Origin: a virus
Lineage: Duplodnaviria; Caudoviricetes
Strand: one strand, 5' to 3'
IMG/VR virus record: IMGVR_UViG_3300042326_001602
Span: 1-51,728 of that record
Length of the DNA stretch: 51,728 nt
A program made the translations under genes and the position numbers. Of this stretch, positions 1 through 51,728 are shown one piece after another. Each line of letters begins with the position of its first letter. The first letter of the stretch is position 1. Under the pieces are notes generated by a model, which did not search any database, had not been told where the DNA came from, and saw only the letters and a program-made list of their open reading frames with translations.

Positions 1-248
1 TGCCGCAGGACACCAGCGTCCTCGACGACAAGGGTCGCATGCGCGTTGACATCGAGATGCGCCGCCTGAAGGGCCACCTCCAGACCATCCTCCGCCGTGA
101 CGTCAAGGATATCGGAACCGCTATTGCGGACGCCGATGCCAAGATCAACGGTCAGGACGCAGTTGCCGTCGTCGTGAAGTGCCAGTACGACAACGTCAAC
201 GGAAAGATCTACCGCAAGGACTTCCTCGTGAAGCCCCTCGCCGGCTGA
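1..248 (+). CDS. 3' part of the SSB-like gene (duplicate of the end of 51182-51703)
   Basis: Translation matches the C-terminus of the 51182-51703 product. Confidence 0.85.
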   Translation, partial: PQDTSVLDDKGRMRVDIEMRRLKGHLQTILRRDVKDIGTAIADADAKINGQDAVAVVVKCQYDNVNGKIYRKDFLVKPLAG

Positions 249-273
249 TCTGATACACTACCCAGACCCCACC
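1..273. repeat. Left copy of terminal direct repeat (assembly overlap / circular permutation)
   Basis: 1-273 matches 51456-51728 except T125/C51580, A161/G51616 and A253/T51708. It begins inside the SSB-like gene. Confidence 0.95.
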
Positions 274-277
274 AGCC

Positions 278-381
278 GGGGGAGGGTTACCCGCAAGGTG
301 CCCTCCCCCTCATAGTCCCCCGGATAGCCCCCTGGTTGCCCCGAACGACGGAGAGCGACCAGGGGGTTTCCGCGGGGGGCC
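278..381 (+). promoter_or_regulatory. Two GC-rich hairpins between the SSB-like gene and the next gene
   Basis: GGGGGAGGG..CC-GCAA-GG..CCCTCCCCC (278-309) and CCCCCTGGTTGC...GCGACCAGGGGG (328-366). Confidence 0.55.
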
Positions 382-395
382 CGAAAGGAACACGC

Positions 396-833
396 GTGTA
401 CGAGACTCGGTTCGTCTATCAGCTGCCGATTGATGAGGCAGCCAACATCGCAAGCCAGGTAGCCAAGGTGTTGGAGGCAACCGAAGTTCATCCCGTAAGC
501 GTCAGCCTTGCAGTTGACGAAGACCGCGCCATCGCGACGATCATCTACCTCACGACTACGCCTGCCGAGAGCGACGACGTAATCAAGCAATGGCGTCGGA
601 TCAACAAGACCATTCAGGTCGAACGCAACCACAAGATCAACCCGGAGAAGTTCCGCAATATCGCCCTACTCGGGCTCGAGAACGGACAGCTCCGCAACAT
701 GTTTGCCAACGAGGTAGAGCGTCTGTGCCGCAAGGGCGTGGGCAGCAAGGGGATCCTTGACTACCTAACCGAGTGCGAAAGCATTGTGTCCCAGCTCAAG
801 GCGTACGTAGAATCTACACGTGCACCAGTCTGA
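396..833 (+). CDS. Hypothetical protein (145 aa; start moved to GTG 396)
   Basis: The conserved CCGAAAGGAACACGC ribosome-binding motif sits directly before an in-frame GTG at 396. Confidence 0.7.
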   Translation: MYETRFVYQLPIDEAANIASQVAKVLEATEVHPVSVSLAVDEDRAIATIIYLTTTPAESDDVIKQWRRINKTIQVERNHKINPEKFRNIALLGLENGQLRNMFANEVERLCRKGVGSKGILDYLTECESIVSQLKAYVESTRAPV

Positions 834-1266
834 ACACGGACTCTCTGCCGTCATCTCCCGACACTCCGGTGAACCCCTTTCCATCACCGGACCCTCCCCC
901 TTCACCGACACCACCGAACCCCTCCACGCCTACGCCGGCATCTACCGTGCACCCACAGGCTGGTGGGGCATCGTCGTGCACTGCCCACGAGGCACGCACC
1001 CCCAGCACGCGATCCAGCACTACGAGTCCACCGACACGCCCGTCACCTGGATCACGCCCCGTGCGAGCATCGGCCTCTACCGCATGCCGTCCAACGAGCT
1101 CGTCGTGTCCGCACGCATCCCCGTGCAGGCAATCGACGAGATGAAGGCGATCATCGGCGAGCAGTCAGGCGACGACTTTGCCGACACTCGCTTCGACCGC
1201 AGGCGCGTTCCCGCTGGCGTGCGATACCTACCCGGCAAGCAGATGCAGCTCTGGTTCTCGCTCTAG
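820..1266 (+). CDS. Hypothetical protein (148 aa)
   Basis: Overlaps the upstream stop, has phage-like codon bias, and converges on the late arm with overlapping stops at 1263-1266. Confidence 0.7.
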   Translation: MHQSEHGLSAVISRHSGEPLSITGPSPFTDTTEPLHAYAGIYRAPTGWWGIVVHCPRGTHPQHAIQHYESTDTPVTWITPRASIGLYRMPSNELVVSARIPVQAIDEMKAIIGEQSGDDFADTRFDRRRVPAGVRYLPGKQMQLWFSL

Positions 1267-4200
1267 CGATTGCCCCAGCGGTACATATCGCCCTGCTCCG
1301 TAGGCTGGCCGGGAACCCCACCAGCCATGAGCTGACCAGGTAGCGACTCAGCAATAGCCTGCTGGTACACATCTCGCGCAGTCTTGTCGATGCTCTCAAG
1401 CGTGCGGCCCACGACGCTCTCCTCGCGCAGCTTGATCGCCTGCTTCATCTGCTCCTGCGTCACGGTCAGCGGCAGGCCGAACCGCTTCTCGAAAGACACC
1501 TTGATCTTGCTGGCCGCGCTCATGTTGTTGCCGAGCACGGCGGCAATGTACTGCCGGCGACCCTCGCGGATTGCGTCGCGGTTCTTGAGGAGGAATTGGC
1601 TCAGCTCCTGCGGCTGGCTGAACCGACCCAGGTCCGCACCAAACGACCGAAGCACCACGTCGCTGGTGGGGAACTGCCCCATGAACCTGCCGTCCGCCTT
1701 GTACACGGGCACCATGCCGCTCTCCGCCTGCCGCCAGTCCGCATACGTCCGCTGAAGCCCCACCGCCTGCAGCGTCTCGCTCGGCCCCGCAGTGCCAAGC
1801 AGTCGGCTCACCGCCACGCCACCGGGCAGAACGCGGGGGATCAGATCGCCCAGGATTTCACTGTCCCCAGTACCTACATACTTCAGCGCCTGCCACCCAA
1901 GGTCAACCACGGGCGGTCGGTACAGCTGCGGCTCGTCGCCCTGCAGCGCCTCCTGTCCACCCACCAGGTCGGTGAAGCCAAGTCCAAGACCACGACTGAC
2001 ATCCGCGCCCAGCGTGCTCTTGAACATCTCGTACGCCACGGCGCTCACCGCCATCATGCGAGAGACGTCAATCAGCGTAGTCCCGAGCTTGCCGCTCACT
2101 TCTCGACCGGCAAAGGTGCGGGTCCCGCCCATCATCGCCGGAACCGTAGCCATGTTCGCAAACGACCGAAGGCCGTACTGCGCGAACTGACGGAACAGCG
2201 GCTCCCGTAGAACCGGAGCGTAGAACAGAGCAGGCCGGTTGATCGGGTTCGTTCCGAACTGGAACTGCTGAACCGCGTTAGCAGCGTCCATCTGCGCCCG
2301 CACAATGTCGTCCCCCACCATCCGTCCAGACTTCTGGTACGCGTTCAGCACGGCGTTTGCGGTCACCGTCCGGTTCAGCGTCTCGCTGAGCTGGAACGGC
2401 TTCATCATTGTCTCGAGCAGGCTGAACTTCGGCTTGCCGATGGAGGCGGAGGATCCGTATCCCGCCTTCTCGATCATGCTCCAGGTGCTGCCGATGTCGC
2501 CGATGCGGGTCATGTCGAGTTCGACATTCCCGAACTTGCGGCGGAAGTGCTTCTCCATCGCAGCCTGGATCTGCCCCTGCGTCGCACCCATGCCGAGCCG
2601 AGAGCGCTCAGCCAGGTACCCGCCGATCATGTTCAGGCTCTGGGCGTAGGCCTCGACCGTGTTCTTGAATCCCAGCTGGTGCACGCTCTGAAGCGGCTGC
2701 AGCAGGTTGATGAGCACGGTGCCTACGTTCAGGCCCATGTGGCTGGCGTACAGCTGGCGAGTGATCGACTGGAACGGACTGAACTCAAGGTCGGTCGAGT
2801 CGGTAGCCCACCGCCGCATGTCAGTCACAAACTTGCCCGCGTACCCACCCTTCGCCTCGACCTTCCGCATGAACTTGCTATCTGCAAGAGCCTGAGTCTG
2901 TCGCTTGATCAAGCCGGCAGCAGCAACGTGCGCCGCCCCGTCCACCGGCCGGATGCCGGCAATGGCCGGAAGGATGTGCTTGCGCCACAGCTCCGGGTAG
3001 TACTTGTCCTTCGGATCGGCCCGTGCCTCAACTTCAATGTCCGTATCGATTAGGTCGTACAGGGAGTACCCGCCAGCAGGCCGCTTCTCCGGAGCTACGC
3101 CCGACAGATCCCGGGTGCCGGCAGGGGCGCCCTCCTTGCTTCGGCCGGTGGGGCCAGGCAGACGAACGTCGGTCACGTTCGGGCCGTAGTCCTTCATAGT
3201 CACTCGCACCATCGGATCGCTCTCCGCGTCGTGCGCGAAGAACGCGTAGTCGCGAGAGACCGAGGTGATGTACTTGTCGGCAGCGACATCCGGAGCGACG
3301 CGCATGGTTCGGTAGAACCCCTGCTCGTCAATCGAGGTAAGGATGCGCTGCTTCTGGATCTCGATCAGCTGATCGAGCTCGGCCGTACCGCCGAAGTTGT
3401 CGGAGATGAACTGAAGATCACCCGGATCCCACGGCACCTCGTTCGTGCGCGTGCGCATCATGCCGCGGCCGGTGGGGTTGATCGGCTCCTTACCCGAGTT
3501 GTCCAGCTTGTTGGTGTACGGGTTGAACGCGATGCGCGAACCGTTCTTGTCCCGCGCCTCAAGTGTGTTGCGAGGCAGGTAGTAGGGATCCTCGAACCCG
3601 ACCGTCAGGGTGTCAACGACAATCTTCTCCAGTTCCTCCGCGCTTGCACCCATCTTGAAGTTCGACCCGCGCGAGCGCCTTCGAGCAGCCATCAAGCGCT
3701 CAGCCACCTCGTCCCCCAGCATGGCGCGAACCGCTTCTTCCCCACCAACCTCGAAGTTGCCGCTGCGGTTCAGGTACCCGGAGTTCTGGAGTGACTTGAT
3801 CTGGCTCCTCGCCAGACGCAGCACCTTCTTCTCGTCAATTACGAACCCACGACCGGCCGCATACGCAGCCTCGTCGCCGGCAAGAAGAACGCGCCCCTGC
3901 TCGTACAGCCTGCTCTCCGCAGCCTGAAACGACTTCAACCCAAACTTGCGCTCAACCTCTTCAAGGGAGCCGATGTCCCGAATGTAAGTCGGACGGTTAC
4001 GCCCCTCGAACTGGACGCGGGGTCCGCCCTCCAGCACGGAGTAGGAATCGACGCTGCCGTGTTCCGTAGGCCGATTCGGATCCACGCGCTTGCGGCCAAG
4101 ACCCATCTTCACGCTGATCTGCGTGCGCCCCTCTCGCATCAGGGTGCCGTACAGGTTCTTGTCCTCAGCTCGGCGACCAGGCAGACGGCGAAGAAGATCG

Positions 4201-5012
4201 ACATCCTCATCCTTCGTCACGTCAAGCGTGCGGTAATCGCCCTGCCTCTTCAGGCGCTTGACCTCGAAGAACTCAGCCTCAGGCACCTCAAGGAACTTGA
4301 TCTTGCGCTTGCCCTTCTCGTTCAGTTCCCCCACCAGCCGGATGTAGAACCGCTCGGGAATGACCTCGCCAACGACCTTCTCCGAACGGGGAGCATCAAA
4401 CCCAAGTCGACGGATCAGGTTGGCGCTGCGGATAAGACGCAGGTCTTTGGCCACCGCCGGATTCGGTGCATCATCGGGATCAAGGCTCTTCAGCTTGACG
4501 CCGTGGATCTGCTCGACCCGGCGAAGCAGGGAGTCCACCTCTCCGTCCATGATCTTCACCAGCATCTGCTGGGTGTCAGCCATGCGGGTAGCGCCTACCT
4601 GGGCCAGCGGAGCAGTACGCTTGCCGATCGACTCAGTAGCACCGCTCGTGAAGTGGAGCATCCGCAGCAACGGGAACGTCGCGGACCCAACCTGCCCAGC
4701 CCAGTGGCCCGCTTGGCCGCCCGCAAAGAACCTGCGACCAGCCGCAAGGTTCCGGGCAGCCGTGCCGTTTGCCCCCATCGTAAGCATCCCAAGCCACACA
4801 AACGGATTGGTGAAGACGTCAATGGCGAGATCCGAAACCGGATTACCGCCAAGACGTTCCTTCATCTTGCCGACAAACGACTCACGCTCAATGGGACTGA
4901 GAGATGCCGGATCAAACAGAACGCGACGCACCGAGTCGGTGGTCGCGATTCCGTTTGCCAGCTGCGTCAGGATGACGGCCGGCTTGTCGTAGGAGCGAAC
5001 CGGGTCAAACAC
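1263..5012 (-). CDS. Large putative internal virion / DNA-ejection protein (1249 aa)
   Basis: Last and largest gene of the late arm, at the position T7 gp16 occupies; mostly helical; no catalytic motif recognised. Confidence 0.6.
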   Translation of the reverse strand: MFDPVRSYDKPAVILTQLANGIATTDSVRRVLFDPASLSPIERESFVGKMKERLGGNPVSDLAIDVFTNPFVWLGMLTMGANGTAARNLAAGRRFFAGGQAGHWAGQVGSATFPLLRMLHFTSGATESIGKRTAPLAQVGATRMADTQQMLVKIMDGEVDSLLRRVEQIHGVKLKSLDPDDAPNPAVAKDLRLIRSANLIRRLGFDAPRSEKVVGEVIPERFYIRLVGELNEKGKRKIKFLEVPEAEFFEVKRLKRQGDYRTLDVTKDEDVDLLRRLPGRRAEDKNLYGTLMREGRTQISVKMGLGRKRVDPNRPTEHGSVDSYSVLEGGPRVQFEGRNRPTYIRDIGSLEEVERKFGLKSFQAAESRLYEQGRVLLAGDEAAYAAGRGFVIDEKKVLRLARSQIKSLQNSGYLNRSGNFEVGGEEAVRAMLGDEVAERLMAARRRSRGSNFKMGASAEELEKIVVDTLTVGFEDPYYLPRNTLEARDKNGSRIAFNPYTNKLDNSGKEPINPTGRGMMRTRTNEVPWDPGDLQFISDNFGGTAELDQLIEIQKQRILTSIDEQGFYRTMRVAPDVAADKYITSVSRDYAFFAHDAESDPMVRVTMKDYGPNVTDVRLPGPTGRSKEGAPAGTRDLSGVAPEKRPAGGYSLYDLIDTDIEVEARADPKDKYYPELWRKHILPAIAGIRPVDGAAHVAAAGLIKRQTQALADSKFMRKVEAKGGYAGKFVTDMRRWATDSTDLEFSPFQSITRQLYASHMGLNVGTVLINLLQPLQSVHQLGFKNTVEAYAQSLNMIGGYLAERSRLGMGATQGQIQAAMEKHFRRKFGNVELDMTRIGDIGSTWSMIEKAGYGSSASIGKPKFSLLETMMKPFQLSETLNRTVTANAVLNAYQKSGRMVGDDIVRAQMDAANAVQQFQFGTNPINRPALFYAPVLREPLFRQFAQYGLRSFANMATVPAMMGGTRTFAGREVSGKLGTTLIDVSRMMAVSAVAYEMFKSTLGADVSRGLGLGFTDLVGGQEALQGDEPQLYRPPVVDLGWQALKYVGTGDSEILGDLIPRVLPGGVAVSRLLGTAGPSETLQAVGLQRTYADWRQAESGMVPVYKADGRFMGQFPTSDVVLRSFGADLGRFSQPQELSQFLLKNRDAIREGRRQYIAAVLGNNMSAASKIKVSFEKRFGLPLTVTQEQMKQAIKLREESVVGRTLESIDKTARDVYQQAIAESLPGQLMAGGVPGQPTEQGDMYRWGNR

Positions 5013-5026
5013 CCGTCACCTCCAAG

Positions 5027-5428
5027 TCACTTCAGTCGAGAACGGATGCGAACTGTGACCATTCCACGAAGGCCGCTTACAGTGCCGGTGTAGTCAAGGC
5101 CGAGATGCGTGCCAACGGGCAGGGAGTTCTCGGTGTTCACGATGGTTCCAGCAATCGCGCCGGTTGCAGCAAGAGAAATGGCGTTCGACACCGCGGTGCC
5201 AGTTGCGACGTTTCCTGCAGTCGGAGCAGTACCAGGAGCAATGGCCTTGAGGGTCACGGTAGCGCCGGCCGCTGCGGCCGAGACAGACACGGTGACAGAG
5301 TCAACCACCATGTTGCGGTCGCAGTAGAAGAGAAGTTCGTCAGCCGCGCTGGCGTCGTGGACGAAGTAGTTGATGACGCGGAAGTCGTCGGGGTAGTGCT
5401 CAACGGGAAGAACATTTTCGCCAGGCAT
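5027..5428 (-). CDS. Small beta-rich virion protein (decoration / minor structural protein)
   Basis: AGGAG RBS; Ala/Thr/Val/Gly-rich 133 aa; inside the structural arm. Confidence 0.55.
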   Translation of the reverse strand: MPGENVLPVEHYPDDFRVINYFVHDASAADELLFYCDRNMVVDSVTVSVSAAAAGATVTLKAIAPGTAPTAGNVATGTAVSNAISLAATGAIAGTIVNTENSLPVGTHLGLDYTGTVSGLRGMVTVRIRSRLK

Positions 5429-5452
5429 GAGAGTGCTCCTTGAGTGAACAGT

Positions 5453-6256
5453 TTAGCGGGAGAATCGGCCGTCCGACATGGCTCGACCGAGTTCGTTCAA
5501 CAAATCCTGGCGGGGAGACCCGCCAATGACAATGCCACCTTGCGGCAACCGTCGACCGGCTGCAACGGATGCGTAGAGATCCGGAGCCTGGTTCTGGAGA
5601 TTCATCAGGTTGCGCTGGATGGAGTCCTCGTAGGACGCAGCCTGAGCTTCCTGGGTCAGCCGGTTCATCCGGCCTTCCCGCTCGCTCTGCTCAAGGTCAT
5701 AGATTGCCTTGCGAAGAAGCTCAGTCTCATCTACCCCTGCCGCCTTGTATGCAGCCTTCTTGGCTGCCATTCCCCCAAGCAACCCCAGAGCGGCAACCCC
5801 ACCAGCCCTCAGTACGTTACGGGTAACAGCCTGCCGGCGAAGCGAACCAAACGCCTCGCGAGGCTTCATGCCCTTCTTGTACTTGAGCCCCCGCTTCTTT
5901 GCCAGCTCCTCGAGTTTCTTGGTGTACTGGACATCCCGCTCTTCGTTAGCCGCCTTCATCAAACGCCGCTGCTGCTCAAGCCGCATTCCCGCAAACCCTG
6001 GAGAGCCTTCCGCAGCGGGGCCCATTTCAGGACCTGCCGGCGTAGGACCGACCCGGCTTGAATGCTCGTAAGCCTCCGGAAACGGACCGTGAATCTTCCC
6101 CTTGGGGAACGGACCAACTCGGCGCGGGTGGGGGTAAGCCTTCGGATTTGCGCCAGCGCGAGGGTCAGCCTTCTTGCGGGAAGACGGCTTCTTTGTCGGC
6201 GGCTTCTTGCCGTCAAACAGAGTTGCACCCTTGGGGACAGGCTTTCTCTTAGCCAC
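5453..6256 (-). CDS. Basic putative virion protein (267 aa) with one hydrophobic segment
   Basis: K/R-rich N-terminus with GP repeats; AGGVAALGLLGGMAA segment; coupled to the upstream gene. Confidence 0.65.
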   Translation of the reverse strand: MAKRKPVPKGATLFDGKKPPTKKPSSRKKADPRAGANPKAYPHPRRVGPFPKGKIHGPFPEAYEHSSRVGPTPAGPEMGPAAEGSPGFAGMRLEQQRRLMKAANEERDVQYTKKLEELAKKRGLKYKKGMKPREAFGSLRRQAVTRNVLRAGGVAALGLLGGMAAKKAAYKAAGVDETELLRKAIYDLEQSEREGRMNRLTQEAQAASYEDSIQRNLMNLQNQAPDLYASVAAGRRLPQGGIVIGGSPRQDLLNELGRAMSDGRFSR

Positions 6257-6701
6257 TGATCATCTCCGCCATCTGAATGACCTCAAGGGGAGACAGCGTC
6301 CGCTGAGACTGAAGAGCCGCAATCCTTGCAGTCTGCCCTGCAAGGATCCGATCAAGTTCCTGATCTCCTACGCTGCGAGCGCGACGCGCACGATCCATCT
6401 TGTACGACACCTTCTCGAGCTCCGAGAGCATGTCGTCCTCGGCAATCAGATCAGTCAGGCTGCGGGGGCGCCCGGACATAAGGCCAGCCATATCGCCAGT
6501 GTCATTGCCCATCCCGCCACGCATCATCTTGCGCTGCTCGAACTCGTCTTGGATCTCGAGCTGCCGGCGCAGTATGCGCTCCTGGTCATCCTCGCTCGGC
6601 TGGCCCGCACCAAAATAAAATGGGACAGAACTAAGAATTCCAAGCCCGCCAAGAATAGATCCGGCAGCAGGACTAGCAAGTGCAGCAAGGAACCCTGGCA
6701 T
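6249..6701 (-). CDS. Putative internal virion protein (150 aa)
   Basis: Gly/Ala hydrophobic N-terminus followed by coiled coil, typical of podovirus ejection proteins; coupled overlap. Confidence 0.6.
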   Translation of the reverse strand: MPGFLAALASPAAGSILGGLGILSSVPFYFGAGQPSEDDQERILRRQLEIQDEFEQRKMMRGGMGNDTGDMAGLMSGRPRSLTDLIAEDDMLSELEKVSYKMDRARRARSVGDQELDRILAGQTARIAALQSQRTLSPLEVIQMAEMISG

Positions 6702-7033
6702 TATGCGTTCTCCGTGAACACGATTGCGTCTTCCGCCTCAGGCGAACCGATGCGCCCCACCTTGCCAACCCAGCTGGTGGGGGACTTCCGCTCGACGTAC
6801 ACCAGGACATCCGACTCGCGCCAGATCGGATCGTACCGCACTTCCCACAACCAGCGACGGATTCCCTTGGGCGTCAACTTGCTGAACTCACGGTCCAGCG
6901 CGACCACCGGCAAGAACCCCTTATCCCCCACCAACCCAAAGCCGTTCTCCACCTCGGGGGTGACAAGTCCGACGCCGTACTTGTGCGCCATGTCGCTCAG
7001 GAACCGGCTCATGACCTTCCAGTCCGCGATCAT
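6701..7033 (-). CDS. Hypothetical protein (110 aa)
   Basis: Stop/start coupling on both sides. Confidence 0.65.
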   Translation of the reverse strand: MIADWKVMSRFLSDMAHKYGVGLVTPEVENGFGLVGDKGFLPVVALDREFSKLTPKGIRRWLWEVRYDPIWRESDVLVYVERKSPTSWVGKVGRIGSPEAEDAIVFTENA

Positions 7034-8664
7034 CAGTCGCCAGCCTCCGCCTTGCGCTCAGCAATCAGGCGAGCAAGCATGTCACCGGTCTCCCTGCTGC
7101 CGCGCCTACGAGCGGCCAGCATGCGAAGCGGACTCGTGCGCTCAGCCATGGCCTCTTCCTCGGCCAGGTCGCCAAGGCCGACCATGTCCTCGATCAGACC
7201 CTGTCGACCACGGGAGCGACGGTTAATCAGGTCCATGAGCTCGCCGCTCTGGTCACCCATGCCGGCAATGCCCATTGCCTCCTGAAGCCCGCTGAGCTGT
7301 CCGGTCTGCTTGAACGCACGAACGGCCTCAAGGCCAGCCTCGTACTCCGACAGGTCCATGCCCGGCAGGACGTTGGCTGCCTTGCGGAGCAGAGAACGCT
7401 GGATGTCAAACGCCTCGATTGCCTTCTTGATGCCGATGCTCTGAAGCGTCTGCTCCGGCTCTTCGGCCTGCATCTGAGTCCTGCGCGCAACAAGCTGGGC
7501 GTACTTCGACCCCTCTCCCCGATTCTCAAACGTCTCCGCCGCAGAGGCAAGGAGCATCTTCAAGGTAGACACGGGGACCTTTGCATCGGCCGCAAGCCTT
7601 GCAATCTCCGCCTTGTCCGCGCTGCCGGAGAGCGCCTTGTTCACGAGGTCGGCAGCACGAGCGGAGTCAAAGTCGCGAATGCCCATCTGCTCCAGCGCCC
7701 GAACGGTGCTGTTGGCGATGCGTCCCTTGAGGACATCGGTCATCTCGACCGCGTTCATCTCCCCACCAACCGCCATTGCAGAGGGAGTCTTGTACCAGGA
7801 GGCAGCCCCGAGCCGGCCGAAGCTGGTGGGGGACAGCTTCAGGAACTCAATGCCCGGTGCCTGTCCCGCATTCACCGCATCGCGGATAGAAGTGAAGTCG
7901 GGCGAGGCGGGGTTGAGGAAGTCAAGGCCACCGATCTGCTCGCCGTAGAACCTCTCGAACGCGCTGATGTTCGACTTGTTGCTCTCGTCGTCAAGCATCG
8001 CGGCGTACTGATTGGCAAACGCACGAGCGCGAGCCTGGCTCTGCTGCTCGACGCTCATCGTCCGGCTGAGGTTCTGCTCCGCACCGTTGATGATCCGCTC
8101 GACACCCTCACGGGTCTGTCCTTCCATTGACTGCTTGAGCGCAAGAGCCATGGAAGTCTTGGACTTTCGTCGGAGAAGATCACGCTCCTCAGCCATAAGA
8201 CCCGAGAGCACGTCAAGCATCCCGGCCTCGCGGGCATTCTCTGCCTGCACCCGGATGTTTTCGATTTCAAGGTCGTACTGCTGAATACGCGCAGCCTGCT
8301 GCTGCGAGAACTTCTGACTCGCCTCGCGCTGGGAATTGGCAAACTCCTGAGCCTTGGTCAGCTGCTCAAGCTCGAGCTCATTGCGGAATCGGTCACGAGC
8401 CATCTCGTGCTCGCGTCCAGCGGCGATGTCCTGCATGCCACGCTCAAACTGATAGCCAGACTGCGCCATGCGAGACTGGTCCATTGCCAGCTGCTGCTGG
8501 CGGTAGGCCTGCTCAGCGTCAAGAGCCTGCTGCTGCATGCCCATCTGCTGCATCTGGTTCATCTGCTGCAGACCCTGAGCACGGTTGAACTGCTCCTGGT
8601 TGATTAGGTCGGAGTAGGCCTGATGGCCTCCGGGGGTGATTGCGCTGCCAATCTGGCTTGCCAT
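7033..8664 (-). CDS. Putative internal virion / ejection protein (543 aa, Q-rich coiled coil)
   Basis: Position after the tail genes; Q/E/A/M-rich helical composition. Confidence 0.6.
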   Translation of the reverse strand: MASQIGSAITPGGHQAYSDLINQEQFNRAQGLQQMNQMQQMGMQQQALDAEQAYRQQQLAMDQSRMAQSGYQFERGMQDIAAGREHEMARDRFRNELELEQLTKAQEFANSQREASQKFSQQQAARIQQYDLEIENIRVQAENAREAGMLDVLSGLMAEERDLLRRKSKTSMALALKQSMEGQTREGVERIINGAEQNLSRTMSVEQQSQARARAFANQYAAMLDDESNKSNISAFERFYGEQIGGLDFLNPASPDFTSIRDAVNAGQAPGIEFLKLSPTSFGRLGAASWYKTPSAMAVGGEMNAVEMTDVLKGRIANSTVRALEQMGIRDFDSARAADLVNKALSGSADKAEIARLAADAKVPVSTLKMLLASAAETFENRGEGSKYAQLVARRTQMQAEEPEQTLQSIGIKKAIEAFDIQRSLLRKAANVLPGMDLSEYEAGLEAVRAFKQTGQLSGLQEAMGIAGMGDQSGELMDLINRRSRGRQGLIEDMVGLGDLAEEEAMAERTSPLRMLAARRRGSRETGDMLARLIAERKAEAGD

Positions 8665-9797
8665 TACGCGAGTCTCCCGAAGAGGTTGCTCATGCCAGGC
8701 GACATGTAGTCACGACGGTTTGCGCCAGTCACATCCACCGCACGAACCATCGTCTCAAACAAGGAAAGCGGTCCGAAAGGCTGGCTGTTGATAATGTTTG
8801 CAGCCAGCTGATTGCCGTTCAGGACGTAGTTCAACGCGGTTGCCTGGGCGTTCTGCATCAGGCTGCTGTTGAACTGAGCCATGTTGTTGTAGAAGCTGGA
8901 GATCTGCTGCTCGTTCTGCGCCTGAAGCGCAGCCTGCTGACCGCCGAGCTGTCCGATCATCTGTCCGATGCCGATGCCAAACTGACCCAGCGTCTGGCCA
9001 GCCATGCTCTGCATCTGCGCGATGTTCTGGTCCAGCGCCAGCATCGTGTCGCGAGCGCGCACGCTTGCCTGAGCCGCCAAGCCGGCGCTCTGCTGTCGCA
9101 TGCCCTGCTGGAGCTCGCCGGTCATCATGTCCTTCTGCTCCTGCGTCAGGTCGTCACGCCGAGCAATCTGGTCAAGCTGGTTCTTGTACTGCTGCTGGAC
9201 ACCCATTACCTCAGCCGCAGTGTCGCCCCGGTAGCTGGCATCAAACCCTGCGCGGGCCTGCTGCATGGTGCCGATGCCCTGATCCATGCGCTGGCGAGCT
9301 TCGCCAAGGCCGCTAAGCATCTGGCTCTTTGACTGCTCAAAGAACCTATTGCCCTGGTCGGCAGCCTCGCGCATCTGCTGCGCCTGCCGGTCCATCATGC
9401 CCATGTTCTGCCCAGCCGCACCCCGCGCGTCCTGAACCATCTGGCCAGCGCCCTGCATGCTGCCGAACAGATTTGCAAGAAGTCCCTGATATGCACCGAA
9501 CTCCTGCTGACGAGCAGCCTCGGCACGCTGGTAATCGTTGCCAAGAGCTCCAGCAAGAGCCTGCCCGTAGGTCGGGACAAAACCCCCACCAGGCCCCTGC
9601 TGAGGACCGCGCTGCCAGTAGGAGTTCTCGTTGTAGTTCGTAAAGCCGGGGGCAGACGCGGAGTAGGACGAATCACGGGGAGCGTGCTGCCATCCGCCGT
9701 AGTTAGGAGCACCGAACCCGCCCTGCTGCTGGTTCTGCTGCTGACCAAACAGCCCGGCAAGAGCCTGCATGAAGTTGCCGCCGCCGAACTGACTCAT
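8664..9797 (-). CDS. Putative pilot / ejection protein (377 aa, Q/G/M-rich)
   Basis: Low-complexity Q/G/N/F N-terminus plus coiled coil; coupled overlaps. Confidence 0.6.
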   Translation of the reverse strand: MSQFGGGNFMQALAGLFGQQQNQQQGGFGAPNYGGWQHAPRDSSYSASAPGFTNYNENSYWQRGPQQGPGGGFVPTYGQALAGALGNDYQRAEAARQQEFGAYQGLLANLFGSMQGAGQMVQDARGAAGQNMGMMDRQAQQMREAADQGNRFFEQSKSQMLSGLGEARQRMDQGIGTMQQARAGFDASYRGDTAAEVMGVQQQYKNQLDQIARRDDLTQEQKDMMTGELQQGMRQQSAGLAAQASVRARDTMLALDQNIAQMQSMAGQTLGQFGIGIGQMIGQLGGQQAALQAQNEQQISSFYNNMAQFNSSLMQNAQATALNYVLNGNQLAANIINSQPFGPLSLFETMVRAVDVTGANRRDYMSPGMSNLFGRLA

Positions 9798-10291
9798 CGG
9801 AATCCTCCAAACCCACGGCTATCACCGAAGCCCTCCGACACCTTCGGCTTCCCGTAGTTCATGCTCGGCTGAAATCCGCCCGCAGTCCCGTTGCGACCGC
9901 GTCCGCCGCTGGCGCGACCGAACTGACCCATTGTTGAGGCCTTGCGCTGCGAGGCATCCCGCATCCGCGTCTCCTGCTCGAGCGGACGATTGCCGCCGGT
10001 ATAGCCGTACCCAGTGACCTGCGGCATTGCTCGAGCCTGAGCCATCCGCTCCGTCGCACCCATCATGGGCTGACGAGCAGCCTGCTGCATCCCCCCGAAC
10101 AGACCGGCCAGCTGGGAGAAGAAATCCCCGCCGGTCGGCATGGGGCCGTAGGTCGGAGCAGGAGCAGGCGGCGTGGCCTGCGGCGCATTCATCGGGTTGT
10201 TGTAGGTAACACCACCCGTCATCGGGTCGATGTACGTCGGCCGGATGTACTGCCGGTCGTTGATGGCATTGAACGTCGGGATAAAGGGCAT
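9794..10291 (-). CDS. Putative internal virion protein (165 aa, P/G/M/Q-rich)
   Basis: Coupled overlaps on both sides; low-complexity composition. Confidence 0.6.
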   Translation of the reverse strand: MPFIPTFNAINDRQYIRPTYIDPMTGGVTYNNPMNAPQATPPAPAPTYGPMPTGGDFFSQLAGLFGGMQQAARQPMMGATERMAQARAMPQVTGYGYTGGNRPLEQETRMRDASQRKASTMGQFGRASGGRGRNGTAGGFQPSMNYGKPKVSEGFGDSRGFGGFR

Positions 10292-13023
10292 TAGTACGTT
10301 CTCCGGGTGCGGTCCGTTGGGAGGATTCTACCCTTTACCTGGACCCCCACCAGCCTGTATTTCAGGTTCGGGATCCATGTTTCCACGAAGGGAGAGAACC
10401 ACTGACCGAGGATCCCGTGCTTGCCAAAAGCCACCCAGTTCGGGGTATCCCCGCGCTGAATCGACTTCTCAATCAGATTCCCGCTCGTGTCAAGCGGGAC
10501 GTCCTCAAGGATTGGAGCTGACTCGTTTTCCCGGTAGATCCCGGCATACCAGTAACGGTACTGCCCCTCCTTACCGACAGTCACGCTGACATCGGTAAAC
10601 ACCGCTCCGACGCTGGTGGGCTGCTTGACCACGAACTCCTCGTCCTTGCTTTCAGCCAGGCGCATCGGAGCCCCCACCCACCGAACGAACACCGGATCCA
10701 GCACGATCGTGGAATCAACCACGGGAGCATCGGTATTAGTCGCCGGCTGAACGGCACCAAGAACGATCTGGTTGCCATCGGCGTCCAGAATCACGCTCTT
10801 TGCGCCAAAGTTGGACTTGCTGCTTCCGCCGGCCACGTATACGGACGCACCAATCATTCGGACCGCAACAGCAGCGCTGCTTGTAAACGGGTTCTTGGTT
10901 CCGAAGGAACAGGTCCTTGCCTTGTTCGTCCGCGTCTGAAGAGTGCACGTGTTGTCGTAGAACGTGTAGCTGCTCGTCACAATCGAGTCGAGATTCGAGC
11001 TGTGCGTCGCCTCGCAGTCAAGCATGGTGACAATCGGAGTAGTCCCGGCCTCCGGGTAACTTTTGTCGCCATATGTCCGGCAAGGCATATACACCGCCGG
11101 CCTGAATGCCGTGTTCGTCACCACGTCCGGAAGCGGAGCGTTGAAGAGGAACAGAGCGCGTGGCACAAGCTGGCCGTCCGCATCCTCCCACCAGCCCTGC
11201 GTCACCTTTGCGAAGCTCATGTCTTGCAGCTCGCTCACCACGCCCGTCGAGAACCACATCTGCACCGCCTGCTGGCGGGTGGGGTTCAGCACGTACATGC
11301 ACAGAGTAGCGGGATCGAACGCCATGCTGACCTTGCTCAGCTCCTGCGCACCAGTCGTACCCGAGTACCACTGCTCGCTCACAAGCTGGTTAATCGACTG
11401 TACGTCGTCTAGCCGTCCGTCAGGGTAGATCGCCTTCAGGCCCCGGTAGTTCATGAAGTACGTCACAGGGCCCACGGTCGTCGCCGCATACGGACCAGTC
11501 ACGCCGTAGCCCTGGTGCGCCGCAAGCACTCGGACATATCCGTTGTCCTTGCTGAACAGCTGAACTCCGTTACGGGTAAGTCCGGTCATGATCTGACCGG
11601 TTCGCCTGAAGCACGTAACCGCATCGCCGACGTTGCTTGGCTTGTAGATGCCGCTGGCCGTGAACAGCTCCGGACTGTCTGCTCCACCGTAGCTCCACCG
11701 CGTCTCGCCAGTACCCGTCAGGTCGCTCGGGCTATCGCTGATGTTTCCCACCAGCATCGTGCCGTCGAGCAGTGCACCCGCTCCGCCCTTCGGCATCTCG
11801 GTGCTGTAGCTCGGCTTGTCCAGGAACACGTCCTGCATCACCAGCGCGCTGTCAGTCAACTGGTACGCGTACCGGAAGTACTTGATGTTCGACCCGGAAG
11901 GCAGCGATGCGCCGCTCACCGGAAGCGTGGTTGTGATATAGGAGCTCAGCGTGATCTGCGCCTCGAGCTGAAGGATCCCGCTCGTGTACGCACCAGCAGC
12001 ATTTCCCGTCCGAACGCTACGGTAGATGTTCAGCGTGTCGTAGTAGTCGTTGTTGTAGATGCCGTCGATCAGGAAAGCGTTGGAACCGCCAGTGAACGTC
12101 AGCTCGATGTTGGTCGTGAGCTGGCTCTTCCGCCCGCTCCTCGTGTCCTCGAACTGCACCGCAAGGCTGTACGTTCCCGCCAACTGGACCGGCGCAGTCG
12201 CAAAGTTGCTGATCGGTGCGGCACCACTTGCATCATTCGGGTTTGTAGTGGTCCTCGCAAACACGACGCTGCCAAGCGGATTACCGCCAGTCGCCGGGTT
12301 CGGGAACGGAGTGGTCAGAGGAGCGGCGGGCGCAAGGTTGTGCGTTGAGCTGTTGCCAAACGTACCGGAGAACAGCGTTGACTTCGGGATGACACCGGGG
12401 CCCGCGGGAGACACGAGCGTAGCCGGCGTGCTGCTAGTGCTCACAACCTTGAAGTACACCGCAATCGGAGGCACACCGCGGCGGAAGATGTAGACCGCCT
12501 TGCCGGTGGTCTCCACGCTCATCACCGCCTTGCCCTGGTCTGCGAGCAGGCTTGCCGCACCAGGCTGGATGTTTTCCTGCAGCAAAATCGTCCTGAACTG
12601 GGGAGTCGTAGTGCCGTTCGGCGCGTAGAACTCCATTATCAGGTCATAGGCATTGTTGCAGGTAGGTGTCGTCATGTCGTTCGGACGACGCACCAGATAC
12701 ACGTACCCAAACACGCGGGTACTTGCGCCTGCGATTACGCTGAAGGACCAGAAGTCGACAACCCGAGAACGATGCGCAAGGCTTGTATACGGATTGCTTC
12801 CGGTAAACGAGATCCCGCCGTAGGTGCTGTTAACAGACTCCGGTGCAAATCGGTGGATCTCGCGGAAGCCGGGAAACGGCTGGATGCCGCCGTTGTTCGA
12901 GCCGTCGACCCCCACCAGCTCCGCGGCATTTGCAGCAGGAGTGCCGGTGCGTGCGGTTGCCTTGTTCTCGCTGGCGGTCAGGAGAGAATAAGTCCAATTG
13001 ACATCGGTTTCCGGGACCTGCAT
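10291..13023 (-). CDS. Putative tail tubular protein B / nozzle-like protein (910 aa)
   Basis: Beta-rich with a propeller-like central region (ETRWS..., GVTGPYA...VTYFMNYRGL); size and position match a podovirus nozzle. Confidence 0.55.
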   Translation of the reverse strand: MQVPETDVNWTYSLLTASENKATARTGTPAANAAELVGVDGSNNGGIQPFPGFREIHRFAPESVNSTYGGISFTGSNPYTSLAHRSRVVDFWSFSVIAGASTRVFGYVYLVRRPNDMTTPTCNNAYDLIMEFYAPNGTTTPQFRTILLQENIQPGAASLLADQGKAVMSVETTGKAVYIFRRGVPPIAVYFKVVSTSSTPATLVSPAGPGVIPKSTLFSGTFGNSSTHNLAPAAPLTTPFPNPATGGNPLGSVVFARTTTNPNDASGAAPISNFATAPVQLAGTYSLAVQFEDTRSGRKSQLTTNIELTFTGGSNAFLIDGIYNNDYYDTLNIYRSVRTGNAAGAYTSGILQLEAQITLSSYITTTLPVSGASLPSGSNIKYFRYAYQLTDSALVMQDVFLDKPSYSTEMPKGGAGALLDGTMLVGNISDSPSDLTGTGETRWSYGGADSPELFTASGIYKPSNVGDAVTCFRRTGQIMTGLTRNGVQLFSKDNGYVRVLAAHQGYGVTGPYAATTVGPVTYFMNYRGLKAIYPDGRLDDVQSINQLVSEQWYSGTTGAQELSKVSMAFDPATLCMYVLNPTRQQAVQMWFSTGVVSELQDMSFAKVTQGWWEDADGQLVPRALFLFNAPLPDVVTNTAFRPAVYMPCRTYGDKSYPEAGTTPIVTMLDCEATHSSNLDSIVTSSYTFYDNTCTLQTRTNKARTCSFGTKNPFTSSAAVAVRMIGASVYVAGGSSKSNFGAKSVILDADGNQIVLGAVQPATNTDAPVVDSTIVLDPVFVRWVGAPMRLAESKDEEFVVKQPTSVGAVFTDVSVTVGKEGQYRYWYAGIYRENESAPILEDVPLDTSGNLIEKSIQRGDTPNWVAFGKHGILGQWFSPFVETWIPNLKYRLVGVQVKGRILPTDRTRRTY

Positions 13024-13025
13024 GG

Positions 13026-13361
13026 CTAGATGTTACCCGTCCATTTCCCCAACGGGCACGTCGCGCCCGGCATTTCCCACTTGACCTGCAACCGGCTTCG
13101 TTCCCACTCGGGGCAACCGCAGCTCTGGCAATACCACTCTGCATCGCCTGCCTTCCTACAGCTCTCGCAGGAATCGCAAGAAGCCTTCCTTGCCTCAAGC
13201 TTCGGCAACGGAACACTCGAAACAACTGCGCTGATCTCGGCTTTTGCGTACTCAAGGACTTTCTTTGCGATGCCTGATTTCTTGACGTCGAGAACCTTGA
13301 GCTCGCCCGTTTCAATGTTCTGGTCAAGCTCGTACATCCAACCCTTGATTTGAATCTTCAT
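13026..13361 (-). CDS. Small Cys-rich protein (CxxCxxC...CxxCGC...CPLGKW)
   Basis: This Cys pattern ending in CPLGKW resembles small phage proteins found beside tail genes (DUF6171-like, from memory). Confidence 0.7.
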   Translation of the reverse strand: MKIQIKGWMYELDQNIETGELKVLDVKKSGIAKKVLEYAKAEISAVVSSVPLPKLEARKASCDSCESCRKAGDAEWYCQSCGCPEWERSRLQVKWEMPGATCPLGKWTGNI

Positions 13362-14884
13362 TCAAACCTCCAGACCCCGTAAAGAGTCATTGACGTTTCA
13401 AAAGTGACTACCGGAATGTCGGTGATTGTGCTTGACGCATTCCAGCCGTGCCAGCTGATGGTGCCTGGTGGGCAGTCAAAGAATCCGCCGGCTCCGGTAA
13501 GGATATTTGCAGGAGGAAATCCGCATCCTGTAGTGGCTGTATAAGAAAATCCAAAGCACCCAAACATTTGATTTGTGCATTGAGAACAAGCAAGATTCCA
13601 ACTAACAGTCTCGGAAAAAAGTCCTGGAGTGCTATCCAGCGAGTAGTTTCTGATTGAATCACCGGGTGACTCGCTCCAGTAATCCAAGATGTTGTAAGCA
13701 AGCACTGGGAACCCAACATTGCAACCAATAAACAACTGATCATTCGGAAGTTTTGGGTCTACAAGGTAGAAAGGCTGATCAGCAAACCCGCCCGGAAACT
13801 TTGGATATCGCTCGCGAAGAAGCCAAGACTCGTAGGCTTCATGCGTGTCAGCCTCTCCTTGAGAAACAGCTGTTGAATACTGAAGATTTACAGATGAAAC
13901 ACAAGAACCAGATGCAAACGTCTGAAGAAAATGAGACGAAGAGATGTTGGAAGGCGGGACTTTTTCTCCAGCAAGTATGAGCGGAAAACCAATACTGCAG
14001 CTAGCGACATTGATTTGCGAGAACTCGGTCTCTTTAAGGTCGGAGACCAAGGCAACCGAACCAAGAATTCCCGATGGCACGGATGCCAGGAAGAGAGTAG
14101 AACCAGCTGCGGCAGAAATTGCTGTTGCCGCTGCAGACAATGTGCCGCTAAACGTGTACTCGGTCCCCGAGTTGTTACGCAGAATGATTTGTCCTCCGGA
14201 TGCAGATGCTTCCCACGGACCAGAAGCAATGGCTCCAGACCGAAGCTGGATTACTATTCCGTCCTTGTTCGAGCTTGCAACCGGCTTGTAGTAAAAGCTT
14301 ATTGAAGTTGGAACACCAGTTCCGGCTCCACCCCAAGTGGAGCCGGTAGTGCTAAACCAAACTTGCGGTTCTCTTGAAACTGCTTGAAGCGTTGTTTCAA
14401 CAGGACTGCAGCAGTTATCGTAGTTTGAACCCCAATCGAAATACGTGTCAACGCCTGCCGTGTATTCAATCTTGTAGTAACTAGCTGTGTACGAATACCT
14501 CATAACAACTGCATTGAAGTTGTTGCAGATCACCGTGTTGGTGCCAGGTCTCTTGTAGACAGAACCAGTGAAGGAATGAACCAAAGACGATGAGTATGAC
14601 CATTCATACTCCTGGATCCAGTACCCCCCGCTGTTCTGAACGCGGTCGTAAATTACAGCAGTAAGGCTTTCAATCTTTGAGTTATGAACCCGGTAGGGCC
14701 TTCCGGCGATGCAAAAGGGAGCCGGCTGGTTGTTTATGTAGGAGTAGAAGCAAAGATCGGAGTAATCTCCGTTGCATTCAACTCTTGCCCTTCTGACGAT
14801 CTTGCCGAAACCAGCTACGTCAAATTTCGGCAAGTCGTTGCTGCAGACAGCCGGGTCACATGCTGCAATCTGGCGACCGAGCAT
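13358..14884 (-). CDS. Cys/Ser/Thr-rich putative tail fibre or receptor-binding protein (508 aa), low GC
   Basis: Coupled overlaps; in the tail region; visibly AT-richer with relaxed codon bias. Confidence 0.55.
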   Translation of the reverse strand: MLGRQIAACDPAVCSNDLPKFDVAGFGKIVRRARVECNGDYSDLCFYSYINNQPAPFCIAGRPYRVHNSKIESLTAVIYDRVQNSGGYWIQEYEWSYSSSLVHSFTGSVYKRPGTNTVICNNFNAVVMRYSYTASYYKIEYTAGVDTYFDWGSNYDNCCSPVETTLQAVSREPQVWFSTTGSTWGGAGTGVPTSISFYYKPVASSNKDGIVIQLRSGAIASGPWEASASGGQIILRNNSGTEYTFSGTLSAAATAISAAAGSTLFLASVPSGILGSVALVSDLKETEFSQINVASCSIGFPLILAGEKVPPSNISSSHFLQTFASGSCVSSVNLQYSTAVSQGEADTHEAYESWLLRERYPKFPGGFADQPFYLVDPKLPNDQLFIGCNVGFPVLAYNILDYWSESPGDSIRNYSLDSTPGLFSETVSWNLACSQCTNQMFGCFGFSYTATTGCGFPPANILTGAGGFFDCPPGTISWHGWNASSTITDIPVVTFETSMTLYGVWRFE

Positions 14885-15615
14885 CAGCAGCCTCCGTCAA
14901 TTCTATTTGGAGCGCTGAACCAGTACTCCAACACGCCGCTTACAGCAGACGTTTGCTCAAGTCTGACATACGTGTTTGCAGGAACGCTGCGGATGTAGTA
15001 GCTCGTACCCGTGATCTTGTCGCCAGTTCCGGCATCGACCGTATACCCATACCCCACCGTGCCGGTGTTTGCGCGCTCAAGTAGGTTGTACGCAGTAACA
15101 ACCGAGCCGCCGGAAAGAGTCACGGTGTACGACCAGATTGACTTCGTTGCGTTCTTTGCGCCTACCGAGGTAATTTGCCCGTACAGCAGCCCACCACCGC
15201 CACCTCCGGTGTCCTGATATTCAACAACGGCGATGTTTGAAGTCGCTCCTGGCGCAACTTGCACCAAGCCTGTGCCGGTAAATTGGATTGTGTCAATTCC
15301 CGACAAGCTTGTCGGAACAGACGGATCCTCAACCGTAATCGTCGTAGTTGTTGCCGTTCCGCCAGTACCAGCAGGCTGAATGACAACCGGCGGAAGCGCA
15401 GGGGGAAGCGTGATGCCCGGAAGCGTAAACGTGGGATTCCCGAAGCTCGGAAAGGTAAGAGGCGGAAATCCAGGCTGAGCGTTACTACCGCCGAATGGAG
15501 CAAGCTCTGTCGAAATAAGGGCAGAACCCTCGCCTCCATAGACGAACTGGGGATTGAATCGGCGCTCGTGGCCGAACCCCACCATCCGAGGATCGCCGTC
15601 TTCGCCGAGAGCCAT
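14884..15615 (-). CDS. Putative tail / baseplate-associated protein (243 aa)
   Basis: Pro/Thr linker, poly-Gly hinge, beta-rich C-terminal domain ending in FSAPNRIDGGC. Confidence 0.6.
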   Translation of the reverse strand: MALGEDGDPRMVGFGHERRFNPQFVYGGEGSALISTELAPFGGSNAQPGFPPLTFPSFGNPTFTLPGITLPPALPPVVIQPAGTGGTATTTTITVEDPSVPTSLSGIDTIQFTGTGLVQVAPGATSNIAVVEYQDTGGGGGGLLYGQITSVGAKNATKSIWSYTVTLSGGSVVTAYNLLERANTGTVGYGYTVDAGTGDKITGTSYYIRSVPANTYVRLEQTSAVSGVLEYWFSAPNRIDGGC

Positions 15616-16538
15616 TAGATCCTCCAGGCCTGGCCAAGCGGATTGTCAACCGTGTCCTTCTCCCACGCCTTGGGCATACGCATCTGGATGTTGCTGTAGT
15701 GATCCATCGCAGTCTTCATCGCGTCACGGTACGCAGCCTGAATCATGCCAAAGTGCTCGCCGCTCAGCTTCCGGTAGCTCGCAAGCTTCATCGCACTGGC
15801 AGCCGCAATAGCCTCGTACAGCGGTTCGCTGCCCTCTGGCGCGATCTCGAACGCCGGCATGTTTCCGCTGGACGCGTAAGTGAACGGCTTCCTAAGCGTC
15901 GCCTTCCACGTTGTGCCGCTCACGTACTCCCACTTGCTGATGACCCGCTCCTCATGCACGGCAGTCGTGTTCAGGATGCGGAGCATCTGGCCCACATACG
16001 CGCTGGGCCTGCGGTCCCATGCACCCATCGTCGGGTTTGCGGCAGTGCTAATCGTCACCTCGTCCTTCGCCACGTTGAGCGTGAAAGACGAGACACCGCC
16101 GGTGGTATACGCGGCGCTGAAGTCACCGCTGTGGATGTACCACAGTTCCAGGTTCGTGTAGTCGGCATCCGGGTAAGGAAGGAAGCTGAGAAGGTTTCCC
16201 TCGATCTTCCAGTTCTGTCCCCGAAGGTTGTAGAGACCGCGAGGAATAGCCTCCTGCATGACCTGACCGCGCTCGTCTAGCTGGCAGATGCGAAGAATCT
16301 CGCCAACGCACGGGGGGATCTGGTAGTCAGACACGTTCCGAGTGATCGGAAACGAGAGCCGCTGCATGATCGTCCCGGTCGACGAGTTGTTGATGCGGCT
16401 CATCACGCTCGCGAAAGCGGGCTGCATGATGTGGCGAACGATGTAGTCGTCGCTGTACTTGGCCTCCAGGTCGGGGTCATCAAGGAACCCGCGAACCCGT
16501 TCAACCACAGTCTTCAGCATGCTTCCGCTTGAGTCCAC
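15615..16538 (-). CDS. Putative head-tail adaptor / tail tubular protein A (307 aa)
   Basis: Helical N- and C-termini around a beta insert; lies between capsid and nozzle genes. Confidence 0.6.
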   Translation of the reverse strand: MDSSGSMLKTVVERVRGFLDDPDLEAKYSDDYIVRHIMQPAFASVMSRINNSSTGTIMQRLSFPITRNVSDYQIPPCVGEILRICQLDERGQVMQEAIPRGLYNLRGQNWKIEGNLLSFLPYPDADYTNLELWYIHSGDFSAAYTTGGVSSFTLNVAKDEVTISTAANPTMGAWDRRPSAYVGQMLRILNTTAVHEERVISKWEYVSGTTWKATLRKPFTYASSGNMPAFEIAPEGSEPLYEAIAAASAMKLASYRKLSGEHFGMIQAAYRDAMKTAMDHYSNIQMRMPKAWEKDTVDNPLGQAWRI

Positions 16539-16539
16539 G

Positions 16540-17091
16540 TTACACCGCCTTCGTCATTGACATGAGTTCGCTGACAGTCTCCGCGTACTGCTCGTTGCAC
16601 TCGCTCGGAGCAGTCCAGCCAACCGCACCGGTCTCGAGCATCCGAGCGCCCTGCTCCATGTTGTGCTTCTTCATGTACTTGACCGCGTTCTTCTTGCTCT
16701 GGATGCGCTCGTCCTTCATGGCATTCCGGTGACTGGCTGCGCGACGCAGACGCTCCTTCATCGCAGCAACGGTCTCCTCGACCGGCCTGCACCTGGCGAG
16801 CAGTGCCTCCCCCACCAGCCGACCGCTTCCAGGCATGTCCGGAGGAAGGGGCATTGACTCGAGTTCAAGGGCAACAGGGCTATCGGTAATGGTGGGTGGA
16901 AAGATCCACTTGGCGAGGACCCAGCTCTTCGCGAGTTTGTGGTAGTAGACAAAGAGGTCCTGGATGCCGGTCATACGCCTGGCATACCGAATCCACTCTC
17001 CGTCCGGACATACCTCATGCTCGTCTCCAATTGCGAGTCCGGCAAGGGAAGCCTCGGTCTTAGGGTCGAAGACAATTTCGATCTCGGTCAT
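16540..17091 (-). CDS. Hypothetical late protein (183 aa)
   Basis: GGAGG RBS; tightly packed with neighbours. Confidence 0.7.
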   Translation of the reverse strand: MTEIEIVFDPKTEASLAGLAIGDEHEVCPDGEWIRYARRMTGIQDLFVYYHKLAKSWVLAKWIFPPTITDSPVALELESMPLPPDMPGSGRLVGEALLARCRPVEETVAAMKERLRRAASHRNAMKDERIQSKKNAVKYMKKHNMEQGARMLETGAVGWTAPSECNEQYAETVSELMSMTKAV

Positions 17092-17345
17092 GACATTCCT
17101 CCGCCCCGCCGAAATTTAGCGATGACCTTGTTATATTCCTCTCGAGTCATGCCAGGACGGGGACTAGTTCCTGTGATCCTCTTGTACATGTCTACCTCCG
17201 CCTGTGTCAAGCCCCTTCCGGGACCAGATGCAGGCTTAGGCGCAGGCCGCGGCAACCGCTTGGGCTTTGGCAGCTCAGGAGAAACATCCGGTGCTTCCCT
17301 GATCTTCCGTTGCAGAATCTCTCGCCAGCTCGGTTCGGGCTTCAT
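17088..17345 (-). CDS. Small basic Pro-rich protein (85 aa)
   Basis: ATGA overlaps on both sides. Confidence 0.6.
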   Translation of the reverse strand: MKPEPSWREILQRKIREAPDVSPELPKPKRLPRPAPKPASGPGRGLTQAEVDMYKRITGTSPRPGMTREEYNKVIAKFRRGGGMS

Positions 17346-17509
17346 CGCTTCTTCGCCATCTTCCTGAAGGTCTCAGCAAGCTTGTGGCGCCTGCTTCCGG
17401 GCGGGCAGGTGGGGCCGCCAAACTTAGGGCCGGTGCAAACGCCAGCCGTGCCCCGCTTCTTGATACTTTCCCTGACCTTGCCGATCCAGTTGGTGGGGTT
17501 CTTCGCCAC
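17342..17509 (-). CDS. Small basic protein (55 aa, MAKNPTNWIGKVRESIKKRG...LAETFRKMAKKR)
   Basis: AAGGAG RBS before GTG 17509; this is the C-terminal part of track ORF 17342-17773. Confidence 0.7.
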   Translation of the reverse strand: MAKNPTNWIGKVRESIKKRGTAGVCTGPKFGGPTCPPGSRRHKLAETFRKMAKKR

Positions 17510-17530
17510 GACATGCTCCTTATCGAAAGT

Positions 17531-17554
17531 GGGGCCGGCCCTTCGACCGGCCCC
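17531..17554. promoter_or_regulatory. GC-rich hairpin inside the small basic gene cluster
   Basis: GGGGCCGG-CCCTTCGA-CCGGCCCC. Confidence 0.45.
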
Positions 17555-17589
17555 TGCGGGAGTCCCTGCCCGCCCACCCCTCAGGTGGT

Positions 17590-17742
17590 TCAGTAGCCCT
17601 TCATCTTGCCGAACGACATGCCCTTGGCACGGCCCTTCAGCTTCAGGCTCTTCTTGAAGCCGCCAGCCGTAGAAAGACCCTTGGGCTTCTTCGGTGAGAT
17701 TGACCTCTTGATCTTGCGCTTGAATGCTGAGAGCGGGTTCAC
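17590..17742 (-). CDS. Small Lys-rich protein (50 aa, MNPLSAFKRKIKRS...GKMKGY); not in the ORF track
   Basis: Read manually; GTGA start/stop overlap with the upstream gene. Confidence 0.6.
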   Translation of the reverse strand: MNPLSAFKRKIKRSISPKKPKGLSTAGGFKKSLKLKGRAKGMSFGKMKGY

Positions 17743-17894
17743 TTACGAGGACTTCCTTCTCCGCCAATGCCACCAGCAGTCATTGACGGCCGGGCAGCTC
17801 CGACTCCACGGGACAGGCGAGGATTGCGGGAGGCAAGAAGCGGGTTGTTACCGCGAATCTTGATCCTCATCTTCTTCTTGGGTGTCTGGTCCAT
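17739..17894 (-). CDS. Small basic protein (51 aa, MDQTPKKKMRIKIRG...)
   Basis: TAATG coupling at 17894; GGAGG upstream. Confidence 0.6.
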   Translation of the reverse strand: MDQTPKKKMRIKIRGNNPLLASRNPRLSRGVGAARPSMTAGGIGGEGSPRK

Positions 17895-17971
17895 TACTTG
17901 CAGCCTCCATTGCAGTTGCACATCATCTTGCCGCAGCTCTTGCAGCCCTTGACCTTGATCTTCTTAGCCAT
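17894..17971 (-). CDS. 25-aa Lys/Cys peptide MAKKIKVKGCKSCGKMMCNCNGGCK; not in the ORF track
   Basis: AAGGAG RBS upstream; overlaps the previous stop; TAATG coupling downstream. Confidence 0.6.
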   Translation of the reverse strand: MAKKIKVKGCKSCGKMMCNCNGGCK

Positions 17972-18338
17972 TGCCGAGTCTCCTTAGTCGCCGAATAGGC
18001 GACACCTTCTTGCCGAACGCGCCGTGCATACCAACACGGCTCTTCTCCGCCTTCTTCCTTGCCAGCTCCCCCCCACCCATCTCGCCCTTCGTCTTGGGCG
18101 TCTTGCTGCTCACGCGGCGGGTGGGGCGGCAGTACTCATTCGATCCGCCTGCACCGCACGGCTTTCCCGTCTTGGTGTCCTGCCACTTCTCCGCACCCCA
18201 CCGCTTCAGGTTCGCGCCGGCCTGCGTCTTCCGCACGTTGCCGCTGGCTTTCCTGCACTTGGCCGTGGCCTGCGCTGCACGCGCCGACCACTTGCCGTAC
18301 GAGGCCATCACCTTGCGGTAGCACGCGTCCTTCGCCAT
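17964..18338 (-). CDS. Basic phage protein, DUF5872-like (124 aa)
   Basis: WSARAAQ...LKRWGAEKW...YCRP..RVSSKTPKT pattern, recognised from memory. Confidence 0.7.
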   Translation of the reverse strand: MAKDACYRKVMASYGKWSARAAQATAKCRKASGNVRKTQAGANLKRWGAEKWQDTKTGKPCGAGGSNEYCRPTRRVSSKTPKTKGEMGGGELARKKAEKSRVGMHGAFGKKVSPIRRLRRLGNG

Positions 18339-18339
18339 G

Positions 18340-18582
18340 TCAGCACTTCCAAGCTCTGCGCGCCTTGCGCAAACGACTGTTCGGATCCTTTGCAGCCTTC
18401 GGCCACATCTTCATCTGGCCCGCCGATCGGGCACAGAACGAGTCGCGACGAGATCCACCCTCGGGTTGCGGACGCTTGAGGTTTCCGCCCGTAGCGCGGT
18501 TGTAGGCACGCCGCCCGAGCTCAGTAAGCCCGCCAGCGGGATTCTTGTGCTTGGCCTTGAAATCGAAGCGCTTCTTAGCCAT
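18340..18582 (-). CDS. Basic phage protein, DUF6321-like (80 aa)
   Basis: KNPAGGLT..GR..YNR.TG.NLK.P......RR.SFCAR...W.C pattern, recognised from memory. Confidence 0.75.
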   Translation of the reverse strand: MAKKRFDFKAKHKNPAGGLTELGRRAYNRATGGNLKRPQPEGGSRRDSFCARSAGQMKMWPKAAKDPNSRLRKARRAWKC

Positions 18583-19082
18583 TAGAACGGGTACTCCGTT
18601 TCCCCTCTTTGAAACGCCCTATCAAGATCCTTATTCAAGTCTAGATCGCTTGGCTTTCCACCACGCTTGCTCAAAGCTCTTGCAAGAACCTTAAACATCC
18701 TGTCCCGAGAAGGCTGATCCTTGATCTTTGACTTGATCAAATTCCTAAGAGCTTTAGGAATATAGGAAATTCCATCTATCGGTTCCATCGCAACATCAAT
18801 TTGTCTGCTCCTAGTTCTTTTCTGTGCTCGCTCAAGCCGCGTCTGCTTCCTGTTTGGTTGAAGAATGGCATATCTAGGACCTTTCATCCATTCAACACTA
18901 AGCTCGCCATCATCGCCCTCAACCAACACCTCACCACCTGCACGAGCTTCCTGATCCATGTTTTCTGCAAATTCGCTTTCAGGTCGGCGAGGTCCGATGA
19001 ACTTGCGGCTTCCTTCCTTCACAAGCTCCTTGCGTGTAGAGGAGGGAGCGGTTCTGCCTTTGACCTTGACGCGCTTTGCCAT
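18582..19082 (-). CDS. Basic hypothetical protein (166 aa); 3' half AT-richer
   Basis: First gene after the capsid terminator; TAATG coupling downstream. Confidence 0.65.
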   Translation of the reverse strand: MAKRVKVKGRTAPSSTRKELVKEGSRKFIGPRRPESEFAENMDQEARAGGEVLVEGDDGELSVEWMKGPRYAILQPNRKQTRLERAQKRTRSRQIDVAMEPIDGISYIPKALRNLIKSKIKDQPSRDRMFKVLARALSKRGGKPSDLDLNKDLDRAFQRGETEYPF

Positions 19083-19096
19083 GTTGGCATTTTAGC

Positions 19097-19136
19097 AAAG
19101 AAGAAGGGGTGTGCCCCGAAGGACACACCCCTTTTT
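19097..19136 (-). terminator. Intrinsic terminator after the major capsid gene
   Basis: Minus strand GGGGTGTGTCC-TTCG-GGGCACACCCC followed by TTCTTCTTT. Confidence 0.85.
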
Positions 19137-19159
19137 GCCTTGCGTCGATAGGTGGCCTC

Positions 19160-20698
19160 TTACGAGGTCGCACCGTACTGACGGTCTTCGGTCACGCCAT
19201 CAAGACGCATACCGGCCGGCTGATCCGGGACGAGCTGCATGCGCAGCATGCCCGGCATCTGAGCACCTTCCGTCAGCAGGCCAATGCCCGTCGACGTCTG
19301 GGGCTTCGTGATCGGCACCTTGATGCTGGAGTAACCCAGCGCCGGGGCGACGAACTCGAAGGGGATGAAGGACTCTGCCTTGTCGAACTTCTGGGTGCCC
19401 TTCGGCGACGGGGGCACGTACTTCTTCCAGTTCTGGCCACCCTTGCGGAGGCCGTACACGGTGCCAGACTCGATGTAGTTCGAGGTGTAGCCGGTGTACG
19501 TACGACCGTCGAAGGTGAACTTGAAGCCCTCCTGGCTGCCCTCGCTCGTGAGGCTCGAGAGGCGGCTGGTGCGGTCCAGCTGGTACTGGCCGATCTTCTG
19601 CGCCTCGTAGTTGAGCCACACGCCATCGCTGGCGATGAGGCAGTCAATGTACTGACCGTACTTCTCCTTCGCGCGGTGGAAGCCGCGGAGGTACTGACGG
19701 AGCTTGTGCTCGGTCAGGGTGCCGACGCCAGACTTGTAGAACGAACGGAACTCGGGGTGCGTGTTCACGTTGATCTGGTTGTTGCTATCACGATCCGGCC
19801 CGAGGAGGAACGCCGAGTCACCGGTGCCCGCCGCGTACTTCAGCCAGCTGTTGATACCGGCAATGCCGAAGCCTGCCGGCTCGCTAGCCGCGCTGTTGGC
19901 GAAACGGATCGTGTCGCCATTGGCAATCGAACCAGTAAGATCGACGCCAAGAACGGTGACGTACACGCGATTCAGGATCTCGTCGACAGCAGTGACGTAG
20001 GTGCTGATGCGGTTTCCGGAGGCATCCTCGTTCTCACGGGTGGTGCCCGCCGAGTTCCAGATGTCGATGCGCATGCCGACGGCATAGCGGTCGATGTTCA
20101 GGTTGCTCGGGATGAAGTTGAACGTGGTGTTCGTAGCGAACCCAAGTCCGTCGATGGAGGAGATGGTACCAAGGGTGAAGTTGGTGTTGTCCTGCATGTA
20201 CCAGTAGTTGCACAGGGTGTGCGCGATCAGGCGAGCATGGCCCTCAAGCTTGGGGGCAATGACTTCGCCGATGAACGCGGGGGTCGCCTCGGCCTGCATC
20301 TCACCCATGGTGACGAGCAGGTTGGAGACCATCGCCTTCATCTGGACGCCCAGACGGTACGGCTTCGCGAGAGCGCCGTCGGTCGGGTCGGGCCAAGTCT
20401 GGGTCAGCGACTGCTTGCTGAACTTGGCAGCAACGTCGGTGACCGTGTCGCCGAGCATCGTGAAGTTGGCATTTGCGCCACCCTCAAAGATGCCGGCCAT
20501 CGAGCCCATGTAGATCTTGAGGATCTTCATGTCCTTGCCGATGAGATTGGCCGGGCCGACGCCCTGGCTAGTGACCGTGGTGTCCCGCCACGCCGGGTCG
20601 AGGGACGGAAGGAACACCTCGATGTTCTTGTTGAGGATTTCCTGGATGCGGTTGGCCTGATCGCCAAACAGCGTTCCAGTCGTAGAGATGTAAGGCAC
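19160..20698 (-). CDS. Major capsid protein (512 aa)
   Basis: Follows the scaffold gene; strongest codon bias in the arm; followed by a terminator. Confidence 0.8.
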   Translation of the reverse strand: MPYISTTGTLFGDQANRIQEILNKNIEVFLPSLDPAWRDTTVTSQGVGPANLIGKDMKILKIYMGSMAGIFEGGANANFTMLGDTVTDVAAKFSKQSLTQTWPDPTDGALAKPYRLGVQMKAMVSNLLVTMGEMQAEATPAFIGEVIAPKLEGHARLIAHTLCNYWYMQDNTNFTLGTISSIDGLGFATNTTFNFIPSNLNIDRYAVGMRIDIWNSAGTTRENEDASGNRISTYVTAVDEILNRVYVTVLGVDLTGSIANGDTIRFANSAASEPAGFGIAGINSWLKYAAGTGDSAFLLGPDRDSNNQINVNTHPEFRSFYKSGVGTLTEHKLRQYLRGFHRAKEKYGQYIDCLIASDGVWLNYEAQKIGQYQLDRTSRLSSLTSEGSQEGFKFTFDGRTYTGYTSNYIESGTVYGLRKGGQNWKKYVPPSPKGTQKFDKAESFIPFEFVAPALGYSSIKVPITKPQTSTGIGLLTEGAQMPGMLRMQLVPDQPAGMRLDGVTEDRQYGATS

Positions 20699-20738
20699 TT
20701 TTGAACTCCGTCCTTAGGACGGTTGGAATTGCGTACGG

Positions 20739-21635
20739 TCAGACCTTCGTTTCCCCACCAGCCGAGGAGTCCGCGGCAAGGCGGGAAAGCGCGTCAACGT
20801 TGAACTCGCGAACCGCAGTGTCCACCGACCCTCGGTCCATGCCCTTCTTGAATTCGGGGGGCGTGACCGGAGCCTTGGACTTGAGGAACTCGAGCTCGCC
20901 ATCTGTTTCCGGCGACCGGCCGAGGCCGTTGATGTCGCCGATGACCGTGCGATAATTTCCTGCAACAGCCTTTGCCGCCTTCGCGGCCTCGTCCGCGACC
21001 CAGTCCTCGCTGAACCGTCCGCCCTCGGCATCACGCCGGGAGTAGAGGTTGCGGAGGGTGGTCTCGCGGACCTGCTCCTGCAGAGCTCGCCAGGCACCCG
21101 CCGCATGATCGCGGCCACGGGTCTTGTCGAGCGTTTCCAGCATCTTAACGATCTCCGGGTTCCCGTCAATGGCGGAAACCACGTTCTTGTCCATCTGTTC
21201 CTTGAGCAGGCGCAGTCGCAGCTCGTTGGTCTGCCGCAGGGCAGCCTCGGCACGCTCCTCCGCAGCCCGCGTGGTCTTCTTCAGCATCTGCTCGATCTGG
21301 GCTTCCTCGCTCACGTCGGCCTCCTGATCCCCATCATCCTCGCCATCCACGTACTCCTGCGCGTACTGGCGTGCCTCGTCGTCGCTGAACCCGGCTCCGC
21401 GCAGCACTTCATACGCCGCCTGGACGTCCGGGCTCTCGCCGCGCATCAGCTTCGTCGCATTGCTACGAAAGTTCTCAAGCGAACTGATCCGCTGACGAGC
21501 TTGCTCGACCTCTTCCCGGGCCTGCTGCTGCGCCTGGAGGATCTCGCCGAGGGTTGCGGTAGTGCCATCCTCGAATTCAAGTTCGGTGTCCAGATCGATT
21601 CCTTCGTCTGAACCAGTGTTCTGATCATCAGCCAT
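20739..21635 (-). CDS. Capsid scaffolding protein (298 aa)
   Basis: Acidic coiled-coil protein between portal and capsid genes; AGGAG RBS. Confidence 0.7.
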   Translation of the reverse strand: MADDQNTGSDEGIDLDTELEFEDGTTATLGEILQAQQQAREEVEQARQRISSLENFRSNATKLMRGESPDVQAAYEVLRGAGFSDDEARQYAQEYVDGEDDGDQEADVSEEAQIEQMLKKTTRAAEERAEAALRQTNELRLRLLKEQMDKNVVSAIDGNPEIVKMLETLDKTRGRDHAAGAWRALQEQVRETTLRNLYSRRDAEGGRFSEDWVADEAAKAAKAVAGNYRTVIGDINGLGRSPETDGELEFLKSKAPVTPPEFKKGMDRGSVDTAVREFNVDALSRLAADSSAGGETKV

Positions 21636-23634
21636 TTGCTACTCCTTGAGGGGGTTGTGCTCCGGGACCGATCCGACCTGCGACCCCACCAGCCTGCTGG
21701 GGGTTGACGATTGCGACGTCGTCGGGGTTCGGGACCATTGCGGGTAGGGACTGTCCCATGAACGAGATCAGGGACTCACGGTACGACTTGAACGCGTCCT
21801 GCACGGCAGGGCTCGCCAAAGTCATGATCGGGTTGGACATGAACGCGCTCAGCACGCGCAGCTGAAGGTCGGGACGCGCCGTGTGCGGAGTCACGACGAT
21901 CTGCTGGCTCTGCTGGCCGTCGCCGTAGAGCAGGAGGATGTTGCGGATGATGCTCTCATACGCGCTCTTCTCCTCCTCCATCCACATCGCGAAGTCGATG
22001 CCCTCCTTCATCGCGAACAGCTTCAGGCCCTCCGGATCGGTGACGCCGGCCTGCAACAGGCCCATCGCCTCCTGCTTCCGCACCACCTCGCTGCGGGGGC
22101 TCGTGTCCTTGACCGTGAAGCTGATCTGGCTGAAGTTCGGAATCGGGTTCTTCTTGAAGTTGACCGTGCCCTCCTCGGGATCGATCACCGCACCCGCAAG
22201 GTCCAGAGTCAGCTTGTTGACCGGGATAGCACGGTCGCTGACCAGCATCTCCCTGCTCGCCTTCTGAACCAGGCTCTTGTACATCCCGCCGAACGCAGCC
22301 TGCACGCCGCTGGTGGGGTTCGTCATCGCCTTGCTGATCTGCTCGTCGAGGAACTGCAGGCCGCTCGCGCTGTCCACCCGGCCCTTCTCCGCAAGCAGAT
22401 CCTGCACCGGGCTCAGGCTATCGCTGATTGACTTCGCGAACTGAGCGACCTTGCCGGGGACGTCGCCTGCATTGAACGGCTGGATCACGAGCGGCTTGAA
22501 GTCGTCGCCGAGCAGCGCGTCCTTGCTGTAGCTCATGTACCGCAGGCCCTTGCCGATGTCGCGCATTACCGCGCGCTCGTTGATCGTGCCCTGTGGCATG
22601 ACCAAGACGCCGTACTTGTCGATGTCACGGATGTTGTTGAACAGGCTCTTGAGAAGCCGCTCCATCTCGCGCACGATGCCGAACATCAGGTCAAACAGGC
22701 CCGCACCGTGGAACGTGCCATTGTCCATGAACCGGGCAAAGCCGATCGGGCAATACGACTCAACATCGTCAAGCTCAATGTCCTGAAGAACGATGTCACC
22801 GCTCGAGACGACGTAGCGACTGACGGTTCCGCGAGGGCCGTCAAGCCAGAGTTCCCTGACCTTGACGACTTCCAGGTCGCTGTCGTTCGGGATTCCGTTC
22901 ATGGCTCCGCTGCTTGCGGAACTGAGGATATAGCCGTTGCCGGGACTGTCGGCCGGCTCCTCCATGTCGTGGCCATACTCCCAGCTCCATGCGTCCATGC
23001 GTTCCTTGTTTCGATTGATGACCTTGTCACCGAACCGATCGCGAAGGAACTTCATGGGCACGACTCGCTGGCGAATCATGCCGCGTGCCTTGGTGTGATC
23101 CATCCCGAGGCTCGGGAACGGCAGCAACTCCTTGGGGTGAACAACCTCAAGATCGCTCGTCAGGCCGATGGTGGGGTGATCCACCATGTGCCCAGTGATT
23201 CCGCAAGATCCCATCAATGCAAACACGTAGTTGAAGTCGCGCTTCACCTTCTCCAGCTGCTGGTCGCTCACGACCGCATCTGCCACTAGCTGCGCAACGC
23301 TGCGCTCCCGGATCCCGGCAAGGCTATAACCCTGCCTCAGCGCACGGGGGCGCAGGTCCATCGTGTTCAGTCGCGCCGTCGTCTTGTCGATGATCGACAT
23401 GAGCTCCGTGCTCTGGAACTCCATGTTTCCCTCTTCATCGAGGTAGTGAGGCACAACCCTTGCAGTCCTCGGATCGAACACGTCGAACCGGCGGAAGCCG
23501 TTGAGGTAGTACCACGCCAGGATCCACAGCGTCCTGCGATACGTGAGCTTCGTAAGCTCTCGCTCGCAATGCTGGTCGATGATCCGACCGAGGATGTTCT
23601 TGTCTTTCGGGAGCGTGTAACCGTCAGTTGCCAT
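21628..23634 (-). CDS. Portal protein (668 aa)
   Basis: Size, position after terminase, helical composition and P/Q/G-rich tail are typical of podovirus portals. Confidence 0.8.
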   Translation of the reverse strand: MATDGYTLPKDKNILGRIIDQHCERELTKLTYRRTLWILAWYYLNGFRRFDVFDPRTARVVPHYLDEEGNMEFQSTELMSIIDKTTARLNTMDLRPRALRQGYSLAGIRERSVAQLVADAVVSDQQLEKVKRDFNYVFALMGSCGITGHMVDHPTIGLTSDLEVVHPKELLPFPSLGMDHTKARGMIRQRVVPMKFLRDRFGDKVINRNKERMDAWSWEYGHDMEEPADSPGNGYILSSASSGAMNGIPNDSDLEVVKVRELWLDGPRGTVSRYVVSSGDIVLQDIELDDVESYCPIGFARFMDNGTFHGAGLFDLMFGIVREMERLLKSLFNNIRDIDKYGVLVMPQGTINERAVMRDIGKGLRYMSYSKDALLGDDFKPLVIQPFNAGDVPGKVAQFAKSISDSLSPVQDLLAEKGRVDSASGLQFLDEQISKAMTNPTSGVQAAFGGMYKSLVQKASREMLVSDRAIPVNKLTLDLAGAVIDPEEGTVNFKKNPIPNFSQISFTVKDTSPRSEVVRKQEAMGLLQAGVTDPEGLKLFAMKEGIDFAMWMEEEKSAYESIIRNILLLYGDGQQSQQIVVTPHTARPDLQLRVLSAFMSNPIMTLASPAVQDAFKSYRESLISFMGQSLPAMVPNPDDVAIVNPQQAGGVAGRIGPGAQPPQGVANG

Positions 23635-23872
23635 CTTGCTTTCGCTTCCTTAGGGACTTCCATCCGGGCGGCATGTCCTCAAAAAGTTCGACACCCTTGA
23701 GGTTGAACGACGATGCAGGAGTGGGATCAGGCTGCGGGACCTTCTGATCAGAAGGAGTAGCACTCATCCCATCCGGGATCTCTTGCCCATAATAAGCCTG
23801 AGCAAGCATCTGGAAGTATACGAAAGGAATCGTGACGTAAAGAGGGTTAGACCCGCGATCCGCGTTTTGCAT
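23624..23872 (-). CDS. Hypothetical protein (82 aa)
   Basis: AGGAG RBS; overlaps both terminase and portal ends. Confidence 0.6.
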   Translation of the reverse strand: MQNADRGSNPLYVTIPFVYFQMLAQAYYGQEIPDGMSATPSDQKVPQPDPTPASSFNLKGVELFEDMPPGWKSLRKRKQDGN

Positions 23873-25784
23873 TGTTCTCTCCTGACATGCCCTCGAGAAG
23901 TGTCGTGAGCGGCATGTTATTGAAATTCATGGCTTCCACGGCAGGAATACCCCCACCAATCGAGTCCCCGATGGTTCCGTCCGCAATCATCTTTGAGAAG
24001 TCAAGGCCCTGCTCTTCACCCACAATCTGCCTGTCCAAACGGCCCCTGACCACAAACATGCTCATGGCCACGGTGTCGATGAAGTCGTCGTGCTGGAGGC
24101 CGCCACTTTCCGCGTCCGGGTTGAACTGCTCGATCTGGTCGAACAGGAGACGCCACGGGAGCTGCCCCCTGCGCCACGTGGGGAACTTTATAAGCCCGTG
24201 CTCGAACCGGTAGTGGAGGGCGTTGATCTTGGCCGTCTTGTCCAGCGTGCCCACACGCAGTGGCACGATCCTGGGCGGGATCTCTCCAGTCACCTCGGCT
24301 GCCTTCTGGCGGACCATGGACTCCATCGCGCTGTACAGGCCGAACGACTGACGCACCACCTCCGGATGGATCGCCGGACACCCCCACCTGCCTGACATGG
24401 CGAACGACTGCTCGATCAGCTTCTGCTCCCGGCACTGGGCTCCCCACGTGTCCAACACGAACAGGCACGCGTCCACCGGGTCGTATCCCATGAGCGTACA
24501 GACCTTGAAGTCGCTGTCGCTCGTCGCCGTGTAGCTGGTGTCGACGGTGATGAACATCCGGACCCGGTCCTTCAGGAACTGGGCCAGCGGCATCTTTTCC
24601 AGCAATCCGCTCTTCCCGTTCCAGCAAATCGTCGCTTCGCTGTTCTTGGGATCCGTATCTACGAGGGGGTCTGGGTTCTCCAGCCACCAGCCGTGCTTGG
24701 CCGTGGACACCTCGCCGAAGTGCAGGTCCTCGGCCTCGCCAGGCTGGGCCAGGTACTCGGCCATGTAGTTGTGGCTGCCGATCATCTCCCGGATCTCCTC
24801 CAGGCTGACTAGCCCCTTCAACTTGGGATCCGTATCCTTCGACTTCCGATCCAGCGGCCACATGCCTGGCCAGCAGGACTTCCGCACACCCTCCTCCTCG
24901 TACTCCGCCTTCAGCACCAGGCGCGCCCACTGGTCGAAGCGGGGATCCCTCGCCACCGGGCCGGTGGGGGTCGGCTCCGTCGCCATCGCGTGCCATGCGT
25001 AGTGCCGCCGGCTCACGAAGGTAGCCAACCACCGGACGCTCGTGTCGCGCCGGGTCACCATGGGAATGACCACCTTGAACAGCAGGCGCTCCATGTACGA
25101 GCGCAAGATGCTCATGCTCGTGCTGGCCTTCGGGTCGTACTCCGGGTCGTCAAGCGCGTACACGCGGGGACGTCCGCCACGCTGCCTGCTCTCGGCGCTG
25201 ATCGCCCGGAACCAGCTGCCGTTGTTCAGGTACATCATCTCCACGCCGAACGATCGCTCGCCGCGCTTCGGCGTGATCCGGCCATCCGGGAACTCGGGAC
25301 CCCAATCGTCCGAAAGACGCTGGTTGCCGAGGAACTGGGTCTTCAGGACCTGGCTTGTTTGCTCCGCGTTGTCCCCGCTGCTCGTGGCGTAGATGAAGGA
25401 GTACGCCGGGCGGCTAACCATTTGCAGGAGTGCCGACTTTCGGAAACAGTTGCTCTTCGCGAAACCGCGTGGTGCGATTGCCACGCTCTTGCTTGCGAGC
25501 GCCCACAGCCGGTAGATGGCGAAGTGCCCGAGCGGCGACTCGATTGGATCATCGTCGTAGAAGTATGGGTTGAAGTCCTCGTCCCAGTCCGGGTACAGGT
25601 AGTACCGGTCGAAGAAGTTGATGCACGCGGCAAGCGCATGCGCTCGGTCAGAGGGATCGCCGCCGAGCTGCCACTGCTTGCACGCGTTGACGCGAGCCAG
25701 TCGCTGTCCCTCGGGAGTCAGCGTCAGGTAGTCCGCAGGCAGCGGGTATAGATCATTTCCGTGTCTGTCGATCCTAAGCGTCAA
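23847..25784 (-). CDS. terL: Terminase large subunit
   Basis: Walker A APRGFAKS, Walker B ALDDPE, RNase H-like nuclease acids (ITVDTS...SDF, HDDFIDT). Confidence 0.92.
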   Translation of the reverse strand: MTLRIDRHGNDLYPLPADYLTLTPEGQRLARVNACKQWQLGGDPSDRAHALAACINFFDRYYLYPDWDEDFNPYFYDDDPIESPLGHFAIYRLWALASKSVAIAPRGFAKSNCFRKSALLQMVSRPAYSFIYATSSGDNAEQTSQVLKTQFLGNQRLSDDWGPEFPDGRITPKRGERSFGVEMMYLNNGSWFRAISAESRQRGGRPRVYALDDPEYDPKASTSMSILRSYMERLLFKVVIPMVTRRDTSVRWLATFVSRRHYAWHAMATEPTPTGPVARDPRFDQWARLVLKAEYEEEGVRKSCWPGMWPLDRKSKDTDPKLKGLVSLEEIREMIGSHNYMAEYLAQPGEAEDLHFGEVSTAKHGWWLENPDPLVDTDPKNSEATICWNGKSGLLEKMPLAQFLKDRVRMFITVDTSYTATSDSDFKVCTLMGYDPVDACLFVLDTWGAQCREQKLIEQSFAMSGRWGCPAIHPEVVRQSFGLYSAMESMVRQKAAEVTGEIPPRIVPLRVGTLDKTAKINALHYRFEHGLIKFPTWRRGQLPWRLLFDQIEQFNPDAESGGLQHDDFIDTVAMSMFVVRGRLDRQIVGEEQGLDFSKMIADGTIGDSIGGGIPAVEAMNFNNMPLTTLLEGMSGENNAKRGSRV

Positions 25785-26116
25785 GTACCCACCAGCCTCA
25801 CAGCAGCGATTCGCATGAGCGCGACGGAGAGCATCTTGTGGTCAGTGACGAATCGACCGAGGTCTTCCGCAATTCGGAACCACTCGACAGACGGCTTGAT
25901 CTGAGCCCTGAACATCTCACCGATCTGCTGAGGGTCAGCATCACGAAAAAGAGTCGGCTCTACGACACCCAGGTCCAGAAAGATCGGTGCTCCGATTCGC
26001 CAGCACTCAATCGAATCAAGTCGATTGATGAGCTCGAACACGGGAAGCAGGTGATCAGGAATTGCGGGCGGGGATGAACTGGGCTGCGAAGGGGAGGCTT
26101 TCGGGGACTTGGACAT
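25781..26116 (-). CDS. Hypothetical protein (111 aa)
   Basis: Couples to the terL start. Confidence 0.55.
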   Translation of the reverse strand: MSKSPKASPSQPSSSPPAIPDHLLPVFELINRLDSIECWRIGAPIFLDLGVVEPTLFRDADPQQIGEMFRAQIKPSVEWFRIAEDLGRFVTDHKMLSVALMRIAAVRLVGT

Positions 26117-26435
26117 GATCCTTGCTCTCTTGGAGGGACTGAACGAGCTTGGACGTCGAGCTGATCTTCACCGTCTGGTTGCCCTCGACGTGCGTGATCT
26201 CGGCGTTCCGGCTCTGAATGATACCGTTGATCTCCGCCGTCTCCCTCACGACGCCGCGCAATTGCTTCATCGCAGCCATCGCCACCTTCGGGTCGGGATC
26301 ACGGCTGAACTCGACCAGCCGCTCGACCTCCTCCCGCACCTCCCACCCGCTCGCCTTCAGCGCGAACGCAACGCCATCAAGCCCGAAGTACGAGCGAATC
26401 GTCTCATCCCCGGACTTTGCTGGAAGCTGCTTCAA
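26055..26435 (-). CDS. Candidate terminase small subunit (126 aa)
   Basis: Helical core with a beta-like tail, upstream of terL. Function inferred from position only. Confidence 0.4.
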   Translation of the reverse strand: MKQLPAKSGDETIRSYFGLDGVAFALKASGWEVREEVERLVEFSRDPDPKVAMAAMKQLRGVVRETAEINGIIQSRNAEITHVEGNQTVKISSTSKLVQSLQESKDHVQVPESLPFAAQFIPARNS

Positions 26436-28468
26436 CGCCCACCTCGCTTCCGAGCCATCCTTGAGAACAGGGTTTCCTTGACGCTAGGTCCCTTGCCTGG
26501 TCGCTTGTAGATTGGCTTTCGGGAAGCCGGACCAACGCTACGAGGCTTAGCCGATTCACTCCGAATTTCGGGGACAGAGGCGCCAGCATTACGGGTCTCA
26601 ACAAGTCTCATACGCCCCGAAGGGCCGTAGTACTCGGTTACGTCAACAGGCAGGTGGGGCCCCATCTCCCTCGGATTCAAGACCGCACCGTGAGAAAGAA
26701 GGATGGAACGAAGTCGATCCATCTTCTCCGCAGGAGAGAACTCGGTTCGGGCCCTGCGCTTTCGGGCAAGAGCGCGGACTTCAGCAGGCGTAATCTCGGG
26801 GCCAGCACCGCGTGGCTCGGGCGAAATCTGCGGCTGCGGCTTCTTTCGACTGGCAGCACCCTTTGCTTCACGTTCCTTCCGCTCGCTCTCCATCAGGTTG
26901 AGAACGGTCTGGCGCAAGGTGTCTCCGCTACCAACACCCTCAGCCTTGGCCTTCTCTACCAGACGGCGCAGCTCGGCAACTCGCTTTGAGGTGAACTTGG
27001 GCTTTCTCCGCCCGACGACTCCGCCAGGCACCTGCTCAAGGCGACCTTCCTTCAGGTCTTCAATGTCCTTACGGGACATCCGCATCTTCGGCCGAGCCTT
27101 CTGCACGGCAAAGGCAAGCTCGGTGGGGGTCTTGCCGAGCGCCTTGGCCTCGCGCCCGGCGCGGCCGCGCTGCTTCTCCTCAACGCTCTTTACCTTCTTC
27201 GACTCAACGCCGGTAACGGGATTGGTTGTACGGCTGGGCTCGAAGGTTCCCTTGGTGCCGAACATCTTGTTCAGCGTGCGCTGAAGGAGGATTGCCGCCT
27301 TGGCGTTTCCTTCCTTCGCCATCTGGTTCAGCCGAAACAGCTTTGACTTCTCGAACGGAGGACGGCTGGCTTCGGGGAAGGCCGAGCGCTCGTTGTACAT
27401 CTTCTCAAGCAAGCTGTTGCTGTAATACCTGATCTTCCCGTCCTTGAACGTCCAATTGAGCGGCTTGCCTCCGCTGTCGGTCTTGCGGTCGTACGGCTTG
27501 GTAAGCACGCGATCGCCGGGCTGCGGAGTCCCCACCATCCGAACCTTGCCGCCAGTGGCACCTGGTCCCTTGTAGGGCTCGTCGGGAGTACTTGCGCGCT
27601 CCTCCCGTTCCTCTGCGCCCTTGGCCTGAACCATCAGGCTCTCAAACATTTCCTTGCGCTTCTCCTTGTTGAGGCGTCCGCGCATGCGCTTCTCGACGGT
27701 AATGAGCTCCTTTGCGACCTTGCGCTTCGCATCCTCGAGCATCTGCTCGACCTGCGGAGGCGTTCGGTTCATCTGCTCCGCAATGTCGTAGATGTTCTGC
27801 TTGTGGCGAATGGAGAGCATCAGCGCCTGTCGCTGCTCTTCCGGCAGCGCGTCGATGATCTTGTTGATTGCGCCACTCTGGAGAAGTTCCGTGACGGGAG
27901 CGCGGGTCACGCCCTTGCGCCTGCCGCTGGGCAGTGGAACTCGGTCTGCCTTGTCCTCGCGCTTGATCACGCGATCGGCAAGCTTGCGACCGGCATCGCT
28001 GTCAAGGGCTTCGATTGCCGCGTCATACAGTCGGGGAGGAAGAGACGTCTCAATTCCCTGACTTGCCTTCTGGTTCTTGCGGAGACCTCGGATCCGCTTC
28101 ATCGCCTCGACTTCTTCACCGGTGCCTGGATCCCGCTCGCCGGCAATTGGGTAGCGCTCGTCGATCTTCTCAAGCGGATCAACAAACTGCTTGACCCGGC
28201 TAGCAGCGTCCTTTCGCTTGATCACGTCCTCGAGGTTGAATAGAACGGCCGCAAGTACAGGAGCCCTGTCCGGCGTGATGTCCTGGTTTTTGACAAGCTT
28301 GTTTACGAGAAGGCGAACCGTGTTCTTTCCGAAGGGATCCTTGGCCTTCGCCATCAGCTCAATAGCCATCTGAATCTCGGCCTTGGAAAACGTATTGGCC
28401 TTGTTCGGGCCAATAGGCTTCTTGTAGCCACCATCAGAAGGAATTGTTTTAGGTTCCCTGCTTGCCAT
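26432..28468 (-). CDS. Large basic protein (678 aa) with an embedded sigma70 region-4-like HTH
   Basis: IIDALPEEQRQALMLSIRHKQNIYDIAEQMNRTPPQVEQMLEDAKRKV at ~27712-27868; the rest is K/R/P-rich. Confidence 0.7.
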   Translation of the reverse strand: MASREPKTIPSDGGYKKPIGPNKANTFSKAEIQMAIELMAKAKDPFGKNTVRLLVNKLVKNQDITPDRAPVLAAVLFNLEDVIKRKDAASRVKQFVDPLEKIDERYPIAGERDPGTGEEVEAMKRIRGLRKNQKASQGIETSLPPRLYDAAIEALDSDAGRKLADRVIKREDKADRVPLPSGRRKGVTRAPVTELLQSGAINKIIDALPEEQRQALMLSIRHKQNIYDIAEQMNRTPPQVEQMLEDAKRKVAKELITVEKRMRGRLNKEKRKEMFESLMVQAKGAEEREERASTPDEPYKGPGATGGKVRMVGTPQPGDRVLTKPYDRKTDSGGKPLNWTFKDGKIRYYSNSLLEKMYNERSAFPEASRPPFEKSKLFRLNQMAKEGNAKAAILLQRTLNKMFGTKGTFEPSRTTNPVTGVESKKVKSVEEKQRGRAGREAKALGKTPTELAFAVQKARPKMRMSRKDIEDLKEGRLEQVPGGVVGRRKPKFTSKRVAELRRLVEKAKAEGVGSGDTLRQTVLNLMESERKEREAKGAASRKKPQPQISPEPRGAGPEITPAEVRALARKRRARTEFSPAEKMDRLRSILLSHGAVLNPREMGPHLPVDVTEYYGPSGRMRLVETRNAGASVPEIRSESAKPRSVGPASRKPIYKRPGKGPSVKETLFSRMARKRGGR

Positions 28469-28943
28469 CTGCCTGCTCCTGTTCGCCGGACGGGATCATT
28501 CTAAGCACAAACCGCGTCAGTTCCTCGGCGGCACTGCGAATTGCCACGCGATCCGCATCGTGGACCGAAAGGCCACGGATGCGCCGGCTGTCGGTGATGG
28601 CTCGGACGACGGAACGCCAGTTCTTGCGGATCTCGGACGGATTGACCTTGGTGCGAAACTTGAACTTGTGGGAGCTCGACGGCTTCATCATCGAGTTCGG
28701 GCCAGAGAAATCCTTGCGGCCTGGCATCGACAGGTTCTTCATGCACACCTGGAAGGTGGCGGGATCGACGAACCCCACCCGCCCGAGCACGATGATCGGG
28801 CAGCAGATGGCGCGGCACAGTGCGCGGAACGAACGGCGCTGCGTGATGCCGAACGGGCGCAGCTCCTTGATGTAGTACTCCTCCGACATGAGGCGAACGC
28901 CCCTGCCGAAGGAGATCACATGCTGCTCGCCCTGCTCGCTCAA
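28449..28943 (-). CDS. Hypothetical basic protein (164 aa)
   Basis: Overlapping coupling on both sides. Confidence 0.6.
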   Translation of the reverse strand: MSEQGEQHVISFGRGVRLMSEEYYIKELRPFGITQRRSFRALCRAICCPIIVLGRVGFVDPATFQVCMKNLSMPGRKDFSGPNSMMKPSSSHKFKFRTKVNPSEIRKNWRSVVRAITDSRRIRGLSVHDADRVAIRSAAEELTRFVLRMIPSGEQEQADGKQGT

Positions 28944-30136
28944 TAGAACTTGCCGGGGAAGTAATACATGCTGCGCGGATCAGAGGCGCCTTCGACCATC
29001 GGCTCAATCAGCTGGTAAAGCGGCTCGAGCGGGTTGCGGGGCGCCGCGCGCATGGTCGGACCCTGCACGGGACGCAGACCGGCCGGGGGAGCAAACCGGT
29101 TGTTGCGCGGGTCAATCAGGAAGTCACCGAAGTTGCGCTCCACGTAGCCGGGGATCTGACCGATGGCATCCGCGGCCTGCCCGGCGACATCGAGGCCGGT
29201 ACGGCGATACTCGCCGAGGGCTTCGTTGGCGCGATCAAAGTCGTACTGGTCGGAGTTGAAGTACGCCGGGCCCTGCGTTGCAAGTCCGGAGATGATGTCG
29301 CCGGCTTCGCTTGCAAGTCGGTTCGGCATCGAAGGCACAAGCGGGTTGTCGCGGTTCATCGCGAACCGCTGCTCCTGGGTCTGTCGAGCGCGCTGCATCT
29401 CCGGGGAGAACTGCATGGAGGGAGCGGGCGCACCGGAGGGCGCGGAGAACGCACTGGAAATCAGGGCATTGCTGCGAGTCTGATCGGGAGAAACACGAGC
29501 CTGCTTAGCCGGCTTGCGACTTGCAAGCTCACGGTCAACGGCGGCACGGGTGTCGGCAACTTCGGCGCGACGCTGGTTGTCGTACCGAGCCTGGCTGACG
29601 GCCGCAGGCACGTACTCGGCCTTGGGTGCGGCGGGCATTCGGGACTCGGCGCGGGCCTCAAGCGCGTTGAGGTACTCGGAGGGAACCTCCGGGGTGGTGG
29701 GGGAATACGCCTGGCTCGGCGTGGACACCGGCTGCTTGAGCAGGTCAAGGGGACTGACGCGGCGCTCGGGCACGGGCTTCTTACGAGCCTCGCCGATCAT
29801 CTCAATCGAACGAGCGGAGGCAGCCTTGTTCTTTGCCTCGCGATCAGCGCGGTCACGGTCAACGATTGCCTTTGCGGCACGGGCCTTGATCTGTTCCTTC
29901 TCGGTTCGGGCTGCGGTTTCCTTTGCCTTGCGCTCCTCCGCCTGCTTGCGTCGCTTGGCATGGAAGGCTTCCATCGAAGCTTCGCGTTCGGAACGGGTTC
30001 TTGCGCGACCGCGCTCACGGGGATCGGTGCCACTGGTGCCGAGCACGCCGAGACGGCCGTGAGCGGGGTGCGCGTAGTCTGCGGAAGGTCGGCGATTTCC
30101 ACCGAAGTCGCTTGACGGAATGAAGAAGATCGACAT
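28940..30136 (-). CDS. Low-complexity A/R/P-rich protein (398 aa); first gene of the late arm
   Basis: Long ORF divergent from the helicase gene with a 26-bp gap. Confidence 0.6.
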   Translation of the reverse strand: MSIFFIPSSDFGGNRRPSADYAHPAHGRLGVLGTSGTDPRERGRARTRSEREASMEAFHAKRRKQAEERKAKETAARTEKEQIKARAAKAIVDRDRADREAKNKAASARSIEMIGEARKKPVPERRVSPLDLLKQPVSTPSQAYSPTTPEVPSEYLNALEARAESRMPAAPKAEYVPAAVSQARYDNQRRAEVADTRAAVDRELASRKPAKQARVSPDQTRSNALISSAFSAPSGAPAPSMQFSPEMQRARQTQEQRFAMNRDNPLVPSMPNRLASEAGDIISGLATQGPAYFNSDQYDFDRANEALGEYRRTGLDVAGQAADAIGQIPGYVERNFGDFLIDPRNNRFAPPAGLRPVQGPTMRAAPRNPLEPLYQLIEPMVEGASDPRSMYYFPGKFY

Positions 30137-30162
30137 AATGGTCGTTCCAACAAGGAGAGAAG

Positions 30163-31578
30163 ATGACAGACTGGTTGCAGCAGCCGTTGCAGTCCCTCGA
30201 GCCCGTGAAGGTCGCGAGGAGAATCCTGCAGAGACAGTTTACAGCACCCGGCGGAATGCGCGGGCTATGGAGATGGAAGAATGACTGGTGGAGCTGGGAG
30301 GGCGGAACGTGGCGCGTCCTCGACGAGGAGCGGATCAGGGACCGTGTGTGGCTCGTGCTCGAGGATGCCGTGTTCGAGCGGCAGACCCAGAACGGGCCAG
30401 TGCTGGTGCGGTACAGCCCAGACAAGCAGAAGGTCGACGGGGTCGTCCGTGCGCTCGAGGCGCTGGTTCGCATCGAGGCTGAGGAGGTTCCGCTCTGGCT
30501 TGCGGAGCCGGATGAGCGGTTCCCCGTGGGGTCGACTGTTGCTTTCCGAGATCGGCTGGTTAATGTAAGGACGCTGGAGACCATGGAGCGACCGGCGAGG
30601 TGGTTTGACACGGCCATTCTGCCGGTGACGTACCAGCCAGATGCCCCCACCAGCCGTTGGTTGCAGGCGGTGTCGGAGTGGGGTGAGGGTGATCCCGTGT
30701 GGGCTGAGCTGCTGGCGCGGTGGATGGGCTATTGCCTCATGGGTAGCCGTCAGTATGCGCGGTGGATGCTCATGTACGGGAAGATCCGTGGGGGTAAGGG
30801 CACGATCAGCAGCGTGATCCGGAAGTTGGTGGGGCGCGATGCGTTCATGGGCGCGAGCCTGGAGGACCTGGCCGGCGGGTTCGGCATGGATGGGCTTGAG
30901 CGCACGAAGGTGCTGAGCATCAACGAGGTGAGTGAGCTGGATGGGAAGAGCGGCGAGCGGGTGTGCCGGGTGGTCAAGAACATCGTTGGCCGGGACCCGA
31001 TGACCGTGGATGCAAAGTACATGAGGCAGCAGCGGAACGTGATCGTGAACGCGGCGGTCATCATGCAGAGCAACGAGATCCCCGTGCTGCCCAATAAGGG
31101 GCGCGGGTTGAGTGGGAAGATGCTGGTTCTGCCTTTTGAGGTCAGCTTTGAGGGCAAGGAGGACCTGGATCTGGAGGGGGAGCTGGATCGGGAGTTGGCG
31201 GGGATTGCGGCGTGGGCCGTGGCTGGAGCGCATCGGCTGGAGAACAGCCGGGCGTCAGAGAGGTGGCCGGTGCCGAAGGCTGCGGAGCGGGCGGTGCACA
31301 TGTACCACCTGCAGAACAACCCGTTCGATGCGTTCCTCGAGGCGCGGTTCGTGCAGCGGAAGGACGGGTTCGTGAGCAATGGAATGGTCCGTGCGCAGTG
31401 GGAGGCGTGGACCAAGGCGAACAAGATCCGGATGCACGTGGCGAATAACATGCTGCCGATGAAGATCGCGCAGGGCAGCAGCTGGGACCTGAGGCAGGTG
31501 CGGCTGGCTGAAAGTCAGGGGCATGAGCGGGGAATTGCTGGGATGAGCCTCCGGAAGGAGTACGATGATGAGCACTAG
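30163..31578 (+). CDS. SF3 (D5 / P4-family) DNA helicase without an N-terminal primase domain
   Basis: D5_N-like N-terminus, Walker A GKIRGGKGT, Walker B SINEVSE, motif C MQSNEIP; AAGGAG RBS. Confidence 0.88.
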   Translation: MTDWLQQPLQSLEPVKVARRILQRQFTAPGGMRGLWRWKNDWWSWEGGTWRVLDEERIRDRVWLVLEDAVFERQTQNGPVLVRYSPDKQKVDGVVRALEALVRIEAEEVPLWLAEPDERFPVGSTVAFRDRLVNVRTLETMERPARWFDTAILPVTYQPDAPTSRWLQAVSEWGEGDPVWAELLARWMGYCLMGSRQYARWMLMYGKIRGGKGTISSVIRKLVGRDAFMGASLEDLAGGFGMDGLERTKVLSINEVSELDGKSGERVCRVVKNIVGRDPMTVDAKYMRQQRNVIVNAAVIMQSNEIPVLPNKGRGLSGKMLVLPFEVSFEGKEDLDLEGELDRELAGIAAWAVAGAHRLENSRASERWPVPKAAERAVHMYHLQNNPFDAFLEARFVQRKDGFVSNGMVRAQWEAWTKANKIRMHVANNMLPMKIAQGSSWDLRQVRLAESQGHERGIAGMSLRKEYDDEH

Positions 31579-31586
31579 GAGGCCCG

Positions 31587-31838
31587 ATGAACCCAGACCA
31601 GAACGAGATGATGGGCTGCGAACAGGTGATGGGGGTGGTGATGGGCGATGTCAGCCAGAGGGCGAATGCCGCATTGAAGTATCTGGACTGGCTCGAGGGG
31701 GTGACTGGGCCACGCTGGATTGGTACCGACAAGGGAGCCGTCAAGCAGGACGGACGGAAGGCAAGCGACGGCGAAATTGAGGTCCGGAAGGCAGCTCTGC
31801 ACTATTTGCGGCTGCACTTCCTGGGCGAGATGGACTAA
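31587..31838 (+). CDS. Hypothetical protein (83 aa)
   Basis: AGGAGG RBS; followed by a terminator-like hairpin. Confidence 0.65.
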   Translation: MNPDQNEMMGCEQVMGVVMGDVSQRANAALKYLDWLEGVTGPRWIGTDKGAVKQDGRKASDGEIEVRKAALHYLRLHFLGEMD

Positions 31839-31858
31839 ACTAGGCCTCTTCTCTCCAT

Positions 31859-31898
31859 GCGCCCCCTGCCGTTCTCGGACGGTGGGGGGTGTCTTTTA
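31859..31898 (+). terminator. Terminator-like hairpin after the helicase operon
   Basis: GCGCCCCCTGCCG...CGGTGGGGGGTGT followed by CTTTTA. Confidence 0.55.
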
Positions 31899-31914
31899 TG
31901 CAGGGGGTGGGTGC

Positions 31915-32060
31915 ATATGCAGGGATGATACCGGGGGTACCGGACTGACCTGTGCGTTTCTATCCTTTATATATATATGTCTCTACGTAAGAAAGAAGGG
32001 TTGGTATTACTGGTACGGGTTAGGGATTTGGTAGGGAATTTTGAGAGGGATTGACCCTTT
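31915..32060. other. Putative replication origin or genome-end region
   Basis: TATATATATAT at 31968-31978 flanked by TACC (left) and GGTA (right) repeats; G-to-C skew switch; downstream of the SF3 helicase. Confidence 0.55.
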
Positions 32061-32305
32061 CCCCCACAGGCTGACGCCACGCCGGGGGCCGCGCCCCCCT
32101 CCGCTGCGCACGCCTACACAGCCAGCCTACCGCAGGCCGATAACACACGCCACAGGCACGCAGACCACAGCCGTTGACGCTCACGCTCTTGCGAGTCGGC
32201 AAGGATCCTCCCCCCCTGCTGCGAGGGGGGAGATGTCTTTTCTTTCCGCACGTCGCGGATACGGCATCTTCCTCTATACCACACGTTCCGCGAAAGGAAC
32301 ACGCC

Positions 32306-32710
32306 ATGAAGCAGTCCGAGTTCGCCGCCATCGTCGCCTCGCTCCAGTCCGAGATCGCCTCGCTCAAGCAGCAGGTCGCCGCCCGCCCCGCGATGGAGCG
32401 CGACACCACGGTCGTCGTCGTCGACCGCCTCGCGCCGTCGGAGTCCGGCAAGCCCCGCGTCCGCGTCCGCATCAGCAACACGGGCGCGAAGCCGATCGTC
32501 GTGCAGCCGGGCACCGAGCACTCGTTCTTCGCCAACGAGTTCGTCCGCGACATCAGCGGCGGCAAGCGCAACGGCTTCTACTGCCGCCCGATGACGGACG
32601 GCGTCAAGCCGATCGGCGAGCAGCAGGGCTCGCCCGCCGCCGCGAACGCGATCGCCGCGGCCACGCCTGCGCCGGCGCCGGTCGCGTCTGACGACGATCA
32701 GAAGTTCTGA
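32306..32710 (+). CDS. Early hypothetical protein (134 aa)
   Basis: GCGAAAGGAACACGCC before ATG 32306; extreme GC3 bias. Confidence 0.8.
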   Translation: MKQSEFAAIVASLQSEIASLKQQVAARPAMERDTTVVVVDRLAPSESGKPRVRVRISNTGAKPIVVQPGTEHSFFANEFVRDISGGKRNGFYCRPMTDGVKPIGEQQGSPAAANAIAAATPAPAPVASDDDQKF

Positions 32711-32725
32711 GCCGATGCAGCGGGA

Positions 32726-32750
32726 GGGGGGCTGGAGCAATCCAGCCCCC
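32726..32750 (+). promoter_or_regulatory. Strong hairpin with a GCAA loop
   Basis: GGGGGCTGGA-GCAA-TCCAGCCCCC. Confidence 0.6.
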
Positions 32751-32902
32751 TTCGCGCCGGCTAGCGCCTGGGCGTCCCTGGGGCGACCTTTCCCACCCCG
32801 CCGTCTCTGCTGTTTCCCCCTCTCTCTGGGGAGGGGGTGTTTTCTCTTTCCCCGACGCAGCGCGTGCTGCGTCCTCACCACAGTCCGCGAAAGGACACGA
32901 CC

Positions 32903-33286
32903 GTGCACAAGACGAACGAACTCACCGACTTCCTCCACGCCGCAATCACCGCTCAGAAGGTGATCATCGAGCGGCAGGCGGACCTGATCCAGCGCCAGAT
33001 GGAGATGATCCGGACGCTCATGTCCGACCAGCGTCAGATGGTGCAACTCGTCAGGACGCTGAGCCTCGACACCGTCGCCCAGAAGAACGACTACACCGCC
33101 CCGGAGGTCGTCCTCGACGGCAGCGCCGTCAAGTGGGAAGACGACAAATCGGAGGACATGGACCCGGAGCCGCACGGCAGCCGCGACCCCATCGGTCCGC
33201 GTGACCTGATGCCCGAGTGCCAGGCCTGCGGCAACTCCGTCCCGCTCGACGCCGACTGCCGGTGCTCCGGCTGCGGCAACGGCTGA
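32903..33286 (+). CDS. Early protein (127 aa): coiled coil plus C-terminal Cys cluster
   Basis: GCGAAAGGACACGACC before GTG 32903; CQACG...CRCSGC. Confidence 0.75.
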   Translation: MHKTNELTDFLHAAITAQKVIIERQADLIQRQMEMIRTLMSDQRQMVQLVRTLSLDTVAQKNDYTAPEVVLDGSAVKWEDDKSEDMDPEPHGSRDPIGPRDLMPECQACGNSVPLDADCRCSGCGNG

Positions 33287-33339
33287 TCCACCGGGGCGAT
33301 GCGACCGCCCCATTCCCCCACCATCCGAAAGGACACGAC

Positions 33340-33504
33340 ATGAAGACCTGCCCCAACTGCGGCGGAAACATCATCGGTGACGGCGTCACCACCCCTCTCG
33401 CCTGCGAGAACGTCGACACCGCTCTCGTACCCGAAGAAGTCGACGGCGACATCATCTTCTGCGACCGCTCCGAGGACTACGAAGACCAGGTCCTCCCACG
33501 CTGA
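33340..33504 (+). CDS. Small acidic Zn-ribbon-like protein (54 aa, MKTCPNCGG...)
   Basis: CCGAAAGGACACGAC RBS; four Cys. Confidence 0.75.
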   Translation: MKTCPNCGGNIIGDGVTTPLACENVDTALVPEEVDGDIIFCDRSEDYEDQVLPR

Positions 33505-33535
33505 ACCCACCCACACCCACCCCGAAAGGACACGC

Positions 33536-33685
33536 ATGGACAACCCAACCCGGTGCGAGTGCTGCGACAAGGAGTTCACCGACTCCGACGACGCCTGGCC
33601 CTGCACCCACCACGAGCCGGACGGAACCCCCGACACGTACTACCTCTGCCGCAACTGCATGGGCGTCGACCCCAAGGAGACCTGA
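33536..33685 (+). CDS. Small acidic Zn-finger-like protein (49 aa, CECC...CRNC)
   Basis: CCGAAAGGACACGC RBS. Confidence 0.75.
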   Translation: MDNPTRCECCDKEFTDSDDAWPCTHHEPDGTPDTYYLCRNCMGVDPKET

Positions 33686-33686
33686 C

Positions 33687-33902
33687 ATGGACCCGATCAT
33701 CTACCTCACCATCTCGCAGACCCAGGGACAGGCCGTCATGCAGATCACCGGCCAGCGCATCCAGGACCTCTCGGAACGGCTCACCTACGACCACACCACC
33801 ACGTCCCGCTCCGACCTGCTCTGCCAGATCAAACTCCTCACCGAAATCATCGCCGAGGTCAACCACGCCATCCGCCGTGCCGATGAAGCCAAGACGTTCT
33901 GA
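33687..33902 (+). CDS. Hypothetical protein (71 aa)
   Basis: AAGGAG RBS; 1 bp after the upstream stop. Confidence 0.7.
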   Translation: MDPIIYLTISQTQGQAVMQITGQRIQDLSERLTYDHTTTSRSDLLCQIKLLTEIIAEVNHAIRRADEAKTF

Positions 33903-34075
33903 CTTCCTCCTTTCACCCTCTCTCCTGTGGAGAGGGTGTTCTCTTTCTTTCTTACCCCTGGGACTACCACTCCCACCTCGTTCTCCTCCCGTGCGGGGGG
34001 AGTGCTTGCGCACCCCCCGCACGGGGGTGCAACCGTTTCTTTCTTCTTACTTCTTTCCTTACTTCGGAGATTGCC

Positions 34076-34678
34076 ATGACTGAGATCAAGTTCGACTCGC
34101 TCGCCAACGCCGACTTCGGCACGTTCGCCAACCCGACGCCGACCGACTACCCGGCCGGCCGCTACTCCGCCACCATCAACCGCGTCGTGCCCCAGACCGC
34201 CGACAAGTCCGGCAAGTTCTGCCTCCGCTTCCAGGTCCAGATCGCCGTCGACAAGTTCGAGGGCAAGCCGCAGCTCCGCCTGAACGACTTCGTCTCCTTC
34301 ACCGGACCGAACGGCTTCATGTGGGCTGGTGCCAACGTCTTCTGCGACCTGGCCGTCATCTCCGGCCTCGACCGCGACGAGGTCTACGCCAGCTGCAAGA
34401 ACCTCGCCAAGGCCCTCGAGTCCGGTGACATCCTCGCCATCCGCGACACCTTCCTCGCCTTGGCCGAGGTCGCCAAGACGTTCGTCGGCTCCCGCATCGC
34501 GCCCAACATCGCTTGGACCGAGGACGGGAAGTTCGCCAACGTCAGGGGCAGCAAGACCGTGCCGTCCTATGTCTCCGCCCGCAACGAGACCGACCCCGGC
34601 GCCTCGTTCACCGGCGACGACTGCGACATGGAGCGACAGCCCAAGCCGAAGCGCAACCTGAAGGCTGTCCGCCGCTGA
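34076..34678 (+). CDS. Putative ssDNA-binding protein, DUF669-like (200 aa)
   Basis: YPAGRYSATINRV...LRFQV...FEGK pattern; GGAG RBS; strong codon bias. Confidence 0.55.
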   Translation: MTEIKFDSLANADFGTFANPTPTDYPAGRYSATINRVVPQTADKSGKFCLRFQVQIAVDKFEGKPQLRLNDFVSFTGPNGFMWAGANVFCDLAVISGLDRDEVYASCKNLAKALESGDILAIRDTFLALAEVAKTFVGSRIAPNIAWTEDGKFANVRGSKTVPSYVSARNETDPGASFTGDDCDMERQPKPKRNLKAVRR

Positions 34679-34750
34679 TCCATCCGCTCGCTCCCCCACC
34701 GGCCTCTGCTCTGCACGCCGGTGGGGGACGGGCATCGCGAAAGGAATCCG

Positions 34751-35350
34751 ATGTCCACCCACAAGCCAATGCTCCCCTCGCTCGCCGTCTCAGCCCTGCT
34801 CGTCCCGCTTCCATTCTCGTCCTGGGTCGTCCGCCACGCGGAGATCGACGCTCACACCCCGTCCACCCTGCCCAACCTCCCGCTCACCGAGGACCACCGT
34901 CCCTACCTCTCGCCCCCATCCTCCGACGCCATCGAGCCCATCCCGTTCCCGGCCGAGGACGACGGCACCTTCGCCGAGGAGTTCTCGTTCCGCGCCGCAT
35001 GGGAACTGACCCGATCGCTCGAGTCCCTGCCCCCAGCCTGGCGCTCCGCGTACCGTCGCTGGAACCGCACCCTCTCCGAGCAGCACCGACTCTCGATGGC
35101 CGCAGGCGGAGCGCACCGCTTCGCACAGCACGAGCCCATCGTCATCCACACTCCGCCCCGTCCTCCAGCCCCGACCGTCATCCTCTCCGGCCACGCGACC
35201 GATGTCCGGCGCGCCATGCGTTCGCGCCTGTACCGCCGGCTCGGTATCGTCCGCTGCGCCCGCACCAATCGCCTTGCCCGCGACCCCGACTCGTCGTGGA
35301 CATCGCACGCACCACTCGACCGCCGCGTCCTGTGGGCGCAGCCCTCCTGA
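34751..35350 (+). CDS. Hypothetical Pro/Arg-rich protein (199 aa)
   Basis: GCGAAAGGAATCCG before ATG 34751. Confidence 0.55.
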   Translation: MSTHKPMLPSLAVSALLVPLPFSSWVVRHAEIDAHTPSTLPNLPLTEDHRPYLSPPSSDAIEPIPFPAEDDGTFAEEFSFRAAWELTRSLESLPPAWRSAYRRWNRTLSEQHRLSMAAGGAHRFAQHEPIVIHTPPRPPAPTVILSGHATDVRRAMRSRLYRRLGIVRCARTNRLARDPDSSWTSHAPLDRRVLWAQPS

Positions 35351-35353
35351 TCC

Positions 35354-35478
35354 GTCGACAGCCCTCCGTAACTCGGTGGCGTCCCATAGGGACAATGCCT
35401 TCCCGTAGTGGAAACAACCGATGGCGGGCAACCGTAGCAGCCAAAGTCCCGGCTAGCCGTACGACCCAGGGCAACTGA
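35354..35478 (+). ncRNA. Candidate structured non-coding RNA
   Basis: Nested stems in an intergenic gap: TCGGT/ACCGA, GTCCC/GGGAC, CGG-GCAA-CCG, AGCC/GGCT, CAG/CTG. Confidence 0.35.
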
Positions 35479-35488
35479 TCCTTTCGCA

Positions 35489-35543
35489 TCCCCCGCGCAG
35501 GGCCGCGTTGCGTCCCCTGCGCGGGGGACTTCTTCTTTTCTTG
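35489..35543 (+). terminator. Intrinsic terminator-like hairpin
   Basis: TCCCCCGCGCAGGG...CCCTGCGCGGGGGA followed by CTTCTTCTTTTCTT. Confidence 0.7.
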
Positions 35544-35567
35544 TCCGCCTCCGGACCAAGTCATCCC

Positions 35568-35843
35568 ATGTCGACCCCCATCACCGCCAAGTACCAGATC
35601 TTCTGCGCCATCAACACCTACGGCCGCATCATGCAGGTCTGGGGCACACCGTCCGGCGCATTCCCCGAGGTCATCGCCACCGACTTCCCCGACCCAGACA
35701 CCTGCACAACCCACCTCGTCTGCGCAACCAACTCCTTCACCGAAGCCTTCCGCTCGTGGTCCGGCAACGCCCACGTCTGCCGCAACACCTGCCGATACCT
35801 CGCCGTCAGCTGCCACACCATCAACCCCGAACTCGAGGACTGA
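35568..35843 (+). CDS. Hypothetical protein (91 aa)
   Basis: ATG 35568; strong codon bias. Confidence 0.65.
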   Translation: MSTPITAKYQIFCAINTYGRIMQVWGTPSGAFPEVIATDFPDPDTCTTHLVCATNSFTEAFRSWSGNAHVCRNTCRYLAVSCHTINPELED

Positions 35844-35846
35844 ACC

Positions 35847-36626
35847 ATGCCTGCCCCCACCAACCACCTCTATCTCCACTGCGGCGCGTCCGAGATCGCC
35901 TTCGATGACCTCGCCATGATCGTCCCGCCCGAGCCCACTCCCTCGTGGCACCCCATCCCCCACGCCAGCTACGTCACCGCCATCCGTGACTCCATCTCCA
36001 TGCTCGGCGGTCGCATCACGTCGCAGACCCTCGCCATCAAGCCCGGTCACACCGGCGCCGACAAGCTCTTCGGCCTCATCGAGTTCGAGCATCCGCGCAT
36101 CACACCCCGACCCTCGGGCACCGTGGGCTTCGGGTTCCGCGGATCGTGGGACAAGACCTTCGCCCAGTCCGGCATGCTCTCGTTCCGCACTTTCGTGTGC
36201 GACAACATGGCGATGTCCGGCGGCGATGCCATCTCGTTCCACCGCAAGAACACGCCCGGTCTCGCCGACAACTACGAGACCACCATCGCCACGGCCATGA
36301 TTGACTTCATCGCCCACGCGAACCGCTTCGTCGGCACGCTCAACGACTTCGACATGTACGCCCTGCCCGACACCCGTGAGTTCATCGACACCACTGCCTG
36401 CGCTCTCGCCGACAGAGGCGCAGTCCTGTGGCAGAACGTCCCCCACCTGCGCCGTGAACTCTCCAACCCCGCCGGTCCCGGCGGCCTGTTCCCCGACCGC
36501 TCCGCCGGTCTCACCAAGGGCCTCGTACTTCAGGCCATCACCGAAGTTGAGAAGCGTTCGCTCAACGCCCTCTCCACCGTCGACCGCATGCAGTCCGCCA
36601 CCGCTTACCTCCAAGAGATCTGCTGA
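35847..36626 (+). CDS. DUF932-family protein
   Basis: W.PIPH, GFRGSWDK and R.FVCDN motifs, recognised from memory. Confidence 0.8.
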   Translation: MPAPTNHLYLHCGASEIAFDDLAMIVPPEPTPSWHPIPHASYVTAIRDSISMLGGRITSQTLAIKPGHTGADKLFGLIEFEHPRITPRPSGTVGFGFRGSWDKTFAQSGMLSFRTFVCDNMAMSGGDAISFHRKNTPGLADNYETTIATAMIDFIAHANRFVGTLNDFDMYALPDTREFIDTTACALADRGAVLWQNVPHLRRELSNPAGPGGLFPDRSAGLTKGLVLQAITEVEKRSLNALSTVDRMQSATAYLQEIC

Positions 36627-36628
36627 CC

Positions 36629-37240
36629 ATGAACACCACCTTCGCCACCCGCACCCGTCCGTTCACCAGTCCGTACCCCATCGACAACATCCGCTCCGAG
36701 GCTGTCGCAAGCCGCGATCGCCGCAACCGCGAGCGTGACGCACGCATCAAGTCCCTCGTCGCATCCGCTCCTTCCCACAACAAGGACGAGTTCTACTGGA
36801 CCATGATCTACGACCTCGAGGAGGCGCCGACCATGACCGCTCGCTCCATGCTGCTCGAACACGGCATCATCCCCGTTCCGCCCCAGGAACTGGTCACCAC
36901 CGCCGACACCCACGACGAACTGTGGACCGTGATCGAGGCGCTCTCCCGCTGCAGCGTCTATCTCGTCAACACCAACCACCTCTGCGACCGAGACCTGTAC
37001 TCCCGCCTGTACTACCGCATCCTCGATGAGGAATGCCGAGCCATGCCCCCGTCCACCGAGGCAGCCGAGTACGTCGACTGCCTGCACCCGATGGATCTCC
37101 AGTACCCGCTCGGCAAGCAGATGCCGCAGCTCACCTCCGCTCCCTCCTCCCAGTCCACCGGCAGCTACGCCCGTGGCCCTGAGTACAACGTCATCGGCGC
37201 GATCTGCGACCGTGACGATTACCTTCCCCGTCCCTGGTAA
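36629..37240 (+). CDS. Conserved hypothetical protein resembling a bacterial uncharacterised family (203 aa)
   Basis: PP.EL......LW.VIEAL....VYL..T.HL.DR.LY..L...DRD..LP.P pattern. Confidence 0.7.
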   Translation: MNTTFATRTRPFTSPYPIDNIRSEAVASRDRRNRERDARIKSLVASAPSHNKDEFYWTMIYDLEEAPTMTARSMLLEHGIIPVPPQELVTTADTHDELWTVIEALSRCSVYLVNTNHLCDRDLYSRLYYRILDEECRAMPPSTEAAEYVDCLHPMDLQYPLGKQMPQLTSAPSSQSTGSYARGPEYNVIGAICDRDDYLPRPW

Positions 37241-37560
37241 CAACCTCACGGGGGCAGGCCCGATTCTCTGACGAGATGCCCAGGCACGTTGCCTGTCTCA
37301 TGCGTCGGGACCTGCCCCCACCAAGCCACCTTGGACCAGCCCGTCGGCCGCGACCTGGTCCGCGTGGGGCGCACCGCAGATCCTCTGCCCGTACAGCGGA
37401 GGGAAGGTGCGTCCGTATCCCACAGCCACCCGTCCTCCTCTGAGCACCGTCGCCTCTGCTACTCCCTGCCGTGATATCCGCGCACAGTACGCACGCACAC
37501 TACGGTCACCACGATAAGGCTCTGGCTGGTGGGGTACATTCATCAACCCCGAGGTCACAC

Positions 37561-38235
37561 ATGCAACTCACGCTGCTCCCGTCCAAGCCGTCATGCACGG
37601 CGTGCGATCTCCACTCCGCCGCCAAGAACGTCGGCATCCCGTCCCGCCATCTCCCCACCAGCCTGCCCCCTGACTCGGCCAACCCCGTGGTCATCGTCAT
37701 CGGCATGAACCCTGGCACACAAGAGGACCGAGCAGGCGAGTGCTGGATCGGACCCTCAGGCCAGCTCCTTGCCGGTCCCTACCTCACCGGCTCGACCGTC
37801 TCGTCCCTCGCCACCGTGTACCTCTGCAACGTCGCCCGTTGCGTCTCGCCGGGCGGCAAGCCCAAGCCGGCGCACTATCGCACGTGCTTCACCAACACGT
37901 TGCTTGACATCACCACGATCCTGGACCATCATCACGCCTCGCCTGCCCGTGCCATCCTGTGCGCCGGCGCAGACCCGGTCACCTACCTCAGCCGCACCTT
38001 CCAGCGCAAGGCCATGTCCCAGCAGGACGCGTTCCGTGCGCAGGGCATGTCCATCCCGACCCTCACCCGCACGCACCTGTTCGCCACATACCACCCGGCC
38101 GCAGTCCTGCGCGAGCCCGGCCTCATCCATCCCGTCGCCGACCACCTCGCCCTGCTCCGGAACTTCCTGACCGGCGACCTGGCCCGGCCCACCGCCCCGC
38201 TCATCCGCACCCCGTTCCTCCCGAGGACCACATGA
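37561..38235 (+). CDS. Uracil-DNA glycosylase family 4-like protein
   Basis: CTACDLH, GMNPG..ED..G...IGPSGQLL, YLCNVARC and TYHPAAVLR motifs; GAGG RBS before ATG 37561. Confidence 0.85.
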   Translation: MQLTLLPSKPSCTACDLHSAAKNVGIPSRHLPTSLPPDSANPVVIVIGMNPGTQEDRAGECWIGPSGQLLAGPYLTGSTVSSLATVYLCNVARCVSPGGKPKPAHYRTCFTNTLLDITTILDHHHASPARAILCAGADPVTYLSRTFQRKAMSQQDAFRAQGMSIPTLTRTHLFATYHPAAVLREPGLIHPVADHLALLRNFLTGDLARPTAPLIRTPFLPRTT

Positions 38236-38519
38236 ACCTCAGCTCCGCCGACCTCGACACCATGCGCAAGGCTCTCGTCCTTCTTCGCTCAGACATCACT
38301 GAGATCGGACCTACCTGCGATCACGCGGTGGGCTTCTGCATCTGCGATCTCAAGAACACCTACGAGAACCTCGGCGAACTGTTCTACCGCATCACCGACA
38401 AGCAGGTCGGCTTCCCCCGCCAGCCTGAGTTCATCGACCTCGTTGAGTTCAGCCGCAGGTTCCTCGATCCCAACGCAGCCAACGCTGCCTTCCGCAACGG
38501 AACCATCAACCACCAATGA
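38232..38519 (+). CDS. Hypothetical protein (95 aa; CDH...C.C)
   Basis: GAGGA RBS; ATGA overlap. Confidence 0.7.
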   Translation: MNLSSADLDTMRKALVLLRSDITEIGPTCDHAVGFCICDLKNTYENLGELFYRITDKQVGFPRQPEFIDLVEFSRRFLDPNAANAAFRNGTINHQ

Positions 38520-38707
38520 GTGACCTCAACCTTGTCATCGAAATGATTCGCAAGCTCAACGCTGAGATCGAAGGCTTGCGTGAAGATCGGGATAAAGCAA
38601 GGCGCATGTACTGCAGCGTCATGGCTGACTGCCTCACCGAATACCGCTCACCGCAAGACATCGCCACTGATCGTGGCTGGGACTGTTACAAGGAGGACGG
38701 CAAGTGA
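38516..38707 (+). CDS. Small coiled-coil protein ending in RGWDCYKEDGK (paralog 1)
   Basis: Shares its C-terminus with 38704-38988. Confidence 0.7.
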   Translation: MSDLNLVIEMIRKLNAEIEGLREDRDKARRMYCSVMADCLTEYRSPQDIATDRGWDCYKEDGK

Positions 38708-38988
38708 GCAAGAAGAAGCCAAAGACAATTGGTGCTTCCTACCCACTTTCGTTTATGGGGTGCGAAGGAGAAGTGATCGTGGAGATGACTCCGACCGAGG
38801 CAGTTTCAATGATCGAAAAGGCATGGCAGGAAAACAAGCGACTTCGGCAGGAGAACGCAACCCTCACCGCCGAGCGCGACGAGGCGAGGCGGATGATCTG
38901 CCGTTTGCATTTCACTAGTGCTGAATTGCAGCACGACTTCGCCAAAGCCAAGGGTTGGGATTGCTTCAAACAGGAGGACGGCAAGTGA
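38704..38988 (+). CDS. Small coiled-coil protein ending in KGWDCFKQEDGK (paralog 2)
   Basis: AGGAGG RBS; GTGA coupling. Confidence 0.7.
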   Translation: MSKKKPKTIGASYPLSFMGCEGEVIVEMTPTEAVSMIEKAWQENKRLRQENATLTAERDEARRMICRLHFTSAELQHDFAKAKGWDCFKQEDGK

Positions 38989-39230
38989 ACGACATCGTCA
39001 CCACCCTTCGTGCCCTGGCCAGCGGCCTCGTGCCTGCCGTCGAGGAGAAGGCCATGCGAGACGCAGCCAACGAGATCATCCGACTCGAGGGTTCCGTGCT
39101 GGACCTCACTGCCGAGCGCGACCGGCAGACCGAGATCATCATTACCCTCCGACAGGAATTGAAGGAGGCGAAGGCCCGCAACACCATGTACCTCTCCAAG
39201 ATCCAGGAGTTCGAGGCCCGTGAGTACTAG
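38985..39230 (+). CDS. Small coiled-coil protein (81 aa) with LTAERD motif
   Basis: AGGAGG RBS; GTGA coupling. Confidence 0.7.
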   Translation: MNDIVTTLRALASGLVPAVEEKAMRDAANEIIRLEGSVLDLTAERDRQTEIIITLRQELKEAKARNTMYLSKIQEFEAREY

Positions 39231-41292
39231 TCCCCGAGTCATCTCCCTCGACATCGAGACCTATGGAGCGGCTGCTACCAACGGTCGGAGCACGTTGCTC
39301 CCCGTGCAGACCGTCTTCCATCCGGCCCGAGCAATCGCCACGGACGGCGTTGCACGGGAGGATCTGGTCCTCACCTGCGCCATCACCGTCGCCGCTGCCG
39401 AACCCGAAACCCTCAACAGTCTTGAAGGTATAGCGTCGCTGCAGCCCGGTCCCACCTTCACCCTCAACCTGACTGACCCCACCAGCCACGGGATCCTGCT
39501 GGCGTGGCTTCGCCATGCGCACACCATCGTCGGCATGAACCTGCCGTTCGACATCCTCTGGCTGCGCGCATTCACCCCTGCCCTCGCCCTCGCCCTCAAC
39601 GGACGGCACACCCTCATCGACCTGTCCGTCGTCAACTTCCTGCACTCCGAGCTGCGTCCCGAGCGCAGCCTCAAGTCCCTCGGCCCGGTCCTCGGCACGC
39701 ACTCGTACCGTGACGCCGCCACCCTCAAGGACGGTCGCCGGTTCCCATCCCCCACCTGCCCCGACCTCCACGCGTACAACGCGCAGGACACGCACAACAC
39801 CCTGCTCGCAGTCTCGCACCTCGCCAACCGCATCCGCAACGACTACCCCGCAACCGACAAGCTCAGCGCCTACAGCATCCGCCACTTCAGCGACACGCTG
39901 TGGTCCACCATCCGCATGAGCGAGGCCGGCATTCCCTTTTCACTCAGTCGCCTGAGTAATCTGGAAGCCGACCTCATCAAGCAGGCCGACGACGCAACCA
40001 ACTGTGCCGCTGCTGGTGGGGTACTCATCGAGGGCGAGGGCTCCGTCCAATCCCAGCGCGAGTTCATGTCCCGCTGCATCGAGGACATCCTCCCCACCAA
40101 CCCCGACTTCCTCTCGCACCCCCTCCTGACCTACACCGAGAAGGCCCGTGAACTCTCGTGGTCCAGCGAGAACCGCCGCCTGATCGCAAGCCACCTGCCC
40201 GACTCGCACCCAGCCCGCACCATCTTCGAGTGTGCCGATAAGCACAGTACTGCACAGAAGCTGGTCTCGTCGTACACATACCCGCTCCTCCGTCACCGGC
40301 GCACCAAGCCGACCGACCGCTCGTCTGTCCTTCTCAGGCGAACAGATCGCCCCGATATCGGCATCGCGTACCCCACCTGGTACACAGTCCCGTCCGTGCC
40401 CAAGGACTCGGGCTCCGAGGGCGGCACGATCCAGGCCCGCATCACCTGCAAGAACCCCGCAGCGCAGACCTTCCCCGCCGTCATCAAGGACTGCGAGGAG
40501 TCACGCTTCGAGGGCGGCAGCATCGTCTCGTTCGACCTGAGCCAGATCGAGCTGCGCGTGGCGGCCATCCTGTCCGGCGAGCCCACGCTTCTCGCCGCAT
40601 TCAACGACGGGCTCGACCTGCACACCCAGCGCACGCTCGCCATCTTCGGGCAGGACGCCCAGTCCCGCCCCGACTTCAAGAGCCTGCGGCAGATCGGCAA
40701 GACCGTGAACTTCGCCGACCTGTTCGGCGCATCCGCCGCACGCCTGCAGCGCAGCGTCCTCGACATGTCCGGCACGCTGTACCCCATGACGTTCTTCGAG
40801 CAGATCGTCAGCAGCCGCTACGCCCAGCGACCTGGGCTGGTGGGGTGGCAACACTCCCTGTGCAAGCAGGCCGAGACAGCCGGCTACATCGAGCTGCCCT
40901 ACACCGGGCACACCCGCACGTTCACCGGCTTCCGTCTGGACGAGCGGGCATGGCGCAGCAAGCGGGAACTCAAGCAGGTCCTCGCCCGTGGCGGAAAGTC
41001 CATGATCTCCGAGGTCTGCAACTTCCCCGTGCAGGCAACCGCAGGCAACGTCATGCTCGCCATCCAGAACTTCATCCACCGGGCACTCGGACCGATCACG
41101 TCCCCCACCAGCCACCGACAGCCGCTGCTGTTCCTCCAGGTCTACGACGCCCTGTACTTCGACTGCCCCGCAGGCACCGAGGAACACGCCGCAGACCTGA
41201 TGCGGGACGCGGTCGAGTTCGTCGGCACGGCCGGCTACTGGTCAGAGTTGTGCAATCGTTCCGGACATCACGCACCCCTCATCTACGAGTGA
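39220..41292 (+). CDS. polA: Family A DNA polymerase with 3'-5' exonuclease
   Basis: Exo I DIETYG, Exo II NLPFD, Exo III YNAQD; motif A DLSQIELR, motif B R..GKTVNFADLFG, NFPVQ, motif C QVYDAL. Confidence 0.9.
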   Translation: MSTSPRVISLDIETYGAAATNGRSTLLPVQTVFHPARAIATDGVAREDLVLTCAITVAAAEPETLNSLEGIASLQPGPTFTLNLTDPTSHGILLAWLRHAHTIVGMNLPFDILWLRAFTPALALALNGRHTLIDLSVVNFLHSELRPERSLKSLGPVLGTHSYRDAATLKDGRRFPSPTCPDLHAYNAQDTHNTLLAVSHLANRIRNDYPATDKLSAYSIRHFSDTLWSTIRMSEAGIPFSLSRLSNLEADLIKQADDATNCAAAGGVLIEGEGSVQSQREFMSRCIEDILPTNPDFLSHPLLTYTEKARELSWSSENRRLIASHLPDSHPARTIFECADKHSTAQKLVSSYTYPLLRHRRTKPTDRSSVLLRRTDRPDIGIAYPTWYTVPSVPKDSGSEGGTIQARITCKNPAAQTFPAVIKDCEESRFEGGSIVSFDLSQIELRVAAILSGEPTLLAAFNDGLDLHTQRTLAIFGQDAQSRPDFKSLRQIGKTVNFADLFGASAARLQRSVLDMSGTLYPMTFFEQIVSSRYAQRPGLVGWQHSLCKQAETAGYIELPYTGHTRTFTGFRLDERAWRSKRELKQVLARGGKSMISEVCNFPVQATAGNVMLAIQNFIHRALGPITSPTSHRQPLLFLQVYDALYFDCPAGTEEHAADLMRDAVEFVGTAGYWSELCNRSGHHAPLIYE

Positions 41293-41295
41293 ACC

Positions 41296-41598
41296 ATGGG
41301 TCTACCCAAGCACATCCCGCCTCACACCTTCGATGCCCTGTACCGCTTCTACAAGTTCGGGCACCAGCCCGGCGACTTCCTCGGTGACCTGATCGCCGGC
41401 AACATTTACTTCGCTGCCTGCCGTGCTGACGCACAGAACCACCAGTACTTCGCGGACATCATCATCTTCATCAACCAGTACGCAAGCCAGGTGTCCAAGG
41501 ACAACGACATGTTCAACTTCAAGTGGGAGACCTGGCGATCCCGCTTCAGCCCAGACGCCACCGAGATCAGCTTCCACTACGAGGACCCCGATGATTGA
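41296..41598 (+). CDS. Hypothetical protein (100 aa)
   Basis: Tight packing; codon bias. Confidence 0.7.
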   Translation: MGLPKHIPPHTFDALYRFYKFGHQPGDFLGDLIAGNIYFAACRADAQNHQYFADIIIFINQYASQVSKDNDMFNFKWETWRSRFSPDATEISFHYEDPDD

Positions 41599-41908
41599 CA
41601 AGAAGACCACGCACCGCAAGGACATCACCGTCTCGTTCGAGAAAGATGACATCTATCTCGACATCACCTACGACTGCGTGTTCACCGTCACCTCCAGCGA
41701 ATCGCAGCCCGGACTCGTTGACCGCAAGGTCGAGTGGGATCGCATTACTCCAATCCACGTTATGTATGCCTACGACGACGGCGACTACGAAGACGAGATC
41801 GTGTGGACATACGGAGAGACCATGCCCGACAAGATCACCAACGCGCTCGAGACGTTCTCGAGCATCATCCTCGGCAAGCTCGCCGACAGCATCGAAGGAA
41901 TCCGATGA
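41591..41908 (+). CDS. Acidic hypothetical protein (105 aa)
   Basis: GAGGA RBS before ATG 41591. Confidence 0.7.
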   Translation: MIDKKTTHRKDITVSFEKDDIYLDITYDCVFTVTSSESQPGLVDRKVEWDRITPIHVMYAYDDGDYEDEIVWTYGETMPDKITNALETFSSIILGKLADSIEGIR

Positions 41909-42366
41909 CCATCAAGACACCTCTCGCAGACGCCTTCGTCGCCGCCATCCGTGCGGCATTCCCCGGCCAGCCCCTTCATGTCCGCATCGTCTACAACGGA
42001 GCGGGAGACGACGGGTGGTTCGACGACTTCCACGTCCACTTCACCCCGCGAGACCACGACTACGAGAACATCTCCGGCTGGTACGCACGGCACATCACGT
42101 CCGGGGAGTACAAGCCATACGGAGACGAGGACATCCAGAGAATCCAGGTGAAGAAAGCCCAGGCCCGCATCATCAGCGACGTGATGGACAAGCACGACAT
42201 CAACGACGTCTACCGTGAGCTCGGCAACATCCTGTGCAAGCGTCATCCCGGCTGGGAGATCAACGACGGCGGCTCGGGTGCCTTCGTCTTCTACCCTGAC
42301 GGTACCCGGCGTCACGAGCACACCACCAACGTCATGGAAACCATCGACGAGGAGCAGCCCTTCTAA
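41905..42366 (+). CDS. DUF6878-like protein
   Basis: Y.G.GDDG and HPGWEINDGGSG motifs, recognised from memory. Confidence 0.7.
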   Translation: MTIKTPLADAFVAAIRAAFPGQPLHVRIVYNGAGDDGWFDDFHVHFTPRDHDYENISGWYARHITSGEYKPYGDEDIQRIQVKKAQARIISDVMDKHDINDVYRELGNILCKRHPGWEINDGGSGAFVFYPDGTRRHEHTTNVMETIDEEQPF

Positions 42367-42764
42367 TGCACCCCCACCACCACGCCCTGTCCTCCGCCAA
42401 GAAGTTCGGCGGGAAGGCCGATGACTACGAGTTCATCCACTCCTGGTTCGACGAGACCAAGGCGTTCTTCGGCGACGCCCGTCACCGTGCGCTCCGCCAC
42501 CACACCGCCGGCATCTTCTGGTGCGAGAAGGAGTTCGGCACCACCATCACCAACAGCCTGAACAAGCAGGTCCCCACCCGCCTGATCGCGGAGCAGCACG
42601 TCATGGAGGACATGGGATTCCTGCCCACGCCCGAGTGGTGGCTGAACCAGATGAAGCTGGCGCCCGAGATGAACCACGTGCCCGTCAAGTCCCGAGATCA
42701 CGACACCCCCATCGACACCCTCAAGCGCGCACTCGCAGTCGAGATGTACAAAGGAGAAGGCTGA
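42366..42764 (+). CDS. DUF6915-like His-rich protein
   Basis: HP.HHA.SS.KKFGG, IH.WFD.TK, RHRALRHH..GIF and EQHV.ED motifs, recognised from memory. Confidence 0.8.
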   Translation: MHPHHHALSSAKKFGGKADDYEFIHSWFDETKAFFGDARHRALRHHTAGIFWCEKEFGTTITNSLNKQVPTRLIAEQHVMEDMGFLPTPEWWLNQMKLAPEMNHVPVKSRDHDTPIDTLKRALAVEMYKGEG

Positions 42765-43144
42765 TGCCCACCGTCCAGTTCAACAACCTTGAAGACCTCG
42801 CCACCATCGTCACCCACTTCGACTCGCACCCCAACGCCAAGCTCTTCCTCGTCCACGACCACGGCGTCTACCTCATGCCCGGCTCCCCCTCCCTGCCCGG
42901 CAAGAGGGAAGGCATGCACTGGGTCACGCACGCGAAGGACTGCAACCCGGACACCGACCCGGAGTGCTGGGAGAACGCACGCGACCTGGTTGGTGGGGAT
43001 GACTTCGGCGAGGACATCACGACCGCCATCCACGTCATCCGAGCATGCGTGAAGGAAGGCAAGGGATTCTCCATCAAGGTCTCCCCCACCAGCTTTGCCT
43101 TCAACATGGGCAGGAAGTTGCCCAAGTCCGCGAAGGTCGGTTGA
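42764..43144 (+). CDS. DUF3085-like protein
   Basis: LV.D.GVYLM, CNPD and GGDDFGE motifs, recognised from memory; AAGGAG RBS. Confidence 0.75.
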   Translation: MPTVQFNNLEDLATIVTHFDSHPNAKLFLVHDHGVYLMPGSPSLPGKREGMHWVTHAKDCNPDTDPECWENARDLVGGDDFGEDITTAIHVIRACVKEGKGFSIKVSPTSFAFNMGRKLPKSAKVG

Positions 43145-43156
43145 TACGATGGGGCC

Positions 43157-43879
43157 GTGTCCCAAGTCACGGTCCTGATCGACAGCCGAGAGAAGAAGCC
43201 CCTGACCTTTCCGGCCCACCTCGTGGTGCTGGACAGGGCACGCCTGCCCACCGCCGGTCGGTCCCGCACAGTCACGGTCCGCACGCAGTCTGAGACCATG
43301 AAGACTGGGGACTACCGGTTGGTGGGGGGCAAGGCGGCAATCGAACGCAAAGGCTCATTCGAGGAGATCGCTGGGAACTGCCTAACTACTGACGGCAGAA
43401 GGCGTTTTATTGAATGCTGCCGCAGGCTTCGAGATGACGTGCAACATGCCTGCCTCCTGTTTGAGGGCGCAATCGGGGGGTTTGAAGTACGGGCTGGACT
43501 TCCGCACCCGGGTGTTGCAGCGGATGCTTTATTGGATATCATCGGGGCGTTCGGATTGCCGATTATTCTCATGCCCCTAGCGACGGTCGGCCAACGAAGG
43601 GCTGCAGGGGAATGGGCTCTGAGATGGCTGATCTCGAAGGAACAAGCAAATGACCTCAGTCCAGATCTACACAAACACAAGCTCGGCACACTTTGCGACG
43701 ACGACCGGAGGGCCGGATGGTGCGAAGTTTGTAGCCGCTCTTGTTGCGGCTGCGGACACGCCGGCGTCTCATCTTCCGCAAGCAACGAAGCCGGACGCGA
43801 CAAGCCATCCCAATTCCCTGTTCACTGGCAGCAGCCTGAACTACCTCCGGATCAAGCTTCTGACAACGGGGTCGGCTAA
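43157..43879 (+). CDS. ERCC4/XPF-type nuclease (possible resolvase)
   Basis: IDSREKKP, TGDY and AIERK motifs. Confidence 0.8.
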   Translation: MSQVTVLIDSREKKPLTFPAHLVVLDRARLPTAGRSRTVTVRTQSETMKTGDYRLVGGKAAIERKGSFEEIAGNCLTTDGRRRFIECCRRLRDDVQHACLLFEGAIGGFEVRAGLPHPGVAADALLDIIGAFGLPIILMPLATVGQRRAAGEWALRWLISKEQANDLSPDLHKHKLGTLCDDDRRAGWCEVCSRSCCGCGHAGVSSSASNEAGRDKPSQFPVHWQQPELPPDQASDNGVG

Positions 43880-44234
43880 TCTCACCAACATCCCGCAGTT
43901 CTACGTTTACGGCTGGAGTCGTGAACTCACGACCGGCTGGTGGGAGTCGCGACTTCTCGCATCGCTGAAGCCTGGTGTTGCAACTGTTGGCAGCACAAGC
44001 ACAGTTACCTGGCCGGGGGTTGGAACTGTTCGGGAGATCGTGCTTCTCGGGGACACGACAACCGCTCCTGCAGCTACTCCTCATCGCGGTGATGCCAAGC
44101 TCTATCAGTCGTTTGCAAGCAGTGGTGGAGCACAGTTCCTCGTTGATACGATTGGAACAGAGTTCATCGAGATCCACTTTACTCAGCCAACCCTTTCAAC
44201 CGGAAACTTCTACGCACTCTGCGCAGGTCTCTGA
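43650..44234 (+). CDS. Putative virion / tail-associated protein (194 aa, Thr/Ser/Gly-rich)
   Basis: AAGGA RBS before ATG 43650; precedes the tail-spike-like gene. Confidence 0.6.
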   Translation: MTSVQIYTNTSSAHFATTTGGPDGAKFVAALVAAADTPASHLPQATKPDATSHPNSLFTGSSLNYLRIKLLTTGSANLTNIPQFYVYGWSRELTTGWWESRLLASLKPGVATVGSTSTVTWPGVGTVREIVLLGDTTTAPAATPHRGDAKLYQSFASSGGAQFLVDTIGTEFIEIHFTQPTLSTGNFYALCAGL

Positions 44235-44246
44235 TCAGGAAAACAA

Positions 44247-46211
44247 ATGTCAACCGAATACTCCCTTCCGAATCCCGCTGGTGGAGCCGTCATTCGACCC
44301 GTACACGGAAGCTCCCGTGCGGGGCAGTTCCTGAAGGATGTCATTCAGGGAATTGACTCCGTTGACATCGTCGTCTTCGGCGACTCGAATGCCGGAAGCG
44401 ATGCGAGCTACGGTTACACGGGCGGGTGGATGGACTCGCTTGCATCCCTTGGCATCAAGCAGTACGCCACTCCGATCTGGTTTACAAACGCAGAGGCTGG
44501 CAATTCTCGGGTCAATGGCCTTGTCGGCAGGTTTACTTACATGGGCTGGAACGGAGATACTGCGGCTGGCGGTGGGGGTACTAACGCTTACAGCCTCGGA
44601 AATCGGATTGCCGCATCGACTGCGAGCGCGGTCGCCGCGGCTGTAATCTGCAACCGGGGACCGGCAGAGGTTTACTACGTTCGCTGCAACACGGCGACTG
44701 CGTCAACCACCTCTACAGTCACCCTCGATCTCAGTGCCAGCCCCACCGATGATGCCTACAACAACATGTGGCTGGCGATGGGCACGGGGCACTACAGGAT
44801 CCTTGACTACAACGGATCTACAAAGGTTGCCACGATTCCGACCCAGGGCGCTGCTCCTACCGCGACTACGTACACGATTACCACGGGTGGTCTTCGTCCT
44901 GCTGCGTTCCGATACGAGCCGTCGCACGTCTCGGCATCGACCAACTACTACTCTCAAACTAGCGGACCGAGCATCCGGCTGAATCCGTACAACGCACTTG
45001 CTGGAGGAAACGGGGCCGGCGCCCAGGATCTTCAGTACCGAGTTGTTCGTTCCGCAATCGGAAGCGGCGGGCAGTACAAGCTTCGTGCGATGTACGCAGC
45101 GAACACTACCATTGCAGCATCCTCGGCGTTTATCAGTACTGCCGCTGGTAGCAGCACTCTCCCCTACGCAACCGACTACACCAACGATTCACTGAACTTC
45201 ACGACGACCGTGACCGGCGGAGTTCCGGACGAGATCAAGTGTGCGTGGGACGGATACAACGTCTCGCCGGCTAGCGATTCCCAGGTAACCGGCCCGCTCA
45301 CTGTCTTCTGGCATTCCGTGATTGCACGAAACACGAAGGGCTACTCGGTCAGCTGCCTCAACTACAACGGCGGTGCGACCACCGAGAATCTAGCGGACCA
45401 GGTGTACTGGTCTGCGCGATTGATTGAGATGGCGCTGCAGGAACTCAGGCAGCGGCAGATTGCAGCCGGTGGTTCTGGTCGCGTGATCTGGTACCACAAC
45501 AGCGGTATCAACGGAAGCGAGACGCCCGAGAGCTACATCACGAACGTCTCAAGGATCATTGATGAGGTGAGCCGGATCTGGGGCAAGTGCGGATTCCCGC
45601 CGAGCGATCTTTCCTTCATCGTCACGGCAACTCATCCCGTCGTCGAGGGCGATACCGGCGCTGGAACATGGTGGCGTCAGTGCGGACTGGTGAACTCGGG
45701 AGCGAAGCAGTGGGTTGCAAGCACCTCGTATGGTGATCGAGTTACCTTCTGCGACCTCTCGGCACTGATCTCCGCTCAGCAGCTCAAGTCCCGGAATCTG
45801 TATCAGCTTCTAAGCAACAATCTTTTCGCGGCACACCTTCGCAGTCCGATCCTTCTTCAGATTCCGAACGATCCGGTTGCGAAGAGCGTTCCTGCCTGGA
45901 GCGCGGCTCGTACCTACGCGATCGGCGAGGTTGTTTCTCTGAGCGGTACGAACTACTACTGCATCGCGGCAACGACGAACAACACGCCTCCGAATGCAAC
46001 CTACTGGTATGCGCTTCCTGCCGGATCCAGCGGTTACGGATCCTCCGCGGCAAACGGAAACCTGTGGGGGACCAGCGGTACGAATGTCCGCTTTAGCAGC
46101 TACACCGCTGCGAACTACGCAGGAAACTACGGTGTTGATATTCAGGTTGCAAGCAACGGGTACCTCGCGATGGTCCTGAACATGATCAATTCGATCACCG
46201 CATACGTCTAA
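44247..46211 (+). CDS. Putative tail spike / depolymerase: SGNH-hydrolase-like domain plus CBM5/12-like module
   Basis: VVFGDSN block I, NSGING block III-like motif, and WSAARTYAIGEVVSLSGTNYYC...PPNATYW. Confidence 0.65.
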   Translation: MSTEYSLPNPAGGAVIRPVHGSSRAGQFLKDVIQGIDSVDIVVFGDSNAGSDASYGYTGGWMDSLASLGIKQYATPIWFTNAEAGNSRVNGLVGRFTYMGWNGDTAAGGGGTNAYSLGNRIAASTASAVAAAVICNRGPAEVYYVRCNTATASTTSTVTLDLSASPTDDAYNNMWLAMGTGHYRILDYNGSTKVATIPTQGAAPTATTYTITTGGLRPAAFRYEPSHVSASTNYYSQTSGPSIRLNPYNALAGGNGAGAQDLQYRVVRSAIGSGGQYKLRAMYAANTTIAASSAFISTAAGSSTLPYATDYTNDSLNFTTTVTGGVPDEIKCAWDGYNVSPASDSQVTGPLTVFWHSVIARNTKGYSVSCLNYNGGATTENLADQVYWSARLIEMALQELRQRQIAAGGSGRVIWYHNSGINGSETPESYITNVSRIIDEVSRIWGKCGFPPSDLSFIVTATHPVVEGDTGAGTWWRQCGLVNSGAKQWVASTSYGDRVTFCDLSALISAQQLKSRNLYQLLSNNLFAAHLRSPILLQIPNDPVAKSVPAWSAARTYAIGEVVSLSGTNYYCIAATTNNTPPNATYWYALPAGSSGYGSSAANGNLWGTSGTNVRFSSYTAANYAGNYGVDIQVASNGYLAMVLNMINSITAYV

Positions 46212-46219
46212 GGAACACA

Positions 46220-46420
46220 ATGACTCTTGAGCGAGACAACGTCGTGAAGCTGTCAGTCCGTGACTGGGCAGCCATCATCGGTCTGGTCATTGCGTTTGGT
46301 GGAGGAGTACTTAGCGCCTTCATGCACCACGACAGGCTGCTCATGCGGGTCGTGACTCAGCAGGAATCCATCAATGAACGGCTGGACAAGATCGAGCGCC
46401 AGCTTGAGCCTCGCAACTAG
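46220..46420 (+). CDS. Small single-TM protein with C-terminal coiled coil (holin-like)
   Basis: WAAIIGLVIAFGGGVLSAF then RLDKIERQL; AAGGA RBS. Confidence 0.6.
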   Translation: MTLERDNVVKLSVRDWAAIIGLVIAFGGGVLSAFMHHDRLLMRVVTQQESINERLDKIERQLEPRN

Positions 46421-46877
46421 CCTCTGGCTGGTGGGGTGCAGCGAGCTCGCGAAGGTGAGCGAGAACGCGACGGCCATCCAGGTCGAGTCGCAGTCACTTA
46501 TAGATCACGGGCGGATGGTGGGGGACAAGGAGGTGGTGACCCGTGCCGGACGCATCCATGATCTTGCTGCTGACATCCATGGTCGGATACCTCATTTGGA
46601 GGACAAAACCCCCGTTTGGTTATCCACCCTATGGTGGGCTGCGGCGGCAGTGGCACTCATCGCCGTCGCCGTCATCCTCTGGCAGACGGGCTTGGGCACG
46701 GCTGTCCGAGTCGCAATTGGATGGCTACCGCGCCGCAAGATCCAAGACGCGAACCTAGCCGCCGGCATGTTGGATCCCGATAAACCCGAGGATGCCCGCG
46801 AGTACGTCGCTGCGCGGCGGGCATCTGACCCCGAGTTCGACGCTGCGTGGCGACGTGTCCACAAGAAAGGTTCATAG
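46374..46877 (+). CDS. Putative lipoprotein with a C-proximal TM segment (spanin-like)
   Basis: Lipobox LVGC at residue 22; TM LWWAAAAVALIAVAVILW. Confidence 0.55.
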   Translation: MNGWTRSSASLSLATSLWLVGCSELAKVSENATAIQVESQSLIDHGRMVGDKEVVTRAGRIHDLAADIHGRIPHLEDKTPVWLSTLWWAAAAVALIAVAVILWQTGLGTAVRVAIGWLPRRKIQDANLAAGMLDPDKPEDAREYVAARRASDPEFDAAWRRVHKKGS

Positions 46878-46994
46878 ATGATCCTCGCTGATTTCTCCTC
46901 GTTCCTTGGTAGCCTTTGGTTCGCCGCGATGGTTGGTCTGGTCGGCTTCGGTGCCGGCTGGTACCTCTGCAAGAAGCACGGCTCCAAGCTCTGA
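46878..46994 (+). CDS. 38-aa membrane peptide MILADFSSFLGSLWFAAMVGLVGFGAGWYLCKKHGSKL; not in the ORF track
   Basis: GAAAGG RBS; abuts the upstream stop; TGATG coupling downstream. Confidence 0.7.
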   Translation: MILADFSSFLGSLWFAAMVGLVGFGAGWYLCKKHGSKL

Positions 46995-47911
46995 TGTCGA
47001 ACGTCCCGTTCCAGGTGAGGGCAGCGTCGAGGAACATCCACCTCGTCGACCTTACGTGCACCTCGCGAACGGACGAGTGGTGGTTCCTCCTGTCCGGGGA
47101 CCGTCACCACGACAACCCTCACGCTGACCATGAACTCGAGCTCACACATCTTGACGAGGCTGTGCGTCGTCGTGCTGGCATCATCGATGTGGGTGACCTA
47201 TTCTGTGCTATGGAAGGCAAGTTCGATCCTCGCCGCAACAAGGCGGGGATTCGAGAAGAGCATGCACTGGCTGCGGACTACCTCGATTCCCTAGTCCGTC
47301 ACGCCTCTGACTTCTACGCGCCCTACTCTGCCAACATGGTGGTCATCGGTCGCGGCAACCACGAATCGGCGATCCTCAAGAACTGCGAGACCGACCTGAC
47401 CGAGCGGCTTTGCGAACGCATGAGCCATCAGTCGGGACACAAGGTTAACCCAGGCGGATACGGCGGGTGGGTGCGCTTCCTTACCGAGACGCCCAGCGGC
47501 GAGCGATACACGCTTAGCCTCAAGTATTTCCACGGCGCAGGCGGTGCAGCCCTGATGTCCTTTGACACCCTCAAGGTCCGCCGCAACGCAGCCGTCATGC
47601 CCGATGCGGACGTGATCGTGCAGGGTCACGTTCACAAGCAGTGGTTCATGCCCCTGTCCCGTGAGCGTCTGGTCTGCGACAAGCAAGGCTGCCGGGTAGT
47701 CAGCGACATCCAGTACCACGTTCGCACCGGTACCTACAAGGACGAGTTCGGCGACGGACACAGCGGCTGGCACATCGAGCAAGGCCGCGGACCAGAAGTG
47801 CAGGGCGCAGTCTGGATGCGACTGTACCTCGCCAAGAAGTCCGGCCGCACGATTGCCGGAGAGGCGAAGACCTACTACCAGCTCATGCCCGAGTTCCACC
47901 TCGCACACTGA
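46994..47911 (+). CDS. Calcineurin-like metallophosphoesterase (305 aa)
   Basis: DxH (GDRH), GD (VGDLF), GNHE, HG and GHVH motifs. Confidence 0.88.
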   Translation: MSNVPFQVRAASRNIHLVDLTCTSRTDEWWFLLSGDRHHDNPHADHELELTHLDEAVRRRAGIIDVGDLFCAMEGKFDPRRNKAGIREEHALAADYLDSLVRHASDFYAPYSANMVVIGRGNHESAILKNCETDLTERLCERMSHQSGHKVNPGGYGGWVRFLTETPSGERYTLSLKYFHGAGGAALMSFDTLKVRRNAAVMPDADVIVQGHVHKQWFMPLSRERLVCDKQGCRVVSDIQYHVRTGTYKDEFGDGHSGWHIEQGRGPEVQGAVWMRLYLAKKSGRTIAGEAKTYYQLMPEFHLAH

Positions 47912-47923
47912 ACCCCACCAGCC

Positions 47924-48193
47924 ATGGCGAAGGGCGACCGCATCCTCCGCATCCGTGGCCAGAGATGGCGGCTCAGGTTCGTGACGAACCTAGGCGACGC
48001 CGAGGGGATCTGCAACAAGGAAGAGCGGATCATCCGCATCGCGCTCGGGTACACCGAGGACCGCACGCTGGACTCGATCATCCACGAGATCCTGCACGCC
48101 GCGCTCTGGGACCTGGACGAGGAAGCCGTGCACGACACAGCCAACGCCATCTCAGCCGCCCTCTGGCGTCTCGGCTACCGCCGTGACCCGTAA
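47924..48193 (+). CDS. Small HExxH zinc-metallopeptidase-like protein (89 aa)
   Basis: IIHEILHA followed by EE. Confidence 0.75.
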   Translation: MAKGDRILRIRGQRWRLRFVTNLGDAEGICNKEERIIRIALGYTEDRTLDSIIHEILHAALWDLDEEAVHDTANAISAALWRLGYRRDP

Positions 48194-48380
48194 GAAACAC
48201 TTACCACTTTTCCTTACCGCTTACGAAACGACCGCTTCGTAAGAGCCCATTTGCTGAGCGGGATTCCCACTACCCGCATTGCCGGTATACCCACGGCATC
48301 TTGTTCTTGGCCCAGCCTAGGCGAGAGATTAGATCATCAGCATGGGTGAAGTACATACTACAACGCTCCCCCCTAGAGTC

Positions 48381-48416
48381 GCGCATGCGGGGGAGCGCTA
48401 CGCGCCCCGCATGCGC
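48381..48416. promoter_or_regulatory. Hairpin upstream of the recombination module
   Basis: GCGCATGCGGGG...CCCCGCATGCGC just before the AGGAG RBS. Confidence 0.5.
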
Positions 48417-48436
48417 TCACCCCAGGAGTCCCACCT

Positions 48437-49672
48437 ATGCCCCCACCGACCCAGACTGTCCATTACCCCACCAGCATCTGCGATCCCAACGTCCGCCCAT
48501 GGCTGGAGGCCCACGGCATCTTTGCCCGCAAGCCCCCCATCCGCTCAAGCGACTACCGGCTCGTCCGCTCGTGCCCCCGCACCTACTACCTGTCCCGCCG
48601 GCTTGGCCTGGTCAAGGCGTTCCAGTACAGCGCAGCCCTGACCCGCGGCAGCTGGGTCCACCTCGCATTCGCCTGCATCCTCGATGACCCCACCGACCGA
48701 GCACTGACCCTCGAGCAGGCCATCGCTGCACGCTGCGAGGAACTGCGCGGAGTGTGCAAGCAGCTCGGCGTGTCCGGCGAGAAGACCCGGGAGATGATCG
48801 CCCGCGAGGACCTGGACGCACGCACCAGCATCGCGTGGTTCAACGCAGCCCTCCAGATCCCGGACGGCAGCGGACGCACCCTGGCCCAGCGCTTCGCGGA
48901 GGACTGGGTCGTGGTAGCGCAGGAGCCCGAGATCCGCCACGGCGACCGACTGATCCAGCCCGACTGCCTGCTCAAGGACAAGGCCGGCAAGCTGTGGATC
49001 GTGGACTTCAAGACCACCGGCATGTCCACCAACGCACGCCTGCAAACCTGCCCCCTCGAGTTCCAGACCCAGCACTACTTCCACACCTTCCTCGACAAGT
49101 CCCGTGACGAGGCTGACTTCGCCGGGCAGTACGGCATCAGCTGGCCCGGAGAGATTGGTGGGGTCCTGCACGTCGCGATCCGCAAGCCGTCCATCGAGTT
49201 CGGCATGAAGGACCGTCCGTTCACGCTGGACGAATCGCCGTTCAAGAGCGGACCCCGCAAGGGCGAGCCGCGCAACGAGCGCATCTACACGGGCGAACCT
49301 GACCCGTACCTGTACGAGCAGCGTTGCGTGGATTGGTACATGGGTCGCGGAGAGTACAGCCACTTCGAGCCCGAGCGTCTGACTGACCCGTGCGTTGCGA
49401 TTTCCACCACATCCGCGGAGCTTTTGCTTGCGGAAGATCTCAAGTCGGAGTACCATGCTCGCCTGTCCTTCATCCGGAAGTACACGAGCCTCCAGTCCTA
49501 TCCCAGCGAATTCGAGATCGGTGATCCGGTAGTCCAGCACGGGACTCCGTCGCCGTACCTCCCGTTCCACATGGTCGAGCCTGGCAAGTGGCCCGAGTTG
49601 ATCCTGGCTGAAGGGTTCCTGCAGAGAGACAGAGACACCCACACGGAGATCGACAATGGAGGAGACGCCTAA
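48437..49672 (+). CDS. PD-(D/E)XK (RecB / Cas4-like) exonuclease
   Basis: S......CP..YY, RGSWVH, E, PD, VDFKT and Q..HY motifs. Confidence 0.85.
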   Translation: MPPPTQTVHYPTSICDPNVRPWLEAHGIFARKPPIRSSDYRLVRSCPRTYYLSRRLGLVKAFQYSAALTRGSWVHLAFACILDDPTDRALTLEQAIAARCEELRGVCKQLGVSGEKTREMIAREDLDARTSIAWFNAALQIPDGSGRTLAQRFAEDWVVVAQEPEIRHGDRLIQPDCLLKDKAGKLWIVDFKTTGMSTNARLQTCPLEFQTQHYFHTFLDKSRDEADFAGQYGISWPGEIGGVLHVAIRKPSIEFGMKDRPFTLDESPFKSGPRKGEPRNERIYTGEPDPYLYEQRCVDWYMGRGEYSHFEPERLTDPCVAISTTSAELLLAEDLKSEYHARLSFIRKYTSLQSYPSEFEIGDPVVQHGTPSPYLPFHMVEPGKWPELILAEGFLQRDRDTHTEIDNGGDA

Positions 49673-50186
49673 CCCCACCAGCCAGGAAGCAGGGAAGTCC
49701 GTCCTCGGACCCGTTATCTGGCAAGAGGTCCTGCGCAAGGTGATCGCGCCCAAGGTCACGGTCATCGTCACGCAGTACGGCAACGACATCGAGAACCGGC
49801 AGCAGCTGCACCGCAAGTTCTGCGAGGAGTACGGCATCCGTCCGTCCTACTCCACCTTCAGCAGCTGGTGCGAGGATCTGGGCATCAGCTTCCGCAAGAA
49901 GATCGAGGTCCACATCCCGGGCTGGAAGGAAATGCCGCGTCCGACTCCCGACTTTATAGGACCGATGCCGGCATACCCGGCAACAGAGACGAAGAAGGAA
50001 CAGTCGGTAGCGAAGCAGATCGTTCCGGAAATTCTTCAGGAAGAGGAAGATGCACCGATTGTCTGGGACACGAAGGTACCGCCTCAGAAGCCATCGCAGA
50101 AGTTCAATGAAGATGGGATGCCGACCATTCTTCCCGGAGGGATGAGGATGCCCTCGTTCATTGATTCCGGAAACTACGGCAACTAA
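49656..50186 (+). CDS. Hypothetical protein (176 aa), possible HTH in the N-terminal half
   Basis: GGAG RBS; PSYSTFSSWCEDLGI helix; disordered tail. Confidence 0.65.
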   Translation: MEETPNPTSQEAGKSVLGPVIWQEVLRKVIAPKVTVIVTQYGNDIENRQQLHRKFCEEYGIRPSYSTFSSWCEDLGISFRKKIEVHIPGWKEMPRPTPDFIGPMPAYPATETKKEQSVAKQIVPEILQEEEDAPIVWDTKVPPQKPSQKFNEDGMPTILPGGMRMPSFIDSGNYGN

Positions 50187-50207
50187 CCCCCACCAACAGG
50201 AGTCATC

Positions 50208-51107
50208 ATGACACACTCCGTCACCCACGGTTCGACTGTCGCATCCAAATACGCAGGGCTCGGCAATGCCGTCACCACTGGTCGCACTACTCCTTCCCGC
50301 ATGCTTGGTCTGGTGGTCGGTGAGGCTGGCTGCGGCAAGTCTTTCCTCCTCCAATCCCACCCTGGCGCGTACATCCTCAACCTTGACGAGACGCCTGCGG
50401 TCTGCGGCACCAGCGAGGCCGTCATGTTCCCCACCCCCGGTCCTGACGGCCGATCGGTGGACGAGAAGGGAAGCCCCATCGTCCTCGACTGGGCCGCGCT
50501 CGAGGCGAAGCAGAAGGTCCTGATCGACCTTGCCAAGAGCAACCAGCCCCGCCCCGAGACCGTCGTTATCGACACGCTCGGTGCTGCGATTCGCCTGCTG
50601 CGTCCGCACATCGCCAAGATCTACGGGCGCGAACGGTTCACCGACGTCGACGGTCGGCTTGGCTGGGAGCGCCTGTTCGACACACTCATTGAGTTCGGCA
50701 CCACGCTGCGCCGACACGGCTACGGCGTGTACTACATCGCCCACCTGTCCCGAAAGCACGTCCCGCTGAGCGAGAACCAGAACGTGGAGGAGTACAAGAT
50801 CCTTATCAGCGACGGTCTGTACGCCCGCATGTTCCCCATGTTCGACATCGTCATCCCCGTCACCGCGCAGTGGGACGTGCGGGAGATCACGCGTGATCAG
50901 GAAGCCAACGTCGGCGGCAAAGTCGTTACCCGCAAGGTCACGACGCAGGAAAAGGTCCGTCGCCACTACTGCTCTTTCGACAACCCAAAGCTGGAAGGCA
51001 TCGCCAAGGTTCGTACCCTGTCGCCGCTGACCACCATTGAGCTCCCGAGGGACAACGCATGGCAGTCGTTCTGCTCTGCGTACGAGAGCGCGAACGCGTC
51101 CCGCTGA
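50208..51107 (+). CDS. AAA_24 / Sak4-like ATPase (putative recombinase)
   Basis: Walker A GEAGCGKS, Walker B VVIDT, YYIAH; lies between the exonuclease and SSB-like genes. Confidence 0.8.
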   Translation: MTHSVTHGSTVASKYAGLGNAVTTGRTTPSRMLGLVVGEAGCGKSFLLQSHPGAYILNLDETPAVCGTSEAVMFPTPGPDGRSVDEKGSPIVLDWAALEAKQKVLIDLAKSNQPRPETVVIDTLGAAIRLLRPHIAKIYGRERFTDVDGRLGWERLFDTLIEFGTTLRRHGYGVYYIAHLSRKHVPLSENQNVEEYKILISDGLYARMFPMFDIVIPVTAQWDVREITRDQEANVGGKVVTRKVTTQEKVRRHYCSFDNPKLEGIAKVRTLSPLTTIELPRDNAWQSFCSAYESANASR

Positions 51108-51160
51108 CGCGGGGAACGCGTTCGCTGTCCCTCATCGTTTCGTTTGTTTTGTTTCTTTCA
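51090..51160 (+). terminator. Hairpin plus T-rich tract between the ATPase and SSB-like genes
   Basis: GCGAACGCGT-CCCGC-TGAC-GCGGG-GA-ACGCGTTCGC, then GTTTCGTTTGTTTTGTTTCTTT. Confidence 0.5.
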
Positions 51161-51181
51161 CATCTCTATTCGGAGAATCAG

Positions 51182-51703
51182 ATGCCCATTGAGAACAACG
51201 TCAAGGCCATGTTCAACTCGCTCAACACCGCGTTCGCGCAGGCTCAGCCTGACAACGGCATGGGTGCCGGCGGCTGGTGGCCGGCCGAGGGTCAGCACGA
51301 GGTGTTCGTGTCCAGCCTGAACGTGCGCCCGAGCGAGTACAAGCTGCCGGACGGCCAGAAGGTCGCCGGCACGGAGATCAGCTTCCGGTACCAGCTCATC
51401 AACGACACCGACTCCCCCAACGAGCCGCGCTCGTTCGACGGCAGCGCCTTCCGCCTGCCGCAGGACACCAGCGTCCTCGACGACAAGGGTCGCATGCGCG
51501 TTGACATCGAGATGCGCCGCCTGAAGGGCCACCTCCAGACCATCCTCCGCCGTGACGTCAAGGATATCGGAACCGCTATCGCGGACGCCGATGCCAAGAT
51601 CAACGGTCAGGACGCGGTTGCCGTCGTCGTGAAGTGCCAGTACGACAACGTCAACGGAAAGATCTACCGCAAGGACTTCCTCGTGAAGCCCCTCGCCGGC
51701 TGA
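51182..51703 (+). CDS. Putative ssDNA-binding protein, DUF669-like (173 aa)
   Basis: GGAG RBS before ATG 51182; WPAEGQHEVFV...ISFRYQL pattern; follows the Sak4-like ATPase. Confidence 0.6.
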   Translation: MPIENNVKAMFNSLNTAFAQAQPDNGMGAGGWWPAEGQHEVFVSSLNVRPSEYKLPDGQKVAGTEISFRYQLINDTDSPNEPRSFDGSAFRLPQDTSVLDDKGRMRVDIEMRRLKGHLQTILRRDVKDIGTAIADADAKINGQDAVAVVVKCQYDNVNGKIYRKDFLVKPLAG

Positions 51704-51728
51704 TCTGTTACACTACCCAGACCCCACC
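51456..51728. repeat. Right copy of terminal direct repeat
   Basis: Same 273-bp sequence as 1-273, with 3 mismatches. Confidence 0.95.

Follow-up and report, generated by a model that had tools for sequence, protein, structure and literature searches.

A dispersed G-rich word under DNA-level selection in an uncultured phage family, and its resemblance to Chi signals

The lake phage genome analysed here (the window, 51,728 nt) carries some 77 copies of a short G-rich word, about one per 670 bp, and is a member of an uncultured family, known from lake and other metagenomes, in which close kin retain the word. The excess of the word, the selection on it at the DNA level, silent sites included, its conservation in kin and its lineage-specific variants are all directly observed; its reader, its host and its effect on degradation or recombination we infer only. 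Its closest likeness is to the Chi signals that certain phages accumulate to restrain a host DNA-degrading enzyme, and our leading but still tentative reading is that it may be a Chi-like signal for a RecBCD/AddAB-type nuclease of the host, as in phages LLS, P1 and MD8.

The octamer GCTGGTGG occurs 35 times in the window (13 on the + strand, 22 on the - strand). A preliminary description had listed about 34 copies, all 34 of which are present, and had missed one at 11188 (-). Dinucleotide shuffles averaged 3.24 copies and peaked at 9, with 0 of 100 reaching 35. The 18 copies of GGCTGGTGGGG and 7 of GGTTGGTGGGG described earlier were found at their listed places and make up the 25 copies of GGYTGGTGGGG (6 on +, 19 on -), against 0.07 expected and a maximum of 2 in the shuffles. 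The over-representation is real and stronger than first stated. The core GGTGGGG has 78 hits at 77 unique sites, the window ends sharing a 273-bp terminal overlap:

267..277 (-), 11-mer GGCTGGTGGGG; shortened copy in 273-bp terminal overlap
958..968 (+), 11-mer GGCTGGTGGGG
1316..1326 (-), 11-mer GGCTGGTGGGG
1662..1671 (+), 10-mer GCTGGTGGGG
1758..1764 (-), core GGTGGGG only
2313..2323 (-), variant GGATGGTGGGG
3143..3153 (+), variant GGCCGGTGGGG
3467..3477 (+), variant GGCCGGTGGGG
3740..3750 (-), 11-mer GGTTGGTGGGG
4329..4339 (-), 11-mer GGCTGGTGGGG
5797..5807 (-), 11-mer GGCTGGTGGGG
6127..6133 (+), core only
6755..6761 (-), core only
6773..6782 (+), 10-mer GCTGGTGGGG
6926..6936 (-), 11-mer GGTTGGTGGGG
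7761..7771 (-), 11-mer GGTTGGTGGGG
7822..7831 (+), 10-mer GCTGGTGGGG
9584..9590 (-), core only
10345..10355 (-), 11-mer GGCTGGTGGGG
10672..10682 (-), variant GGTGGGTGGGG
11274..11284 (+), variant GGCGGGTGGGG
12910..12919 (-), 10-mer GCTGGTGGGG
15052..15058 (-), core only
15577..15587 (-), variant GGATGGTGGGG
16810..16820 (-), 11-mer GGCTGGTGGGG
17404..17414 (+), variant GGCAGGTGGGG
17489..17498 (+), 10-mer GTTGGTGGGG
18071..18077 (-), core only
18116..18126 (+), variant GGCGGGTGGGG
18196..18202 (-), core only
20753..20763 (-), 11-mer GGCTGGTGGGG
21684..21694 (-), 11-mer GGCTGGTGGGG
22309..22318 (+), 10-mer GCTGGTGGGG
23170..23176 (+), core only
23951..23957 (-), core only
24382..24392 (-), variant GGCAGGTGGGG
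24959..24969 (+), variant GGCCGGTGGGG
26649..26659 (+), variant GGCAGGTGGGG
27122..27128 (+), core only
27530..27540 (-), variant GGATGGTGGGG
28773..28783 (-), variant GGCGGGTGGGG
29692..29702 (+), variant GGGTGGTGGGG
30645..30655 (-), 11-mer GGCTGGTGGGG
30825..30834 (+), 10-mer GTTGGTGGGG
31877..31887 (+), variant GGACGGTGGGG
33316..33326 (-), variant GGATGGTGGGG
34694..34704 (-), variant GGCCGGTGGGG
34720..34726 (+), core only
35855..35865 (-), 11-mer GGTTGGTGGGG
36441..36447 (-), core only
37316..37322 (-), core only
37524..37534 (+), 11-mer GGCTGGTGGGG
37653..37663 (-), 11-mer GGCTGGTGGGG
39477..39487 (-), 11-mer GGCTGGTGGGG, in polA
39750..39760 (-), variant GGCAGGTGGGG
40012..40021 (+), 10-mer GCTGGTGGGG, in polA
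40092..40102 (-), 11-mer GGTTGGTGGGG, in polA
40371..40377 (-), core only
40835..40845 (+), 11-mer GGCTGGTGGGG, in polA
41103..41113 (-), 11-mer GGCTGGTGGGG, in polA
42372..42378 (-), core only
42572..42582 (-), variant GGCGGGTGGGG
42988..42998 (+), 11-mer GGTTGGTGGGG
43084..43093 (-), 10-mer GCTGGTGGGG
43317..43327 (+), 11-mer GGTTGGTGGGG
44571..44577 (+), core only
44741..44747 (-), core only
46426..46436 (+), 11-mer GGCTGGTGGGG
46513..46523 (+), variant GGATGGTGGGG
47913..47923 (-), 11-mer GGCTGGTGGGG, immediately before the start codon of the + gene at 47924
48441..48451 (-), variant GGTCGGTGGGG
48466..48475 (-), 10-mer GCTGGTGGGG
48688..48698 (-), variant GGTCGGTGGGG
49157..49163 (+), core only
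49673..49683 (-), 11-mer GGCTGGTGGGG
50188..50197 (-), 10-mer GTTGGTGGGG, intergenic, upstream of the Sak4-like gene
50429..50435 (-), core only
51722..51728 (-), core GGTGGGG; terminal-overlap duplicate of the 267-277 site, cut by the window end

The unit under selection is the degenerate 11-mer GG-[C>T>A]-[T>N]-GGTGGGG (also GGYNGGTGGGG) with its strict core GGTGGGG. GG stands at -4/-3 before the core in 47 of the 77 sites having full upstream flank, and frequent variants besides GGYT- are GGCC-, GGAT-, GGCG- and GGCA-GGTGGGG. While 26 of the 35 octamers continue with GG, the nine that do not are at about background (3-7 expected) and show no enrichment, which counts against a Chi-like reading. 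The earlier interpretation stands for DNA-level selection and conservation in relatives, but not for the enterobacterial Chi octamer as the selected unit, as the 5' GCT is the degenerate part and the invariant part extends 3' by GG. The four functions it had suggested (a Chi-like signal of the host, a site for the phage's own nuclease/Sak4 module, a priming site and a binding site for a coating protein) all stay candidates. Like E. coli Chi, 5'-GCTGGTGG-3', the word is G-rich, and its commonest form holds the octamer, in favour of the Chi-like reading; unlike in E. coli Chi, the octamer's first three letters vary and two more 3' G are required. The 3' flank of E. coli Chi has A or G at +4 to +7, a purine preference not seen at these positions here.

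The excess of GYTGGTGGGG (36 observed) outlasted a synonymous-codon shuffle (mean 7.0, maximum 13; 0/300 reach the observed count), a codon-order shuffle (mean 4.5, maximum 7; 0/300) and a dicodon Markov model fitted to the genes of the phage itself (mean 6.0, maximum 10; 0/200). Enrichment remained under every coding control applied. The word runs in all reading frames and, as the preliminary description had noted, lies on either strand and also between genes, with GCTGGTGG four times in polA. Of the 78 copies, 34 read as sense and 35 as antisense, and 9 are non-coding or sit at gene boundaries. Coding does limit where the word can be written, because 28 of the 35 antisense copies share a single frame (CCC-ACC-AGC, all C-ending codons), as a functionless by-product of codon, dipeptide or mutational bias would also have it. 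Such a by-product is nonetheless highly improbable and already close to refuted, given the three models, the 9 of 78 copies in non-coding or boundary positions, the extra conservation of silent sites within the word and a G-rich sister word at 0.24-0.86 per kb in kin of GC 37-40%.

Conservation among relatives likewise supports the earlier proposal that the target of selection is the DNA and not the codons. Among kin that share 76-90% nucleotide identity, silent codon positions within the 10-mer are 85.0% identical (847/996) versus 68.1% outside, so that relatives do keep the word at synonymous positions. Of 627 orthologous places, 377 retain the core, versus 32.8% for random 7-mers, and about 40% of word places turn over among kin at unchanged density, which fits selection for density. 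Silent-site conservation, core retention and turnover at constant density all speak for the Chi-like reading. On a polA tree, GG-YT-GGTGGGG marks a clade of GC 60-64% (19 rows), and variants of AGTGGGGG with lineage-specific flanks mark its sister clade (25 rows, GC 37-56%); GTGGGG is common to all variants. That the word tracks phage phylogeny, with AGTGGGGG throughout one clade of wide GC range, argues against a host nuclease, and it makes a phage-encoded reader at least as easy an explanation and a serious rival. Four genes give the context:

30163..31575 (+), P4-family primase C-terminal / SF3 helicase, 471 aa, family-wide; candidate phage-encoded reader
48437..49672 (+), PD-(D/E)XK (RecB-like) nuclease, kept across the family
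50208..51107 (+), Sak4-like annealase (AAA_24), kept across the family
23847..25784 (-), large terminase

The reader could be a phage replication protein, a possibility we rate below the Chi-like one but above the others considered here, with the word as a loading or binding site for a helicase or as the start site of an unrecognised primase. Helicase, UDG-like protein, PolA, nuclease and Sak4-like protein are conserved in all these lineages, the word variants follow the polA tree and share GTGGGG, and no unrelated phage with the dispersed word appears among the IMG/VR matches listed (pair pattern; 80 of 119 stretches with long flanks); phage and host phylogenies may, however, simply co-vary. 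P4 alpha primase-helicase binds octamer iterons that cluster at the origin, and by analogy the conserved helicase, which is of the P4 primase C-terminal family, might bind the word. Unlike P4 iterons, the sites are dispersed: the tightest groups hold 3 within about 250 bp, with no iteron-like cluster marking an origin, and short-range pairs are not above chance by our own estimate from the site list. The earlier remark that no phage primase is visible holds in essence. What the 471-aa protein matches in P4-family primases is their C-terminal helicase part alone, and the kin helicase (about 466-487 aa at 33 loci with a complete ORF) has no primase domain at any kin locus examined, which leaves priming unexplained. 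In a primase version, synthesis might start opposite the T of GT-GGGG, which, as in T7-type sites, is readable as a start-plus-cryptic-flank signal, and a spacing of about 0.7-1.3 kb per strand would lie within the Okazaki fragment range. Against this, no primase was identified among the phage proteins, and the recognition words of primases of T7-like phages and others are just 3-5 nt, shorter than the word. Nor does the strand bias switch along the genome, which bidirectional replication would bring about.

Most copies of the G-rich word share one physical strand, the one that codes for the structural genes (1263-30136, all on -); for the 11-mer the ratio between strands is 10:0 on the left arm and 8:5 on the right. 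For 7- to 10-mers the bias in this window, 1.7-1.9 to 1, does not exceed the 2.4-3.0 to 1 expected from strand composition, a point against the Chi-like reading. In two kin lineages, those with GTGGGGGGA (14:59 at GC skew -0.01) and GCTGCGGTG (2:15 at GC skew 0.00), one-strand bias goes far beyond GC skew, which together with the one-strand placement here supports that reading. Polarity is weak or absent in two of four lineages tested, and is absent (45:44) in a GC-40% lineage. KOPS and SRS guide words, such as GGGNAGGG and GAGAAGGG, are G-rich, octamer-size and strand-polar, and a comparable role in steering a directional DNA translocase, whether the host's FtsK/SpoIIIE or a phage motor, would suit a G-rich 7-9-mer with the polarity of the GTGGGGGGA and GCTGCGGTG lineages. 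We regard this as quite unlikely, as polarity is within composition in the window and missing from the GC-40% lineage, and neither a dif-like target nor an FtsK-like gene was seen.

After composition correction both orientations of TGGTGGGG are about equally enriched (17 on + and 31 on - versus 0.89 and 2.14 expected; 19-fold and 14-fold), as expected of an orientation-independent site. The word might be bound in double-stranded form by a phage protein with a part in marking or organising the phage's DNA, for example a small terminase (many packaging starts, on phage and not host DNA), a DNA-coating or compacting protein, a site-specific nickase or a base-modifying enzyme. It could serve as a self mark, because its density in the phage is 10-fold or more that of any of the 335 bacterial genomes searched, and two near-identical assemblies that are circular permutations of each other are compatible with headful packaging. 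Yet none of the phage proteins was recognised as a candidate binder, nickase or modification enzyme, we know of no precedent for a dispersed packaging signal, and the strong polarity of two kin lineages argues for a strand-reading enzyme; we consider such a site unlikely.

The host search, proposed in the preliminary description, gave no support to the Chi-like reading. None of 335 candidate host genomes (201 from the order of a Burkholderiales MAG, 71 from a picocyanobacterial order, 61 Alphaproteobacteria and 2 others) is rich in the word, GYTGGTGGGG reaching at most 0.067 per kb versus 0.70 in the phage, and in five further MAGs, from lakes or elsewhere, the 11-mer has no more than 57 copies. 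The richest genome, G248, shows nothing unusual for TGGTGGGG, with 85 copies in 400 kb where 64-74 are expected (z-rank above 4,600). The phage's own module also speaks against the reading: the PD-(D/E)XK nuclease and Sak4-like annealase described earlier are borne out, while an SSB is hinted at by a weak DUF669 lead.

Among known systems, the closest are the Chi-rich phages: E. coli lambdoid LLS, P1, and P. aeruginosa MD8 with its kin (Zheng, Casjens, Davidson, Amundsen & Smith, Genome Res 2025, PMC12315714; Bobay, Touchon & Rocha 2013, PMC3784561). The former study gives Chi as the top octamer in LLS, P1 and MD8, with a copy every 1.86 kb in LLS and every 1.90 kb in P1, and reports that in lambdoid phages high Chi density accompanies absence of an own recombination module. 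Buton & Bobay (2021, PMC8022716) propose proteobacterial Chi variants that are one-letter neighbours of GCTGGTGG. Like those phages, this one has a single short G-rich word as its most frequent octamer, mostly on one strand, within genes in several frames, unexplained by codon usage, at roughly one copy per 1-2 kb (here every 1.44 kb for the 10-mer and every 0.67 kb for core sites), and coming and going among relatives. Unlike theirs, the word is not any organism's known Chi, is longer and partly degenerate, is not clustered at one end and has an orientation bias within strand composition, and the phage has an annealase/nuclease module of its own, which LLS-class phages are without. The comparable density and the 14-19-fold excess per strand, surviving codon, codon-order and dicodon models, favour the Chi-like reading. 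Under it, a host RecBCD- or AddAB-type helicase-nuclease would load at the ends of injected or replicating linear phage DNA, meet the word on the unwound strand, cease degradation and pass the end to recombination, the step that the phage would need for circularising its permuted genome and building concatemers.

The preliminary description proposed an 11-mer containing the E. coli Chi octamer, GCTGGTGG, as the selected motif. Its positions for the octamer were all correct, and we found one further copy at 11188 on the − strand, giving 35 copies against 3.24 expected, a count that none of 100 shuffles reached. The 11-mer GGYTGGTGGGG was likewise over-represented, with 25 copies against 0.07 expected. 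Rank 1 among the octamers of the window, with 48 copies against 3.0 expected, is held by TGGTGGGG, which carries the heptamer GGTGGGG. This core has 78 matches, one of which is a cut duplicate in the terminal overlap, leaving 77 unique sites, and the decamer GYTGGTGGGG occurs once per 1.44 kb.

Classes of core sites in the window
25 sites: GGYTGGTGGGG
11 further sites: GYTGGTGGGG
22 other sites: GGNNGGTGGGG
20 sites: core only

Upstream of the core, the logo shows G (71%), G (86%), then C (56%), T (25%) or A (12%), then T (62%), C (18%), G (10%) or A (9%), while the base after GGTGGGG is G in 44% and T in 31%. As counts over the 77 sites, the variable third position of the word is C in 43, T in 19, A in 9 and G in 6, and the variable fourth is T in 48, C in 14, G in 8 and A in 7. 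One-base variants of GGTGGGG beside GYT are rare, at zero to two copies each and five for the last G; among GYT-linked one-base variants, the fourth position is unconstrained (18 copies). The Chi octamer is followed by GG in 26 of its 35 occurrences, and the other 9 are close to background. Because GGTGGGG is the conserved part and octamers lacking the GG sit at background, with the C and T of GCT both free to vary, the E. coli octamer is a passenger within the commonest variant and not the unit under selection. The word itself is real and strongly selected, with a wider definition than the one first proposed.

We then compared the counts with three models that preserve coding properties to different degrees.

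Observed and expected counts under coding controls
Synonymous-codon shuffle within genes: GYTGGTGGGG 36 observed, mean 7.0 (maximum 13); GGTGGGG 78 observed, mean 27.6 (maximum 40); observed counts reached in 0 of 300
Codon-order shuffle: GYTGGTGGGG 36 observed, mean 4.5 (maximum 7); GGTGGGG 78 observed, mean 20.8 (maximum 30); observed counts reached in 0 of 300
Dicodon Markov chain: GYTGGTGGGG 36 observed, mean 6.0 (maximum 10); GGTGGGG 78 observed, mean 35.6 (maximum 51); observed counts reached in 0 of 200

The dicodon chain was trained on the phage's own genes and is conservative, because the codon pairs of the word are already present in the training set; under it, GGYTGGTGGGG was observed 25 times against 3.5. 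The earlier suggestion that selection acts on the DNA and not on codons thus holds up, as the excess persists under the codon, codon-order and dicodon models, the kind of control that the preliminary description had named as able to refute it. Pure bias as the source of the word is, in our estimation, scarcely credible. Sites fall on the sense strand of genes in 34 cases, on the antisense strand in 35, and in non-coding or boundary positions in 9, with non-coding DNA making up 6.4% of the window. Antisense copies use a single frame, CCC-ACC-AGC, in 28 of 35 cases, and sense copies use two main frames; coding therefore restricts the places where the word can be written and does not create it. 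A Shine-Dalgarno reading of the word was rejected by reasoning from its sequence, as it does not pair with the anti-Shine-Dalgarno. Two − strand copies lie close to translation starts, one at 47913-47926 (CCCCACCAGCC), directly before the ATG of a + strand gene at 47924, and one at 50188-50210, upstream of a + strand start at 50208 with an AGGAG Shine-Dalgarno between them; these copies might affect translation starts.

IMG/VR holds many relatives of this phage, and close kin keep the word. In a close clade (PolA 82-99% identical, GC 0.60-0.64), z-scores place TGGTGGGG first among octamers at all 19 polA-side loci, and core sites number 1.68 per kb on the polA side (328 kb covered) and 1.33 per kb on the TerL side (330 kb). 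When the window was aligned with loci of 76-90% nucleotide identity, the core was intact at 377 of 627 orthologous places, compared with 32.8% for random 7-mers. Conservation at synonymous positions, which the preliminary description had put forward as a check, was also evident: third-codon positions within the 10-mer were 85.0% identical (847/996) against 68.1% elsewhere (78,085/114,680), with first and second codon positions no different from background. Since the aligned pairs are phylogenetically non-independent, these conservation figures are descriptive. About 40% of word places are unshared between kin at equal density, which means that some copies persist and others are replaced.

More distant relatives carry altered forms of the word. 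A quickly built PolA tree of 52 rows, for which SH-aLRT was the sole support measure, places 19 rows in the TGGTGGGG clade (support 100), apart from a second clade with 25 members (support 98). Each of these 25 has AGTGGGGG, at 0.13-0.86 per kb and GC contents from 37% to 56%. Lineages within this second clade have their own forms, namely GAGTGGGGG (GC about 40%), AGTGGGGGGA (GC about 45-56%) and TTAGTGGGGAAT (one locus), and two loci have GCTGCGGTGC in addition. On the TerL side, kin of 69% identity and GC 0.50 have the weaker CTGGTGGG, and kin of 55% identity and GC 0.58 have TGGGGGGA. GTGGGG is common to all of these forms. As AGTGGGGG is shared across GC 37-56% within one PolA clade, the word follows phage phylogeny more than GC. 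A G-quadruplex or i-motif reading was rejected, since GAGTGGGGG, judged from its sequence, cannot form four G-runs.

Loci L057-L064 have the word of the window, and as an independent lineage they would have spoken for a host signal. This reading was rejected, because many of their genes have counterparts in the window at 43-90% amino-acid identity. A pair-pattern scan of IMG/VR matched at least 119 stretches, 80 of them with long flanks, and among the matches listed the dispersed word was found only in the window's own species; in unrelated viral contigs the string sits in glycine-rich or tandem repeats and is not dispersed. Two such contigs (L249 and L284, GC 0.35) have tandem 18-bp units with CTGGTGGGG; seven copies lie 18 or 36 bp apart (8 sites per ~160 bp), and the array is probably a repeat inside a gene. 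Two other variations were seen among the kin. Locus L055 (19.7 kb, GC 0.625), whose PolA is 40% identical and on a very long branch, has GGTGGGG at 2:30, on one strand and in a generally G-rich context, with TTCCTAGG and TTCCAGTC as top octamers and no defined longer word. Loci L028 and L029 (GC 0.52-0.54) have, besides AGTGGGGG, a second over-represented and polar word, GCTGCGGTG(C), with 17 copies at 2:15 and zero GC skew.

The window, an IMG/VR virus record (51,728 bp, GC 0.61), is rated 99% complete. Its bases 1-273 are repeated at 51456-51728 with 3 mismatches, and a second assembly of 51,600 bp, 99-100% identical, starts ~11.6 kb away and crosses the end-to-start junction. Together these features mark the genome as circular or circularly permuted, with a unique length of ~51,455 bp; the ends of the window are arbitrary, and the label of the record is "linear".

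Gene layout of the window
1263-30136, − strand: structural genes, including the large terminase
23847-25784, − strand: large terminase
26055-26435: 126-aa protein, upstream of the large terminase
30163-51703, + strand: genes including those for helicase, family-4 UDG-like protein, PolA, PD-(D/E)XK nuclease and Sak4-like protein
30163-31575, + strand: P4-family primase C-terminal/SF3 helicase, without primase domain
48437-49672, + strand: PD-(D/E)XK nuclease

The genes that lie within ~10 kb of polA and are conserved in all of these lineages encode the helicase, UDG-like protein, PolA, nuclease, Sak4-like protein and two small proteins; the Sak4-like protein (phrog_124, PF13479) and the PD-(D/E)XK nuclease (PF12705, phrog_1218) are both present in the window and conserved family-wide. 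The helicase resembles P4-family primase-helicases in their C-terminal half only, and wherever a kin locus has its complete ORF (33 loci) it is ~466-487 aa long. It lacks a primase domain in every one of these, and no primase was recognisable near its gene. Other parts of the genome are more variable. A 677-aa protein (26432-28468, − strand), which adjoins the terminase genes and whose residues 199-249 form a sigma-70 region-4 helix-turn-helix, is present in only 2 kin loci and is thus a variable accessory gene; comparison of this protein and of 397-aa and 411-aa window proteins with PDB sequences gave nothing useful. A low-GC island at 12001-16000 (GC 0.54-0.55 against ~0.61; 3 core sites per 4 kb), whose genes are poorly conserved in kin (50-84% identity, 1-8 loci), probably represents a tail-fibre or host-range module acquired by exchange.

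In the window, the word prefers the − strand, the coding strand of the structural genes. For the 11-mer, − and + copies stand at 10:0 in the left arm against 8:5 in the right; for the core, the corresponding ratios are 24:16 and 24:12. The − strand is G-rich throughout the window apart from 28-32 kb, and strand-specific Markov models predict a −/+ ratio of 2.4-3.0, against 1.7-3.5 observed (1.7-1.9 for the 7-, 8- and 10-mers); TGGTGGGG is enriched 19-fold on the + strand and 14-fold on the −. A strand skew beyond composition, as in KOPS- or AIMS-type words, is thus absent in the window, and the GC-40% lineage stands at 45:44, while two other kin lineages show polarity without GC skew (14:59 and 2:15, antisense to polA). 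With these ratios, we regard a KOPS-like guide word as very unlikely. Distances between sites vary slightly less than at random (CV 0.83 against 0.98, with 6% of simulations as low; largest gap 2.6 kb), and the sites are dispersed, with no array and no tight origin cluster of the P4 iteron type. The GC skew itself is uncoupled from transcription at 32-42 kb, where the + strand is coding yet C-rich (skew −0.16 to −0.27), and is positive only at 28-32 kb (+0.05, +0.26); a − strand that is G-rich almost genome-wide suggests a replication- or repair-linked asymmetry.

To our knowledge, a frame-independent G-rich word as the commonest octamer of a phage, at about one per 1-2 kb, is documented for Chi-rich phages only. 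Because these phages are the only documented match to its signature, we tentatively rank first the reading in which the word would be a Chi-like signal for a host enzyme of the RecBCD/AddAB type. Like theirs, the word of the window is the top octamer, at a density within about one per 1-2 kb. The passages on Chi-rich phages in PMC12315714 give 23 Chi sites for LLS (one per 1.86 kb, 20 in one orientation), 50 for P1, and 32 copies of GCTGGCGC, all on the same strand, for MD8, in whose host PAO1 this Pseudomonas Chi ranks just 43rd among octamers; such phages are also treated by Bobay et al. 2013 (PMC3784561). According to the same passages, lambdoids with their own annealase/nuclease module have few Chi sites (PMC12315714). 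Unlike Chi-rich phages, the phage of the window carries its own Sak4-like and PD-(D/E)XK module. No GGTGGGG-type motif appears in the sections consulted of one published work on Chi (PMC8022716), and a full-text search for "GGTGGGG" with "Chi" gave nothing relevant among the matches listed, which is not evidence of absence.

A Chi-like host signal also calls for a host, and none of the clues pointed to one. There are no tRNA genes in the window to indicate a host. Cultured relatives were not found by megablast with 25 kb of the window, by tblastn with TerL, or by a search with PolA from the L057 lineage, and the window's PolA is less than 31% identical to those of cultured phages over the aligned parts, mostly 22-25%. 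Sequencing runs with phage DNA were lake or freshwater metagenomes only (20 rows, 17 studies, 6 marked as possible sources), with no isolate among the runs matched. A pair-pattern scan of bacterial genome contigs, one genome per species, matched at least 120 stretches, and among the 80 listed the matches were scattered singles in GC-rich taxa, chance-like, with only one genome matched twice.

With these matches as starting points, we counted GYTGGTGGGG in 335 genomes: 201 from the order of a Burkholderiales MAG, 71 from a picocyanobacterial order, 61 Alphaproteobacteria, one Cryobacterium and one Verrucomicrobiales. (Two of these, G031 and G320, are flagged as unpublished, and no result depends on either.) None of the 335 was word-rich: the highest count, 222 in 3.3 Mb, corresponds to 0.067 per kb, compared with 0.70 in the phage, and five further MAGs had at most 57 copies of the 11-mer; the true host may lie outside both samples. 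In 400 kb of the richest genome (G248), TGGTGGGG was inconspicuous, with 85 copies against 64-74 expected and a z-rank beyond 4,600 of 55,436. An apparently perfect replication polarity in this genome was rejected, as the all-+ run of the first 30 matches was an artefact of listing order and + matches span the whole chromosome. Picocyanobacteria were rejected as hosts: GYTGGTGGGG is 4-8 times as frequent as its reversed control in their larger genomes, yet is no outlier by Markov expectation, and in 5 small genomes of the order the copy number of the sister word GAGTGGGGG is just 1-9. The strong Shine-Dalgarno match in 34 of 61 phage genes is weakly indicative of a poor fit to a picocyanobacterial host.

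Four observations thus stand against a Chi-like host signal, namely the phage's own annealase/nuclease module, the tracking of phage phylogeny over a 19-point GC range, the lack of a host candidate among the genomes searched, and orientation neutrality in the window lineage once strand composition is allowed for. Together they fit a phage-encoded reader at least as well. That this reader is the conserved P4-type helicase or an unrecognised primase is conceivable, if rather doubtful. A protein binding double-stranded DNA, for example one that packages or marks it, nicks it or modifies it, is less likely still. Slightly more plausible, and still on the unlikely side, is the broader idea that the word is a self-mark and no host signal, with a reader encoded by the phage family, for instance the primase-less P4-type helicase, the RecB-like nuclease or the small terminase. 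If so, word and reader would have co-evolved, so that the freshwater clade of GC 61% has TGGTGGGG and the sister clade of GC 37-56% has AGTGGGGG, and the word would serve these phages as their own counterpart of Chi or of dispersed origins, which would start replication or recombination or distinguish phage from host DNA. With the Chi-like host signal still ranked first, the word is best classed with the Chi-rich-phage phenomenon, as a variant of it, and a phage family reading its own word is possible.

As far as we know, Chi-type signals are experimentally established for a handful of bacteria only, and descriptions of Chi-rich phages are confined to P1 and to the lambdoids of enterobacteria and Pseudomonas. 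Here, the same signature appears with new words in a phage family from lakes and other environments that is abundant and uncultured; its word variants change by degrees along the phage tree, and its members also own a recombination module. The word is exact enough for direct testing, with GGCTGGTGGGG against a mutated control of the GGCTGGTGCGG type. If a host nuclease is the reader, the words of these phages would reveal the Chi of uncultured bacteria and give a sequence handle on phage-host pairing; if the reader is phage-encoded, they would represent a new kind of dispersed self-recognition signal.
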